Source of the DNA: Candidatus Latescibacterota bacterium
Lineage (GTDB): Bacteria; Latescibacterota; UBA2968; UBA8231
Reading direction: 5' to 3'
Assembly: GCA_965208105.1 (NCBI GenBank)
Contig: OZ242318.1
Span: 1,504,001-1,568,000, forward strand
DNA: 64,000 nt
The notes under the pieces: model-generated
Seen by the model: the letters and a program-made list of their open reading frames with translations, nothing else
The model's database searches: none
Told to the model about the DNA's origin: nothing
Position numbers and translations under genes: made by a program
Shown: in pieces, positions 1 through 64,000 of the stretch
How positions within the stretch are numbered: the stretch's first letter is position 1
Layout: each line of letters begins with the position of its first letter

Positions 1-2
1 CC

Positions 3-656
3 TCCCTGCAGAAGCTGCTGGTGGCTCCCTCCAACCTCCTCCAGGGGACCCTCGAGCGCATCGAACGCGAGTCTGAACACGCCCGCGCCGGCCGGCCGGC
101 CGCCATTATCGCCAAGATGAACGGTCTGGTGGACCCGCAGGTAATCAGGGCACTCTACCGCGCCTCCCAGGCCGGCGTGCAGATCGACCTGATCGTCCGC
201 GGCATCTGTTGCCTGCGCCCCGGACTTCCCGGCGTCAGCGAGAACATCCGGGTCTACAGCATTATCGGTCGCTACCTGGAGCACAGCAGGGTCTTCTACT
301 TCACCAACGGAGGCGACAGGGAGGTCTGGGCGGGAAGCGCCGACTGGATGAACCGCAACCTGCGCGGCCGCGTCGAGGTGGTCTTCCCCATAGAAAGCGA
401 ATCCCTGAAGCAGAGGATCTACGGCGAGCTGCTGAAACTCTGTCTCGGCGACAGGGTCAAATCCCGCATGCTGCAGCCGGATGGCAGCTATACTCGCCTG
501 CAACCGTCCCCTGACGAAGGGGCCTGCGTGAGCGCCCAGGACGCCCTCATGCTGATCGCCCTGGGGCAGGACCTTCAGGCGCCTGGAAACCTCGCCGTGC
601 CCGGCAATGGACAGCCCCGGAGGAGATCCCAGGCTCCTTCGCCAAAATCGCCCTGA
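3..656 (+). CDS. ppk1: Polyphosphate kinase 1, C-terminal part (5'-truncated by window edge)
   Basis: Motifs IIAKMNGLVD, LIVRGICCLRPG, SIIGRYLEHSR and SADWMNRNL..RVE are typical of the PPK1 C2 domain. Confidence 0.95.
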   Translation, partial: SLQKLLVAPSNLLQGTLERIERESEHARAGRPAAIIAKMNGLVDPQVIRALYRASQAGVQIDLIVRGICCLRPGLPGVSENIRVYSIIGRYLEHSRVFYFTNGGDREVWAGSADWMNRNLRGRVEVVFPIESESLKQRIYGELLKLCLGDRVKSRMLQPDGSYTRLQPSPDEGACVSAQDALMLIALGQDLQAPGNLAVPGNGQPRRRSQAPSPKSP

Positions 657-885
657 CCCGCAAAACAGGCCCCGAATCCGCCCCGATCCAACCGACCGGC
701 CCCCTGTGTACAGGTTCGAAGAAGGGGGGCCCGTGCATCCTCCGGCACGGTTCGATCGCCCCGTATGGACGGCCCGCTGCATGGCCCGTTGCGGCCCGGA
801 CCACAAGTAGCGCGGAACCCTTTTATAGCGTATATTTCGGTTGAATTCTTAGCTGGCTTGCCTCCACCGCGGGAAAGTACGTCCA

Positions 886-1638
886 ATGAACTACGACATC
901 AGCGATCTACTGAAGCAGTGGCAATTCGACCCCAACGAATTCACCGCCCGCCGGATCAAGTCCAAAGACGGCACCGAAAAAATCCAGATCCGCATGGATC
1001 TGGGAATAATGCAGCTTGAATTGAATGGCCGTCCCGACGGTCAACACCCGCACGATCACCCATCCCTGCTGGATTACTACGAGACCATCAACGAAGATAT
1101 CAGCCTGGACGAGGAGCAATGCGAGGGGCTATTTCAGGAGGCATGGCAGTACTATCATCGCTACCTGAGCCTGTTCTACCTCGAGGATTACGCGGGTGTC
1201 GTGCGCGACACGGATCATGTTCTGGGCATTTTCCAGACCGTGCAGAAATATGCCAACAGCGAAGAGGTCAAGTGGTACTTCGATCAGTATTATCCCCACA
1301 GCATCATGATGCAGACCAGGGCAAAGGCCATGCTCGCGCTCGGCGAGGACGACTACCAGGTCGCTCTGCGGGAAATTCAGGCGGGCATTGGACAACTGGA
1401 ACAATACCTGGAAGAGTGGGAAGGGGAGGGCCTCGAGGAAGACCTGCCCGAGCTCTCCTTCCTGCGCGAATGGCACGAAGAGGTGGAACAGAAAAGGCCG
1501 CTGTCCAGGCGCGAGCAGTTGGAACGCGACCTGAACGTGGCCGTGGCCACGGAGAATTTCGAGGAGGCTGCCAGGCTGCGGGACAAGATTCAAACCATGT
1601 GGCCCGGACCTCGCCGCCTTTTCAGGCCCGAACACTGA
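886..1638 (+). CDS. Conserved hypothetical protein with C-terminal UvrB/UvrC (UVR) motif
   Basis: C-terminal LERDLNVAVATENFEEAARLRDKI is a UVR motif; N-terminal IQIRMDLGIMQLELNGRPDG. Confidence 0.75.
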   Translation: MNYDISDLLKQWQFDPNEFTARRIKSKDGTEKIQIRMDLGIMQLELNGRPDGQHPHDHPSLLDYYETINEDISLDEEQCEGLFQEAWQYYHRYLSLFYLEDYAGVVRDTDHVLGIFQTVQKYANSEEVKWYFDQYYPHSIMMQTRAKAMLALGEDDYQVALREIQAGIGQLEQYLEEWEGEGLEEDLPELSFLREWHEEVEQKRPLSRREQLERDLNVAVATENFEEAARLRDKIQTMWPGPRRLFRPEH

Positions 1639-1687
1639 AACCCCGTTTCCGCCCGGCAGGCATTTGTGGCGCGCCGCCGAGCGGCCC

Positions 1688-2491
1688 CTAGCCTATACCC
1701 AGCACATCCCACATGGAATAGAGGCCCGGTTTGGCCCGGGCCACGAAGCGCGCCGCCCGCAACGCCCCGAGGGCAAAGGAATCGCGGCTGGTAGCGTGAT
1801 GACGCAGCTCCATGTACTCGCCCGAAGCGCCGAACATCACCGTGTGGTCGCCGGCCAGATCGCCGGCGCGAACGGCGTGTATGCCTATCTCCTTCCGGGT
1901 CCGCTCGCCGACCAGGCCCTGCCGTCCATGGACGGCTACCTCGCCCAGGTCGCTGCCCAGTCCCTCCGCGGCCTTCGCAGCCAGCCCCAGGGCCGAGCCG
2001 CTGGGCGCGTCCACCTTCAGGCGATGGTGCGCTTCCACCACTTCCACATCGTAGTCGTCGCCGAGAATCCGGGCGGCATCCTCGACCAGCTTGAACAGGA
2101 CGTTCATGGCGGTGCTGTAGTTCGGGGCGAAAACGCAGGGAATGGGCTGCACTATCCGGTGAAACTCGGCTAACTGCTCGTCCGAAAAGCCCGTGGTGCC
2201 CACCACCATGGCCGCCTCTTTTTCCGCGCACACAGCCGCGTCTTCGAGAGTGGCCTCGGGTGTGGTGAAGACGATTGCGATCCGTCCCTTCTGCGCCTGG
2301 GATCCGAGGTCGTCGCTCACCTTCAGCCCCATGTGCCGAGAGCCCAGAACCTCTCCGAGGTCCCGGCCGATGGCGGGGTGGCCGGGCCGCTCTTTGCCTC
2401 CAGCCAGCTCCAGGTCCTCGCTGTCGATGATGAGACTGCCCAGGCGCTGCCCCATGCGTCCGGCTACTCCGCATACTACTATGTCGGCCAT
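1688..2491 (-). CDS. dapB: 4-hydroxy-tetrahydrodipicolinate reductase
   Basis: GVAGRMG Rossmann motif, VVGTTG, EAHHRLKVDAPSGSA signature; adjacent to dapA. Confidence 0.96.
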   Translation of the reverse strand: MADIVVCGVAGRMGQRLGSLIIDSEDLELAGGKERPGHPAIGRDLGEVLGSRHMGLKVSDDLGSQAQKGRIAIVFTTPEATLEDAAVCAEKEAAMVVGTTGFSDEQLAEFHRIVQPIPCVFAPNYSTAMNVLFKLVEDAARILGDDYDVEVVEAHHRLKVDAPSGSALGLAAKAAEGLGSDLGEVAVHGRQGLVGERTRKEIGIHAVRAGDLAGDHTVMFGASGEYMELRHHATSRDSFALGALRAARFVARAKPGLYSMWDVLGIG

Positions 2492-2524
2492 GGGCTCCTG
2501 CCTGCCGTTCCGGCTCCAGCCATG

Positions 2525-3562
2525 TCAGTAGGCGCCGTATGTGAGGGCTTCCACCAGATTTTCATCCCCCAGACGGGCATCGATGTCCACTCCGAAGAAC
2601 TCGGCCACCGGCGCAAGTGTGGAGGAATCGCTTTCGTGAGCCTGACGCGCCGCCTCGACAACTACACTGACTCCGGCCCTGGTCATCTTCCCCAGTGGAC
2701 GGCGGCAGGGACCAGAAGGCATTCCCAGAAGGTTCATCAAGGTCTTGACCGCAAGGGGGTTCCGCGCCTTGCACTGCACCGGACCATAGGGAGATTGCTC
2801 GATGGTCGATACGGTGACTATGGCGAACAGCGGCTGCAGCTTTTCAGCCAATTCGTCCGCGGCGGCCCCGTCGCCCGCATTGAGGAGCTCGGTCAGGCGC
2901 TGGACCGGCCCGGGAATCACGTTCGAGGCCACCGAGATCACGCCTGAAGCATTGATACTGTCGCTTTTCATCATGGCCACGGTCTTGTCATCGTCCCCGG
3001 AAAGAATGGAGAAATCGTCGCCGCAGAGCCGCCGGGTCTTGGCCATGTTCTCCAGATCACCGGTGGCCTCCTTGACGGAGGAGACGTTGGCGAACCTGCC
3101 GGCCAGGATGGCCAGGTCTTCTGCCAGCATCATGGTTCCGGTGCGGCCGGGAATGACGTAGGGAATCACCTGGAGTTGGGGGAATTCCCGCGCAACGGGT
3201 TCGACGTACTCGCGCCTTATCTCCAGGGAACTGGGTCCGTTGTAGTATGGATCGACCAGGAGCACGGCATGGGCGCCCAGGTGAGCGGCATGTTCGGAGC
3301 CCGCCAGGGTCTGGCGGGTGGAATTGCTGCCCGTGCCGGCGATGGCCACGCGGTCCTTCGGGACCTGCTTGCAGGTAAGCTCGATCACCTGGTCGTGCTC
3401 CTCCCCCAGAAGGGTCGGGCTCTCGCCCGTGGTCCCGACGGCCAAAACTCCCTGTACGCCGTTGGCGATTTGAAACTCAATGAGCCGCTCGAGTCCGGCA
3501 AAATCGATGGCGCCGTCCTCTTTCATAGGCGTTATCAGCGCGGTATAGCAACCTTCGAACAT
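2525..3562 (-). CDS. dapA: 4-hydroxy-tetrahydrodipicolinate synthase
   Basis: TALITP, GTTGES, PYYN, YVIPGRTG, VKEATG and LSGDD motifs. Confidence 0.93.
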   Translation of the reverse strand: MFEGCYTALITPMKEDGAIDFAGLERLIEFQIANGVQGVLAVGTTGESPTLLGEEHDQVIELTCKQVPKDRVAIAGTGSNSTRQTLAGSEHAAHLGAHAVLLVDPYYNGPSSLEIRREYVEPVAREFPQLQVIPYVIPGRTGTMMLAEDLAILAGRFANVSSVKEATGDLENMAKTRRLCGDDFSILSGDDDKTVAMMKSDSINASGVISVASNVIPGPVQRLTELLNAGDGAAADELAEKLQPLFAIVTVSTIEQSPYGPVQCKARNPLAVKTLMNLLGMPSGPCRRPLGKMTRAGVSVVVEAARQAHESDSSTLAPVAEFFGVDIDARLGDENLVEALTYGAY

Positions 3563-3576
3563 GGGTCATTCCCTCG

Positions 3577-3608
3577 TCCCTTGCGGGAAACTCATCCCTT
3601 GCGGGAAA
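3577..3608 (-). repeat. Tandem 14-bp direct repeat in the dapA leader; each copy is a GCAA-tetraloop hairpin
   Basis: TCCCTTGCGGGAAA at 3577-3590 and 3595-3608 (minus strand TTTCCC-GCAA-GGGA). Confidence 0.8.
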
Positions 3609-3650
3609 GCAGTAATTTTGCGAGCATAACCTCTCTCGGCGGGAGGCAAC

Positions 3651-3679
3651 ATAATAACCAGGCTGTTATCCCTTGTCAA
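3651..3679 (-). promoter_or_regulatory. sigma70-type promoter for dapA-dapB
   Basis: Minus strand TTGACA-N17-TATTAT. Confidence 0.7.
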
Positions 3680-3691
3680 TCGGGGTGGAGC

Positions 3692-4867
3692 ATGCCCTCA
3701 GAGTTGAAACTTCGCTACGGCTGCAATCCCCATCAGGGCGGTGCGCGAGCCTACATGCGCGGCGGCGGCGACCTCCCGCTGCAGGTCCTCAACGGAGCTC
3801 TCAGCTACATCAACCTGATGGATGCGCTCAACTCCTGGCCGTTGGTACGCGAACTCAAGCAGGCCCTGGACCTCCCTGCCGCCGCTTCCTTCAAACACCT
3901 CAGTCCGGCCGGAGCCGCGGTGGCCGTGCCCCTCGACCCACCCCTGAGGAAGGCCTATTTCGTCGAGAAGATGGACCTCAGTCCCCTCGCCACAGCCTAC
4001 GCCCGCGCCCGCGGCGCCGACCGCCTGGCGTCCTTCGGAGACTGGATTGCCCTGAGCGATCGAGTGGACCGCTCCACCGCTCGGCTGATCAAGGTGGAGG
4101 TCTCCGACGGGGTGATTGCTCCAGGTTACGAAGACGATGCCCTCCGCCTTCTCAAAAGCAAGAAAGGCGGCAACTACCCCGTACTGCAGATCGACCCGGG
4201 CTTCGAGTCTTCCGGGTTTGAAAGCCGGGAGGTCTTCGGGGTCACCCTGGAGCAACAGCGCAATTCCTTCGTCCCGGACAATGCCTTTTTCTCGAGAGTG
4301 GTGACCGAGAGAAAAGACCTCCCTGCCAGCGCCCGGCGAGACCTGACGGTAGCGACCATCGCCCTGAAGTACACCCAGTCCAACTCCGTCTGCCTGGCCC
4401 TCGACGGCCAGGTCATCGGCATCGGCGCCGGCCAGCAATCGCGCGTTCACTGCGTGCGTTTGGCCGCCGCCAAGGCGGACAACTGGCGCCTTCGCCAGCA
4501 CCCGGGCTGCCGCAGCATGAGGTTCAAGAAAGGTATCTCGAGGGCGGAGCGCATAAATGCCATAGACCTATTCCTGCAGGAGGAGGCAACCCCGGCCGAG
4601 TTGGAAGCCTGGGAAGCCAACTTCCAGGAGGTTCCCCGGCGCCTCACGACAGAAGAAAAGCGCGAGTGGCTGAACGGTCTGAGAAGAGTCGCCCTCGGTT
4701 CGGATGCTTTTTTTCCATTCAGGGACAATATCGATCGGGCACACAGAAGCGGCGTGGAGTACGTGGTCCAGACCGGCGGCTCGGTGCAGGACCGGCAGGT
4801 GATCGAGGCGGCCAACCAGTACGGAATGACGATGATCAACTCGGGGATCAGGCTCTTTCACCACTGA
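3692..4867 (+). CDS. purH: AICAR transformylase (stand-alone PurH formyltransferase domain, no N-terminal IMP cyclohydrolase domain)
   Basis: LRYGCNPHQ, SFKHLSPAG, KYTQSNS, GAGQQSR, SDAFFPFRD and RLFHH; start moved to ATG 3692 after a GGAG RBS. Confidence 0.9.
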   Translation: MPSELKLRYGCNPHQGGARAYMRGGGDLPLQVLNGALSYINLMDALNSWPLVRELKQALDLPAAASFKHLSPAGAAVAVPLDPPLRKAYFVEKMDLSPLATAYARARGADRLASFGDWIALSDRVDRSTARLIKVEVSDGVIAPGYEDDALRLLKSKKGGNYPVLQIDPGFESSGFESREVFGVTLEQQRNSFVPDNAFFSRVVTERKDLPASARRDLTVATIALKYTQSNSVCLALDGQVIGIGAGQQSRVHCVRLAAAKADNWRLRQHPGCRSMRFKKGISRAERINAIDLFLQEEATPAELEAWEANFQEVPRRLTTEEKREWLNGLRRVALGSDAFFPFRDNIDRAHRSGVEYVVQTGGSVQDRQVIEAANQYGMTMINSGIRLFHH

Positions 4868-4906
4868 AGCCTCGATGCCCGTGGTCCGTGGGGGCATTGG
4901 CCGCTT

Positions 4907-5683
4907 CTACATAATCGGCGCCAACCAGCCTCCATCCACGGGCAGCGCCGTGCCCGTAATCCACTCGGCATCCTCGGAAGCGAAAAACACGCAGGCGCGG
5001 CCTATATCGCGGGGTGTGCCGAAGCGGGGCAGGGGAGTCCGATCGAGCGCGGCGGCGATCTGTTCCTCGGTCTGATAGTCCTGGATGGGCGTCTCGATAT
5101 ACCCGGGACAGATGGCATTGACAGTTATGTTGTCGGGAGCGACCTCTACCGCGGTATCCCGGGTAAGATTCACAACCGCCGCCTTGGAAGGGGCGTAGGC
5201 CGGACCGCTGCCGCCGTGGAATGCGTGAACCGAGCTGATATTGATAATGCGCCCGGCCGGCGATTTCCTCAGGTGCGGAAGGGCGAATTTGGTTGCCGTG
5301 AATACCCCCTTGAGGTTGACCGCCACAACCCGGTCCCAGTCCGGGATCGACAACTCCTGGCTGTTGCCCACTATGGTAATTCCGGCGTTGTTGACCAGGA
5401 TGTCGAGGCCGCCAAAATGCTCGACGCTGCGGATAATCAGTTGGCGCACGGCTTCCGGGTCTCCCATATCCGTGCGCACGAAGAGGCCCTGTGCCCCCAG
5501 TTCTTCAACCTCGGTCACCGTGGAGGTGCGCAGATCCCGGTCGTGGTATTTTCCCCTCTTGGGCTCTTCCTGGATATCGGCCACCACCACCTTGGCGCCT
5601 TCCCGGGCGAACTCCAGGGAGATCCCCCTCCCGATCCCCGAGCTTCCGCCGGTGACGACTGCAACTCTATCTCGCAAACGCAT
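4907..5683 (-). CDS. Short-chain dehydrogenase/reductase (SDR)
   Basis: TGGSSGIG, NNAG, YxxxK (YAPSK) and VDGG. Confidence 0.93.
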   Translation of the reverse strand: MRLRDRVAVVTGGSSGIGRGISLEFAREGAKVVVADIQEEPKRGKYHDRDLRTSTVTEVEELGAQGLFVRTDMGDPEAVRQLIIRSVEHFGGLDILVNNAGITIVGNSQELSIPDWDRVVAVNLKGVFTATKFALPHLRKSPAGRIINISSVHAFHGGSGPAYAPSKAAVVNLTRDTAVEVAPDNITVNAICPGYIETPIQDYQTEEQIAAALDRTPLPRFGTPRDIGRACVFFASEDAEWITGTALPVDGGWLAPIM

Positions 5684-5878
5684 CTTGAATTCTCCTCGTA
5701 TTTGTCATCGTGCCCAGGGGAAGCCCCAACTTTGGACCTTGCATGCGGCAGGCATCGGGCTCGGACGTGCCTGCCTCCCATAACCCGACCACGGCACTCA
5801 TCGCCGGCTCCCTGGAGGCGGAGCCATTTTCCGTTTCGGCCTCCAGGATCCGTTGCCGGTATCGGTTTGATTTTCGAT

Positions 5879-5907
5879 AGTCTAGCTACCTGCAATTTCA
5901 ATGTCAA
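5879..5907 (-). promoter_or_regulatory. sigma70-type promoter about 190 nt upstream of the SDR gene
   Basis: Minus strand TTGACA-N17-TAGACT. Confidence 0.7.
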
Positions 5908-5919
5908 TGAGGAGGGACC

Positions 5920-6558
5920 GTGAGCCGCGGCCACAGATTCCATCCCATTCTTTACCTGCTTTTTATCGCCATCCACGGACCGGCACTAACCGGCTCCTCC
6001 GACCCGGAGGAGCGCGGGGAGCCTGCGGACTGGATAGCACTCGTCCTGGAGGACCGCGAGGCCCGGGACGATTTCCTGCGCAGTTCGCAGGACTCCCCCC
6101 TCCCGGTCCCGCTGCGGCCGGGGTTCAAGGGCCTGGACTATTATCCCCCGGACCCCAGGTACCGCCTGGTCGGGGGTCTCCAAATCTATGGCCAACGCCG
6201 GAAAATACAGGTTCCCACCAACGCGGGTTCCCTGGTGCCCATGGAGAGATTCGGCCGCCTGGTGGCCCGCCTGGAGGGAACTTCTTTCCGCCTGGAGGTC
6301 TATCGCAGCCTGGAAGAGGACGAGCTCCTCGCCCTGTTCAAGGATTCGACCAGCGGCAAGCAGACCTATTCGGGTGGCCGATACGTGCGTCTGACCCCAT
6401 TGGGAAATGGAAGCTATCTTCTGGATTTCAATAGAGCTTACAACCCATATTGTGCCTACAGTCCCGACTATGTCTGTCCCATGCCGCCACCCCAGAACCA
6501 CCTCTCCCTGAGCATTCGAGCCGGGGAGAGAGCCTTTGGCACAGATCTTGCACAATAA
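5920..6558 (+). CDS. DUF1684-family protein with probable signal peptide
   Basis: FKDSTSGKQTYSGGRY and LDFNRAYNPYCAYSPDYVCPMPP motifs; hydrophobic N-terminus. Confidence 0.88.
   Translation: MSRGHRFHPILYLLFIAIHGPALTGSSDPEERGEPADWIALVLEDREARDDFLRSSQDSPLPVPLRPGFKGLDYYPPDPRYRLVGGLQIYGQRRKIQVPTNAGSLVPMERFGRLVARLEGTSFRLEVYRSLEEDELLALFKDSTSGKQTYSGGRYVRLTPLGNGSYLLDFNRAYNPYCAYSPDYVCPMPPPQNHLSLSIRAGERAFGTDLAQ
6537..6552 (+). promoter_or_regulatory. sigma-54 (-24/-12) promoter upstream of the rpoZ-like gene, inside the 3' end of the DUF1684 gene
   Basis: TGGCAC-AGATC-TTGCA is an exact match to TGGCAC-N5-TTGCW. Confidence 0.65.
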
Positions 6559-6630
6559 CTTGCCAGCCCTTATCTTATGTATTTATTTGCTTGATTTCAG
6601 CATTGCAGCCATTGGTGGAGGAATTCAAAG

Positions 6631-6855
6631 TTGAATAGCATGTTTGCCAGAGAGTTGGATTTCAAACTCGAAGAAACGGAAAATACATACGCCGCCTGCC
6701 GCGCCCTGTCCCTTCGTGCCAGGCAGGTCAACTACGAAGCCAGGGAACAGGCTCAGAGCGAGACGACCGAGTCCGTGGCAGGTCCTGCGGTCATCGCCTT
6801 ATCCGACTACGCGAGAGGACGGATCGTCCTGACCGGTGAAGAAGAGTCTTCCTGA
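6631..6855 (+). CDS. rpoZ: RNA polymerase omega subunit-like protein (start may be ATG 6640)
   Basis: About 70 aa; N.Y......(S)LRARQ.N and PAVIALSDY..GRI pattern of omega subunits. Confidence 0.65.
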   Translation: MNSMFARELDFKLEETENTYAACRALSLRARQVNYEAREQAQSETTESVAGPAVIALSDYARGRIVLTGEEESS

Positions 6856-7156
6856 TTTTTCCCTCGGCCAAACCCGGCAGTCCATGGTCTTCATTTGCAA
6901 GCCCCAGCCGCAATCGCCCACAACGACCCTTCTCTTCCTTTTTCACCTCGCCTGCATGCCTGAGTCGGCCACTGATTGACCCGTACCTTGCCGCGACCGG
7001 GACCGCAATTCATGTCGGCAACCTCCAGGATTAAATTTTGAGATTTCGACCTGATTTTTATTATATTACCTCCTCAGCTATCGATTCAGTCCATCCTGGA
7101 ACCTCGGGCATGTCCCGGGGAAAGGGCTCTTTGCGGCGTTTCATGCAGGCGGTTCC

Positions 7157-7687
7157 ATGAAGTTGATTCCGACGATAGTACTTGGGGGTCTCCTGAGCTT
7201 TCAAGCCCAGGTGAGTGGGGATGACTTCGCGCGATCGATTGGAGAGCCGCGAGGACACGCCGAGGATTACACGTTGTTGTTTTTGTTTTCTCCAGATGAC
7301 GCTGTACACCAGCTCCACGCCGAGGAACTGGAGGCCCTGTCCCGTTCCCTCAGGCGGGGCCTGCGGGTCGTTAAACTCAACTGGGCGAAGCAGGCTTCCC
7401 AGGTGAGGGCCAACACCCTGCCGGGTTTTCGGGGGCACGAAAGCATTGGCCACGAACTTTTGAGCGGATCAGGTCTGACCGGGAAAGGGAATCCGCCAGG
7501 CAGCTTGAAGGATCGACTCGGCACAGGAGTGGACCACGCCTTGCTCTTCGACGCCAAAGGCGAGCTGGTCGCCAGCGGATCGGGAGGCGATTTCCGCCGA
7601 ATTGTATCGGCCGTATCCCTGGAGTTGGCCACTCCAACCGAGGTGCAGGTGAGCACCTGGGGCAAGGTAAAGGAATTTTTTCGATAA
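7157..7687 (+). CDS. Secreted hypothetical protein (possibly degenerate thioredoxin-like fold, no CxxC) with C-terminal TWGKVK motif
   Basis: Signal peptide MKLIPTIVLGGLLSFQAQVSG; ends PTEVQVSTWGKVKEFFR. Confidence 0.75.
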   Translation: MKLIPTIVLGGLLSFQAQVSGDDFARSIGEPRGHAEDYTLLFLFSPDDAVHQLHAEELEALSRSLRRGLRVVKLNWAKQASQVRANTLPGFRGHESIGHELLSGSGLTGKGNPPGSLKDRLGTGVDHALLFDAKGELVASGSGGDFRRIVSAVSLELATPTEVQVSTWGKVKEFFR

Positions 7688-7720
7688 AATAATTCTGATG
7701 ATCCCATCTACTGCAAACCG

Positions 7721-7748
7721 GGGGCTTTGGTTCTCAAGCCCCTTTTTT
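7721..7748 (+). terminator. Rho-independent terminator
   Basis: GGGGCTT-N8-AAGCCCC followed by TTTTTT. Confidence 0.8.
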
Positions 7749-7758
7749 ATTTGTTGAC

Positions 7759-8442
7759 ATGTCCATTCCGGAACCTCCTGCTCCAATCCAAATGCGCCGA
7801 AAAGATGGTTTTGCATGTGCCGTGCGCTTGTTGAGCAAGGGGGCTCTACGCTATCATCGGCTGACCGTAGAAGGAGGAGAGCACCTTCCCCGCCGCGGTG
7901 CGGCTCTGGTTTTGCCCAAACACCGGGCTTACCGCGATATCATGGTCGAGGGAGTACTTCTTTACGAACTGACCCGGCGGTATGCCAACTACGTCATGAA
8001 GGTGGGTCTCTACAGGCTTCTGGAACTATCCGGAGGGATCAGGATAGTTCGGCCCAAGGACCTCCGCCGCCTGAAAAACCGGGCAGAAAGAAGAGCGCAG
8101 ATTCTCCGGGCAAGGGAGCACAACCAGGTTGCCCTCGACTACCTGAGTTGGCTTTACAGGGAGGGAGAGATGGTAGTTTCCCACCCGGAGGGCATGCGCT
8201 GCCAGGACTCCCTGGGGCACCTGCAAAAAGAGATCGTCGAGCACATGCTGCAGGTCGAGCAGCACCACGGATTGAGGATTCCCATAATCCCCATCGGGTT
8301 GGAGTACGAAAGCTACAGGAAGCCGCTTTCCCGGATCTATTTCCGGGTTGGTGAACCCTTCTTTTCGGACGAGGTAGGCGATGTGAAGAAGGTAATGGAC
8401 CTGGTGGAAGATCGTCTTCGCGTGTTGAGCCGTTGTGGTTAA
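7759..8442 (+). CDS. Lysophospholipid/glycerolipid acyltransferase (PlsC/GPAT superfamily)
   Basis: HxxxxD block (PKHRAYRD), HPEG.R, IPIIPIGLEY and RVGEP; start uncertain (7759 or 7792). Confidence 0.85.
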   Translation: MSIPEPPAPIQMRRKDGFACAVRLLSKGALRYHRLTVEGGEHLPRRGAALVLPKHRAYRDIMVEGVLLYELTRRYANYVMKVGLYRLLELSGGIRIVRPKDLRRLKNRAERRAQILRAREHNQVALDYLSWLYREGEMVVSHPEGMRCQDSLGHLQKEIVEHMLQVEQHHGLRIPIIPIGLEYESYRKPLSRIYFRVGEPFFSDEVGDVKKVMDLVEDRLRVLSRCG

Positions 8443-9412
8443 GCATCTACCTCATATCCCTTATCCCCCTTCGATACGGCGCAGGCAGGAAGTGCCAAAT
8501 CCCAGTGCAGCCGGCATCATCACCATTGGGATTGCCTTGCTCGTAATCAGCCTGTCGCCTGGTTTCTCAGGCCGGGCACATGCACATCTGCCGCCCGGCG
8601 AATCCTTCAAGGCATTCCATTTTCCGGACCGCCTCGTTCCCGTCATAGACGGTGACTTGAGCGACTGGGACCCCGTGGACGAATCCTATGTGATTACCAC
8701 CGGGGATTTCCACGATCTCGTCCATGACGCGGAGCCCGACCTCGATGATTTCTCCGTGCGATTGATGGTGGGCTGGAACAAAGCGGAGAACAAGCTCTAT
8801 GTTGCGGCCCAGGTGAGGGACGATCTTCATCAGATCGACCGGGCCGATGGAACGGCCTCCCTGCGGATCTGGCAGGACGACAGCATGAACATCTTCGTCG
8901 ATGCCGATCATTCCGGCGGGCAATATGCCAACTTTCGCGATATGAGCGCCGAGGAGAAACTCCGGTTGAACGGGTCGGCAGCCCAGCACTTCGTCATCGC
9001 CGGCCCCCCTCCCGACGAGGACTTTTTCGTCAACTTTTCGGCGGCGGGCTGGTACTCACTTGCGGACGGACCGCATACCGCTGCCGCCTACGCCCTGGAC
9101 GGCATGGTCGGCGGTCCGGCTGTACTCTCCTACGAGTTCATGCTGACGCCCTTCGATCGGGTGGACATAAGGAACGACCTCTTCAGCGAACCGCATTTCA
9201 TGCAGGAAAACGAGACCATGGGCTTCAACGTGGAGTTCAACGATTTCGATACCAGACCTGATCTCTACGACGCCAAGTGGTCTCTCTCCGGAGGACAAAA
9301 CGCACACCTACTGTCGGAGCGATTTGCGGACCTGATTCTCATGCCCCCGGAGCAGTTATCCATGGTGAAGCCTTCCAGTTGGGGATACATCAAGGCCTCC
9401 TTCAAACCCTGA
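8435..9412 (+). CDS. Secreted CBM9/DOMON-like sugar-binding domain protein with C-terminal SWGYIK motif
   Basis: PVIDGDLSDW, MVGWN...LYVAAQVRDD and GFNVEFND are CBM9-like; signal-like hydrophobic stretch ending AHA; true start may be about 20 codons downstream. Confidence 0.75.
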   Translation: MVKHLPHIPYPPSIRRRQEVPNPSAAGIITIGIALLVISLSPGFSGRAHAHLPPGESFKAFHFPDRLVPVIDGDLSDWDPVDESYVITTGDFHDLVHDAEPDLDDFSVRLMVGWNKAENKLYVAAQVRDDLHQIDRADGTASLRIWQDDSMNIFVDADHSGGQYANFRDMSAEEKLRLNGSAAQHFVIAGPPPDEDFFVNFSAAGWYSLADGPHTAAAYALDGMVGGPAVLSYEFMLTPFDRVDIRNDLFSEPHFMQENETMGFNVEFNDFDTRPDLYDAKWSLSGGQNAHLLSERFADLILMPPEQLSMVKPSSWGYIKASFKP

Positions 9413-9571
9413 AATGTTCAGGCGCGGAGCGGCTGGCCAGAACATTCCAGGGATGCTTGCCAGGGTTGATTTCAAGCCCGGCGCCAACCGATTTCAGTCT
9501 CGTTTCCCTTCCATCCAGCCCGGCGCAGGCCGGGCCATTTCGGAAAGACAGGGATAGGGACCTCGACTGGC

Positions 9572-10243
9572 TCATTCCTCTGCAAAGCTGGTCTTGAGCA
9601 CTGCCCAGCTCGCAGTGCGGACATCGGTGGGTGTCTGTTCCCGCGAAGAAGCCATCTGAAGGTATTCCGGTATGGAACCAGGAGTGCCACGCTCCGTAGC
9701 GCCCTCGTCCCATCCGCTCGTTTCCCGAGCCGTACCCCAGCTCGTTCCCAGGGTGCCGCTCTGGTCGAAGGCAAGGCGCACCATGGCCTGCTTGAGCTTG
9801 GTGTCTCCCGCCAGTGGGGCTCCTTTGCCGTCGTCTGCCACGTCCAGAAGATCGGCGCTTTCTTCAGGATTCCCATTGTACAGCCGCAGTTGCAGCTTGG
9901 TATTGGGCAGGGAAACGGCCGGACTCACCTGCTGGGGATTTACGGCCAGCATGGACTGGCTGTTGTCCGGCGGGTAGTTGGCGATGAGGAAGGTCCCCTG
10001 AGGAGAAATGCTGCCTTGTTCTATCAGCACCATGACCACCTCGCCATCATTGGCGAGACGGGTGATGGTCCATCCGGACAAATCGATCTCGGAATCGCTC
10101 CTGTTGTACAGCTCGATCCACTCGTCCGCACTTGAGGCATTGCTGCCCATCCACATCAGTTCGCTGAAGACGACCTGCTTCGGGTCCGAGGCGGCCAGCG
10201 GAGCGGTAAAAATGATTAAGGAGAATAAAATGCGGATTCCCAT
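9572..10243 (-). CDS. Secreted lamin-tail-domain (LTD) protein with C-terminal SWAVLK motif
   Basis: VVFSELMW, EWIELYN....IDLSGWTI and GTPG are LTD motifs; signal peptide. Confidence 0.85.
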   Translation of the reverse strand: MGIRILFSLIIFTAPLAASDPKQVVFSELMWMGSNASSADEWIELYNRSDSEIDLSGWTITRLANDGEVVMVLIEQGSISPQGTFLIANYPPDNSQSMLAVNPQQVSPAVSLPNTKLQLRLYNGNPEESADLLDVADDGKGAPLAGDTKLKQAMVRLAFDQSGTLGTSWGTARETSGWDEGATERGTPGSIPEYLQMASSREQTPTDVRTASWAVLKTSFAEE

Positions 10244-10317
10244 AGGGTCCCTCCTTGATTGGGTGGGGAAAAGAGTATGTTGGGGATCGGTGCCCCAAAG
10301 CCTGGAGGCCTTGTATG

Positions 10318-10367
10318 GGCAAGATCTGTGCCGAAGGCCCTGGATGGGAGCTAACCAGTTGTAAATA
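10318..10367 (-). promoter_or_regulatory. sigma-54 promoter plus upstream IHF-like element for the LTD gene
   Basis: Minus strand CGGCAC-AGATC-TTGCC (10333-10318); TATTTACAACTGGTTAG (10367-10351) lies 18 nt upstream of the GG. Confidence 0.65.
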
Positions 10368-10578
10368 AAGGAGGGATATCCTCCGAAGGATCAGGAGAAT
10401 AAAGGGTGTCCGGGGAAAATATGGATAGGATGGGAAGCGGGTCTGATACCCTCAGGATACACAGGGTAGGCGGACCTCCGGGCGTGGCCGGCCGCGGTGA
10501 TTTACCCCCGCAACCGCTGCCGCAATCGATGATATTCCACTATGGCGCTGTGGGTGCGAACCCCTGCAGGCAGAGATC

Positions 10579-11727
10579 TCAGGAGCGGCTCGAAGCTCGG
10601 ATTTCAGTAGAGCTGATATCGGCGCGGAAGGAGGTTTCAGGGACCATTTCGAACATCTCCTCGTGAGACCCGGGCAACGCGAGGTCTTCCAGGGTCATGA
10701 AGCGTCCCCCATGCGTCCTCCCGGCCACCAGGAAAGCACAGCCATTCGCCCTCATTTCGGCCAGGGCCGCCTCCAGCCCCCGGGCTCCTTCCGCGTAGTA
10801 TTCCGGATCCAACAGGCGCACCGCCGTGTCGTATCCTATCACGAAGCGGCAGTTTCCAAAGAGGCGCGACTTGCGCAGAAAGGTCGGCGCCCGGGTCAGC
10901 ATCACGGAATACCGGCCCTGGAGCTGTTTCAACCGGTTGTCCAGTTCTGTCCTCGTCAGCGCGGGCTTGTCGACGTTTTCCACCGAGATCTCAAGTGATG
11001 GCGGGAGACCAACCAGGCGGTGAACAGCGGCGGACAGCTCTTCATGACCGCGGTGAAACGGATTGAAGGAACCGGGAAACAGCACCCTGTTGAAGCGCTC
11101 GGCCTCGAGCGTCGCCCTCGCGCCAATCCCTACCTCGACCACCTCCACCTCACCCTGCAGCAGCAGGCCTACGGGGTCCCGGGCACAGAGGAACCGCTTT
11201 TCGACGCGGATCCAATCCGGAAGCTCGCCCGGGCCACCGGGCATTCCACAGGCATCTTCCAGGGCGGCGAGGGCAACCCGGCTGAGGATGTCCTCCTGCT
11301 CCGGCCGCTCTGCCGCCCCTTTGGCGAAATGGATTGAATAGAAGCGGAATTCCTCCCTGAGACGCAGGGCCAGAAAGGCCCTCTCCTCTCCCCGTCTTAC
11401 CCGATTTGTCGCCAGGGCGGCCGTGCATCCGAGCCCGAGGGCCATCCTGGAGTCCCCGTCCAGGGTGCGCAGGCGGGCGAATGCCCTGGTGGCCAGATCG
11501 CGGGCGGTGCCCCCTTCGGCCCGGTGCGGACCGGGAGCGCCCAGGTAGTCCTGCACCGCCCGCTCGTGGTAGGGCACCTGAACTTCCACAACCGCGCGCG
11601 AGGCTCCCGGGTGATTGAGCAGCCAGGTCACCAGCTCGGCGCCTCCTCCCGTGGTCGCCAGCGCCAGCCGCACCCCGCTGCACAGGAGAGCCTCGACCCG
11701 ATCCCAGATCCCTGAATCTGCTGCCAT
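10579..11727 (-). CDS. Fusion of CinA/PncC-like N-terminal domain and HxGH nucleotidyltransferase (NMN/NaMN adenylyltransferase-like)
   Basis: PGASRAVVEVQVPY (CinA-like); FPGSFNPFHRGH, NVDKP, FVIGYDT and DISSTEIR (NadD-like). Confidence 0.75.
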   Translation of the reverse strand: MAADSGIWDRVEALLCSGVRLALATTGGGAELVTWLLNHPGASRAVVEVQVPYHERAVQDYLGAPGPHRAEGGTARDLATRAFARLRTLDGDSRMALGLGCTAALATNRVRRGEERAFLALRLREEFRFYSIHFAKGAAERPEQEDILSRVALAALEDACGMPGGPGELPDWIRVEKRFLCARDPVGLLLQGEVEVVEVGIGARATLEAERFNRVLFPGSFNPFHRGHEELSAAVHRLVGLPPSLEISVENVDKPALTRTELDNRLKQLQGRYSVMLTRAPTFLRKSRLFGNCRFVIGYDTAVRLLDPEYYAEGARGLEAALAEMRANGCAFLVAGRTHGGRFMTLEDLALPGSHEEMFEMVPETSFRADISSTEIRASSRS

Positions 11728-11731
11728 TGCC

Positions 11732-13147
11732 TCAGCCTGCCACGAAGTCGTAGACTCCCCTCAATCCCCATCCGGTCAGGAACAAGCCGCTGGCCAGGTT
11801 GAGGACCAGCAGCACCGGACCCATCTGCAGGGGGCGCGGCAGGAAGCGGCGGTCCGTCCAGACCATGAGGAGGCACCACAGGCCGCAGGTCAGCACCCCG
11901 CCGAATATGGCAGCCGGTGTCACGATCTGGACCGGGTTGCCCCCCAGCCACATGATCGCCACCCCGCCGATGCCGCAGTAGGCGACCACCCAGGGGCGCA
12001 GGGACCGCAGCGGCAGGTTCCGCACCCGGGGGACCAGCGGGCGCAGACATTCGTTGGTAGTCCGCACATATAGTTCGTAGGCGCCGAGAATGGTGCCGAA
12101 GAAGGCCGTGAACACTCCGAGCTGGTAGAGGTAAAGAAGGTTGGGATGGAGGAGGGTCAGGAACTCCGCCTGGACCGAAAGCAGTTGCAGCCCCGAGGGT
12201 ACGACCTGCTGCGGATAGAGCACCACCGCCCCCAGCACCATGAATGCCAGGGTGAACAACACGATGCAGCCGAACGAAACCGACATGTCGATCAAGGGAG
12301 CCCGCAGCCAGCTCTTGCCCAGTTTGTAATTGTCTTCGTCAGCGGCGATGGAGACGCCATTTCTGCTGTCCTCCACCTTCCGCCCCATCAGCCCCCATCC
12401 CTTCTCGCGCAGCATCCCGATATAGCCGAAGTAGTCCTGGGTGCCGCCGCCGATGGCCCCCAGGTAGGTCCCCAGCTCGATCCAGGCGGAACGCGCGGCT
12501 ATGTCCGGATATTTGGCAACGACCCACGGAGCGTAGGCCGGCATGGTGGGAATGACCGTTCCGGCGATCACCTTGACCCAATCGGGCTGCAGCACCAGCG
12601 CAGCCACCAGGATACTCAGCAGCAGCAGGCCGACGATCAGGGTCTGGGTGCGCTCGAGGGCCGCGTAACTCTGCACCATGGTCAGGGCGATGGCGGCGGC
12701 CACGAAGGCCGTTCCCCAGACGCGCGGGTCCCCCCAGAAATCCACGCTTCCCAGATCGAAGATCCACACCGTCAACCCGCCCAGCATCTTCGGCAGCCCC
12801 GACAACCACAGGGGGAAGCACAGCAGGGTCGCGATGGACAGGACCCACACCGCCCATCCCGGTGGTCCGGGGAGGTATTTCCAGCGCTCTATGGGATGCT
12901 CTCCCGTAAGGGTGATATAGCGCGCCGCCGTGTAGACCTGGACGTACTTCATCAGGCCTCCCCCCACGAAGCACCACAGCAGCGCATATCCGAAGAGCGC
13001 CCCGCCGCGGGAGGCGAATACGGTCTCTCCACTGCCGATGGTCACCGAGGCGATGATGGCCCCGGGGCCGAAAAACCCCAGCATGGCCGTCAGTTTGCGC
13101 GACTTCAGGGCTTCTGGAAGAGATGGATAACGCAACCCTTCGCTCAT
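11732..13147 (-). CDS. Nramp/APC-family membrane transporter
   Basis: GPGAIIASVTIGSGE N-terminal motif and many TM helices; start moved to ATG 13147 after an AAGGAG RBS. Confidence 0.85.
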   Translation of the reverse strand: MSEGLRYPSLPEALKSRKLTAMLGFFGPGAIIASVTIGSGETVFASRGGALFGYALLWCFVGGGLMKYVQVYTAARYITLTGEHPIERWKYLPGPPGWAVWVLSIATLLCFPLWLSGLPKMLGGLTVWIFDLGSVDFWGDPRVWGTAFVAAAIALTMVQSYAALERTQTLIVGLLLLSILVAALVLQPDWVKVIAGTVIPTMPAYAPWVVAKYPDIAARSAWIELGTYLGAIGGGTQDYFGYIGMLREKGWGLMGRKVEDSRNGVSIAADEDNYKLGKSWLRAPLIDMSVSFGCIVLFTLAFMVLGAVVLYPQQVVPSGLQLLSVQAEFLTLLHPNLLYLYQLGVFTAFFGTILGAYELYVRTTNECLRPLVPRVRNLPLRSLRPWVVAYCGIGGVAIMWLGGNPVQIVTPAAIFGGVLTCGLWCLLMVWTDRRFLPRPLQMGPVLLVLNLASGLFLTGWGLRGVYDFVAG

Positions 13148-13180
13148 GATATCGGACTCCTTTGATTCAATGCCGGAGCA

Positions 13181-13209
13181 ATGATAGTCCGCCCCGGACC
13201 CTTTGTCAA
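13181..13209 (-). promoter_or_regulatory. sigma70-type promoter for the transporter and CinA/NTase genes
   Basis: Minus strand TTGACA-N17-TATCAT. Confidence 0.7.
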
Positions 13210-13527
13210 TCAGCTCCGGACCCCCTTGCACCACCAGGTTTTCATGCAATCATCGAGGGGCTTCGAGGCCGTTTTTTTCAGTAGGTGCTCAAGCCTGAAT
13301 TGCGGCCTCCGTCCGGTTGCGAGACCCATCTCACGCGCCCCCTCTCCCGACCCGACACGGCGCGGCAGTGCGATGGCATGGAGAATTTACCCGCACCGGA
13401 ATTTCCCGCAGCGAATGGAACACCGTCCCTTTCCGGCAGGCCCATCTTGACATCGGGGCCGCAGGATATATCTTAAACTTTTTCAACCATTTTCATGACC
13501 GGATTCCAATCACCCAGGTAGCAAATC

Positions 13528-15786
13528 ATGAGCACATCAGCGAATTGGAAGGAACACCTGGCCGGCCGCATCCCCGAGGCATGGGGTGAGGAGATCGACC
13601 ACTTCGAGACCCAGATCGAGCTGAGAAGGCAGAACAAGCTGGACGAGATCATATTCATGGAGACCCGACTGCGGCGCGGGGTCTACGGCCAGCGCTACGA
13701 CAATGGTGAGCGCCGGGACGGAGCTCACGTCCAAAAGCTGAAGTTCCCCAGCGGAGAGCTTACCAAGGGCACCAACGCCCTGTGGGACGCCCCCGGGATG
13801 CAGCGCATCAAGATCCCCTTCGGCGGTCTCAACACCGAGCAGATGGATGTTCTGGCAGACCTCAGCGAGGAATACTCCGACGCCATCTGCCACGTCACCA
13901 CGCGCCAGGACATCCAGCTCCACTTCGTCCACATCGACGACACCCCGGACCTCATGCGCCGCCTCGCAGCCGTCGGGATCACCACCCGCGAAGCCTGCGG
14001 GAACTCGGTCCGCAACGTCACCGCCTGTCCCCTCTCCGGCGTCTGCCGCACCGAGGCCTTCGACGTGACGCCCTATGCCCGCGCCTGTGCATTTTTCCTC
14101 CTCGGACATCCCGACGTCCAGGACTTCGGCCGCAAGTTCAAACCCGCCTTCTCCGGCTGCAAGCACGAAGCCTGCGGCCTCACTACGATGCACGACCTGG
14201 GGGCGATCGCCGCGACCCGCACGGTCGACGGCAAGGTGGAGCGCGGCTTCGAACTCTACGTGGGAGGCGGCCTGGGGGCCGTCCCACACCAGGCCAAGCT
14301 CTTCGACCCCTTCGTCGACGAGAAGGATCTTCTTCCGACCATTCAAGCTATCTCGCGGGTCTTCGCGCGCCTGGGGGAAAAGGCCAACCGCGCCCGGGCC
14401 CGCATCAAGTTTCTGGTGGCCAAGCTCGGAATCGAGGAGTTCCGCCGCCTCGTCGTGGAAGAACGGGAAGCCATTCCCCCGGACCAGCGCTGGACCGCTT
14501 ACCTCGACGACCTGGATATCTGCGACGAGGAGGGCCTCAAACCCGGGCTTGCCCTGGACCGCGACGTGGGGGATGAAGGCTTCGGCGAATGGTACAAAAC
14601 CAATGTCTACCGCCAGCGACAGGAAGGATACGTGGTCGCCACCGTCGCCTTGCCGCTCGGCGACATCACCGCCGACCAGCTGCGCGCCCTGGCGGCCATC
14701 TCCCGGCGCTTCGTCAAGGACACGGTAAGGACTACGGTGGAGCAGAACATCGTGCTGCGCTGGGTCAGGGAAGCGGATCTGCCGGAACTCTACGGGGAAC
14801 TGCGGAAAATCGGCCTCCACCAGTCGGGGGCGGGCACAATCGTCGACGTGACCGCCTGCCCCGGGACCGATACCTGCAGGCTGGGCATCGCCTCCTCCCG
14901 CGGCCTGGCCGCCGAGCTGCGCAAGCGCCTGGCCGCGCAGAACCTGCAATTCGACCAGGCCGTCAAGGACCTGCGCATCAAGCTCAGCGGATGCTTCAAT
15001 TCATGCGGCCAGCACCATATCGCCGACCTGGGATTCTACGGAATCAGCCGCAAGGTCGGAGGCTACACGGTTCCTCACTTCCAGGTCGTCCTGGGCGGGC
15101 AGTGGTCCGAGAACGCCGCTTCCTTCGGGTTGCCCATCGGGGCGGTTCCGTCCAGGAGGATCCCCGACGTGGTTGCCCGCATGACGGAGAGCTACATACA
15201 TGGCCGCGGCAAGGGGGAGAGCTTCCAGGACTACATCCGGCGCATCGGAAAGAGGGAAGCCAAAGCCATGCTCGAGGACCTGACTCCCGTGCCCCCGCAC
15301 GATGAGGACGCCTCGTACTACAGCGACTGGGGCGACCCCCGCGAGTTCACTCTCGGAGACATGGGCAAAGGCGAATGCGCCGGCGAGGTTGTTCCCCTGA
15401 TCCACTTCGAGCTGTCCGACTGCGAAAGGGAGGCCTTCGAGGCCCAGGTCCTGCTCGAGGAGGGCGACTTCGAAAAATCCTACCATACCGCCTGTAGCGC
15501 CATGCTGCACGCCGCCAAGGCCCTGGTGAAGACCCAGTTCCTCGACATCCCGGAAGACCCGGACGCCATCGTGGCAGAGTTTCGCGAGCGCTTCTGCGAT
15601 ACGAAGCTGTTCTGGGACACCTATGCGCAGGACAAGTTCGCCCGCTACCTCCTTCGCGTCCACGAGACCGAGGTGGCCGAGTACACCCAGGACCTCGCCC
15701 GCAAGACCAGCGAGGAAGCGGGACTTTTCATCGAGGCCACCTACCGCTGCTTCGACGCCATGTCCACAACCAGCACGGCTCCCTGA
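13528..15786 (+). CDS. Siroheme/4Fe-4S ferredoxin-dependent sulfite/nitrite reductase with C-terminal HEPN-like extension
   Basis: TTRQDIQLH, EACGNSVRN, RKFK, ACPGTDTCRLG and SGCFNSCGQH (cluster cysteines). Confidence 0.92.
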   Translation: MSTSANWKEHLAGRIPEAWGEEIDHFETQIELRRQNKLDEIIFMETRLRRGVYGQRYDNGERRDGAHVQKLKFPSGELTKGTNALWDAPGMQRIKIPFGGLNTEQMDVLADLSEEYSDAICHVTTRQDIQLHFVHIDDTPDLMRRLAAVGITTREACGNSVRNVTACPLSGVCRTEAFDVTPYARACAFFLLGHPDVQDFGRKFKPAFSGCKHEACGLTTMHDLGAIAATRTVDGKVERGFELYVGGGLGAVPHQAKLFDPFVDEKDLLPTIQAISRVFARLGEKANRARARIKFLVAKLGIEEFRRLVVEEREAIPPDQRWTAYLDDLDICDEEGLKPGLALDRDVGDEGFGEWYKTNVYRQRQEGYVVATVALPLGDITADQLRALAAISRRFVKDTVRTTVEQNIVLRWVREADLPELYGELRKIGLHQSGAGTIVDVTACPGTDTCRLGIASSRGLAAELRKRLAAQNLQFDQAVKDLRIKLSGCFNSCGQHHIADLGFYGISRKVGGYTVPHFQVVLGGQWSENAASFGLPIGAVPSRRIPDVVARMTESYIHGRGKGESFQDYIRRIGKREAKAMLEDLTPVPPHDEDASYYSDWGDPREFTLGDMGKGECAGEVVPLIHFELSDCEREAFEAQVLLEEGDFEKSYHTACSAMLHAAKALVKTQFLDIPEDPDAIVAEFRERFCDTKLFWDTYAQDKFARYLLRVHETEVAEYTQDLARKTSEEAGLFIEATYRCFDAMSTTSTAP

Positions 15787-15818
15787 ACCCGGTCAGCGAG
15801 CAGATAGAATCCGAAGCG

Positions 15819-16379
15819 ATGGAACTTTCCCGCGTCAACGTCAAATTTTTTCTCGAGACATGGAAGGTCTCTCCCGATGACACCTTCCGGACCTTCAATG
15901 GCTGGGTCTCCAACAACCCCGATGAGGTTCTGATCGACGTGGCGGATTACAGCCACCTTCACGCCGGCCCGATCACACTCCTCGTGGGCCACGAGGCCAA
16001 TTTCAGCATCGACAACTCCAACCACAGACCGGGGTTGCTCTACGCCCGCAAGAAGCCCCTGGAGGGGGACCTGCCCGCCAGGCTGCAGTCCGTCTTTTCC
16101 TCCACTCTAACGGCCTGCCGCCGCCTGGAACGGGAACCGGACCTGGCCGGGAAGGTCAAATTTCGCGGCGAGGAGTTTTCGCTGTCGGCAGTGGACCGGC
16201 TGCACACTCCCCCCGCCGAAGAGATCCGGGCCGGACTCGACAAGCTCCTGGAGAAACTCTACGGAGGAGCGGACTTCTCGGTTGAATACAGCGCGGATTC
16301 GACCGCCCGTCCCACCTTTCACGTCAAGGCAGGCACCTCCTTCACGGTCTCGGACCTGCTTGACAAGCTCCAGCCTTGA
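15819..16379 (+). CDS. Conserved hypothetical protein downstream of the sulfite/nitrite reductase
   Basis: Same strand, 32-bp gap; LIDVADYSH...GP..LLVGHE motif. Confidence 0.7.
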   Translation: MELSRVNVKFFLETWKVSPDDTFRTFNGWVSNNPDEVLIDVADYSHLHAGPITLLVGHEANFSIDNSNHRPGLLYARKKPLEGDLPARLQSVFSSTLTACRRLEREPDLAGKVKFRGEEFSLSAVDRLHTPPAEEIRAGLDKLLEKLYGGADFSVEYSADSTARPTFHVKAGTSFTVSDLLDKLQP

Positions 16380-16472
16380 CACCGTCAGCCGCTTGGGCTT
16401 TTTTTTATCTTTTCAGTAGTTTTTCAGTTCTTCGGACTCAGAGCGCGATCAAGCCACATCCAGGAGGAAATC

Positions 16473-16787
16473 ATGACCTATGTCATTGCGGAACCATGCC
16501 TCGACGTAAAGGATAAATCCTGCGTCGAGGTCTGTCCGGTTGACTGCATCCACCCCACCGACGGAGAAGGGGAGCCCATACTGTACATCGACCCCGACGA
16601 GTGCATCGATTGCGGGGCCTGTGAACCTGAGTGTCCGGTCGAAGCTATTTTCGCGGAAGAAGACGTGCCGGATGAGTGGACTCAATTCACCGAGATCAAC
16701 GCCAAGTATTTCGAACTGAAGGATTCACCCGGCGAATGGGACCAGTATAAAGAGGACAATTCCTCACAACTCGAGAAAAACGGTTAA
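16473..16787 (+). CDS. fdxA: FdxA-type dicluster ferredoxin
   Basis: MTYVIAEPC..VKDKSCVEVCPVDCI and CIDCGACEPECPVEAI; AGGAGG RBS. Confidence 0.93.
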   Translation: MTYVIAEPCLDVKDKSCVEVCPVDCIHPTDGEGEPILYIDPDECIDCGACEPECPVEAIFAEEDVPDEWTQFTEINAKYFELKDSPGEWDQYKEDNSSQLEKNG

Positions 16788-16816
16788 TCGCCCTGTGATT
16801 TTCGGGAGCAGGTCAT

Positions 16817-16850
16817 AGCCGGAATGTCCGCGCGACATTCCGGCTTTTTG
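16817..16850 (+). terminator. Rho-independent terminator after the ferredoxin gene
   Basis: AGCCGGAATGTC-CGCGC-GACATTCCGGCT followed by TTTT. Confidence 0.85.
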
Positions 16851-16939
16851 CGCCCTTGACTACCCGGGCCGGGAATCACTAATTTTCCTGGCTGAAATCA
16901 TCGGTCCCCATCACCCCAATCGAGAAGTGCTCAAGGAAA

Positions 16940-17965
16940 ATGGCAAAACAGATCAGAAAGACAAAGGCGAAGGCCAAGGCAAAGAGCAGAAAGAAGGAAA
17001 GGCCCCAGGTGGACGCGGAAAAGCTCTGGTTCATGTACCGCAAGATGAACGAGATCCGCTTCTTCGAAGAAAACGTGTGGGACGTCTACACCCGGGGTCT
17101 CATGCCCGGCCTGGCGCACCTTTACATCGGCGAGGAGGGCGTGGCCGTCGGCACCTGCTCGGCCCTGAGAGACGACGACTACATCACGAGTACCCACCGC
17201 GGCCACGGCCACTGCCTGGCCAAAGGAGGCAAACTCGATCGCATGATGGCCGAGATCATGGGCAAGGAGACGGGCTATTGCCGCGGCAAGGGAGGCTCCA
17301 TGCACATCGCCGACATGTCGGTGGGAATCCTCGGGGCGAACGGCATAGTGGGCGGCGGCTTCGGAATCTCAACGGGGGCCGCCCTCTCCGCCCAGAAGCG
17401 CGGCACCGACCAGGTAGCCGTGTGCTTCTTCGGAGACGGCGCGGCCAACCAGGGCATCATGCTGGAAACCCTCAACATGGCCGTGATCTGGGACCTGCCG
17501 GTAATCTACGTCTGCGAAAACAACCAGTACGGGGAGCACACCTCCTACCGGAAGGTGACCGGCGTCGAGGACATCGCCCAGCGCGCCGAGGGGCTGGGGA
17601 TCGAGGGCATCATCACCGACGGCTCGGACGTCCTGGAGGTATACAGTACCATCTCCACCGCGGTTTCCAAGGCGCGCCGGGGCAAGGGTCCGACCCTTGT
17701 GGAGGCCAAGACCTACCGGTTCCGCGGGCACCACGTCGGCGATGGAGGACACTACCGCACCAACGACGAGGTCAGGTGGTGGATGGACAACAAGGATCCC
17801 ATCAAGCTCCTGGGCGACCACATGTGCAAGACCAAAGTGGCCACCCGGGAAGAGCTCGACGCCTTGCAGGAACAGATCGAAAAGGAAGTGCTGGACGCCG
17901 TTGAATTCGGCAAGGACTCGCCATTGCCCCCACCCGAACAAGCCTACGAGGACCTTTATGCCTGA
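16940..17965 (+). CDS. TPP-dependent dehydrogenase E1 alpha subunit (acetoin/pyruvate dehydrogenase type)
   Basis: HLYIGEE, STHRGHGH, GKGGSMH, FGDGA..N..ENNQY and TYRFRGH. Confidence 0.93.
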   Translation: MAKQIRKTKAKAKAKSRKKERPQVDAEKLWFMYRKMNEIRFFEENVWDVYTRGLMPGLAHLYIGEEGVAVGTCSALRDDDYITSTHRGHGHCLAKGGKLDRMMAEIMGKETGYCRGKGGSMHIADMSVGILGANGIVGGGFGISTGAALSAQKRGTDQVAVCFFGDGAANQGIMLETLNMAVIWDLPVIYVCENNQYGEHTSYRKVTGVEDIAQRAEGLGIEGIITDGSDVLEVYSTISTAVSKARRGKGPTLVEAKTYRFRGHHVGDGGHYRTNDEVRWWMDNKDPIKLLGDHMCKTKVATREELDALQEQIEKEVLDAVEFGKDSPLPPPEQAYEDLYA

Positions 17966-18938
17966 TCAGGAAATTACCTTCAGAGAAGCCATTACCCAGG
18001 CAATGCGCGAGGAAATGCAGCGCGACGAGACCGTCTTCCTCATGGGCGAAGACGTGGGAGACTCCGGCGGCATCTTCAAGTGCAGCGAGGGACTGATCGA
18101 GGAGTTCGGCCCCGACCGCGTCATGGATACCCCCATCGCCGAGGCGGGCATCGTCGGGCTTTGCGTCGGTGCGGCCATGACCGGCCTGCGTCCCATCTGC
18201 GAGCTCATGTTCGGAGATTTCTCCCTTCTGTCCATGGACCAGATCATCAACCAGGCGGCCAAGATCCGCTACATGTCCGGGGGTCAATGCAAGGTCAAGC
18301 TGACCATCCGCACGACTATGGGCGCCGGACGCTCGTCGGCGGCCCAGCACTCACAGAGCCTGCACGCCTTCTTCGCCCACATTCCCGGCCTCAAGGTGGC
18401 CGTGCCGTCTACTCCACGCCATGCCAAGGGCCTCCTCAAAACCGCAATCCGCGAAGACAATCCCGTGGTCATCTTCGAAGACAAGATGATGTACAACGAC
18501 ACGGGCCAGGTGCCCGAAGGCGAGTACATCATCCCCTTCGGCGAGGCCGAGGTCATGCGCCAGGGCGGCGATGTCACCATCGTCGCCACCTCGAGCATGG
18601 TGGGTGTATCCCTGAAGGCTGCAGACCTGCTGTCCGAGGCCGGCGTCGAGGCGGAGGTCATAGATCCATGCACCATCTTCCCCCTGGACAAGGAGACCCT
18701 GCTGGGCTCGGTCCGCAAAACAGGCTACGCCCTGGTCGTGGACGAAGGAGTGCAGCGCTACGGCGTCACTGGCGAGATCGCATCCACAATCAGCCAGGAA
18801 GCATTTGATTTCCTCGACGCCCCGGTGGCCCGGGTCGGCGCCGCCGAAGTCCCCGTGCCCTTCAGCCCCACCCTGGAATTCCCCACCATACCCGACGAGG
18901 ACCGCATCGTCCAGGCCGTGCAGGCCATGAAGGGCTGA
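17958..18938 (+). CDS. TPP-dependent dehydrogenase E1 beta subunit
   Basis: MGEDVG, DTPIAE, AAQHSQS and IPGLKV; start ATG 17958 overlaps the alpha stop. Confidence 0.93.
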   Translation: MPDQEITFREAITQAMREEMQRDETVFLMGEDVGDSGGIFKCSEGLIEEFGPDRVMDTPIAEAGIVGLCVGAAMTGLRPICELMFGDFSLLSMDQIINQAAKIRYMSGGQCKVKLTIRTTMGAGRSSAAQHSQSLHAFFAHIPGLKVAVPSTPRHAKGLLKTAIREDNPVVIFEDKMMYNDTGQVPEGEYIIPFGEAEVMRQGGDVTIVATSSMVGVSLKAADLLSEAGVEAEVIDPCTIFPLDKETLLGSVRKTGYALVVDEGVQRYGVTGEIASTISQEAFDFLDAPVARVGAAEVPVPFSPTLEFPTIPDEDRIVQAVQAMKG

Positions 18939-18941
18939 TCC

Positions 18942-19868
18942 GTGTCCAATCCCGTCTGCCTGGTCACGGGCTCCAGCAGCGGCATCGGCGCGGCCATCGT
19001 GGAGGAATTCGCAGAGAACGGCTACGACGTGGTCGTCAACTACAACACCGGGGCAGACCGCGCCGCCGCCATTGCCGCGAAGCTCCACCGGGAGTACGGG
19101 GTCGAAGCGCTGACCCTGGGCGCGGACCTTTCTCAATCGGACGCCCCGTTCGACTTGGTCGACAGGACCTGGGAGCACTTCGGCCGCCTCGACGTCGTCG
19201 TCAGCAACAGCGGGGTCATCAACTACATCCGCGACCAGGACGGCAACCTGCTGCGCTACCGCTTCGCCGACGCCCCCGTCGACCACCTCGACCGCGAAAT
19301 GGACCGCGTCCTCGACCTCAACCTCATGGGCGCCTATCGCCTGCTGCAGCGCTCGCTCAAGCACATGGTCGCCCAGGCCGAGAAGGAAACTGAGTCCGGA
19401 CGCTCCGTTCGGCACCGGAGCTTTCTCGCCATCACCTCCGTCTCCGACGTCGCTCCCGACGCCACGCGCATCCCCTATGGAGTGAGCAAAGCCGGACTCA
19501 ACCACGCCATCATCGGGGCCGCCTTCGAAGCCGGACCCTGCAACATAACGGTGAATGCCCTGCGGCCGGGGGTTGTGAACACCCCCCTCACTTCCAGGCC
19601 ATCAGGCATAAAGGATCCGCACAGCGGCGAAGAGTACAGCGTGGCGGAGACCTATGGCCTGATGGCCGAGGGCGGCGCCCAACCCATAAAGCGCATCGGC
19701 ACGCCGCGGGACATTGCCGTCGCCGCCTACGCTTTCACTCACATTCCCTACATGACGGGCCAGCTGATCGCCGTGGACGGCGGCTTCACCCTGGCAAATG
19801 CCTTTCCCAACCGCGAGCTTTTCCTGCGGGAAGGCCTGCGCCTCAGGGTGGATACGGAAAAAAAATAA
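18942..19868 (+). CDS. SDR-family oxidoreductase with insertions
   Basis: TGSSSGIG, YGVSK, VNALRPG and VDGG. Confidence 0.88.
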   Translation: MSNPVCLVTGSSSGIGAAIVEEFAENGYDVVVNYNTGADRAAAIAAKLHREYGVEALTLGADLSQSDAPFDLVDRTWEHFGRLDVVVSNSGVINYIRDQDGNLLRYRFADAPVDHLDREMDRVLDLNLMGAYRLLQRSLKHMVAQAEKETESGRSVRHRSFLAITSVSDVAPDATRIPYGVSKAGLNHAIIGAAFEAGPCNITVNALRPGVVNTPLTSRPSGIKDPHSGEEYSVAETYGLMAEGGAQPIKRIGTPRDIAVAAYAFTHIPYMTGQLIAVDGGFTLANAFPNRELFLREGLRLRVDTEKK

Positions 19869-19958
19869 GCGCCGGCACAGCTTGACGGTGCTGCGCCGGC
19901 GCTCGTTCGAGATCCTTCCTCCGCTCCTCCGGGGTCTGACCGCTACCCCCCGATCTCC

Positions 19959-20714
19959 TTATGAATGCTCTTTTATGCTCCCCATGTGAATCTCTATATC
20001 CTCGCGGTTGGCGATACGCTCCAACTGACCATCGCGAATCCAGGCCATGCGGTCGGCGGCGGTCAACATCTTGTCGTCGTGGGTCACGGTGATGATGGTC
20101 GTACCCATCTCTATCTGCAGCCGTTTCATGTAGTTGATGATCTCCTGCCCCGTATTGCTGTCCAGATTGCCGGTGGGCTCATCCGCCAGGATAATGCGCG
20201 GCCTGTTGACGAAGGCGCGGGCGATGGCCACCCGCTGCTGCTGACCTCCGGAAAGCTCGGCGGGAATGTGGTTCGCCCTGTCGCCGAGTCCGACGATCTC
20301 GAGACATTCCATGGCGCGCTCCTCACCTTCCCGGGTGCTCATGCCTGCGAACACGGTGGGCAGAGCCACATTCATCAAGGCACTCATGACAGGCAGCAGG
20401 TTGTAGGTCTGGAAGATGTAGCCCAGCTCGAAACAGCGCACCGCCGCCAGCTTGGGCGGACTGAGGCTGGCCAGGTTTATCCCGCCGATCAGAACCTCCC
20501 CGGCGGTGGGAGTCTGCAAGGCGCCGATCATGTTGAAGAGAGTGGTCTTTCCCGAGCCGGAAGGCCCCATGATGGCGAAGAATTCGTTCTCGAAGACCTT
20601 GACGGACAATCCCCGCAGGGCGTGGACATGGGTCGACTGGTCCCGGCTCCTGGCGTTGTAAACCATCTTCACCCCGCGTACATCCACTATGTTGCTGCGC
20701 CCGTTTCCTGACAT
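19959..20714 (-). CDS. ABC transporter ATP-binding protein (LolD/MacB type), no adjacent permease
   Basis: [33 protein letters not shown] and VTHD. Confidence 0.93.
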
Positions 20715-20774
20715 GACCTGCCCATTCCTCCTGACGGCTACCGCGGGTCGTGGCCCTGATCCTGCGAGGGCTTC

Positions 20775-20803
20775 AATCTACGCAGGAGACTCCCTCAAGT
20801 CAA
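20775..20803 (-). promoter_or_regulatory. sigma70-type promoter for the ABC ATPase
   Basis: Minus strand TTGACT-N17-TAGATT. Confidence 0.6.
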
Positions 20804-20846
20804 ACTTCCGCTGCCCCCTCGGACCGGACCGGCGGGGAAAAATCGC

Positions 20847-20876
20847 TTGACGCAGCGCGATACTACATGGTATAAT
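20847..20876 (+). promoter_or_regulatory. sigma70-type promoter for the MerR-REC regulator
   Basis: TTGACG-N18-TATAAT with an extended -10 TG. Confidence 0.75.
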
Positions 20877-20944
20877 TTCACATAACCCTCCCACGGATTG
20901 ACCACCTTTCCCATCCCCCTCCAATTCGCCCAGGATCGTCATCC

Positions 20945-21649
20945 ATGCCCTCGGCAGAGCATCTGATCGATATAAAGGAAGTAGCCCACACCTTCGGCAA
21001 ATCGATTGAATCCATCCGCAAGTACAAGAACTTCGGGATCATCAGAATCTCCGACAAGCGCGGCAACAAGGATCTCTTCAACCGGGAGGAAATCCTGGAG
21101 ATAAGGGATCGCCTGCGCGACCTCCGGCTCAAGGGGCTGTCTCTGTCCCAGATCGCCGACCAGCTCGACCTGTCCAGAGACGGGGCAACGACCGTCGTGG
21201 ACCCGGTCCCTCACGACCATCCGCTCAGGGTCCTGATCGCGGAGGGGGAAGCAGCCGTGCGCACCACCCTCGGGGAATTCCTGAAGGGGCATGGCTATAC
21301 CGTCTGGGAAGCCGGGGACGGCGAGCGGGCACTCACCGCAACCTTCAGCGGGAACCCGGGCCTGATCCTTCTGGATTCGGCCCTGCCCAAGGTGGACGGC
21401 CACCAGGTATGCCGGATACTCAAGGGCAACCCGGTAACCTGCGGGATTCCCATCATAATCACCGCCCGCGGCGCCACGTCCGAAAAGCTGAAGGGCGTCG
21501 AGCAGGGCGCGGACGACTACATCGGCAAGCCCTTCGACCTCGAGGAACTGCTTGCCCGCATCCGCATGGTCACCCGCCGCGTCTACGCCGGCCAGCCCGG
21601 CCCCCGGCCGAACGCAATGGCCGTTGCCCCCCCGCCCAATCCCGACTGA
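20945..21649 (+). CDS. Response regulator with N-terminal MerR-like HTH and C-terminal receiver domain
   Basis: IKEVAHTFG.S.ESIRKY...GII (MerR HTH); LILLD..LP..DG and GADDYIGKPF (REC). Confidence 0.85.
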   Translation: MPSAEHLIDIKEVAHTFGKSIESIRKYKNFGIIRISDKRGNKDLFNREEILEIRDRLRDLRLKGLSLSQIADQLDLSRDGATTVVDPVPHDHPLRVLIAEGEAAVRTTLGEFLKGHGYTVWEAGDGERALTATFSGNPGLILLDSALPKVDGHQVCRILKGNPVTCGIPIIITARGATSEKLKGVEQGADDYIGKPFDLEELLARIRMVTRRVYAGQPGPRPNAMAVAPPPNPD

Positions 21650-21862
21650 GCCCGGCGCTTCGTCACCTTCCTTCGCACGCCAATTGCGCGCGCAGGCACC
21701 AGTGTCCCGCCGCGGGGACAGGCCGCCATTCTTCCGCCGCTGCCTGCCCTCTCGCGGCGTTGCCCGCGCTCGCCGCACACCCCCAACAGGGCTCGCCCGG
21801 GCGCCTTGCGAGCCCGGCGCTTCGGCGGCCAAATCTGGTCGATCTGGCTCTGCGGCGAAAAA

Positions 21863-23863
21863 CTAGGAACCGCTTTGCGGACGCAGGCGGGATATTTCGT
21901 CGCGCAGGTTGGCCGCCTTCTCGAATTCGAGCCGGGCCGCAGCCCGCTTCATCTGCTTCTCGAGATCCGCCAGAAGTTCTCCCAGGTCCTCGGTATCTCC
22001 GTAGGACACTTCAGGTTCGGCCGCGACCTCCGCCTCCACCCCGCGCACGCTCTCCAGCACGGAGGTCGTCTGCAGGATCTCCTCCCTGCTGCGGTAGATG
22101 GTCCGCGGCACGATATCGTGCTCGCGGTTGTATTCCTCCTGCAGGCGGCGCCGGCGCAGGGTCTCGCTCATGGCGCGCTCCATGGAGGGAGTTACCCGGT
22201 CCGCATAGAAGACGACGAGGCCGGAGTCGTTGCGCGCCGCCCGGCCGACCGTCTGGATCAATGCCTGTTCCGAGCGCAGGAACCCCTCCTTGTCCGCATC
22301 GAGGATCGCCACCAGCGATACCTCGGGCAGGTCCAGCCCCTCGCGAAGGAGATTTATTCCCACCAGGACGTCGAATTCTCCGAGGCGCAAGTCCCGCAGA
22401 ACGCGGACCCGTTCCAGGGTCTCGATCTCCGAGTGTAGATAGCGCACCCGGATCTGCATCTGGTCGAGAAAATCGGTGAGTCTCTCCGCCATTTTCTTGG
22501 TAAGGGTGGTGACCAGCACCCGTTCCCTGCGGCCGGCGCGCTGGCGGATCTCCTCCATCAAATCGTCGATCTGACCTTCCAGGGGACGCACCTCGATGCG
22601 CGGATCCCTGAGCCCGGTGGGACGGTTGACCTGCTCCACGAAAACCCCGCCGCACTTCTCCAGCTCATAGGGGCCCGGCGTAGCCGACACGAAGATGGTG
22701 GTCCCCATGTGCTCCTCGAACTCCTCGAAGACCAGGGGCCTGTTGTCGTAGGCCGAAGGCAGGCGGAAGCCGTGCTCTACCAGCATGTCCTTGCGCGAGC
22801 GGTCGCCCCGCCACATGCCCTTGACCTGCGGCACGGTGACGTGGGACTCGTCGATGAAGAGCAGGAAATCCTCGGGGAAATAATCCATCAGCACATAGGG
22901 CGGCGCGCCGGCTTCGCGCCCGTCCATGTAGCGGGTGTAGTTCTCGATGCCGGAGCAATAGCCCAGCTCGCGGATCATTTCAACGTCGTACTTGGTGCGG
23001 ACCTCGAGGCGATGGGCCTCCACCAGCCTTTCGCTGGAGCGCAACTCGAGCAGGCGCTCCTCCAGCTCGACCAGGATCCCGTCACACGCCCGCTCCACCT
23101 TCTCCTCGTCGGTCACGTAGGCCTTCGCCGGATAGAGAGAGGTTTCACGGCGCCGTTCCACCACCTCCCCGGTCACGGCGTCGACCACCGAGATGGCCTC
23201 GATCTCGTCGCCGAAAAACTCGACCCTCACCGCGCGGTCCTCCGAAGCGGGCACGATCTCGACGATGTCCCCGCGCACCCTGAAGCTGCCGCGCTGCAAC
23301 TCGAAATCGTTGCGATTGTAATAGATATCGATCAGATTGCGGAGAACGTGGTCGCGTTCGACGAGCTGGCCGACCTGCAGGTCGACCTTCTGCTCGCTGT
23401 ACTCCCGGGGGGAACCGATACCGTAGATGCAGGAGACCGTGGCAACGATTATCACGTCTCGACGCTCGAGCAGGGAACCCATGGCCTTGAGTCGCAGCCG
23501 GTCGATTTCCTCGTTGAGCTCGACCTCCTTCTCTATGTAGGTATCCGTGCTGGGCTTATAGGCCTCCGGCTGGTAGTAGTCGTAATAGCTGACGAAATAT
23601 TCCACCGCATTGTTGGGGAAATACCCCTTGAACTCCCCGTACAGCTGCGCGGCCAGGGTCTTGTTGTGGGAAATGACCAGGGTCGGCCGCTGCAGCTTCT
23701 CAGCCACGCAGGCCATGGTGAAGGTCTTGCCACTGCCGGTCACGCCCAACAGGGTCTGGAACTGGCGGCCTTCCTCTGTGGCCGCCACCAACTCCGCAAT
23801 CGCCCGGGGCTGGTCGCCCTTGGGGGTGTACTCGGAAACGAGTTCGAACTGGGACATAGTCAT
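21863..23863 (-). CDS. uvrB: Excinuclease ABC subunit B
   Basis: [45 protein letters not shown] and a C-terminal UVR motif. Confidence 0.98.
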
Positions 23864-23882
23864 TTGTCAGGGGGTCTGAGCT

Positions 23883-23911
23883 AATCTAGCGGAGTCACCC
23901 AGGGTTGTCAA
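23883..23911 (-). promoter_or_regulatory. sigma70-type promoter for uvrB (very short leader)
   Basis: Minus strand TTGACA-N17-TAGATT ending 20 nt before the start codon. Confidence 0.7.
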
Positions 23912-23935
23912 GAAATCCCGGCGCTGCCCACGCTC

Positions 23936-24065
23936 CAGCATAATGCTGCCAATATGGCATAAATCCGTCATGTTATGGCATTGAATCAGTCTTTGACAAA
24001 ACTCAATCAAGTTATATATTTATAACAGGTTAGATGAGAAGGAAGAGGCTGGCATATTGATTGCT
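23936..24065 (+). promoter_or_regulatory. sigma-54 promoter of dnaK with IHF-like element and palindromic candidate activator sites
   Basis: TGGCAT-ATTGA-TTGCT (24050-24065); TATTTATAACAGGTTAG (24017-24033); palindromes CAGCATAATGCTG (23936-23948) and TGCCAATATGGCA (23947-23959); half-match GTCATGTTATGGCA (23967-23980). Confidence 0.7.
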
Positions 24066-24124
24066 GTAAAATCAAAGCGATAAAGCCAAATGGCAGAGCA
24101 AAACAATTTTTGAAAGGAATCGAC

Positions 24125-26053
<1,929 letters not shown>

Positions 26054-26158
26054 TCTCGGAGAAATCTCCCCCTGCTAGCGGCGGGGGTGTTCACGAACAG
26101 GTTCGGGCGGAAAGTGTCCGCGGCGCCGGGGCAGTGGGTCCCGCTCCGGCGCCGCCAT

Positions 26159-27193
26159 TCAGCTCTGGGGCATGAACATCAGCTTCATCCCCTCGCGCCT
26201 CTCGGCAAGCTCGAACGCCCGCTGCCATTCGCCCAGGTCGAACTGGTGGGAAATCAGCTTCTCGCTGGGAACCAGTCCCTGCTCCATCAGCTTCAACGCC
26301 CGCTGCCAGACCGGCCTGCGCTGGGCAAGGGCGCCTTTCACCTCTATTTCCTTGTAGGCGATGAGCTCGAAGTCGATCTCCACCGGCCTCCCCGGCAGTC
26401 CCATCTGGGCGTATCTGCCGCGCTTGCGCACCAGGTTCAATCCCAGCTCCATGGCGGCGGGCGCACCGGAACACTCCACCACCGCATCTGCTCCGTATCC
26501 CCCGGTCAGCTCCCCCACCCTCTCAACCGCATCCCCTGACTCGACCTCCACGGTGTAGTGCACGCCCAACTCCTCGGCCAGGCGCAGGCGCTTCCCGTCT
26601 TCCGCGGTGCCGCAGACCAGTACCGTCGCTCCCTCGGCCAGGGCGACCAGGGCCGCGAACAGTCCCACCGGCCCCGGACCGGTAACCACCACGAAATCTC
26701 CCGCTGAGACGCCGACCTGCTCCGAAACGGCATGGACGCAGCAGGCCAGCAACTCGGTGGTCGCCCCCGCCTCGAAACTCACACCTTCCGGCAATTTGTG
26801 GGCGCTGACCACGTTGCAGTAGGGGGCGAAGCATCCATCGTACCAATAGCCCAGTACCCTGCGCTCGGGACAGAGATTGTAGTGTTCGCTGCGGCAGTAG
26901 ATGCACCTGCCGCAGAGGTGGATACTGGGCTCGGCCGTCACCCGGTCGCCCACCTCGACCTCGGCGCCTGCCCGGGCTCCCTTCTCCACCACCACCCCGC
27001 TGAACTCGTGCCCCATGACCACCGGGGTGCGGATGGGATAGTTGATGGAATCGTGATAGATATGCAGATCAGACCCGCATACCCCGCTCGCCCGGACCTC
27101 TATCTTCACCTGGTCCGGAGCGGGAGGCCGGTTCTCCACCTCCCGAAGCTCCACAAACCCATGCCCCCTGGCATATTTTACCACGCCCTTCAC
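26159..27193 (-). CDS. Zinc-dependent alcohol/polyol dehydrogenase (sorbitol DH-like)
   Basis: GVCGSDLH, GHEFSG, CGRC.YC.....NLC and GPGPVG. Confidence 0.92.
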   Translation of the reverse strand: MKGVVKYARGHGFVELREVENRPPAPDQVKIEVRASGVCGSDLHIYHDSINYPIRTPVVMGHEFSGVVVEKGARAGAEVEVGDRVTAEPSIHLCGRCIYCRSEHYNLCPERRVLGYWYDGCFAPYCNVVSAHKLPEGVSFEAGATTELLACCVHAVSEQVGVSAGDFVVVTGPGPVGLFAALVALAEGATVLVCGTAEDGKRLRLAEELGVHYTVEVESGDAVERVGELTGGYGADAVVECSGAPAAMELGLNLVRKRGRYAQMGLPGRPVEIDFELIAYKEIEVKGALAQRRPVWQRALKLMEQGLVPSEKLISHQFDLGEWQRAFELAERREGMKLMFMPQS

Positions 27194-28233
27194 GGCTCTT
27201 CCCCGGCCGATTCCTTGAGCCTGAGCCGGTCGCCCGCCATGATCCTTCCCTCTCCTTCCACGACGCGCACGCTGGAAAGCCGGGCGCCGATGATCTCCCG
27301 CACCTCTACAACTCCGATGCGCCGCCCCGCATCCAGACCCTCCTTCTCGATGCGGTCAGGGCCCGGGTAGACCTCGAACCGGTAGGCCGGCCGCAGTTTG
27401 TTCTCACTGCCGATATTGATGTAGACCTCCTCGCCGAACACGGAGAGGACCTCAGGCGCCTCCCCGCCCAGGTCGAGCTCGCTGGGCTTGATGAGCTGCT
27501 CCAGCTTCAGCACCAGGTCCTGCATGGCGCTGAGAGTGACCTGGCCGATGGCGGTTGCCTGGAATTCCTCGGACCCGAACTCCAGCTGGTGCAGCTTCAT
27601 GAACTGGAGGTCCTGATCGCGCGGCCGGCCCAGGAGATCGAGGCCCAGTCCCCGGTCAACGCTCTCCTGCCTGGTGTGTATGGTGCCCAACTCGCTCCCG
27701 TTCTTCACGTCCAGGGCCTGCAGGTCCAGCTCCGCAGTCCCCGAGTAGGACTTATACCCACCCAGCATGGGATCTCCCACCGTAACCCGGCTCAGGTCGT
27801 AGTCCTTGATCGCACCCAGCAGGACTATGTCCGCCTCGACCAGCCGGGCTACTTCCAACGCCCTTTCGGTCTTCACCTTCTTCTGTTCGCCCACCAGCGC
27901 GGCGACGACCTCGAAGGGAACCACGCGCCAGTCCGGGGAATCGGCCATCCTTTCACTCAGCAGTGCGCCCATCTCCTTCCCCAACTCCCAGATCCCCTTG
28001 CGGAAGCCGGACTGGTTCTCGAGGGGCATGACGGCGATATACTGCACGGGCACCGCGGTGGTGTCCGCAGTGAGCTCCCTGCGATGCAGGTACTGGTCGA
28101 GCACTTCGCGCTGTTCCTCCAGCACTACTGCGCCTTCCTCCCCGGTGGGAGGAGCTTCGGCCTTGCCCAGCAGGTTCAACGCAGAACAACCGGAGATGAG
28201 GATGATCGACAGACTGAGGATGTGGAATTTCAT
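27190..28233 (-). CDS. Lipoprotein with CsgG/TolB-N-like and FlgT-C-like domains
   Basis: Lipobox ISG-C after hydrophobic stretch (start ATG 28233); IAVMPLEN; C-terminal VYINIG..N.L..../IG.VEV.E/GDR pattern. Confidence 0.65.
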   Translation of the reverse strand: MKFHILSLSIILISGCSALNLLGKAEAPPTGEEGAVVLEEQREVLDQYLHRRELTADTTAVPVQYIAVMPLENQSGFRKGIWELGKEMGALLSERMADSPDWRVVPFEVVAALVGEQKKVKTERALEVARLVEADIVLLGAIKDYDLSRVTVGDPMLGGYKSYSGTAELDLQALDVKNGSELGTIHTRQESVDRGLGLDLLGRPRDQDLQFMKLHQLEFGSEEFQATAIGQVTLSAMQDLVLKLEQLIKPSELDLGGEAPEVLSVFGEEVYINIGSENKLRPAYRFEVYPGPDRIEKEGLDAGRRIGVVEVREIIGARLSSVRVVEGEGRIMAGDRLRLKESAGEEP

Positions 28234-28452
28234 TTCAGGTCCACCCCGCAAAGGCAGGAGGTTCCAGGGGAAAGGATTCGATGCGCGGATATTTTCCCGG
28301 GCATTCAGAGGGACGGGGGTTCAGGTTCCGGACAAGTTAAGTAGTGGATGGATCTACCCGGTGTCAAGGTGACCCATTCAACCCTTGCCAAGCCCCGCCC
28401 CCGATCTTGCCCGGCACTTGCCTTTGGCATATTTTATGGTTTCCGGACCTCG

Positions 28453-28528
28453 GCCGCTTTAGCTCAACTGGTAGAGCACCTGATTTGTAATCAGGAGGTT
28501 ATGGGTTCGATTCCCATAGGCGGCTCCA
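28453..28528 (+). tRNA. tRNA-Thr(TGT)
   Basis: Acceptor GCCGCTT/AGGCGGC, D-arm AGCTCAACTGGTAGAGC, anticodon arm CCTGA-TTTGTAA-TCAGG, T-loop GGTTCGATT and encoded CCA. Confidence 0.97.
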
Positions 28529-28645
28529 GAAATTCTGCGATCGAAGACGTTCCCCCCGGAGCGCGGCAACTCTCCGGAGCGCAAACTGCGGAGCGTTTTC
28601 TTTTTGCCGATCCCGCACCCCCCGAATCCCCAAAGACATGCGGAC

Positions 28646-30487
28646 ATGATCGAGACCATTCTCGCCCTCGCCCTGATCCTGATCGCCCTCCTCGTCTTCC
28701 TGTGGAAACGGTCCGGTCCGGACCCGGGCCTGGACCTTTCCTACGACCCTTCCGAGGGTGAGAGATCTCCTCATCGCTGGGGCTACGGCGATACGAAATT
28801 CGAGTTCGACGGTCCCCGCAGCGTAAGGATGAGAGGCAGCCGCTACCCGCTCGCCGGCTACAACATGCCCTATTTCATCCCCTTTGCCGAGGAAGTCCTG
28901 GGAGTGGAGATCCGCCCCCAGGGCATCAGTGCGGAAAACGACGAAAAGCCCGTGGCCGAGCCGAGGGTGAACGAGGAGTTTTTCGCCGCCGTGCAGGCCA
29001 GCTTCGGCGTCGACCAGGTCTCCCTCGATCCCGGGGAAAGACTGGTCCACAGCCACGGCCAGGTCAGCGTTGACGAGGTCTACCGGGTCCTCTACGGCGA
29101 GCCGTTGCAGCGCACCGTCGATCTGGTGCTCTACCCACAGGGGGAAGAGGAGGTGCGCACCATCGTCCGGCTGGCCAACCGGCACGATGTCTGCCTGGTG
29201 CCATACGGCGGCGGCACCAATGTGAGCGGCGCCCTTTCCTGCCCGCCAGGAGAGCAGCGAACCATCGTCTCGGTGGACATGCGCAGGATGGGCCGCGTTC
29301 TCTGGATGGACGAGGCCAACCTGCAGGCCTGCATAGAAGCCGGCATCTCCGGCAAGCAGATGGAGCTGGAGCTCAATGCCAGGGGATACACCTCGGGCCA
29401 CGACCCCGACAGCATCGAGTTTTCGACCCTGGGAGGCTGGATCTCGACCAACGCCAGCGGAATGAAGAAGAACAAGTACGGCAACATCGAAGACATCGTC
29501 CTCGAGGCCACCCTGGTCACTCCCACCGGAGACATCGAGGCAAGGAAGGCGACGCCGAGAAACTCCACCGGGGTGCAGCCCCGGGTCTTCCTCTTCGGCA
29601 GCGAGGGCAATTTCGGCATCATCACCAAGGCCATCGTCAAGATCCATCCGCTCCCGCAGGTGCGCCGCTACGGCCTTCTCATCTTCCCCTCCCTCGAGAG
29701 GGGCGTCAGCTTCCTGAAGGAGCTGCGCCGCGAGGAAGTCCTGCCGGCCAGCATCCGCCTGTTGGACAACGCCCAGTTCAGGTTCGGGCAGGCGCTCAAA
29801 CCTGCGCCGGGGTTCTTCAAGGGCATGGTGCAGGGAGGGCAGAAATTCCTGCTGCTGAAGATCCTCGGCTTCAAGCCCCTGGAAATGGCGGCCTGCACCT
29901 TGGTCATGGAAGGCTCCACAAGGGAGGTCCGCCATCAGAAGAAAGCCATCTTCAAGACCGCCAGGAAGCACGGCGGGGTCAGCGGGGGCGCCGCCAACGG
30001 CCGGCGGGGCTATATGCTCACCTTCGGCATCGCCTACATCAGGGACTTCTTCAACCAGTTTCACATCCTCGGCGAATCTTTCGAGACCTCGGTCCCCTGG
30101 GACCGCATCCTACCCGTTTGCAATGCGGTCGAGAAGAAGCTGGGGGAGCAGTGCCGCGCCTATCAGGTGCCGGGGAAACCGTTTCTTTGCTACAGGGTAA
30201 CCCAGACCTATCACACCGGGGTCTGCATCTACTTCACCCTGGCCATTTGCGGCGAGGGCCTGGAGAAACCCGACGCAGTATTTCACCATATCGAGCACAG
30301 TCTCAGGCAAACCATCCTCGACCACGGCGGCTCCCTTTCCCATCATCACGGGGTCGGCAAGATCCGCCGCGATTTCCTGCCCCAGGTACAGACCGACAAC
30401 AGCCTCCAGGTTATGCGCCAGGCCAAGAAAGCCATGGACCCCAACAACGTCTTCGCCATCGGCAACGGCCCCTTCGGCGATTCCTGA
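28646..30487 (+). CDS. Alkyl-dihydroxyacetonephosphate synthase (AGPS)-like FAD oxidoreductase with N-terminal TM anchor
   Basis: WGYGDTKF, RYPLAG, PYGGGTNVS, GHDPDSIEFSTLGGWISTNASGMKKNKYGNIED, RVTQTY.TG.CIYF and SLSHHHGVGK. Confidence 0.85.
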   Translation: MIETILALALILIALLVFLWKRSGPDPGLDLSYDPSEGERSPHRWGYGDTKFEFDGPRSVRMRGSRYPLAGYNMPYFIPFAEEVLGVEIRPQGISAENDEKPVAEPRVNEEFFAAVQASFGVDQVSLDPGERLVHSHGQVSVDEVYRVLYGEPLQRTVDLVLYPQGEEEVRTIVRLANRHDVCLVPYGGGTNVSGALSCPPGEQRTIVSVDMRRMGRVLWMDEANLQACIEAGISGKQMELELNARGYTSGHDPDSIEFSTLGGWISTNASGMKKNKYGNIEDIVLEATLVTPTGDIEARKATPRNSTGVQPRVFLFGSEGNFGIITKAIVKIHPLPQVRRYGLLIFPSLERGVSFLKELRREEVLPASIRLLDNAQFRFGQALKPAPGFFKGMVQGGQKFLLLKILGFKPLEMAACTLVMEGSTREVRHQKKAIFKTARKHGGVSGGAANGRRGYMLTFGIAYIRDFFNQFHILGESFETSVPWDRILPVCNAVEKKLGEQCRAYQVPGKPFLCYRVTQTYHTGVCIYFTLAICGEGLEKPDAVFHHIEHSLRQTILDHGGSLSHHHGVGKIRRDFLPQVQTDNSLQVMRQAKKAMDPNNVFAIGNGPFGDS

Positions 30488-30516
30488 ATATTCCTCATTC
30501 GATCACCTTGCTGCCC

Positions 30517-31329
30517 ATGAGCGCGTTTCGCGATAAATCGGTCATCATCACAGGAGCTTCGTCGGGGCTCGGAGCGGCCCTGGCCCTGCAACTCGCGCGC
30601 GGCGGTGCCCGCCTGACGCTCTTCTCTCCCGAAAGAGACCGGCAGCGGGAGGTCGCAGATCTGTGCGAAGAGGCCGGCGGCCGCGCCTTGGCGGTGATCG
30701 GCGACGTCACAAGTCCCGCGGACTGCGAGAGTATGACCGAGCAGGCCGTCTCCCACTTCGGGTCGGTGGATTTCCTGGTTGCCAACGCCGGCATCAGCAT
30801 GTGGGCCAGCTTCCCGGAAATAAAGGACCTGGACATCATTCGCCGGCTGATCGAGGTGAACTATCTCGGCGCCGTGAACTGCGTCCATCACGCCCTTCCA
30901 CATCTGCGGCGAAGCCGGGGAATGATCGTCGCCATCACCTCGATCCAGGGCAAGATCGGCGTGCCCATGCACACCGGCTACGTCGCCTCCAAGCATGCCC
31001 TGCAAGGTTTTTGCGAAGCTCTCAGGATGGAGCTCGAGGACAGCGGCGTCGACGTACTCACCGTGCTGCCCCACTGGCTGCGGGGCACCGAGCTCAGAAA
31101 GCACGCGCTGGGGAAGGACGGCAGGGAGCTGGGGACCTCCTCCCGGAAGCACAGCCGGGAATCGGTCTCCATCGAGGCCGCCTGCGAAGCCATCCTCGTG
31201 GCGATGCGCAAGCGCCGCCGCGAGCTGGTCATTCCCTGGAAGCTCAAGCTCCTCCTGGGGCTCAACCTGTTCTGTCCCGGGATGGCCGAAAGCATCATCA
31301 CCTCGGCCATGAAGAAGCAGGACAGGTAG
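30517..31329 (+). CDS. SDR oxidoreductase, DHRS7B/11beta-HSD-like subfamily
   Basis: ITGASSGLG, NAGISM, EVNYLG and SIQGK...TGYVASKHALQGF.EALRMEL; start ATG 30517. Confidence 0.88.
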   Translation: MSAFRDKSVIITGASSGLGAALALQLARGGARLTLFSPERDRQREVADLCEEAGGRALAVIGDVTSPADCESMTEQAVSHFGSVDFLVANAGISMWASFPEIKDLDIIRRLIEVNYLGAVNCVHHALPHLRRSRGMIVAITSIQGKIGVPMHTGYVASKHALQGFCEALRMELEDSGVDVLTVLPHWLRGTELRKHALGKDGRELGTSSRKHSRESVSIEAACEAILVAMRKRRRELVIPWKLKLLLGLNLFCPGMAESIITSAMKKQDR

Positions 31330-31516
31330 GGCGATGCAACCGCCCTTCCAGACCTCCGGCCCCGCCTCCACCCGCAGTTCCCCCGCTCATTTCTTGACAC
31401 CAGCAACCGCCTGGTATTAAGTACTAAAGAGTTGCAGAATCCTGGTTGCGGAGCCGCCAAATGCCCGTGGACCGGGGTAAATCCGGAAAACCTCAATCTC
31501 GCGGGAGACCTGAACC

Positions 31517-32305
31517 ATGACCCCAGAACAACGCTACATGTTCGATTTGACCGGCTACCTCCACCTCGAGAACGTGCTCAGCGAGGAAGAGCTGAAAAAC
31601 GCCCAGGAGGCCACCGAGCGCCACCTCAATACTCCGGAGGAAGAGCTGCCCCCGGGATTCGGCATCGATGGCAGGCGCTACCTGCACGGATTCGCCTTCG
31701 ACAAATGCCTGGAAGCCCTGACCATGCATCCGGCCACCTGGCCCATCATCAAGGAACTGACCAACGACAAGCCGCGTTTCGGCAGCGGTACTCTCACCGC
31801 CGACCTTCCCGGAGAGGTCACGGGGGGCGGGCTGCACTGCGCCCGCGAGGACTACGGCTGGGAAAGCACGCGCTACGAGTGCCGCGACGGCCGCATCTAC
31901 TGCGACGACTTCGTCGTGTTCCCCTATTTGGACGACGTCAATCCGGGCGACGGGGGCCTGGTGGTGGTCCCGGGCTCTCACAAGGCCAATTTCCACCGCC
32001 CCCGCGAGCTCTTCAATCTTGACGACTTCGGCAACGGAACCCAGCCGGCCATCGTCAACGTCACCCCGAAGGCCGGCGACGTGGTCATCATGCCCGAACT
32101 GCTCACCCACGGCATCCTGCCCTGGACTCCCGGGGACAGGATGCGCCGCATCCTTATTCTGCGCTACGTGCCCCAGCACAAGGGAAGCGAGAATTTTTCC
32201 GCCGAAATCAAGGCGCGCCTGTCGCCGGAGACCCTGGAACTGATCGAGACCGCACACTTCACCCACGTCAAGGAAATCGTCGGGAAGGGCCGGGCGGCTG
32301 CCTGA
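31517..32305 (+). CDS. PhyH-family Fe(II)/2-oxoglutarate oxygenase (HxA variant)
   Basis: FDLTGYL, LHCARE, GGLVVVPGSHK, AGDVVI...LTHG and RR. Confidence 0.88.
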   Translation: MTPEQRYMFDLTGYLHLENVLSEEELKNAQEATERHLNTPEEELPPGFGIDGRRYLHGFAFDKCLEALTMHPATWPIIKELTNDKPRFGSGTLTADLPGEVTGGGLHCAREDYGWESTRYECRDGRIYCDDFVVFPYLDDVNPGDGGLVVVPGSHKANFHRPRELFNLDDFGNGTQPAIVNVTPKAGDVVIMPELLTHGILPWTPGDRMRRILILRYVPQHKGSENFSAEIKARLSPETLELIETAHFTHVKEIVGKGRAAA

Positions 32306-32321
32306 AGGAGGAAATGGCTTC

Positions 32322-33158
32322 ATGAACGAATCGAAAAGCGATGCGAGATACACCATGGGACGCACCCGGGGCGAGGAAGAGCGCCTGATTCAGCAGTCGC
32401 AGCTCTACGACGCGGTGACCCGGCGTTTCCTCACCGAGGCGGGCCTCGGCAGCGGAATGAAGGTTGTGGATATCGGCTGCGGACCCGGGGATGTCTCCCT
32501 GACGGCCGCCGAGCTGGTCGGCGAGGAAGGATCGGTAGTGGGGGTAGACGTCAACCCGGCGATTCTCGAGACGGCGCGGGCGCGGGCGCGGGAAGCCGGG
32601 TTCGCCAACGTCGAATTCATCGCGGGGGACGCGCGCACCCTGGACCTCGGCGGCGACTTCGACGCCCTGGTCGGCCGCCTGGTCCTGATGTACATGGCCG
32701 ATCCGGCCGCCGCCGTGAAGCAGCTTGCCACCCTCCTGCGCCCGGGAGGAATCGTAGCCTTCCAGGAGGCAGACTTCACCCCCTACCGGCAGATGCACCG
32801 TCCGGATACGCCGGTGGCAAACAAGCTGATCGATTGGGCGCTCGGAGTGTTCGAGCGTTCCGGAGTACACATCGGTATGGGCTTCGACCTCTACCGCACC
32901 TTCGTCGACGCCGGTCTGCCCGAGCCCAGCATGAATTTCGAGTCTCCGGTCGGCGGCCCGCAGTCGTGGGCCGGGTACCCATTCGTCGCCAACAGCTTTC
33001 GCAGCATGCTCCCGCTCATAGTCGAGTACGGGATCGCCACGGAGGAGGAGGTCGGGTTGGAGACCCTGGCCGAGCGCGTGCGGCAGGAGGTGGTGACGGC
33101 GAAACGCCCGTTCGCCCTGCCCCCACACGTGACCGCCTGGGCCCAAATACCCGCCTGA
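32322..33158 (+). CDS. Class I SAM-dependent methyltransferase
   Basis: VVDIGCGPG, VVGVD and LRPGG. Confidence 0.9.
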   Translation: MNESKSDARYTMGRTRGEEERLIQQSQLYDAVTRRFLTEAGLGSGMKVVDIGCGPGDVSLTAAELVGEEGSVVGVDVNPAILETARARAREAGFANVEFIAGDARTLDLGGDFDALVGRLVLMYMADPAAAVKQLATLLRPGGIVAFQEADFTPYRQMHRPDTPVANKLIDWALGVFERSGVHIGMGFDLYRTFVDAGLPEPSMNFESPVGGPQSWAGYPFVANSFRSMLPLIVEYGIATEEEVGLETLAERVRQEVVTAKRPFALPPHVTAWAQIPA

Positions 33159-33198
33159 TCCCCGGCATGTCATATTCCCGGAGGCGATACTACCCGCA

Positions 33199-34092
33199 AT
33201 GCCCAGGACCTTGCTGACAGCCGCCATCCTGCTGATGGCCCTGGCGGCGGCGCGCGCCGAGGAATCCCTGCTGGACGAGGAGGGCGAGCTCAGCGTCCAG
33301 CTCCCCAAGGGCGAGACCATGAAGTTCGTGTGGATCGAGCCTGGGACCTTCCTGATGGGGGCGACGAAGGACGAGGTGAGTCCGACCTCGGACGAGCTGC
33401 CGCAGCACGAGGTGACCATCTCCAGCGGGTTCTTTCTGGCAAAACACGAGCTGACCCAGGAACAGTGGGCGAGCCTGATGGATACCAGGCCCTGGAGAGA
33501 CCAACGCTTCGCCCGGGACTGGCGCTCCTATCCCGCGGTCTACATCTCCTGGGAGGATGTGATGGAGTTCATCGACCAGATGAACGAGTGGGCGGGTGCG
33601 GATATCTACCGGCTTCCCACCGAGGCCGAGTGGGAATACGCCGCCCGCGCCGGTTCGACGGACCCCTGGTCGTTCGGAGACCGCCTGAGAGACCTGATCA
33701 GATACGCCTGGTTCGACAGCAACGCATGGCGGGCGGGCAACCAGTTCGGCCATCCGGTCGGCCTTCTGATGCCCAATTCCTGGGGACTGTACGACATGCA
33801 CGGAAATGTGTGGGAGTGGGTGCAGGACTGGTACGGGGACTATGGCGAGGCCCCGCAGGTGGATCCACCGGGACCCGCGGCGGGAACTCTCCGCGTCACC
33901 CGCGGGGGCGGCTTCACCGACGGCTACGAGGACCAGCGCTCGGCCTCCCGCAGTGCGAACCTGCCGGTGGATCGCTTCAGCAACGTGGGCGCCCGGATCC
34001 TGATGGTGGATGCGCCCACGGCGGTGAAGCTCGACAGCTGGGGGCGGATCAAGTCCAGGGCGAAGGGATCCGACTCTCCTGCCCGAGATTGA
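33199..34092 (+). CDS. Secreted FGE-sulfatase (SUMF1)-domain protein with C-terminal SWGRIK motif
   Basis: Signal peptide; RLPTEAEWEYAARAG, PNSWGLYDMHGNVWEW and RVTRGG. Confidence 0.9.
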   Translation: MPRTLLTAAILLMALAAARAEESLLDEEGELSVQLPKGETMKFVWIEPGTFLMGATKDEVSPTSDELPQHEVTISSGFFLAKHELTQEQWASLMDTRPWRDQRFARDWRSYPAVYISWEDVMEFIDQMNEWAGADIYRLPTEAEWEYAARAGSTDPWSFGDRLRDLIRYAWFDSNAWRAGNQFGHPVGLLMPNSWGLYDMHGNVWEWVQDWYGDYGEAPQVDPPGPAAGTLRVTRGGGFTDGYEDQRSASRSANLPVDRFSNVGARILMVDAPTAVKLDSWGRIKSRAKGSDSPARD

Positions 34093-34110
34093 CAGCCTTC
34101 AGTGGTCCTT

Positions 34111-34335
34111 TCACCCCATCCGGTTGTCCAAGGCATCCGCCCGCGCCGCGGAAGCCAGGACCTCCTCGCGCAGGTCGGCGGGCAGATCGGAGAAATCCAC
34201 CCTGCTGCAGCGAGACGGTATGGGCTTCGGGCCGCTGACCCAGCGGTCCCCCTGCCGGTGCCAGTGGAGCCCCAGGGACTGGGAGGGCAGGCGGATGAAG
34301 TATCCCGTATCGTCTGCGTATATTTCCAGGTTCAT
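34111..34335 (-). CDS. Small hypothetical protein (about 74 aa)
   Basis: Fills the intergenic gap with plausible protein composition; no recognised motif. Confidence 0.45.
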   Translation of the reverse strand: MNLEIYADDTGYFIRLPSQSLGLHWHRQGDRWVSGPKPIPSRCSRVDFSDLPADLREEVLASAARADALDNRMG

Positions 34336-34478
34336 TCTGATTCCACTCGGAGTTGCGCTGCCTCTTCGGTTCAGTTCAAGATAGGCGCGCGGCCGGATCC
34401 GTTCAAGCTGATGCATACCCGGGATGCTCCCGGGTCAACCGCCATCCCTCCCCGTTCTTCCCGCCGGAGTTCCCTCCG

Positions 34479-36164
34479 ATGAATATCCATCCCCCGGGCC
34501 TCAGCCTTGGACCCCTCCGGGAGGAGTTCGAACGCCACCTGGCCGCCCTCGAGGAGGAGCGCGCCATGGAGCGCATTTGGGACCGGGACCACACCCTGTG
34601 GAAAGAGGATCCGGGCGAGATAGCCGACCGCCTTGGCTGGCTCCGCTGCCCGGCGGCCATGGCGGACCGCCTGCCCGAAATCGCCGCTTTCGCGGGCGCG
34701 GTGCGCGCCGCCGGACACACCCGGGCCCTGCTGCTCGGCATGGGAGGCTCCAGCCTGGCCGCCGAGGTCCTGCGCTCCACCTTCGGCGTCCGCGAGGGCT
34801 ATCTCAACCTGCGGGTGCTGGACAGCACCAACCCGGACGCGGTGCGCGCCACCGCCCGGGAGCTGGACCCGGCCACCACCCTGTTCATAGCGGCCACCAA
34901 GTCGGGCTCGACGGTCGAGACCATTTCCCTGCTGAAATACTTCTACCGGCGCACGGCCGCCGCATTGGGGGCGGAGGCCGCCGGGGCCCACTTCGCGGCC
35001 ATCACCGACCCGGGCAGCGGCCTCGCCGATATGGGCGCGGAGCTCGGTTTCCGCCACATCTTCCTCAACGATCCCGAAATCGGCGGGCGCTACTCCGCCC
35101 TCTCCTGCTTCGGTCTCGTTCCCGCCGCCCTGATCGGGGTGGACCTGGAGGGTCTGCTGCGCCGCGCCGCAGACGCCGCCGCTCCAGGGTGCACCACCGG
35201 CCTCCTGCTCGGCGCCGCCCTGGGGGCGGGGGCACGCTGCGGCCGCGACAAGCTCACCCTGGTATGCTCCCCTTCCATCGCCGGTCTCGGCGCCTGGATC
35301 GAGCAGTTGGTGGCCGAGAGCACGGGCAAGGAGGGCAGGGGCATCCTGCCGGTGGAAGGAGAAGAACCGGGGCCGCCGGGGGCCTACGGCAAGGACCGCC
35401 TGTTCGTCTACCTGCGCCTGCGCGGCGACCACAGCCGCGATCGGGAGATGGAGGCCCTAATCGCGGCCGGGCATCCCGTGGTCCACCTCGACCTCAACGA
35501 CCCCTGCGACCTGGGCGGCGCCTTCTTCCACTGGGAGATCGCCACCAGCCTGGCCGCCCATTGCCTCCGCGTCAACCCCTTCGACCAGCCCGACGTGGAG
35601 GCCGCCAAGGCCCTTGCCCGCACCATGGTGGATGCCTTCCGGGGGCAGGGCCGCATGCCCTCCCGGGAGCCCGTCTTGGAGGAAGGCGGCCTGACCGTCT
35701 ACGGCGGGGGGCCGGCCTCCTCCCTGGCCGCGGCGGTGCAACACCTTCTCAGCTCGGGCAGGAGGGCCGGCGGCCCAGGCTATATCGCCCTGCAAGCCTA
35801 CCTCTGTCCCGACTCCCGCACCGAGGCCGCTCTCCAGGAGCTGCGCCTGGCCCTGCGCCAGCGCACCCGGCTCGCCGTCACCATTGGCTATGGACCGCGC
35901 TTCCTCCACTCCACCGGCCAGTTGCACAAGGGAGACGCCGGCAAGGGCCTCTTCATCCAGCTCACCTGCGACCCCGCCGCCGACCTCCCCATTCCCGACG
36001 AGCCCCGTGCGGACGCCTCGACCATGAGCTTCGGCGCCCTCCTGGCGGCCCAGGCCATGGGCGACCGCCAGGCCCTGGTGGACGCCGGCCGCCGGGTGCT
36101 GCGCATCCACCTGGGCAAGGACGCCCACGCCGGGCTGCGGCAGGTGCTCCGGGCCCTGCCCTGA
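34479..36164 (+). CDS. pgi: Glucose-6-phosphate isomerase (PGI domain of the transaldolase-PGI fusion type)
   Basis: [53 protein letters not shown] and [14 protein letters not shown]. Confidence 0.88.
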
Positions 36165-36229
36165 CGAGGTGGCATGGGCCGATCCGAGCGGCTATATTGT
36201 GGACAAATTTCGCAAGGAAGAGGACTATC

Positions 36230-37684
36230 ATGAGCGGAGCGGACATCGGCCTCATCGGCCTGGCGGTAATGGGAGAGAACCTGGTCCTGAACATGGCCGG
36301 CCACGGCTTCAAGGTGGCGGTGTACAACCGCACCACATCCAGGGTGGACGCCTTCGTCCAGGGGAGGGGCAGGAGCCGGTCCATCGCCGGCACCCACACG
36401 CCCGAGGAGCTCATCGCCAGCCTCGCCAGGCCGCGGCGCATAATGCTGATGGTCCAGGCCGGAGAGGCGGTCGACCGGGTCATCGACAGCCTGGTACCCC
36501 TGCTTGAGGCGGGGGACATCCTCATCGACGGCGGCAACTCCAACTACGGCGACACCATCCGCCGCACCCGGGACCTTGCCCGCAAGGACATCCTCTTCAT
36601 AGGCACCGGCGTCTCGGGCGGGGAAGAGGGAGCCCTGAAGGGGCCCAGCATCATGCCGGGGGGAAATCCCCGGGCCTGGCCCCACGTGAAGCCCATCTTC
36701 CAGAGCATCGCCGCCAAGGTGGAGGACGGCAGTCCCTGCTGCGACTGGATCGGCTCCGACGGCGCCGGACACTACGTCAAGATGGTGCACAACGGCATCG
36801 AGTACGGAGACATGCAGATGATCTGCGAGGCCTATGCCCTGATGCGCGACGTCCTGGGCATGAGCCCAGGCGAGATGGGCGAGGTCTTCGGCGCCTGGAA
36901 CGAAGGCGAGCTGGAGAGCTACCTGATCGAGATCACCGCCGCCATCCTGGGCCACAGCGACGAAGACAGCGGCCGGCCCATGGTGGACCTGATCCTCGAC
37001 GTGGCCGGGCAGAAGGGCACCGGCAAGTGGACCGGCATCGAGGCCCTGCAACTGGGCGCTCCCACCGCCACCATCACCGAGGCGGTCTTCGCCCGCTGCA
37101 TCTCCGCCATCAAGGAGGAGCGCGTCGCCGCTTCCCAGGTCCTGGAGGGTTCGGGCGCGAAGTTCGAGGGCGACCGCGGCGCCTTCGTCGAGGACGTGCG
37201 CCGCTCCCTCTACGCCTCCAAGATCTGCTCCTACGCCCAGGGATTCCAGCTTCTGAGCATGGCGGCGCGCGAGCACGAGTGGGAGCTGAACTACGGCGGC
37301 ATCGCCCTGATGTGGCGCGGGGGCTGCATCATCCGGGCCCAGTTCCTGGGCCGCATCAAGGAGGCTTTCGACGCCGACCCCCGCCTGGCCAACCTGCTCC
37401 TCGACCCCTACTTCGCCGGGGCCATCGCCGCGAGCCAGGGGTCGTGGCGCCGGGTGGTGGCCACCGCGGTGCGGCTGGGAGTTCCCGTGCCCGCCTTCGG
37501 CAGCGCCCTGGCCTACTACGACAGCTACCGCAGCGCGCAGCTCCCGGCCAACCTGCTGCAGGCCCAGCGCGACTACTTCGGCGCCCACACCTACGAGCGC
37601 GTCGACCGGCCGAGAGGCGAGTTCTTCCACACCAACTGGACCGGGCGCGGCGGCACCACCGCGTCCACTGCCTACAACGTCTAG
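36230..37684 (+). CDS. gnd: 6-phosphogluconate dehydrogenase (NADP, decarboxylating)
   Basis: [40 protein letters not shown] and [12 protein letters not shown]. Confidence 0.98.
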
Positions 37685-37830
37685 GGAAGCCTGGTCGATC
37701 TCGCGGACAAATGGACGCCGACGACGCGTGTCCATAAAAGTCCAGAAGCAACCAGCCGGCTCTCCGCATCTCGTTCTATCGCATACAACCGCGTCGATGG
37801 GGCAGTCAGGATACAATAGGAGTCCTGCAC

Positions 37831-38979
37831 ATGGAAACTAAGAAGGGGCCTGTCATCGAGTCGGAGCTCATTCGATGGCTCGTTGTCATCGTGTCAGTAT
37901 ACGTTCTGCTCGTAGCTGTTGGCCTGATCGGCAAGGGCTTTCGTCTGGAATTCGGCGATAAGGAAGGGGTCGCATCCCTGTTCGCGCTTGGGACGAACCC
38001 GTTCGTCGGCCTGGTGCTGGGCATACTGGCGACGGCGTTGCTCCAGTCTTCGAGCACCGTCACCTCCATCATCGTTGGTCTTGTGGCGGGGGGAATGCCA
38101 ATTGCCATGGCCATCCCCATGATCATGGGGGCGAACGTCGGGACGACAATCACCAACACGATTGTCAGCTTCGGTCACGTCGGGCGATCCGACGAGTTCA
38201 GGAAGGCTTTTGCCGCCGCCACGGTACACGATTTCTTCAATGTTCTGAGCATCGTGATTTTTCTGCCGCTGGAGCTCGCGTTCGGCCTCCTTGAAAAACT
38301 GAGCGCCGAGTTGACCCACATTATCGAGAACATGGGAACGGTCGATGCAAGCGGAAAGGGCATCGTGAAGATTGTCGTCGGTTTCGGGACCGGGCTTGTC
38401 GAGTCGCTGTTGTCCTGGCTCCCCGACGTGTGGGCGGGGCTGGTTCTGATCGTTGTGGGAATCGCGCTAATTCTGCTCTCGATCATGTACCTGGGGATTG
38501 CACTGAAGAGCGTGTTCGTGGGCAAGGCGCAGAGGCTCCTGCAGGCGGCAGTCGGCAAGGGTCCCGTCACGGGCATATTTTCCGGCACCCTGGTTACGGT
38601 GCTGGTGCAGTCGTCCTCTACAACCACCAGCCTTATCGTACCTCTGGCGGGGTCGGGGGTGATCGGGCTTCGTCACGTCTTCCCTTTCACACTCGGGGCA
38701 AACATCGGTACGACGATCACCGCGCTTCTCGCCGCTACCGCGATCACGGGCCCTACCCATGCCGTTGCGCACCAGATCGCGATCGCGCATTTTCTCTACA
38801 ATCTGGTGGGTGTAATCGTCATCTACGGCATCCCCTGGCTGCGGGAGGTTCCGATCACCGGCGCCGAGTGGCTTGCGCGGCTGGGCAGCGAACGGAAATG
38901 GTTGGCCATCCTCTATATCATCCTTGCCTTCTTCGGCATTCCGGCAGCGCTCGTGTTTGCCAACGCGTGGCTGTCCTGA
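37831..38979 (+). CDS. nptA: Na+/phosphate cotransporter (NptA/SLC34 type)
   Basis: Two QSSS repeats, two GAN(V/I)GTTIT motifs and AATVHDFFN. Confidence 0.9.
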   Translation: METKKGPVIESELIRWLVVIVSVYVLLVAVGLIGKGFRLEFGDKEGVASLFALGTNPFVGLVLGILATALLQSSSTVTSIIVGLVAGGMPIAMAIPMIMGANVGTTITNTIVSFGHVGRSDEFRKAFAAATVHDFFNVLSIVIFLPLELAFGLLEKLSAELTHIIENMGTVDASGKGIVKIVVGFGTGLVESLLSWLPDVWAGLVLIVVGIALILLSIMYLGIALKSVFVGKAQRLLQAAVGKGPVTGIFSGTLVTVLVQSSSTTTSLIVPLAGSGVIGLRHVFPFTLGANIGTTITALLAATAITGPTHAVAHQIAIAHFLYNLVGVIVIYGIPWLREVPITGAEWLARLGSERKWLAILYIILAFFGIPAALVFANAWLS

Positions 38980-39152
38980 GTGACGGTGGCAATAGAGGCA
39001 CATTGAAAAGCGCAGCAGGCAGCGTGTCCTTGAGGTTTCCGACCGCAGCACCTGCAGCGGCGCTCCGTGCAGGGCGCGGGAGGAGTTGGATGAAAACCCA
39101 GCCTCTCTTTTTTCCGGCCAAGTTCAACCTCTACGGCTGATCCGCGATTCCC

Positions 39153-40247
39153 TCACCCCACCTCCCGCCTCACCGGCTCGCCGGTGAGGTAGCACCTGGT
39201 GATGTCGATGATCAGCTTCACGTCCTCGCGCGCCCGGGTCAGGGACGAGCGGCATTCCACCCCCTGGGTGATGCACTGGTGGAAGTGGCGCAGCTCGGCG
39301 GTGAAGGCGCTGTCCCAGGGAATGGCCGGCTCCTTGCGGTAGGTGGTGCCGTCCTCGTCGATGCCCTGCACCACCAGGGAGGACATCACCCGGCGCGAGA
39401 ATCCGGTGGGATAGGACAGGAGGACCCGCTTGTCATGGCCGTAGACCTCCAGGGTCTCGCGGAAATCCCACAGCTTCTGCAAATCCACCCGGGTGAGCAC
39501 GCAGCGCGCCCCGTTGGGATACTCCATGACGGTGGTGATGGCGCGGTCGTTCTGCCAGATCTCGGCGCTGATCACCGCCGAGGGCGGTCCCAGCATGGTG
39601 CGCAGGCTGTAGAGGTCGTGGATCAGCCCGGAGGTTATGCCGCTGACAGGCTCGGCCGCCTCGCAGAGCTCGCCGAAGGCGTCGCGCATGGTTTCCTGGT
39701 AGGCCTTGCGGCCCTCCGTCCTGGCACTCTCGGGGACGTCGTCGAAGCGCTTGACCCTGAACTGTCCCAGGTGGAGCCAGTTGTTCGGATGCAGGTGGTT
39801 GATCTGAACGAAGTCGAAGCCGTCCATGGCGTCGATCTCGCGCTTGGCCATGAGGAATCCCGGATCGTAGATCTTCATGTAGGCGGCCTGCCCCACCTTC
39901 CCCGACTTTTCGGCCGCGGCGATCATGGCGTCCGCTTCCTGCAGCGAGGCGCACACCGGCTTCTCGATGAGGACGTGCTTGCCGGCCTCGAAGGCCTGCA
40001 GGGCGGCCCCGGTCTTGGGGTCCGAGTGGCAGAGGAGTACCGCGTCGATATCCGCGGCCATGAGATCGCCGATGTTGCTCAGGTGCCGGGGCACCTTGAA
40101 GCGCCGCGCCACGTACTCGGCCGCCTTCGGCGAGATATCGCATACGGCTGCGACCTCGAACTCTTCGTCGAGCTCGAGCAGGTTGGGCAGATGCTGGACC
40201 TGGGCGATGTGGCCGCAGCCGACGACGCCGATGCGTACAGGTGCCAT
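39153..40247 (-). CDS. Gfo/Idh/MocA oxidoreductase
   Basis: IGVVGCGHIA, GKHVLIEKP and IHDL. Confidence 0.92.
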   Translation of the reverse strand: MAPVRIGVVGCGHIAQVQHLPNLLELDEEFEVAAVCDISPKAAEYVARRFKVPRHLSNIGDLMAADIDAVLLCHSDPKTGAALQAFEAGKHVLIEKPVCASLQEADAMIAAAEKSGKVGQAAYMKIYDPGFLMAKREIDAMDGFDFVQINHLHPNNWLHLGQFRVKRFDDVPESARTEGRKAYQETMRDAFGELCEAAEPVSGITSGLIHDLYSLRTMLGPPSAVISAEIWQNDRAITTVMEYPNGARCVLTRVDLQKLWDFRETLEVYGHDKRVLLSYPTGFSRRVMSSLVVQGIDEDGTTYRKEPAIPWDSAFTAELRHFHQCITQGVECRSSLTRAREDVKLIIDITRCYLTGEPVRREVG

Positions 40248-40302
40248 AGGAAATTTCCTTTTCTATAGGTTTAAAATGTCGCGGACGGCATGACCGGGTT
40301 TC

Positions 40303-40956
40303 TCAATAGTGGACGTGCACGTGGCCGGAGCGCGGCGCCAGCGCGTTCCACTCCTGCGCCAGCCCGGTGACCTCCCTGAAGGTCTCGAGCAGCGGATCCC
40401 ACATGTTGTCGCGGATGTCGGAGGCCGCCTTCTCGTCCCCGGCGGCCAGGGCCTGCTTCAGCGCCCCGGAGCACTGCTCCTGGATGCGGGCGCAGTTCCG
40501 CGCCACGGTTGCCACCCGGTTGGCGGTCTCCAGGTGCCGGTCGATGAGCTCGTCGATGGGGGTGGTGGAATCGGTCTCGGTGTTGTAGTCGCTCGAAGGC
40601 CTGAAGTGGGGCCGGCGGCGTTCGCCGTTTTCGTCGTACATGGTGTGGGTCGGCTGGATGTGGGGGGTGACCGACAGGTACATGTAGACCGGCTCGTCTC
40701 CCAGGACCCGGACCGAGTGGGGCTCGTCGAGCAGGGCGTAGCACATCTGCCCCGGCCCCAGCTCATGTACTTCGTCGTTGATCTTGAACTCCACCCGCCC
40801 CGAGAGGATGATGAAGATCTCGTGCCCCAGGTCGTGGGTGTGGTAGCCATCGTGGGACCCGGAGCCGGGCTCCAGCTTGCAGAACCGGGCTCTTATCTGC
40901 GGGGTGACCAGGATGTTGCGGATATCCTCGCGGCAATCGTATACGGTGAAACCCAT
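40303..40956 (-). CDS. Cupin-domain protein with helical C-terminal extension
   Basis: HTHDLGHE and PGQ......EPH cupin metal motifs. Confidence 0.8.
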   Translation of the reverse strand: MGFTVYDCREDIRNILVTPQIRARFCKLEPGSGSHDGYHTHDLGHEIFIILSGRVEFKINDEVHELGPGQMCYALLDEPHSVRVLGDEPVYMYLSVTPHIQPTHTMYDENGERRRPHFRPSSDYNTETDSTTPIDELIDRHLETANRVATVARNCARIQEQCSGALKQALAAGDEKAASDIRDNMWDPLLETFREVTGLAQEWNALAPRSGHVHVHY

Positions 40957-41010
40957 GATCTTCTCCTCTGCTGATGGTGAAGTTTATTCCTCTTTCCGCT
41001 CCCGCCCCGC

Positions 41011-42282
41011 TCAGGGCGGGCCGTCCAGACCCAGGGCCACGTCTATCTCCTGCTGATAGGCCCTGACCGTTCCGGCAAGCATCTCCTCCATGCTCACGGC
41101 CCTGCCCAGTTGCGCCGATTCGTAGGCTCCTACCACCGCCGCCACCGCCTTCATCCCCCCCAGTCCGTCCACTTCCGGCTCCCGCCCCTGGAGAATGGCC
41201 TCCCCGAAATCGTGGTACTCGATGGCCAGGTGCATGGCGTCCACCTCGTAGGCGGGTAACGGCGAGTCCGGCATCTCGTACTCCACCCCCTTTTCGCCAA
41301 AGAGGCGCGCGGTGATCTCGTTGAGCTGAAAGTCGGGCAGCAGCTCCAGGATCTCACGTCCCTTGAACTCCCGACCCTCCAGGTTCAGCACCACCGGCCT
41401 GCCGTTGCGCTCCCCGGGAGAGTAGAGGGCCCCCAGGCGTCCGTGCACGCTGCGCTCCCAGCCCCGGCTCTCCCTTCCCCCGGCCATCGTGAACTGCACC
41501 ATGGCCCCGGACTCCATGCGGTAGAGGGCCACCACCGCGTCCTCGCCGGTGGCCTCGACCGCGTCGGGATAGGTCCTGGCGCGCTGGCGGTAGGAGACCA
41601 GGGGGTGGTCGTCGTAGGCCGTGGGCCGCCGCCGCACCGGCTCGACGATGAAGCCGGCGCCGTAGATCTGCTCGTACTCCCCCATGTAGTAGCGGATGAT
41701 GTCGGCGTAGTGCACCCCCATGTCCAGCCCGATGGCCCCCTTCACCTTGAGATGGCGCCAGGGGGTGATGACGATGGTATCGTCTCCCCCCATGGACATC
41801 TGGACCATCAGGTGGACCTCGCCCAGAATCCCCGCCTCGATGACCGCCCGCGCCAGGCGGTTGACCGGGTCCCGGCGGTAGTTTTCGGCCGTGGCCAGCA
41901 CCGCCCCCCCGGCCGAGGCGGCGTCCATCATCGCCCGGCAGGCGCGCATGGAGATGGCCAGGGGCTTTTCCACCAGGGCGTGCTTGCCCGCAGCCAGGGC
42001 CGCCGCCGCCACCTGGTGGTGGGTCGAGCCGTCGGTGACCACGTCCACGGCGGCAATGTCGCTCCGGGCGAGGACCTGGTCCAGATCGTGGAATACCATG
42101 GGACGCCGCCCCAGGAGGCGCTCGGCCTCCCCCGCCACCAGCTCGGCGTTCTCCGGGCGCAGGTCACACAAAGCCACCAGCTCGAGGTTGGCGATGCCGC
42201 TGTCCTCCAGCTCCTTGTAGCCCATGGTGTGGCGATGCCCCATGCCGCCGCATCCCACCAGGCAAACCGGCACTTTTTCCAC
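41011..42282 (-). CDS. Gfo/Idh/MocA oxidoreductase
   Basis: LVGCGGMG, GKHALVEKP and DMGVH. Confidence 0.92.
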   Translation of the reverse strand: MEKVPVCLVGCGGMGHRHTMGYKELEDSGIANLELVALCDLRPENAELVAGEAERLLGRRPMVFHDLDQVLARSDIAAVDVVTDGSTHHQVAAAALAAGKHALVEKPLAISMRACRAMMDAASAGGAVLATAENYRRDPVNRLARAVIEAGILGEVHLMVQMSMGGDDTIVITPWRHLKVKGAIGLDMGVHYADIIRYYMGEYEQIYGAGFIVEPVRRRPTAYDDHPLVSYRQRARTYPDAVEATGEDAVVALYRMESGAMVQFTMAGGRESRGWERSVHGRLGALYSPGERNGRPVVLNLEGREFKGREILELLPDFQLNEITARLFGEKGVEYEMPDSPLPAYEVDAMHLAIEYHDFGEAILQGREPEVDGLGGMKAVAAVVGAYESAQLGRAVSMEEMLAGTVRAYQQEIDVALGLDGPP

Positions 42283-42484
42283 CGCTACCTCCTGCTATCC
42301 TTTCATTTCGCCGCGATGCACGACCATTGAATCCGCGCCCCTTCCCGGCAGAGAAAATGCACTCTGCATCCGTTGACCGCAATTTTGGCCTAAGCTATCT
42401 TTTTCCGCACCAGGCTCCACCCTGGTGCCCGGTCCCGGACACCAGGCCCCCGGCGTAATCACAGTCCACAGGAAAGGCAGAATC

Positions 42485-43831
42485 ATGGCAGCATCCCGGG
42501 CAGAGGACCGCATCTTCCACCGCGCCCTGAAGGAAGAGTGGCCGCAGATTTCACACGGAGAAGGGGTCTATCTCGTCGGCACCGACGGCCGGCGCTATCT
42601 CGACGCCTGCGCCGGGGTCCACGTGGTCAGCATCGGCCACGGCGTCGAGGAAATCGCCTCCGCCATGAGCGCCCAGGCCGCCCAGGTCTGCTTCACCTAC
42701 GCGCGCTTCCTCACCGAGGCGCAGTTGGACCTGGCGGCCAAGATCTCCTCCATCACGCCACCGGGCCTGGACCGCGTATTCTTCGTCTCCGGCGGTTCCG
42801 AGGCCACCGAATCGGCCCTGAAGATGGCCCGCAAGTACCACCTCGCAACCGGCAATCCAAAGAAGCACAAGGTGATCTCGCGCTGGCAGAGCTGGCACGG
42901 AAACACCATAGGCGCCCTCTCCATGTCCGGGCGCTCGCCCTGGCGCGACGACTACGTCCCCTACCTGCTCGACTTTCCCCATATCTCCCCTTCCTACTCC
43001 TACCGCTGTCCCTACTGCAGGGACTGCGGCGAATGCCGGCTCGAATGCGCCGCCGAGCTCGAGCGCACCATCGAGCAGGAGGGCAGCGAGTACATCTCCG
43101 CCTTCATCGCCGAGCCCGTTCTCGGCACCTCCGCCGCAGGGGTCGCGCCGCCCGAGGGCTACTTCCCAATGATCAGGGAAATCTGCGACCGCCACAACAT
43201 CCTCATGATCGTCGACGAGGTGGTCACGGGATTCGGCAGAACCGGGGTCAACTTCGCCATCGAGCACTGGGACGTGGTCCCCGACATCATGGCCACGGGA
43301 AAGGGCCTGAGCAGCGGCTACACCCCCATTGCGGCCACCATGGCCCACGACAGGATATACGACGCCATCTACGCCGAATCCACCGCTTTCGTCCACGGCC
43401 ACACCTACGGCGGCAATCCCCTGTCCTGCGCCACCGCCCTGGCGGTGCAGAACTACCTCGAAGAGCACGACTTGGTTTCCCGCTGCGCCCGCATGGGGGA
43501 GCTCATGCTGGAGAAGCTCGTCCCCCTGCAGGAACTGCCCATCGTCGGCGAGGTGCGCGGCAAGGGCCTGCTCACCGGGGTCGAGTTCGTCGCCGACAAG
43601 GAACGGCGCACCCCCTTCGACCCCGCTGAGGGGGTGACCTCCAGGATCGTCGACCGCGCTTTCGACAAGGGAGTCCTGATAATGCCCGGGGCCCCCGGGC
43701 TGGTCGACGGAGTCCGCGGAGACCACATCGCCATCAGCCCGCCTTACATCATCGACTCCTCCCAGGTGGAGGAAACCGCCGCGGTGATCGAAGAGTCCAT
43801 CAGGGAAATCGGCCGGGAGCTGGGGTACTGA
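42485..43831 (+). CDS. Class III (omega-amino acid/BioA-like) PLP aminotransferase
   Basis: GGSEATE, WHGNT, FIAEP, DEVVTGFGRTG, GKGLSSGY and HGHTY. Confidence 0.93.
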   Translation: MAASRAEDRIFHRALKEEWPQISHGEGVYLVGTDGRRYLDACAGVHVVSIGHGVEEIASAMSAQAAQVCFTYARFLTEAQLDLAAKISSITPPGLDRVFFVSGGSEATESALKMARKYHLATGNPKKHKVISRWQSWHGNTIGALSMSGRSPWRDDYVPYLLDFPHISPSYSYRCPYCRDCGECRLECAAELERTIEQEGSEYISAFIAEPVLGTSAAGVAPPEGYFPMIREICDRHNILMIVDEVVTGFGRTGVNFAIEHWDVVPDIMATGKGLSSGYTPIAATMAHDRIYDAIYAESTAFVHGHTYGGNPLSCATALAVQNYLEEHDLVSRCARMGELMLEKLVPLQELPIVGEVRGKGLLTGVEFVADKERRTPFDPAEGVTSRIVDRAFDKGVLIMPGAPGLVDGVRGDHIAISPPYIIDSSQVEETAAVIEESIREIGRELGY

Positions 43832-43881
43832 CCCGCCGGGGCCTGTGACGAGCTTTCTTCGGCCCCCTGACGGGCACCGCC

Positions 43882-45432
43882 TCAATCCCCGAACTGGAAG
43901 GCGAAGAGCTTGACGTTCTTGGAGTAGAACTTGAGCTTGACCGGCCTTCCGGCCAGCGCGCCCAGGTCGGATCTGCCCTCCCAGGTTACCATGTTGGCGA
44001 ACCCGGTGGCGCTCAGGTTATCGGCTTCGGCGAACCTGTAGCCCGGCAGCGGGGTGTGGTCCGCGGCCAGCACCTCCACCTTCAGCTCGGGCCGGCCGGC
44101 GCCCCAACCCTGCCACGCACCGCGCATGTTCACCCGCAGCGTCCTGCCCTCGAAGACGAAAGCCTTGGTCACCACCTGGCCGTATTCCTGAGAGCCGCTG
44201 TCGATGGAAACGAAGCCGTCCAGGGGCACCACCGCCAGCCCGATTCCCGCCTGGGGCCCGTCCTCGCCGAACTCCTCCATGAGACGGTCCATCTGGACCG
44301 ACGCGCGCCAGTTCTGCCCGCCGTAGTAGATGAAGATCTTGTCGTCGTGGACGATGGGCTGCAGGGCATAGACAGTCACCGAGTCGAAGTCCCCTTCGTC
44401 TCCAGCCTGGATGAAGGGCTCCCGGTAGCGCCGGTCGTAGTTCACCCCGTCGCGGCTGAACACGAGCTGGGGCAGAATGGTGGTGCTGGTCTTGCGGAAA
44501 TTCCACAGCATGCCGAGGTAGATGTTCTCATAGGTGGTTGCCCACATGCTGTAGAACTCCAGGTCGGGAGGGTCGGCGGCGTCGGGCTTGAGAATGGTCT
44601 CCGGCTCGCTCCACCGGATCAGGTCGGGACTCTCGGCGCGGCCGAGAATGCGCATGGCCGGCGGACACAGGTGACGGCCGAAGACGGCGTGCTTGTTGAT
44701 GCAGTTCTCCATGTGGGCGGCGTAGACCTTGCGAATGGGATCCCAGCCCATCATTCCCGTGGGCCCCCAGATGGATTCGGGGCGGTCGATAACCGGATTC
44801 TGCGGGTGGGGAGTCCAGTTGAAGGCGTCCCCCGAGTAGTAGAGATTCCACACGAATCTCTTGTTCCTCCCGGGGACGTCCGGATCGGAGACATCGCGGT
44901 CGGTTTCACCGTCACCTCCCGGCTCATCCGTGGCAACCTGGGCCATGGCCTTGAAGCGCTTGGCGGGGTCGCGCTCGTTGGGGTCGACGAAGATCCCCCC
45001 CTTGAATCTGCGCCAGCCCTGCGGCCCAACCAGGTTGTTCGCCTTCGAGCCCTGGAACTCGACCTGCCCCAGGTCAGGCTTCACCCAGTGGAAGCCGTCC
45101 TCGGAGAAGGCGTAGCACGTCCCCCGGTTGACCTTGTCGGGTACGCTGGGGACCAGCTTCTTGGGTACGCGACGCGTGGCCGAGAAGTGCCAATTGCTGT
45201 ACCACATGCGGAACTGCTTCTCTTCCTCGTCGTAGAGCACCGTGCCGTAGTGCAGCTCGTTGCCTTCCCAGGGGCGGTCCTTGCGAATGACCGGATTGTC
45301 CCGGTATTTCACCGCCGGGTTCATCACGAAGGCCGCGTCCTTCAGACTCTCCACGAGGAAGTCGTCCAGAAAGAGCTGCTTGCGGGTCCCGATGTGGATC
45401 AGCCCGGGGTTCCAGGTGTCTTCTCGAGGCAT
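43882..45432 (-). CDS. Putative glycoside hydrolase-like beta-propeller protein (paralog 1)
   Basis: QLFLDD, repeated S.D...W motifs, IYYGG and DGFVS; no signal peptide; start ATG 45432. Confidence 0.65.
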   Translation of the reverse strand: MPREDTWNPGLIHIGTRKQLFLDDFLVESLKDAAFVMNPAVKYRDNPVIRKDRPWEGNELHYGTVLYDEEEKQFRMWYSNWHFSATRRVPKKLVPSVPDKVNRGTCYAFSEDGFHWVKPDLGQVEFQGSKANNLVGPQGWRRFKGGIFVDPNERDPAKRFKAMAQVATDEPGGDGETDRDVSDPDVPGRNKRFVWNLYYSGDAFNWTPHPQNPVIDRPESIWGPTGMMGWDPIRKVYAAHMENCINKHAVFGRHLCPPAMRILGRAESPDLIRWSEPETILKPDAADPPDLEFYSMWATTYENIYLGMLWNFRKTSTTILPQLVFSRDGVNYDRRYREPFIQAGDEGDFDSVTVYALQPIVHDDKIFIYYGGQNWRASVQMDRLMEEFGEDGPQAGIGLAVVPLDGFVSIDSGSQEYGQVVTKAFVFEGRTLRVNMRGAWQGWGAGRPELKVEVLAADHTPLPGYRFAEADNLSATGFANMVTWEGRSDLGALAGRPVKLKFYSKNVKLFAFQFGD

Positions 45433-45446
45433 GGAATTCTCCGTTT

Positions 45447-48392
45447 TCAGAGAGCAGGGCCGTACTCGGTGAAGCCCACGAGGGTCCGCACGAAGAACGA
45501 CCATCCGTCGCGGTTCCTGAAGCGCTGGAAGAGATCGTCAAACTGCTTTTGATCTCTCCTGATCCCGACGATGGTGTAGAGGTCGTAGCCGAAATAGGCC
45601 GTGCGGTTGCTGAGGGTGAAGAAAGCGGTGCGCTGCTCGAATCCATTGCGCTCCCTGACCTGGTCGTCCACCCGGTAGGGCAGGGGACCCCATCCCTGGA
45701 TTCCCGCCAGAAAGGCCGTCCGCGGGAGCAAGGGGTACTCCAGGCGCAGAATGGGGATGGTGCGCAGCTCCGAGTAGAGACGGCGGCTGCCGTAGCTGCC
45801 TTCTCCGGGCCGGTCGGTTCCCTGGTCCACCAGGCGCAGGAGCATGAACTTGAACTGGGGCACGACCCGCAGCCGGCCCAGGTGCCGGGTGTACTGGAGC
45901 TGGCTCACCACGGTCCACGAATCGAGCCGGCGGCCGCGCTGGAAGAGGCCGCTGTGCAGCTCTCCGCCCTGCTGCCAGTTGAGCCGCAGGCGCAGCTTCT
46001 GCGCCAGCTTGAGGGCCGGCCATGGACTCAGCCGCGCCTCGCCGTAGACCTCCTCGACCCAGCTGTCCTTGTAGAACAGGAGGTCCCGGCGCATAAAATT
46101 GGAGAAAGTGGGCGCGTTGAGGCGCAGCAATCCCCCCCTGGATCCGAGATTGGTTGCGCCCGGCTTTTCCACCAGCACCGAGAACTCGTCGGCAATGTCG
46201 TCTTCCACCCGGCGCAGGTGGCTCTCCAGGAACAGGCGGTCAAGGCGGCCCTGCCCTTCCCTCAGGTAGGTCAGCAGGACGTAGGTCGAGCGGTTGCGCC
46301 CGGCGGCGGCAATCTCCTCCACGTCGTAGCGGCCCAGTGTCAGGGACAGGTTGGAGGTCATGCCCACCCGCCCGAAGAGGTGGTAGCCGCGCTGGTCGTG
46401 GTCGTAGGGATAGTCCGGGTCCAGGTCGTCCTCCCGATGGTCGGGCTCGTCGTTGTTGTTGCGGTCCATTCCGTAGGTGTACTCGTTGGGTTCAACGTCC
46501 CACATGAGGAAGGGCTCCTCGTAGTCGGGCAGCCCGTTGCCGTTGCGGTTGGTCTCGGGTAGGCCGTCGCGGTCGGCGTCGAGGCCGGGAAAAACCCCGT
46601 CCGGATCGCCGTCGAGACGGTCCCTGGGACTGCCCAGGACATTGCCCAGACGTTTGTCAGGATAGCGGTCCCCATCCTCGTTGTCCTGAATCAGCTCCCA
46701 GTAGACGGTCTGGTTGACCAGGGCCGCCAGGTGGCCCGAGGTCAGCGCAACCTCGAAGGGAACGTAGGCGCGCATCTCGGTTCTGAAATCCGGATGGATG
46801 GAAAAGTACTCCCCGCCGACGCTGCCGCGGCCGAACCAGCGGGAAAAATTGATGTAGTAGGCTGCCCCGCGCCGGGCGGAGCGGGCGGAGCGCTGGTAGA
46901 TGGGCTCCCCGTCGAGCTCGGCCGGGTAGCGGGCGTAGAGGTCGGACCGGGCGTACTCGGCCTTGATCTCCACACCGGCCAGGCGCAGATTGGCGTCGGC
47001 GCTGTAGACGAAGAGGGCGGTGTTCTCCCCCACGGCAATCCGCCTCCTCTTCAGGTTCGACAGGTCCCGCACGTTGCCCTCGGCCTGCAGCGCGGTCCGG
47101 TAGAAGGCAGACCGGTACCGGGTCGCATGATTGCGCGCACGCGGGTTGTCGTCCCGCAGGGTCGCTACCTCCACCCGGTAGTCGTTCCCCAGGAGGGCTT
47201 CCACCTCCACCGACTCGACGCGGGGTTCCCGCGACAGATCGAACAGGAAGACGAGCTGATCCTCGCCATCGGCGCGCAGCACCGCCTCGGGGGATTCCAC
47301 CTGGTAGTCGGCCAGCAACCCCTCCAGATCAACATCTCCGCTCACGTCCACTCCGGCTTCGTGGTCGAGGCGGTAGAAGTAGTCGGCGTAGAGGGGGACC
47401 TCGTCCCGTCCACGGTAATAGGAAGTAGCCGACTGATAGTAGCCGGTGAAGGTGTTGTAGACGAGTGTGCGGAACTCCCCGGTGGCGCGCGAGACGCTGC
47501 CCACCCGTATGGGGGCGCCGGACCGGTGGCGGATCACCGCCGGGCGCAGGTCCTGGCGTTCCTCGCCGTTGACGATGAGCCTCACCTCCTGCACTACCGC
47601 CCCGGCCTCCCCGTCGGCGGGCGAATCGTCCCCGAAGCGCACCACGACCCAGTCGAGCATGGGGTATTCGGGGCGCAGCACCCCCTTGAGACTGTTGTCT
47701 TCCCGGGTGCTCTGGTAGACGTGCATGTTCACCCCGTTCAGGCCCAGGCGCAGGCCCCCGATCTCGGCCTGGGCGCGGCCCCCGAGGAGCAGGGTCGAAG
47801 CGTCGGCGTAGTCGGTGTCCTCGCTGGACCATGGGGGAATCAGGCCGCCGTCCCAGAAATAGCGCGGCCTTTCCATGCGCGAGCCCAGGATGGTGGCCTG
47901 CAGCCGCGGGGTGGACAGGTCCAGGCGCGCCCCGTTGAAGGTCGCCTGCGACAGGGTCAGGGGGGTGAAGCGCGCGATCTGCCCGTCTCCCAGTACGATG
48001 CTGTAGCCCAGGTCCTTGTAGCTGTCCCGTCCCACCAGAATGTGGTAGAAGTTTCCCCGCATCCGGTTCATGTCGGTGAAGATGGCGCTGCCGTACTCCA
48101 GCCCCGGGATGCGGGTCTCTTCCCAGCGGTAGAGATCGTATCCGGTGAGAAGGTAGTTCCCCATGGCGTCGTGATGGATGCGCATGTTGTCCTGGTAGGG
48201 GAAGGCGTGATCCGGATACTGGGAGTAGGTGCGGAAGGCGTAGTTGCGGTAGGATGGCCGCTCTTGCCGCATGAAGGGCCGCAGCGGCTGGAGCTCGGAT
48301 AAACCAGGCCGCGGACCCTCCTCACCGCCCGCCTGCACCGCCGGCAGCAGCAGGACGAGGCCTGTCAGACAGCAATTTCGAAGTAGTGCCAT
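45447..48392 (-). CDS. Large secreted/outer-membrane-like protein (981 aa) with Asp-rich calcium-binding-like repeats
   Basis: Signal peptide; DxDxDG/DxNxNG-type repeats in the middle; alternating hydrophobic beta-strand pattern in the C-terminal third. Confidence 0.7.
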   Translation of the reverse strand: MALLRNCCLTGLVLLLPAVQAGGEEGPRPGLSELQPLRPFMRQERPSYRNYAFRTYSQYPDHAFPYQDNMRIHHDAMGNYLLTGYDLYRWEETRIPGLEYGSAIFTDMNRMRGNFYHILVGRDSYKDLGYSIVLGDGQIARFTPLTLSQATFNGARLDLSTPRLQATILGSRMERPRYFWDGGLIPPWSSEDTDYADASTLLLGGRAQAEIGGLRLGLNGVNMHVYQSTREDNSLKGVLRPEYPMLDWVVVRFGDDSPADGEAGAVVQEVRLIVNGEERQDLRPAVIRHRSGAPIRVGSVSRATGEFRTLVYNTFTGYYQSATSYYRGRDEVPLYADYFYRLDHEAGVDVSGDVDLEGLLADYQVESPEAVLRADGEDQLVFLFDLSREPRVESVEVEALLGNDYRVEVATLRDDNPRARNHATRYRSAFYRTALQAEGNVRDLSNLKRRRIAVGENTALFVYSADANLRLAGVEIKAEYARSDLYARYPAELDGEPIYQRSARSARRGAAYYINFSRWFGRGSVGGEYFSIHPDFRTEMRAYVPFEVALTSGHLAALVNQTVYWELIQDNEDGDRYPDKRLGNVLGSPRDRLDGDPDGVFPGLDADRDGLPETNRNGNGLPDYEEPFLMWDVEPNEYTYGMDRNNNDEPDHREDDLDPDYPYDHDQRGYHLFGRVGMTSNLSLTLGRYDVEEIAAAGRNRSTYVLLTYLREGQGRLDRLFLESHLRRVEDDIADEFSVLVEKPGATNLGSRGGLLRLNAPTFSNFMRRDLLFYKDSWVEEVYGEARLSPWPALKLAQKLRLRLNWQQGGELHSGLFQRGRRLDSWTVVSQLQYTRHLGRLRVVPQFKFMLLRLVDQGTDRPGEGSYGSRRLYSELRTIPILRLEYPLLPRTAFLAGIQGWGPLPYRVDDQVRERNGFEQRTAFFTLSNRTAYFGYDLYTIVGIRRDQKQFDDLFQRFRNRDGWSFFVRTLVGFTEYGPAL

Positions 48393-48646
48393 TTCAGTTC
48401 AGCCTGGTTACGCGGATGCAGGGAGATCGCCCCCGGCCACGCTCATGCCTTCTGGTCTTCTCTCGCTTCCCGGAAGCCGTCGCCCGCCGCGACGCCATCG
48501 TCCAGGTTCCCGCATTTCCCGGTTACCCCGGATCTCGGGCCAATTTCTTTTAGTTCTATTTTCACCCATTGTCAAGCGGATTCGGCGCTGCCCTGCAGCG
48601 GGGGGAGAATTTGATTCCCCTCCTCGAAGAGGTATATTCAGTCGTC

Positions 48647-49402
48647 ATGGCTTCTCTCAGCTTTCGCGCCCGCGTGCCCACCTTCGACGCCAACGTAGGG
48701 GTCGGTCACCGCCACGACCAGCCCGCACCCTTCGAAACCCCGGACCAGCTCCTGGCAGAGATGCAGCGGCACGGGGTCGAGCGCGCCCTCATCTACCACC
48801 GCCACGGCGAGAGCATCAGCGCCTTCGAGGGCAACAGGCTGCTGACCAGGTGGGCCGCCGAGAAGGGTCCCTTCACCTACCAGTGGGTAGCCAGCCCCGA
48901 CCGCGAAAGCATGAAGCAGCTCAGCGAACTGCACCGGGACGGCAGGGTGACCAGCGTGCGGCTGCACAACATCCAGCCCGAATACGCCCCCTTCTCGGAC
49001 TGGATCTACGGCGAGCTCATGGAGTGGCTCCAGGCCGAGCGCATCCCCACCTGGATCTCCCTTGCCGAGACACCGGCCGCCGAGCTCATCGAGATGCTCA
49101 AGCTCTTCCCCGACCTGGTGACCGTATTCGTGGGCGCCCACTACGTCCACGCCATGCTGGTGCGGCCGCTTCTGCGAAACCAGCGCCACTCCTACCTGGA
49201 GCTCAGCCGCTACGAAGTCCTGGGCGAGCTCGAGGCCCTGAAGGAGGAGTTCGGCGCCGGCCGCCTGATCTACGGCTCCTACTACCCCCGCTTCGCCATG
49301 GGACCCATGCTCTACTACGCGCACCACATGGGCCTGAGCCAGGCCGAGCTCGCGGCGGTGTGCTGCGGCAACCTCGAAAAAGTGCTGGGAGGAGAGGGAT
49401 GA
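48647..49402 (+). CDS. Amidohydrolase_2-like protein with degenerate metal site
   Basis: TIM-barrel amidohydrolase pattern (RLIYGSYYP), but FDANVG replaces DxHxH and the GSD Asp is absent. Confidence 0.7.
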   Translation: MASLSFRARVPTFDANVGVGHRHDQPAPFETPDQLLAEMQRHGVERALIYHRHGESISAFEGNRLLTRWAAEKGPFTYQWVASPDRESMKQLSELHRDGRVTSVRLHNIQPEYAPFSDWIYGELMEWLQAERIPTWISLAETPAAELIEMLKLFPDLVTVFVGAHYVHAMLVRPLLRNQRHSYLELSRYEVLGELEALKEEFGAGRLIYGSYYPRFAMGPMLYYAHHMGLSQAELAAVCCGNLEKVLGGEG

Positions 49403-50142
49403 TCGACGGCAACATGGTAATCGACTTCCACGGCCACGTGGGGCGCTTCGAGATCTTCCTGGCCTTCGACGACCCCGACACCATGGTGCGCGCCATGGAC
49501 GCGGCGGGCATCGACAAGTCCTGCCTCTTCAACATCTTCCATCCCGACGGCACCCTGGGCAACGACCTCACCGCCACCTTCGTCGCCCGCCATCCCGACC
49601 GCCTCATCGGCTTCGCCTACGTGTCTCCCACCATGCCCGGGCGCATGGTCCCCGAGCTGGAGCGCGCCTTCGACGAGCTCGGCTTCGCCGCCATCAAGCT
49701 CTATCCCCCCTACACTCCCTACAATGCCGACCACCCGGTCTGGGACCCCGTCTATGGATTCGCCGACGAGCGCGGGTTGGCCATCATCGTGCACACCGGC
49801 GCCGACGAGGAGCCGCGCTTTCTGGGCGCAGCCGCCCCGCGCTTTCCCGGTGCGGTCTTCATCGCCGCCCACGCCGGCAACTCCGAACCTTACCGCACCC
49901 AGTGCGTCGAGGCAGCCCGCCGCAGCCCGAATTTCTACGTGGAGACCTGTTCCACCTGGCGCACCCCGGGCGCCATCGAGGGTCTGGTGGAGAAAATCGG
50001 CGCCGACCGCGTGCTCTACGGCTCGGACACCGCTCTCATGGACCCGCGCGCCCAGATCGGCAAGATCATCACCGCCGACATCGGCGACGAGGACAAGCGC
50101 CTCATCCTCGGCGCCAATGCCCGGCGCCTGCTCAGACTTTGA
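49399..50142 (+). CDS. Amidohydrolase_2 family metal-dependent hydrolase
   Basis: IDFHGH, IKLYP, VHTG, AHAG, RVLYGSD and LGANARRL; ATGA overlap with the upstream gene. Confidence 0.9.
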   Translation: MIDGNMVIDFHGHVGRFEIFLAFDDPDTMVRAMDAAGIDKSCLFNIFHPDGTLGNDLTATFVARHPDRLIGFAYVSPTMPGRMVPELERAFDELGFAAIKLYPPYTPYNADHPVWDPVYGFADERGLAIIVHTGADEEPRFLGAAAPRFPGAVFIAAHAGNSEPYRTQCVEAARRSPNFYVETCSTWRTPGAIEGLVEKIGADRVLYGSDTALMDPRAQIGKIITADIGDEDKRLILGANARRLLRL

Positions 50143-50307
50143 ATCCCTGAAACCGGACGAATCCGCAACCGCGGCCAGGACGGCGGGGGATCCAGGTTCA
50201 GCCCTCGAACCGCCGGACCGAAGACCCCGGGACCTCACCCCATCCACCGGGACCTCCGGCGCAACCGTCCTCCACCGGCCGGGCGCCGGCCTGCCGACCG
50301 GGGATGC

Positions 50308-51147
50308 TCAATCACCGGTCCCGTCAGAGACGATCTTCTTGGTGTGGCGGTAGGGCGCGGCCTCGATCAGCTCCAGCATCTCCGGAGAAAGGCGCGCCTT
50401 GATCTCCTCCCCGAACGGATCGAAGGATCCCCAGGCGCTGTACTGGGTCTGGTAGCGCAGGGTGAGAAAGCGGCGGTCGCGGTCCCTGGGCTTCCAGTTG
50501 AGAGCGCCATGGGTGAGGGATTCGGTCATGAGCACCGCGTCCCCGGCCCGCGGTGTGATGTTCACCACCCCGGGAGGGACCTCGTAGGACACGTAGTCCG
50601 GACGGCGGTCGCCGTTATCGTCGAGGCTGTCGCCATAGAACAGGCCCGGCGGGCGCTCGAACTCGCCCTTGTGCGAACCGGGCACTACGATCAGTCCCCC
50701 GTCTCCGGGAAGGACGTCGGTCAAATAGAAGAAGATGACGAAGAAGTCGTGGTAGACCTTGCCGTCGCGGCAGATGTAGTGGGGCATATCCGGGCCGGCT
50801 CCCTCCCGGGCGGAGTGCAGGTGGTGGAACTCGTGCTCGTGGGTGTCGACCATCATATTGCCGAGGACGAAGCGCGGCCTGTCGTTGGTCAACTCCCGCA
50901 CCAGGGGCCAGGTCTCAGGGTGCATCACCAGGGCCTCCAGCGCCTTGTCGAAGGCAAAGGCGTGGAAGTACCAGCCGAAGTGGTTGCGCTCACTGTCGAA
51001 ACCGAATCCGGGAGGCAATTCCTCCGGGGGCGTGGCGATATAGCGCTCGGCGGCCTCCTGCGTGCGGCTCAACTCCTCGCCTTCGAGAACCTTTTCCAGG
51101 TGGAGATAGCCGGTCAGATCGAATAGATAGTGTTGCTCTGGAGTCAT
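50308..51147 (-). CDS. PhyH-family Fe(II)/2-oxoglutarate oxygenase (HxA variant), paralog of 31517-32305
   Basis: MTPEQ.Y.FDLTGYLHLE, LHSARE, GGLIVVPGSHK and LTHG. Confidence 0.88.
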   Translation of the reverse strand: MTPEQHYLFDLTGYLHLEKVLEGEELSRTQEAAERYIATPPEELPPGFGFDSERNHFGWYFHAFAFDKALEALVMHPETWPLVRELTNDRPRFVLGNMMVDTHEHEFHHLHSAREGAGPDMPHYICRDGKVYHDFFVIFFYLTDVLPGDGGLIVVPGSHKGEFERPPGLFYGDSLDDNGDRRPDYVSYEVPPGVVNITPRAGDAVLMTESLTHGALNWKPRDRDRRFLTLRYQTQYSAWGSFDPFGEEIKARLSPEMLELIEAAPYRHTKKIVSDGTGD

Positions 51148-51160
51148 CGGGTTCTCCTTT

Positions 51161-53275
51161 TCACCTTCCCACCCTGACCGCTCTTACGCGGTTGTTGTAG
51201 CGGTCGCTGATCAATAGAATGCGGCCGTCGTAGAAGCACAATCCCTGGGGCGTGTTCAGCCGCGCCCCGGTTGCCGGACCGCCGTCCCCCGCATCTCCTC
51301 CTTCGCCGCAGCCGGCCACCGTCTCCAGGGTCCCGTCCCGGGCGATGCGCCTCACCCTGTGGTTGCCCGAATCTGAAAAATATATCTGTCCACCGGGGGA
51401 GACGGCCACGCCCGACGGGGTATCGATCTTCGCCGCGGATGCCGGCGTGCCGTCCGCCGCGCATCCAGCCTGCCCCGTGCCCGCAAGGGTCGAGATGATT
51501 CCGTTGCGGTCCACCTTGCGAACCACGTGATGGGCGCTGTCGGCAAAGTAGATCCGGCCCGCGGCATCGCAGCATATGGCCATGGGATCGCCGATGCGCG
51601 CCCGGGTCGCCGGGCCGCCGTCGCCGCTGTAGCCCGGCAGACCGATACCCGCCGCCGTGGTTATGATTCCCGTGCCCGCGTCCACCCTGCGGATGCGGCC
51701 CACCCCGTCGCCGATGTAGATGTGATCCCCGGGCCCGTGGGCCACGGCGAGGACGCTCACCAGGCAGGCGCAGCGGGCGGGACCGCCGTCGCCCTTGTCC
51801 CACTGAAACGCGGCGCCCGCCAGGTTGTGGATGGTGCCGCCGCGGTCCACCCCGCGCACGTGTCCGTGGCGGGTGTCGGCGATAACCACCTGGCCGCGGG
51901 AATCCACCGACACGTCGTGGGGGTTTCCCAGGTAGGCCTCGACCGCGGGGCCGCCGTCGCCGCCGTAGGCGCGGGCGCCGTTGCCCGCCACCGTGCGAAT
52001 GCTGCCGTTCTCGGCGGAGATGGCCCGGATGCGCTGGTTCCAGGTGTCGGCGACGTAGATGTCCCCATCGGGGCCGACCGCCAGACCGTCGGGGCCGCAG
52101 AGGAAAGCGCTGGTGGCCGCCTCGCCGTCGTGCACGCTGGTGCCTCCCAGCGCCGTGGTCACGATCCCGGTCGCGCCGTCGCAGCGCCGCAGGCGGCCCG
52201 AGCAGTCGCCCCAGTAGACGGTGCCGTCGGCGTCGGCCCAGATCCCCGACTCGCAGGAGTTGCACCGGGTGCGGGAGCCGTGCAGGCCTTCCTCCCCGAA
52301 GCCGGGCACCCCGTCCCCCACCAGGGTGGTCACGATGCCGGTGGCCGCATCCACCTTGCGCACCCTGAAGCCGTATTTCTCGCCCACGTAGAGGTTGTCG
52401 TGGACGTCGAAGCAGATGGCGTCCGGCATCAGGGTGCTGGCCTCCACCGCGGGACCGCCGTCGCCGTTGGATGCGCGCTGGCCGTTGCCCAGCACCGTGG
52501 TGACGATGCCGCTGCGGCGGTCGATCCTGCGAATGCGGTCGTTCGAGTTGTCGCACACGTAGAGGTTGTCCCGGGAGTCCAGGGCCAGGTGCTCGGGGTG
52601 GTAGAAAGCCGCTTCGGCAGCCGGTCCGCCGTCTCCGTGGTAGCCCATCAGGCTGAGGCCCGGTCCGGCAAAGGGGCGGCTCGCCCCGCGCTCCGAAGGA
52701 TAGTGGCGCGCGCTGAGGCCATAGACGGTCTCGATGATTCCCGTCTCGGCGTCCACGCGGCGGATATTGTTCATCCACTCGCTGGAGAGGAAGAGATCGC
52801 CGGCAGCGTCCACCGCTACTCCGCTGGTGCAGTCGAGTTCGGCCTCCACGGCGGGACCGCCGTCGCCGCCGCGGCCGCGGCGGCCGCTGCCGGCCGCACG
52901 GGTGATGACCCCCGTGCGGCAGTCGATGCGGCGGATGGTATCGTTGCCCAGGTCGGAGAGGTAGAGGTTGCCCTCCCGGTCCTGGCACAGGTCGTGGGGG
53001 TGGTAGAAACGCGCTTCCAGGGCAGGACCGCCGTCGCCCCTGTCGCCCGGGACCCCGTCCCCGGCGAAGGCGTGCAGAACCCCCTCCCGGTCGATGCGCC
53101 AGATGCGGTGGGCGTTGTAGTCGACCACGATGAGATCGGCGTCGGGTCGCCGCACCACTCCCAGGGGCCAGCCGGCGTCAGCTTCCCGCGCCGGAATGCC
53201 GTCGGCGTATCCCACCCCGGCGACCGTCGTTATGCATCCCTCCGGAAGGGCGTCGAAGCGGCTCTTCAATTTCAT
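51161..53275 (-). CDS. NHL-repeat (teneurin-like) beta-propeller protein, no signal peptide
   Basis: About 11 repeats of the pattern GDGGPA..A....P.....D..G.LY..D..N..IR..D..TG.I.T.AG. Confidence 0.9.
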   Translation of the reverse strand: MKLKSRFDALPEGCITTVAGVGYADGIPAREADAGWPLGVVRRPDADLIVVDYNAHRIWRIDREGVLHAFAGDGVPGDRGDGGPALEARFYHPHDLCQDREGNLYLSDLGNDTIRRIDCRTGVITRAAGSGRRGRGGDGGPAVEAELDCTSGVAVDAAGDLFLSSEWMNNIRRVDAETGIIETVYGLSARHYPSERGASRPFAGPGLSLMGYHGDGGPAAEAAFYHPEHLALDSRDNLYVCDNSNDRIRRIDRRSGIVTTVLGNGQRASNGDGGPAVEASTLMPDAICFDVHDNLYVGEKYGFRVRKVDAATGIVTTLVGDGVPGFGEEGLHGSRTRCNSCESGIWADADGTVYWGDCSGRLRRCDGATGIVTTALGGTSVHDGEAATSAFLCGPDGLAVGPDGDIYVADTWNQRIRAISAENGSIRTVAGNGARAYGGDGGPAVEAYLGNPHDVSVDSRGQVVIADTRHGHVRGVDRGGTIHNLAGAAFQWDKGDGGPARCACLVSVLAVAHGPGDHIYIGDGVGRIRRVDAGTGIITTAAGIGLPGYSGDGGPATRARIGDPMAICCDAAGRIYFADSAHHVVRKVDRNGIISTLAGTGQAGCAADGTPASAAKIDTPSGVAVSPGGQIYFSDSGNHRVRRIARDGTLETVAGCGEGGDAGDGGPATGARLNTPQGLCFYDGRILLISDRYNNRVRAVRVGR

Positions 53276-53413
53276 GGTTGCAACTCCTCTCTAACCTTCG
53301 TCCCGCCGGTTCCACGGGAAGGGAATCACCCGCGGCGAGGCAGAGGGGCAAGCTCCCGCGGCACCGCAGCCCGGGCGCCGCCCCTGGGCGGGCACAGTCC
53401 TTTCATGCACATC

Positions 53414-54571
53414 CTATATGCCCCGGATGGTTCCCCCGCTCGCGCTGGTATGAGGCAGGGGAGGACACGCGGCAATTTCCTCCTCGACCAGCTCCAGCCC
53501 CCAGCCGGGCGCCGAGCCGAGCTCCACGTAGCCGTCGCGCTGGCGCTCGAATCCACGGCATACGGCAAAGTAGGAAGCATCGTAGAACTCGGCGTGGTAC
53601 TCCTGGATCTCGAAGTTGACGATGGACGCGCAGAGATGCATCTCGGCCATTGCCCCCACCGGGGAGCACACGTTGTGCGGGGCCATGGTGATGTGCCTGG
53701 CCTCGGCGATGGCGGCGATCTTCTTGAGCTCGGTGACCCCGCCGGCATTGGCGATGTCGGGCTGCAGCACGTCGGCGGCGTGGGCCTCCACCAGGCGCGC
53801 GAAGGGAAACTTGGTGTAGAGCCTCTCGCCCGTGGCGATGGGGATGTGGACCTTGCGACGCACCTCGAGGAGCTCGGAGATGTTCTCCTCCGAGACCGGC
53901 TCCTCGTACCACATGGGCCGGTATTCCTCCAGGCGCCTGCCCAGCTGGACCGCGGTCATGACGTTGAACTTGGCGTGAGCTTCGACGAGGATGTCCACCT
54001 TGGGCCCCACCGCCCGCCGCACCGCGGCAACCCGGTCCTGGGCGAGCTGCGCCTCCTCGAGTGAAATCCGGTAGTAGTTGGCCTGGCCGAAGGGGTCGAA
54101 CTTCAATGCGGTGTAGCCCATGTCGACGACCTTGCGCGCCTCTTCCGCGTTTTGCGCCGGGGTGCCCGGATTGGTGTACCAGCCATTGGCGTAGACCCTG
54201 ATCCTGCGGCGCTGGGCCCCTCCCAGGAGCTGGTGGACCGGACGGCCCAGGATCTTGCCCTTGAGGTCCCACAGGGCGATGTCGATGCCCGAAAGCGCCG
54301 TGGTGGCCAGGCGCCCACCGCGGGCGTGGGGTCCGTGGTACAGGGTGGTCCAGTGGACCTCGCTGTCCAGCGGGTCCGCCCCCTCCAGGTAGCGGCTGAC
54401 GAAATAGCGCGTCAGGCTCCTGACCTCCTCGTCGTGCTCCATGGAGCTGGCGTCCCCAAGTCCGTAGAGGCCGGGATCGTCGGTATTGAGCTTGACCACG
54501 AGCCAGTTGCGCGAGGCATTGCTGTGGCGGGCCGAGAACCGGCGGAACTCCACGTCCTTGATGACGGGCAT
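53414..54571 (-). CDS. Mandelate racemase/galactonate dehydratase-like enolase-superfamily enzyme
   Basis: SGIDIALWDLKGK, ALKFDPF, WYEEP, IATGER, QPDI..AGG and APHN; start ATG 54571. Confidence 0.92.
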   Translation of the reverse strand: MPVIKDVEFRRFSARHSNASRNWLVVKLNTDDPGLYGLGDASSMEHDEEVRSLTRYFVSRYLEGADPLDSEVHWTTLYHGPHARGGRLATTALSGIDIALWDLKGKILGRPVHQLLGGAQRRRIRVYANGWYTNPGTPAQNAEEARKVVDMGYTALKFDPFGQANYYRISLEEAQLAQDRVAAVRRAVGPKVDILVEAHAKFNVMTAVQLGRRLEEYRPMWYEEPVSEENISELLEVRRKVHIPIATGERLYTKFPFARLVEAHAADVLQPDIANAGGVTELKKIAAIAEARHITMAPHNVCSPVGAMAEMHLCASIVNFEIQEYHAEFYDASYFAVCRGFERQRDGYVELGSAPGWGLELVEEEIAACPPLPHTSASGGTIRGI

Positions 54572-54985
54572 TTGCCATTCCTTCCACTTGTTTCCCGGGA
54601 CCTGGCAGGCAGGTGGCGAAAAGCCATGCATCGGTCCTGTGGTCCCCTGGCTGGCAGGGCACCCCGCCGCGCCTTCATCCCCCTTGCTGCCCATCGGGAC
54701 CCGGCTCCAACCCGGCGGCCGGGCGGCGGCCTCTGCCGGACTTCGGTTGGAGGTCCCCGCTCCCCGGCAAACCCGGCTCAGGGCGCCAATTCTAACAAGA
54801 ACGAGGGCCCGGCGCCAGCTATCGGGCCATTGACAAGGCTCCCCATAAACCCCTTTATCCCCTCTGCATTTTTACGGCAGCCGCAGGAAAACCCCGCGAG
54901 GCTCCTAACGCTCCGGCGGACCTGGTCCCAAGAGGCGGGGACATGCCCGGTCCGGTTTGGTTGCCCGAGAAGGGACGAGAATGGA

Positions 54986-56407
54986 ATGAGCGCGGACGAG
55001 GAATTCGTCGTGCCCACCGGCCAGCGCCAGTTGTTCATCGACGGCCACGGGATCGAAAGCATGGACAACCTGGCTCGCCGCCTGCACCAGCCGTCGAAGA
55101 AGGGAGCGGTCATTCGGCCGGACTTCACCCGGGGTGAGCGCGGGGTGCAGACGCGCAGCGCCCCCCACTGGGACCCGGAGGCGGAGGCATTCCGCCTGCT
55201 TGCCGACGGGGAGTGGTACCGCAGCCGCGACGGAATTCACTGGATCAGGGAGGACAGGCAGCCCCGAGGCGGGGACCGCGGTCCAGCTCACCACCTCCTG
55301 TGCGACGGCGGCGATGCCGAAAGGCGCTACAAGGGCTTCACCATGCACACCCTCGACCTGGACACGGGCAAGGTGGTGGAGGACGATGCGGAGATTGCCG
55401 ACCCGGAGGGAAAGCCGTGGCCGGGGAAGAAATTCGCCGGCATGCTGGACTTCGCCGTCTCCTCCGACGGCCTCCGCTGGAGGAAGCTGCCGCCTTCTCT
55501 GCCCAGCGGCGACGAGCAGAACCTGAGCTATGATCCCCTGGGCCGGCAGTACGTCGCCACCATCAAGCGCGGCGGGGAATACGGCCGCGCCCATGCCATC
55601 ACCACCAGCCAGGACTTCGAGAACTGGAGCGAGCCGGAGCTGACCATTCAGGCCGACGGCCTCGACCAGGAACTGGGCCGCCTGCACATCGCCGAGTATC
55701 TCGAGACGTCCAATGCGGACTATCTCAGGCCCTTTCCCCGCACGCCCCAGTGGCAGTGGCACAACGTCGACATCTACAACGCCGCGGTCTTCCGCTACGA
55801 GGGGATCTTCCTTGCCCTGCCCGCCGTCTACCACGCCCGCGGCGAACGCTGGACCAGCCACACCCTGCGCTTCACCCTGATCCAGCTGTGGTGCAGCCGC
55901 GATCTGCGCAGCTGGGAGCGGGTGGACCGGCGCGGGACCTTCATCCCCTGGTCGCAGGGAGCATCCGGCGCCTACGACCTGAACAAGAACATGCCCCCTT
56001 CCTGCCCCCTGGTGCGCGGAGACGAGCTGTGGTTCTACTACACCGGCGGCAAGGAATACTCGGTGTATCCCGACCCCGATCCCGACCGCTTCGCCGTCTG
56101 CCTGGCTCTGCTGCGGCGCGACGGCTTCGTCTCGGTGGACGCCGGCGCCGAGGAGGGCGCGATCCTGACCAGGCCATTCGCGCCGCCCCGGGGATCACTG
56201 CGGGTCAACGCCGACGCCCGCCATGGCCGGCTGAAGGTCGAGGTCACCGACATGGAGGGGCACCCCCTGACCACCTCGGAGCCGATCGAGGGGGACCACC
56301 CCCGTTTGGAGGTGCCCTGGAGCGCGGGGGCTCCCACCAAAGCTGGTTCCGTGCGCCTGCGCTTCACCCTGCGCCGCGCCAGCCTCTACTCCTACTGGTT
56401 CGAGTGA
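54986..56407 (+). CDS. Putative glycoside hydrolase-like beta-propeller protein (paralog 2)
   Basis: QLFID, S.DG..W, TSQDFENWS, YEGIFL, SRDLRSWER, ELWFYY.G and LRRDGFVS. Confidence 0.65.
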   Translation: MSADEEFVVPTGQRQLFIDGHGIESMDNLARRLHQPSKKGAVIRPDFTRGERGVQTRSAPHWDPEAEAFRLLADGEWYRSRDGIHWIREDRQPRGGDRGPAHHLLCDGGDAERRYKGFTMHTLDLDTGKVVEDDAEIADPEGKPWPGKKFAGMLDFAVSSDGLRWRKLPPSLPSGDEQNLSYDPLGRQYVATIKRGGEYGRAHAITTSQDFENWSEPELTIQADGLDQELGRLHIAEYLETSNADYLRPFPRTPQWQWHNVDIYNAAVFRYEGIFLALPAVYHARGERWTSHTLRFTLIQLWCSRDLRSWERVDRRGTFIPWSQGASGAYDLNKNMPPSCPLVRGDELWFYYTGGKEYSVYPDPDPDRFAVCLALLRRDGFVSVDAGAEEGAILTRPFAPPRGSLRVNADARHGRLKVEVTDMEGHPLTTSEPIEGDHPRLEVPWSAGAPTKAGSVRLRFTLRRASLYSYWFE

Positions 56408-56468
56408 GATCTCAGATGCAGACCCGGGAATCCACCTGAACATCAACCCCACTCACAGCGAGGCCGAA

Positions 56469-57971
56469 ATGAAATACTTGTTCATCGACGACGGCGACCT
56501 GGAAGAAATCGACAACCTTGCGCGCAAGCTGCACCAGCCGCAGAAATTCCCCCGCAACGTGGCTCTGCGCCCGGAGCACCGCTGGGAGAACTGCGCCATT
56601 CAGATCCGCACCACCCCTGCCTGGGTGCCCGAGGAGGGCGTGTTCAAGGCCATCTACATGGCCTCTTCCGAAGGACCCGATCCGCAGGTCACCCTGGACG
56701 TGACCGGCAATCCCGAGGGGGGCGAGTCGTTCTTCTGTCTGGCCACCTCCAGCGACGGAGTAAACTGGGAGAAGCCGACCCTGGGCCTGCACGATTATCC
56801 CGGCCTGCTGTGGAACGGCAAGCGCATCGGCACCGAGAACAACATCCTTCCCACCGAGGGCAGAATGCTGCTGGCCCCCATCTACGACCCTCTCGATACC
56901 GACCCGGGGCGGCGCTACAAGGGCATGGGCTGGTTTCCGGAACGGTCCGGTCTGACACCGGCGGTTTCCGCCGACTGCATCAACTGGACTCCGCTGGCTC
57001 ACAGCAACGTCCCCAGCTCCGACGAGGCCCACCTCACCCATCTGCGCCGGGAAAAGCTCTTCGTCGCCATGGTGAAGAACCGGGGGCCGGACGGCCGCGC
57101 ACCCTACGGCCGCAGCTTCTGCCTCACCACCAGCGAGGACTTCGAGAACTGGAGCGCGCAGGAGCTGGTTTTCCACGCCGACCAGCAGGACCAGGAGAAC
57201 GGCATGGAGCGCATCGCCCGCTTCGTGGAGGACCCCGAGTACCTGAGCCCGGTCTACAACCGCCCCGAGGAATACCGCACCGACGTCTACAACTTCCCCG
57301 CCTTCAGGTACGAGGGCCTCTATCTGGCGCTTCCCGTCATGCACCACTGGACCGGCAAGCATCCCCCCCTCTACGAGAACGTCGACAGCCGCAAATCGGT
57401 GGAGCTGGCCTCCAGCCGCGACCTGCGGCGCTGGGAGCGGGTGGCCAACCGGGCGCCCTTCCTGGAGCTCTCCAGGGTGGGAGACGGCAGCGCCTACGAT
57501 ACGGGCCAGCTCCTGGTCACCAACGGCCCGGTGGTGCGCAACAACGAGCTCTGGTTCTACTACCTGGGATGCCGCCACCGCAGCCAGTCCATCGCCGATA
57601 CCCTGAACCGAGAGTACCTGGACAGCACCGCGGCGTGCATGGCGCGGCTGCGCATGGACGGCTTCGTGTCCCTGAAGGGAGGCGTGGAATGGGGCTCCCT
57701 GCTGACCAGACCGGTCACCGTGGAGAACGACCGCCTCCACCTCAACGTCGACTCCTGGCGCGGCCAGGTGAAGGCGGAAATCCTCGACCCCGACGGCAAC
57801 CGGCCGCTGCCGGGATTCGGCGCCGAGGACTGCATTCCCGCCGTGGTGGACAGCATCGACGAGCCGGTGCGGTGGAAGGAGAAGGAGGACCTCTCCGAGC
57901 TCCGGGGCAGGAAGGTTCGCATCCGGCTTTCCATCCTGCAGGGCGAGCTCTATGCCTTCTGGTTCGCGTGA
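56469..57971 (+). CDS. Putative glycoside hydrolase-like beta-propeller protein (paralog 3)
   Basis: LFIDD, SSDGVNWEKP, TSEDFENWS, YEGLYL, SRDLRRWER, ELWFYY.G and LRMDGFVS. Confidence 0.65.
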   Translation: MKYLFIDDGDLEEIDNLARKLHQPQKFPRNVALRPEHRWENCAIQIRTTPAWVPEEGVFKAIYMASSEGPDPQVTLDVTGNPEGGESFFCLATSSDGVNWEKPTLGLHDYPGLLWNGKRIGTENNILPTEGRMLLAPIYDPLDTDPGRRYKGMGWFPERSGLTPAVSADCINWTPLAHSNVPSSDEAHLTHLRREKLFVAMVKNRGPDGRAPYGRSFCLTTSEDFENWSAQELVFHADQQDQENGMERIARFVEDPEYLSPVYNRPEEYRTDVYNFPAFRYEGLYLALPVMHHWTGKHPPLYENVDSRKSVELASSRDLRRWERVANRAPFLELSRVGDGSAYDTGQLLVTNGPVVRNNELWFYYLGCRHRSQSIADTLNREYLDSTAACMARLRMDGFVSLKGGVEWGSLLTRPVTVENDRLHLNVDSWRGQVKAEILDPDGNRPLPGFGAEDCIPAVVDSIDEPVRWKEKEDLSELRGRKVRIRLSILQGELYAFWFA

Positions 57972-58116
57972 AAACACCCGCCCGCCCCGGTGATCGGGCT
58001 CCGGGCATCCCGCCGGACCCCGGAGCCCGGGAAAACCCGGGGAGGTCCAACAGCGAAGGCCATCATCCGCCCACCTGCGGCGCGGATGGGGCTGACAACC
58101 CACAGGAGAATTCTAC

Positions 58117-58902
58117 ATGCGGAGAAGCAAAGTTCTGAACAAGATTCGCAGCGGCAAATGCGCCCGCATCTGCGGCATGGGGCATTACCTGCCCTTTCTC
58201 GTGCGCTACGCCGCCCACTTCAACTTCGACGGCATCTGGTTCGACCTGGAGCATCGGGCAATGGGCGACCGCGAGGTCCAGAGCGTCCTGACCCTGGCCC
58301 ACTACAACGACATCGACATCATGCTGCGGCCTCCCACCACCGAGCGCACCCGCCTCTACCGCTATCTCGAAGACGGCGCCACCGGGTTCATGATCCCCTT
58401 CGTCTCCGATGCCGGGACCGCCCGCGCCCTCGTCGAGGCGGTCAAGTTCCCCCCCATGGGCAACCGGGGCCTCGACGGCGCCGGCCTCGATGCCGACTTC
58501 GCCCTGGACTACTGGAAGGATCCCGATTCCTACCTCGATGGCGCCAACCGCGAGACCTTCATCGTCGCCCAGATCGAGACCCCTGAAGCGCTGGACAACC
58601 TGGACGATATCGCCGCCGTCGATGGCATCGACCTGCTCTTCGTCGGACCCGGCGATCTCGGCACGAGGCTGAGACGCGCCGATGGAGTCGACCTGGAGGA
58701 GGCCATAGTCCAGGTCGCCGAGACAGCGAAGAAACACGGCAAGGCCTGGGGCATCCCCGGCTCCTCCCCGGAAGCCATGGCCCGCTATCACGCCCTGGGG
58801 GCGCAGATGCTCGCCATGGGAGGAGACTTCAGCCTGATAAAGGTGCTCGAGGAAAGCGCTGCCGAGTTCGACAAGCTGCCGGGAGAAAGCGGGGCCGGCT
58901 GA
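58117..58902 (+). CDS. HpcH/HpaI class II pyruvate aldolase
   Basis: DLEH, KFPPMGNRG, AQIET and LFVGPGDL. Confidence 0.92.
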   Translation: MRRSKVLNKIRSGKCARICGMGHYLPFLVRYAAHFNFDGIWFDLEHRAMGDREVQSVLTLAHYNDIDIMLRPPTTERTRLYRYLEDGATGFMIPFVSDAGTARALVEAVKFPPMGNRGLDGAGLDADFALDYWKDPDSYLDGANRETFIVAQIETPEALDNLDDIAAVDGIDLLFVGPGDLGTRLRRADGVDLEEAIVQVAETAKKHGKAWGIPGSSPEAMARYHALGAQMLAMGGDFSLIKVLEESAAEFDKLPGESGAG

Positions 58903-58904
58903 TC

Positions 58905-58933
58905 CCTTAGCCGCGGAAACTCCGCGGCTAAGG
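58905..58933. repeat. Perfect 13-bp inverted repeat between the aldolase and SGNH genes
   Basis: CCTTAGCCGCGGA-AAC-TCCGCGGCTAAGG; no U-tract. Confidence 0.8.
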
Positions 58934-59004
58934 CGTCCGGCCGGTCCAGCAAGGCGGAGGACGGCCGCACCGGGCCGCCCACGGCGACAACCAAGGAGAG
59001 GGAA

Positions 59005-59586
59005 ATGAGAAGCATCGTCTGCATCGGCGATTCGATCCGCATGGGATATATGCCCGCAGTGGAGAAAGTGCTGGAGGGCTGGGGAAAGGTACTGGGGATC
59101 GGGGAAGTCCAGGGGGGCAACACGCGCAATGTCCTGGCGCACCTCGACCAGTGGGCGATCCGCCCCGCGCCCGACATCGTCTACCTCAACGCCGGATTGC
59201 ACGACCTGGCCAGGGATCCGGGGCCGGGGCCGGAAAACCAGGTCCCTCCTTCCGAGTACTCCCTCAATCTGCGGCGGATCTTCGGCCGCCTGCGCCGGGA
59301 AACGGAGGCGCTGCTACTGTTCGCCCTGACCACTCCGGTGGACCTGGCGCGGCAGCACGCAGTCGACTACGCCAGCAACCGCACCATCGACGACGTGATT
59401 CTCTACAACGAGGCGGCCGCCCGGGTGACCGCGGAGCTCGGGATTCCCACCCTCGACCTCTACCAGGTAGCGGTGGACCAGGGAACGGACCGCATGCTCG
59501 GCGAGGACGGGGTCCACTTCACCGCTGCAGGTTCGGCGGTCCTCGGCCGGGCCGTGGCTGACTTCATCCGCAGCAAAGGAGGGTGA
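59005..59586 (+). CDS. SGNH/GDSL hydrolase
   Basis: IGDSIR, NAGLHD and DGVH. Confidence 0.9.
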   Translation: MRSIVCIGDSIRMGYMPAVEKVLEGWGKVLGIGEVQGGNTRNVLAHLDQWAIRPAPDIVYLNAGLHDLARDPGPGPENQVPPSEYSLNLRRIFGRLRRETEALLLFALTTPVDLARQHAVDYASNRTIDDVILYNEAAARVTAELGIPTLDLYQVAVDQGTDRMLGEDGVHFTAAGSAVLGRAVADFIRSKGG

Positions 59587-59636
59587 AACCGGAAGTCGCA
59601 GTCAATCCACCCCACAAACCGACTGGAGAAGTTCCC

Positions 59637-60167
59637 GTGAAAAAAATTCTGCTCACCGCCTTACTGTCCTCCCTGGTCCTTTTCGCCTGGGGTTTCGTCT
59701 CGTGGACCATCCTGCCCTGGCACAATACCGTCGCCAACAAGTTCAAAAGCGAAGCCGCCGTGGCCGAGGTCCTGAAACAGAATGCTCCGAGGGCCGGAAT
59801 CTACTACCTGCCCTTTGCCCAGGAAGATCAAAAGCCGGGGGAAACGGCCGCCTTCGTCAACGTCCTGCCGCGGGGCCTTCTCACGGGCATGGAAGGGATG
59901 ATGGGAAAGGCCGTGGTAGGTCAATTCGTCGCCGCCCTGCTCGTCATCCTCCTGCTGCGCACCACCTCGAACCTCGGCTACGCGGGACGGGTCGCCTTCG
60001 TCGGCCTCGTCGGGGTGGTCATCGGCTTCGCCAGCCATTTCCCCTACTGGAACTGGTTCGGATTTTCCACCAACTACGTGCTGGTCATCATCGCCGACTC
60101 GGCCGTCGCCTGGACCCTCGCAGGGCTGGTAATGGCCAGGTCCGTCACCGGCAGGACGGCATGGTAG
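59637..60167 (+). CDS. Four-TM membrane protein of unknown function
   Basis: GTG start after GGAG; four hydrophobic helices; YWNWFGF. Confidence 0.75.
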   Translation: MKKILLTALLSSLVLFAWGFVSWTILPWHNTVANKFKSEAAVAEVLKQNAPRAGIYYLPFAQEDQKPGETAAFVNVLPRGLLTGMEGMMGKAVVGQFVAALLVILLLRTTSNLGYAGRVAFVGLVGVVIGFASHFPYWNWFGFSTNYVLVIIADSAVAWTLAGLVMARSVTGRTAW

Positions 60168-60183
60168 AATCCGTCTCGACCGG

Positions 60184-61110
60184 ATGGAAATGGAGCGGAT
60201 GAAAATGCTGGTGCGGGAGGACATCGTCCGCGGCCTGCGCGGGACTGGCCTGAAACCCGGCGACGTGGTCCTGGTGCACTCGGCCATGCGCACCTTCGGG
60301 CCCATCGACGGCGGCGCCGAGACGGTCATCGCCGCCTTCCTCGATGTAATCGGGGCGCGGGGGACCCTGGTGGCGCCCACTTTCACCTTCGCCCACGAGG
60401 GCGGGGACGATCCCGTGATCGACCCGGCCGCCGACCCATCGGAGATGGGCATCATCACCGAGACCCTGCGACGGCACCCGGATGCTCTCAGAAGCACGGC
60501 CTACCGCCACAGCTTCGCCGCGCTCGGCCACCGCGCCCGGGTCATCACCGAGGTTGACCCGGCGCTCTCCTCCTTCGACCTGCGCTCGACCTTCGGCGTC
60601 ATGCTGGCCCTGGACGCCCAGATCGTTCTCCTGGGACTGACCTACGCCAATTCCACCAGCCACCACTTCGCCGAATTCGTCTGCGACGTCCCCTACCGCC
60701 ACACCATTCCCATGACGGTCAGGCTGCGGCGCCCGGACGGCGCCGTCGCGCGCCAGCCCATGGTGGACTATCAGCCCAAGCCGGGGGCCGGAGGCGAGTA
60801 CTACGGCTCGCGCCGACCCGACTTCAACCGCCTGGGACGAATGCTCGAGGAACAGGGAACGGTGGGCATGGCCGGCATCGGCAACTGCGCCGTGCGCCGC
60901 TTCTCCATGCGCGATCTCGTCGACCTGGCGCAGGTGGAGGCCGCAAGGGACTACAACATCTTCCGCACCCCGGAGGGCAGGCCCGACTACTGCACCCCGC
61001 TCGACTTCGGAACGGTTGTGCTGAGCCCGGAGATGCTCGACGCCGCCGGCCGGCCGGGAAGGAATACCTGGTGCGTGATGGATCCCTCCCACCTGAAGAT
61101 GCCCGGCTGA
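60184..61110 (+). CDS. AAC(3)/YokD-family N-acetyltransferase
   Basis: GDVVLVHSAM, GTLVAPTFT, MGIITE, HSFAALG and NSTSHH; several possible starts between 60184 and 60205. Confidence 0.85.
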   Translation: MEMERMKMLVREDIVRGLRGTGLKPGDVVLVHSAMRTFGPIDGGAETVIAAFLDVIGARGTLVAPTFTFAHEGGDDPVIDPAADPSEMGIITETLRRHPDALRSTAYRHSFAALGHRARVITEVDPALSSFDLRSTFGVMLALDAQIVLLGLTYANSTSHHFAEFVCDVPYRHTIPMTVRLRRPDGAVARQPMVDYQPKPGAGGEYYGSRRPDFNRLGRMLEEQGTVGMAGIGNCAVRRFSMRDLVDLAQVEAARDYNIFRTPEGRPDYCTPLDFGTVVLSPEMLDAAGRPGRNTWCVMDPSHLKMPG

Positions 61111-61119
61111 ACCCCCGGA

Positions 61120-61992
61120 TCAGATCCCGTAGAGAGCCTCCGAGTTCTTCGAGAACATGGCCGCCTTCTCGTCCCGGCTGAAGTCGGAGACGATCTCGGT
61201 GTAGGCGTCGACCACCGCATCGTAGGAACTCCACAGCCAGTCCACCGGCCAGTTGGAGGCGAACAGGGAGCGCTCCGGTCCGAAGGTCTCGATGCAGTGC
61301 AGCACGTAGGGGCGGATGCTGTCTACGGTCCAGGTGTTGTCGCCGATGCCGAGGCCCGAAATCTTGCAGATCACGTTGCCAGCCTCGGCGGCCGCGGCCA
61401 TTCCGCGCTTCCAATCCTGGTAGTACTGCGGGCTGCGTTCGGTGGGGAACCCGGCGTGGTCGATGACGATTGGGACTTCGGCGAACCTGGCGGCGAGGCC
61501 GCGGAGCTTGACCATATCCTGCCATTGCACCGGCATGCTCGACACCAGGCCGTACTTCTGCAGAAGGGCGAAGCCGCGGTGAAAGTCGGGCTCGACGAGA
61601 TAATCGCCGTAGGAGAAATCGCGCACCCCCTTCATGCGCGGGAAGCGGCAGTGGCGCTCCAGCACCGCCTCGACGTTGGCGTCCCTGAGGTCGGCATGGG
61701 CAACGATGGCGTGGGGAAAGCCGGTGCGGTCAGCCGCCTGCTGCAACCACTCGGTCTCCTTGACCGGGTCCTCGGTGCCGATGGCCGCCTGCACGTGCAC
61801 CGCCTTGGTGACGTTGGCGCCGCGGGTCTCGGCGATGTAGTCCTCGGCCAGGTAGTTCCTCTCCGCCAGCTTCTGGATCTGATCGCCTAGAAAGGGGTGG
61901 GGCACCCCCGGCTGCCAGTGTCCGTAGAAGAGCTCCGGGTGCTGCATGTCGTAGAAGTGCACGTGGGCGTCGACGAAATCGAGTCTGGACAT
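61120..61992 (-). CDS. Amidohydrolase_2 family, sugar-lactonase-like
   Basis: DAHVH, VHVQA, IDHAG.P, CKISG and FASNWP. Confidence 0.88.
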   Translation of the reverse strand: MSRLDFVDAHVHFYDMQHPELFYGHWQPGVPHPFLGDQIQKLAERNYLAEDYIAETRGANVTKAVHVQAAIGTEDPVKETEWLQQAADRTGFPHAIVAHADLRDANVEAVLERHCRFPRMKGVRDFSYGDYLVEPDFHRGFALLQKYGLVSSMPVQWQDMVKLRGLAARFAEVPIVIDHAGFPTERSPQYYQDWKRGMAAAAEAGNVICKISGLGIGDNTWTVDSIRPYVLHCIETFGPERSLFASNWPVDWLWSSYDAVVDAYTEIVSDFSRDEKAAMFSKNSEALYGI

Positions 61993-62135
61993 GGATTCTT
62001 CCCTTCCCTGAAGATGGTTGCCCGGGGCTCCCTGCGAGGGCGCCGGGTGAATCTGCCGCGCCGGCCCTCCTCCTCCCCGGGTCCCGGGGAGGCCATCCGT
62101 CCCGGGCCGCCCTGGCCCGCGGTGGGGCCCGCGGT

Positions 62136-63152
62136 TCAGCCGCAGACAGCGTCGCGGCTGCGCATGGCAAAGCTAATTCCGGTGCTGAACTCCTCGAACC
62201 CTGCTCTGCGGCAGATCCCCATGGCCTCCTCGTCGGCCGCCGGGACGCCCACATCGACGACGCGCACGGAATCGACGCGGTCCAATCTTTCAAGGAGACG
62301 GGCGAGAAGCCGGGCCCTGACACCGGAGGTTCGGCAGCGTGGATCGGCCAGGGGAAAGGTGACCCGGCCGAATGGGGAGCCGGGGCCATGGGTGCAGGCC
62401 CCGCCGGCGACGATGCGGCCGTCGCGCTCGGCCACCAGCACCTCGGTGCCCTCCCGGTCCAGCATGCCCGCCGCCTCCCCGGCGCAGCGCTGGCGCCAGG
62501 TCTTGCCGCAGAGGACGCCGAAGCGCTCCTCCATCGACCTGTCGAGGCAGGAACCACCGACCCCATCGCCGCCGAAAAGCGTCCGCAGGCGCCCGGCGTC
62601 CTCCCTTCCAGCCCTGCGCACAACCAGGCCCGGATCACCCGCGGCCTCCTCGCCCGGCGGCTTCAGGCCGCGCTTCCAGGCCGAGTAGCCGACCTGCCTG
62701 TGGACCTCCGCGAAGCCCACCTTCTCGTATACCCGCCGCGCCGGACGGTCGTGCTCCAGGGTGGCGACGCAGAGAATCTCGCAGCCTTTGCGGTCGATCA
62801 TGTCCCTCACCATCGCGGCGACCAGCCGTGTACCAATTCCCCGACCCTGGCAGGCCGGGTCCACCGCATTGGCTCCCACCTGCCAGGTGCCGAACTCGGC
62901 GCATGGTATGCAGGAACAATATCCCACCACCCTGCCCTCGACCTCGGCCACGAGGACCTCCCCCAGGTTCCTGCCGAGAGAGCGCCTGGTGGCCACCGCC
63001 TTGTCGCGGACTCCCCCGCCAATGCCGTAGCGCTCCTTGATGGCCTGGGCGGCGCAATAGGGACCGAAGGAGTGCAGGGTGATCCTGAAGATGGGCTCCA
63101 GGTCGTCGCCCACCGCCCGTCTGAGGCGGATCATTTCAGCGGCTGCCTTCAC
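62136..63152 (-). CDS. Tandem GNAT acetyltransferase
   Basis: VDP..QGRGIG and ARRVYEKVGF in domain 1; second degenerate GNAT domain; start 63152 (GTG) or 63134. Confidence 0.8.
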   Translation of the reverse strand: MKAAAEMIRLRRAVGDDLEPIFRITLHSFGPYCAAQAIKERYGIGGGVRDKAVATRRSLGRNLGEVLVAEVEGRVVGYCSCIPCAEFGTWQVGANAVDPACQGRGIGTRLVAAMVRDMIDRKGCEILCVATLEHDRPARRVYEKVGFAEVHRQVGYSAWKRGLKPPGEEAAGDPGLVVRRAGREDAGRLRTLFGGDGVGGSCLDRSMEERFGVLCGKTWRQRCAGEAAGMLDREGTEVLVAERDGRIVAGGACTHGPGSPFGRVTFPLADPRCRTSGVRARLLARLLERLDRVDSVRVVDVGVPAADEEAMGICRRAGFEEFSTGISFAMRSRDAVCG

Positions 63153-63999
63153 CGTCCCCTCTCCCGAACGCCGCCTCCATTTCCCGCCGCACCCTCACCG
63201 CCGCATCCCCTTCATCCCGGTGGACGTCGTCCCAGCGCAGCTGCCGGCCGGCTTTCACGTCGCGCCGGAGGCGGACGTTGTGAGCCAGACCCAGGGGCAG
63301 GGCGCCCATTTCCAGCGACCTCTGCGCCGGGACCTGCCGGCCCCAGACGCAGTATCCTCCTTCGCCGTCGAGGATCTCGCCCGCCCTGAGGTCCCTCTTG
63401 GCGGTGGCCACCACGTCGGAGCGAAACCCGGTGGGCGCACCGGTGGGCTCGCCGCGCAGGGCCACCGAGGCCACCGAGACCCCCAGCTCCAGGCCGATCA
63501 TGTGGATGGGCCTGAACAGCGCCGCGTAGCTGCCGGTGGAGTCTGGCAGCATTCTGTACTCCTCGAAGCATCGTCGCACGTAGTCGTTGTCGGCCTCCAC
63601 CACCACGTAGGTCCCCACCATCAGGTCGTTTTCCACCGGACGCATGTCGCGGTGCAGCGAGGACACGACTTCGGTGGTGCCGGCGTGCCGGAGAGTGCCG
63701 CCGGCCTCCCGGGGCTTGCACACCTCCGCCAGCTCCCAGCACGAGGCGGGGGGAAACCCCAGGCCCTCCGGCTGCGGCGTCAGCCCGGTTGTGTTGCACA
63801 CCGCGCTCATCTCGATGGCCGACTTGCTGCCGTCGATGAAGCTGTTGAACATCTTGGGATTCATGCCGCCGCGCTCGGCGGTCTCGCGCCCGAAGTGGAA
63901 ATTGTCCCACACCGTATCCGGGGTGGACTGGTGGAATCCGGGGTGGTAGCGGGTTCCCTTGCCGGCGCAGGTGACCTGGAAGCCGCAGGTCCGGGCCCA
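63136..63999 (-). CDS. NAD(P)-dependent homoserine-dehydrogenase-like oxidoreductase with C-terminal SAF domain (5'-truncated)
   Basis: MFNSFIDGSKSAIEM, RPIH.IGLE, AKRDL.AGE.LDGEGGY and LPLGLA. Confidence 0.85.
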   Translation of the reverse strand, partial: WARTCGFQVTCAGKGTRYHPGFHQSTPDTVWDNFHFGRETAERGGMNPKMFNSFIDGSKSAIEMSAVCNTTGLTPQPEGLGFPPASCWELAEVCKPREAGGTLRHAGTTEVVSSLHRDMRPVENDLMVGTYVVVEADNDYVRRCFEEYRMLPDSTGSYAALFRPIHMIGLELGVSVASVALRGEPTGAPTGFRSDVVATAKRDLRAGEILDGEGGYCVWGRQVPAQRSLEMGALPLGLAHNVRLRRDVKAGRQLRWDDVHRDEGDAAVRVRREMEAAFGRGDGEGSR

Positions 64000-64000
64000 G

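Follow-up and report, generated by a model that had tools for sequence, protein, structure and literature searches.

A conserved C-terminal peptide on unrelated exported proteins of Latescibacterota, a putative address label of the cell envelope

The window is a 64,000-nucleotide stretch of the genome of a Candidatus Latescibacterota bacterium (contig OZ242318.1, positions 1,504,001 to 1,568,000); it holds four genes for exported proteins that end in the same short peptide, here called the tag, along with the genes of a PlsC-type acyltransferase and of a lipoprotein designated X462. Coordinates of the features are those of the window:

7157..7687, + strand: tagSmall, a 176-aa exported protein without a Pfam family; ends PTEVQVSTWGKVKEFFR, tag TEVQVSTWGKVKEFFR at 7634-7684
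7759..8442, + strand: PlsC-type acyltransferase (Pfam PF01553), the conserved neighbour downstream of tagSmall
8492..9412, + strand: CBM9-like exported protein; ends SMVKPSSWGYIKASFKP, tag SSWGYIKASFKP; start uncertain, GTG at 8435 or GTG at 8492
9572..10243, - strand: lamin-tail-domain (LTD) exported protein; ends PTDVRTASWAVLKTSFAEE, tag TDVRTASWAVLKTSFAEE
27190..28251, - strand: X462, a 353-aa lipoprotein (lipobox LISGC) with a predicted FlgT/CsgG/PelC/TolB-N-like fold
33199..34092, + strand: FGE-sulfatase-domain exported protein; ends PTAVKLDSWGRIKSRAKGSDSPARD, tag TAVKLDSWGRIKSRA followed by 10 aa

The four open reading frames (ORFs) and their tails lie where a preliminary description of this DNA had placed them, and the endings were re-found in the sequence; the pattern common to all four is [PA]-T-x-V-x3-[ST]-W-G-x-[IVL]-K-x-x-F-[RK]. 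Three of the cores named there agree with Pfam matches (CBM9_1, LTD and FGE-sulfatase), the last belonging to one of seven tagged paralogues in the genome; the label 'Trx-like' given to tagSmall did not stand, that protein being without any Pfam match. Within tagSmall, conservation is highest in the tail: in an alignment of 16 sequences (A2; 22-94% identity to the first) nearly all invariant columns fall there. The AF2 model of tagSmall is poor (pLDDT 48.6) and draws the tail as a helix at residues 162-174 with low confidence.

The genome encodes 32-34 tagged proteins, with the consensus peptide T-[APE]-V-[EQ]-x-x-[ST]-W-G-x-[IVL]-K-x-[LM]-[FY]-[RK] placed at the C-terminus or up to about 10 residues before it. 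The regular expression [ST]W[GA].[IVLM]K, run on 41,671 six-frame stop-to-stop ORFs from the whole 4.85-Mb genome, gave 42 matches, of which 32 begin no more than 24 residues before the stop against 1.46 expected at internal density; this 22-fold enrichment of the last 24 residues over the rest of the ORFs (binomial p 9e-21) upholds the proposed restriction to the C-terminal end. The only other match in the window is internal to a 279-aa ORF (genome 1563661-1564500, minus strand) that is suspected to be spurious. A genome scan with an HMM of the tails, as had been suggested, separated 32 tails at 17-29 bits from all else at 13.5 bits or less. The residues that follow the conserved Lys are charged and number 3-18 in the 32 clear tails, and 3-29 among all tagged ORFs.

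The tag is conserved by selection at the level of the protein, as codon choice within it varies freely: Ser is encoded by both codon families (AGY 21, TCN 9), every synonymous codon is used for Gly, Thr, and Val, and third-position identity is 0.31 against 0.29 expected. Together with the enrichment at ORF ends, this codon variation refutes a chance resemblance or a translated DNA repeat at gene 3' ends as the origin of the shared ending. The probability left to that origin is negligible, given also that 116 of 119 pattern matches in other genomes are intact tags at ORF ends and that positions free in the pattern are likewise conserved there (E at -3, L/M at +7).

An N-terminus resembling a signal peptide, called by a crude hydrophobicity rule and not by SignalP, is present in 30/34 tagged ORFs compared to 19.4% of 3,499 other ORFs (Fisher p 1e-17), in line with the enrichment among signal-bearing proteins that had been anticipated; the three clear exceptions are short fragments. 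A lipobox Cys after the signal peptide was found in 0/34 tagged proteins. The tagged cores of this genome span at least nine Pfam families, namely FGE-sulfatase (seven), PD40 (four), Cache (three), Lipocalin_4 (two), HmuY, LTD, CBM9, CBM96, and GmrSD_C, with 12 proteins without a family; in other families of the phylum the cores include Kelch, SnoaL, LVIVD, BNR, DUF5818, and β-helix proteins, and family f12 also has CBM9 proteins with the canonical tag (loci L048 and L058). As first described, the tail is portable: it is carried strictly at the C-terminal end by proteins that are unrelated but share signal-like N-termini.

Within the phylum the tag is present in 94/168 genomes and 10/14 families, in two of these only as a variant or rarely; it was found in f1 (75/75), f5-f9, f11, and f12, and was not found in f2 (0/31), f3 (0/3), f4 (0/22), or f14 (0/5). 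This spread, and its occurrence in metagenome-assembled genomes (MAGs) titled Eisenbacteria, one of which (G170) has 22 tags, and Ignavibacteria, where a single 133-aa tagged protein was seen, make the original term 'lineage-specific' too narrow. MAGs titled Handelsmanbacteria, Gemmatimonas phototrophica, and Gemmatimonadota share coordinates with genomes of f1, the family to which the window itself belongs; record titles are therefore unreliable, and no claim is made on cultured Gemmatimonas or on Gemmatimonadota proper. A search for the tag among 1.84 billion cluster representatives gave 431 proteins at E<=1e-3; among the best 150 of these, the Trp lies 9-21 residues from the end in 149 and exactly 9 in 108. 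A strict terminal DNA pattern has three sites in this genome (G000) and none in four tag-less genomes, a weak test of absence since it detects only 3/34 tags. The family-level pattern rests on perhaps two independent losses, and therefore many other genes share the profile of the tag. No Pfam or NCBIfam model matched the tag, and searches of the literature by motif string and topic found no published description; the tag is apparently undescribed so far.

In being a short signature close to the C-terminus, shared by many exported proteins of unrelated kinds in one genome, and in its all-or-none spread between lineages, the tag resembles the signals of the LPXTG/sortase, PEP-CTERM/exosortase, GlyGly-CTERM/rhombosortase, and MYXO-CTERM/myxosortase systems. 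The tripartite CTERM architecture, as outlined in one preprint, comprises a signature motif, a TM helix, and a basic cluster (bioRxiv 10.1101/2023.06.07.544157); in contrast, the motif of the tag is followed by neither a hydrophobic TM segment nor a cluster of Arg, and no hydrophobic run beyond the conserved Lys exceeds 4 residues in the 34 tagged ORFs, which agrees with the earlier reading that no TM helix is present. None of the NCBIfam CTERM models matched the tag tails, and WGxxGxxG-CTERM (NF038039) gave no NCBIfam match on the tails, for window proteins at E<=0.1 and for canonical tails at E<=0.01. Outer-membrane β-barrel proteins carry a C-terminal β-signal, which the tag recalls in its extreme C-terminal position and in the aromatic residue next to the end; however, the last residue of the canonical tag is basic, not aromatic, and the tagged proteins are of soluble-domain type (propellers, Cache, FGE), not barrels. 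The preliminary description also held the tag to be distinct from the folded C-terminal domain (CTD) of the type IX secretion system (T9SS), and this was borne out: the tail is too short for such a domain and gave no match to T9SS CTD, Pfam, or NCBIfam models. The tag thus fits no known sorting architecture, having neither a TM helix nor a folded domain; the study of C-terminal sorting signals has time and again revealed new machinery of the envelope (sortases, exosortases, rhombosortase, T9SS).

The favoured reading, considered somewhat more probable than not, is that the tag acts after Sec export as a portable label for addressing or anchoring, read in the envelope by a dedicated partner and placing proteins at the outer membrane (OM) or surface. 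Tagged proteins would leave the cytoplasm by an ordinary cleavable signal peptide; the partner in the cell envelope would then read the tail, and this reading would retain or deliver the protein at the OM or cell surface, in a route parallel to that of the T9SS CTD that may replace a lipid anchor or a dockerin. Cleavage of the tail, or attachment through its invariant Lys, may be part of such a route. This address-label reading is supported by the realm of surface cargo that the tagged proteins share, as seen in CTD-encoding neighbours, CTD-bearing paralogues, and dockerin-like homologues in f4. Against it, no dedicated reader protein was found in this analysis, and the relaxed tail of this genome, with 0-18 residues after the Lys, is a poor fit to any reader dependent on a C-terminus that is free and fixed; the small number of independent losses behind the family-level pattern counts against it as well. 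In large uncultured lineages, sponge symbionts among them, each genome has dozens of enzymes and binding proteins that bear the tag; knowing its reader would explain how proteins are placed in the envelope of these bacteria, and a reader, once found, would yield a compact 17-residue display tag.

Dockerins (PF00404), which as small portable modules tether unrelated enzymes to cohesin scaffolds, offer a parallel, but each is a Ca-binding domain some 60 residues long, and PF00404 matched none of the tagged proteins. In the tag-less family f4 the closest FGE homologues bear an N-terminal dockerin-like segment, read by eye, instead of the tag. Dockerin matches number 4 in this genome (G000), none of them on a tagged protein, 29 in G079, 31 in G019, 7 in G024, and 17 in G040; strict complementarity of dockerin and tag was rejected since G040 also has 12 tags, and the two are therefore not strictly alternative.

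The genome has a T9SS with classical cargo (45 TIGR04183 matches over the cut-off, PorU at 632 bits). The type-A CTD of this system (TIGR04183/PF18962, FlgD_ig-like form), like the tag, marks the C-terminus of Sec-exported proteins in FCB-type bacteria, and the two share genomes, homologous cargo domains, and neighbouring genes. They differ in that the CTD is a folded domain of ~70-80 residues ending ...GVYFYRL...K.LLLK, whereas the tag has ~17 residues and no sequence likeness to it, and in that the CTD occurs also in tag-less families. The two signals did not occur on one protein: TIGR04183, PF18962, PF13860, and PF13585 gave no match over the C-terminal ~70-80 residues of any of the 34 tagged proteins (Pfam, NCBIfam), an HMM built from the CTDs of this genome matched 48 ORFs of which none is tagged, and 0/60 tagged ORFs of other genomes carry a CTD. 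It is conceivable, though unlikely, that the tag is a T9SS-linked handle by which small CTD-less proteins ride with T9SS cargo, or are processed or attached by a PorU-type sortase complex. Such a handle would accord with the CTD genes that often adjoin tagged genes (immediate neighbours of 12/60 tagged ORFs in other genomes; neighbours of tagged genes in 6/14 loci), with the alternation of tag and CTD on homologous domains (for 4/34 tagged proteins, the domain of an untagged paralogue sits inside a T9SS-CTD protein), and with CTD proteins in 168/168 genomes of the phylum. That same ubiquity takes in the tag-less families, so that having a T9SS does not predict the tag; in this genome, moreover, coordinate comparison places a CTD gene directly beside only 2/34 tagged genes. 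Canonical PorU (NF033707, E<=1e-100) is found in all tag-bearing families, while f2, f3, and f4 have neither PorU nor tag (0/56), a correlation in favour of the handle; on the other hand, f14 (4/5) and most of f10 have PorU yet no or few tags, and the PorU of f14 was counted against the address-label reading as well. Known T9SS signals are folded domains of about 70-100 residues (PMC11285876), which also speaks against the handle.

C-terminal helices hold some penicillin-binding proteins on the membrane, and the tail may similarly be a self-sufficient, in-plane amphipathic anchor that needs no protein reader, with W, [IVL], [LM], and F on one face and K/R snorkelling to lipid head groups or LPS; this too is improbable. 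By our own reading of the consensus, the spacing of W(1), I(4), L(7), F(8), K(5), and R(9) suits one helix face, and both the low-confidence AF2 helix and the failure to find a reader agree with such an anchor, as does the lack of lipoproteins among the 34 tagged proteins despite their HmuY, lipocalin, and GldK-like domains, which elsewhere often belong to lipoproteins. Generic amphipathic anchors, however, do not hold T, V, W, G, and K invariant from phylum to phylum; the T-x-V-E half falls outside the putative helix, and the all-or-none pattern within one phylum hints at reliance on some factor that a lineage can lose. Far less probable still, the tail might be recognized by a protease or chaperone of the periplasm, for instance a tail-binding protein of the PDZ type, and would then mark proteins for turnover or quality control instead of giving an address. 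Its short length, C-terminal position, and hydrophobic-basic end would suit this role, but the motif lies 4-18 residues from the actual end in this genome, unlike PDZ ligands, and a degron is hard to envisage on ~34 stable-looking enzymes and binding proteins that include tagSmall, whose tail is best kept.

The address-label reading gains support from tagSmall and X462, with which the tag is gained and lost as a unit. The presence of X462 tracks the tag at family level in all 14 families; at strong scores it was not found in the tag-less families f2, f3, f4, and f14, and tagSmall was not found in the 3/3 genomes tested from tag-less families. The two genes adjoin as a conserved pair in other genomes, which makes X462 a candidate, as yet unproven, for the partner of tagSmall or of the tag. 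The AF2 model of X462 (pLDDT 74.6) has FlgT as its top Foldseek match (3w1e/8z5n, E 1e-14), followed by CT253, GNA1162, CsgG, and PelC. X462 was rejected as a universal reader, since it was not found in 4/4 MAGs titled Eisenbacteria that were fetched as tag carriers (tags were counted in G170 only); it was likewise not found in Ignavibacteria and Bacteroidetes MAGs. A more specific and distinctly speculative proposal, given a low probability, is that the tag addresses proteins to an undescribed FCB-type pathway of envelope sorting or attachment beside the T9SS, with X462 as a ring lipoprotein that reads it within the phylum and the invariant Lys possibly serving for covalent attachment. The clean contrast in tag presence between sister families, along with the tagSmall-X462 pair, brings the question within reach of comparative genomics. 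A homologue search with tagSmall returned seven close relatives, none of them named; the acyltransferase directly follows tagSmall in seven fetched loci, and relatives keep a LarA-X462-tagSmall-acyltransferase-PD40-PMT2 block, of which only tagSmall and the acyltransferase stand together in the window.

The tag, a C-terminal tail of the [ST]WGx[IVL]K type, is a real, portable and strictly C-terminal peptide of exported proteins. It ends four ORFs in the window, and their positions and tails are exactly those given in the preliminary description; the cores assigned there hold by Pfam for the CBM9_1, LTD and FGE-sulfatase proteins, and no Pfam family matches the 176-aa 'Trx-like' protein (here tagSmall):

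7157-7687, (+), tagSmall, 176-aa tagged protein
8435/8492-9412, (+), CBM9-like tagged protein
9572-10243, (-), LTD tagged protein
33199-34092, (+), FGE-sulfatase tagged protein

The source genome (G000) is a single contig of 4.85 Mb with 61.6% GC, on which the window spans G000:C1:1504001-1568000, and its 41,671 six-frame stop-to-stop ORFs (at least 60 aa) contain 42 matches to the regular expression [ST]W[GA].[IVLM]K; 32 of the 42 begin no more than 24 residues before the stop, where 1.46 are expected from the density elsewhere in ORFs (22-fold enrichment, p 9e-21). Scanning the whole genome with a tail HMM placed the tag on many proteins besides the original four, with 32 tails scoring 17.1-29.2 bits and the next matches at 13.5 bits or less. 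Two weaker tails, GWGAVK (13.5 bits) and NWARVK (11.2 bits), were included, as each sits at the C-terminus of a protein that looks exported; matches of 11.4-12.0 bits lying 28-57 residues before the stop in short ORFs were excluded, leaving 34 candidates (L001-L034). Their consensus is [PA]-T-[A]-V-x3-S-W-G-x-[IVL]-K-x-x-[FR]-[RK], with W and K invariant, and most tails continue for up to about 10 residues beyond it (maximum 25, in L031). All synonymous codons are in use at the conserved residues (Ser: AGY 21, TCN 9; Gly: GGA 11, GGC 8, GGG 8, GGT 4), and third-position identity at shared four-fold codons is 0.31 vs 0.29 expected; selection therefore acts on the tag peptide, not on the DNA. 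Three clusters of seven, four and four tagged genes (G000:C1:2198110-2214583, 2112712-2122873 and 3141591-3155497) hold paralogues of the FGE-sulfatase, PD40 and lipocalin-like types; the gene just before the second of these clusters encodes a 1,038-aa T9SS-CTD protein.

The signal-like N-termini first seen on the four proteins extend to most of the set: under a crude hydrophobicity rule, run on all ORFs alike, 30/34 tagged proteins pass vs 19.4% of 3,499 other ORFs, and under a stricter rule 21/34 vs 14.1%. A classical cleavable signal peptide can be recognised by eye in 31 of the 34; the other three are short fragments of 83, 111 and 58 aa. Short tail-only ORFs (58-111 aa) lie at G000:C1:2397901-2398095, 2088594-2088860 and 2202566-2202925, one of them duplicating the tail of L028/the gene at 3141591-3142346; these are probably gene remnants. 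The cores are diverse, comprising FGE-sulfatase (seven), PD40 propeller (four), Cache (three), Lipocalin_4 (two) and single copies of HmuY, LTD, CBM9, CBM96 and GmrSD_C; 12 proteins have no Pfam family at E<=0.01 and one more has a sub-threshold match only. No lipobox occurs in any of the 34, and the hydrophobic run after the tag Lys is at most four residues in every tail, so there is no TM anchor. Rival explanations for such a tail are that it is a self-sufficient amphipathic anchor, or that it is a protease tag; the best reading, held with modest confidence, is that the tag labels proteins for sorting or anchoring in the envelope and has a putative reader.

No Pfam or NCBIfam model matches any tail, and literature searches with motif strings and topic terms found no description of the tag. 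In the Haft preprint (10.1101/2023.06.07.544157) CTERM signals have a tripartite design, which the tag lacks; a review (PMC11285876) describes T9SS CTDs as folded beta-sandwiches.

A further rival is that the tag is a T9SS-linked handle. None of the 45 classical type-A CTD proteins of G000 carries the tag, and CTDs occur in 168/168 genomes of the phylum, so T9SS alone is no predictor of it. Tagged genes stand beside CTD genes at 6 of 14 distant-family loci; in a collection scan (80 loci) 12 of 60 tagged ORFs have an immediate CTD-gene neighbour and 0/60 carry both tag and CTD, counts that are not independent because several of these loci are orthologous. For 4/34 tagged proteins of G000 the closest untagged paralogous domain lies inside a CTD protein (three Cache proteins vs one 906-aa protein; L032 vs a 2,840-aa protein). 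Canonical PorU (NF033707, E<=1e-100) is found in every family with the tag and in 0/56 genomes of f2, f3 and f4, although T9SS CTD proteins occur there; it is also found in tag-less f14 (4/5) and in f10 (12/13). Instead, G019 (f2) and G079 (f4), as the two genomes inspected, carry only a PorU-like ORF of about 1,900-2,000 aa, which is present in G000 as a second copy:

G019:C1:64216-69150, PorU-like long ORF
G079:C1:803529-807761, PorU-like long ORF
G000:C1:3099186-3103979, PorU-like long ORF, second copy in G000

By the tail HMM the tag is present in 94/168 genomes of the phylum, whose families are numbered f1 (that of G000) to f14; the class of f1 also holds tag-less f2, f3 and f4, and the tag is gained or lost as a unit.

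Tag by family (tail HMM, genomes with tag/genomes)
Present: f1 75/75, f5 3/3, f6 3/3, f7 1/1, f8 1/1, f9 2/2, f11 1/1, f12 5/6, f10 2/13
Not found (read with caution, as the HMM under-scores a Y-type variant): f2 0/31, f3 0/3, f4 0/22, f13 0/1, f14 0/5

The variant, ...TWGx[IV]KxLY[RQ], is that of f13 and f10. A strict terminal DNA pattern, which picks up only 3/34 G000 tags, gave no match in four tag-less genomes.

The tag is widespread in uncultured FCB-type lineages. Its canonical form in distant families is PTAVEpsSWGqIKaLF[KR]-stop, the Ser lying exactly 10 codons before the stop, and a degenerate DNA pattern for it matches at least 119 loci in 185,579 species genomes, where we estimate about 2 by chance; 116 of the 119 loci listed are intact tags at ORF ends, conserved also at positions that the pattern left free. 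By record title the carriers include Latescibacterota, Eisenbacteria/Eiseniibacteriota, Gemmatimonadota and Ignavibacteria/Melioribacteraceae/Chlorobiota/Bacteroidota, but the titles are unreliable to phylum, since three titled MAGs are f1 genomes by identical coordinates (L121/G156, L061/G012 and L063/G119, titled Gemmatimonas phototrophica MAG, Handelsmanbacteria and Gemmatimonadota). An Eisenbacteria-titled genome (G170) has 22 tag matches and an Ignavibacteria-titled one a single match, on a 133-aa protein. In Ignavibacteria-type-titled MAGs (L067, L085, L102, L109, L126) this sole tagged protein has a T9SS-CTD-like Ig-domain body (...GVYIYRLKF...) followed by the tag, and downstream of its gene there always lie those for Maf, an LPG-synthase-TM protein and YtxH. 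Among 1.84 billion cluster representatives there are 431 proteins with a tag score of E<=1e-3; in 149 of the best 150 of these the motif lies 9-21 residues from the end (exactly 9 in 108), the lone exception being an unrelated Cys-rich repeat protein.

The best-conserved part of the tagSmall family is the tail (TEVDESTWGKVKDLF[KR]), and in eight f1 loci, f8, f9 and two MAGs titled Gemmatimonadaceae its gene adjoins that of X462, whose G000 copy is:

27190-28251, (-), X462, lipoprotein without a Pfam or NCBIfam family

X462 is conserved in most of the phylum's families, and f1 genomes have 1-5 paralogues each. The structure nearest to its AF2 model (pLDDT 74.6) is FlgT (3w1e/8z5n, E 1e-14), with further likenesses to CT253, GNA1162, CsgG, HpaA, PelC, LpoB and the TolB N-domain; the predicted fold is FlgT/CsgG/PelC-like. 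CsgG, PelC and FlgT are outer-membrane rings. Strong X462 scores occur in f1 (72/75), f5-f9, f10 (10/13), f11, f12 and f13, whereas f2, f3, f4 and f14 give marginal matches (E about 1e-9) or none; with variant tags counted, X462 and the tag agree in 14/14 families, a co-occurrence that may go back to no more than two independent losses. Against it, searches of 4/4 Eisenbacteria-titled genomes fetched as tag carriers (tags counted in G170 only) and of the Ignavibacteria and Bacteroidetes MAGs found no X462.

The closest homologues of the window FGE-sulfatase protein in f3 end directly after the domain; those in f4 have an N-terminal dockerin-like segment, read by eye, and their genes stand in tandem array. 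At least five FGE-sulfatase paralogues form the array (L183, L187, L191, L193; G079:C1:2034974-2055292), and the segment is present at both N-termini read (L183 and L191). Dockerin matches number 4 in G000, while two tag-less genomes have 29 and 31, but tag-bearing G040 also has 17.
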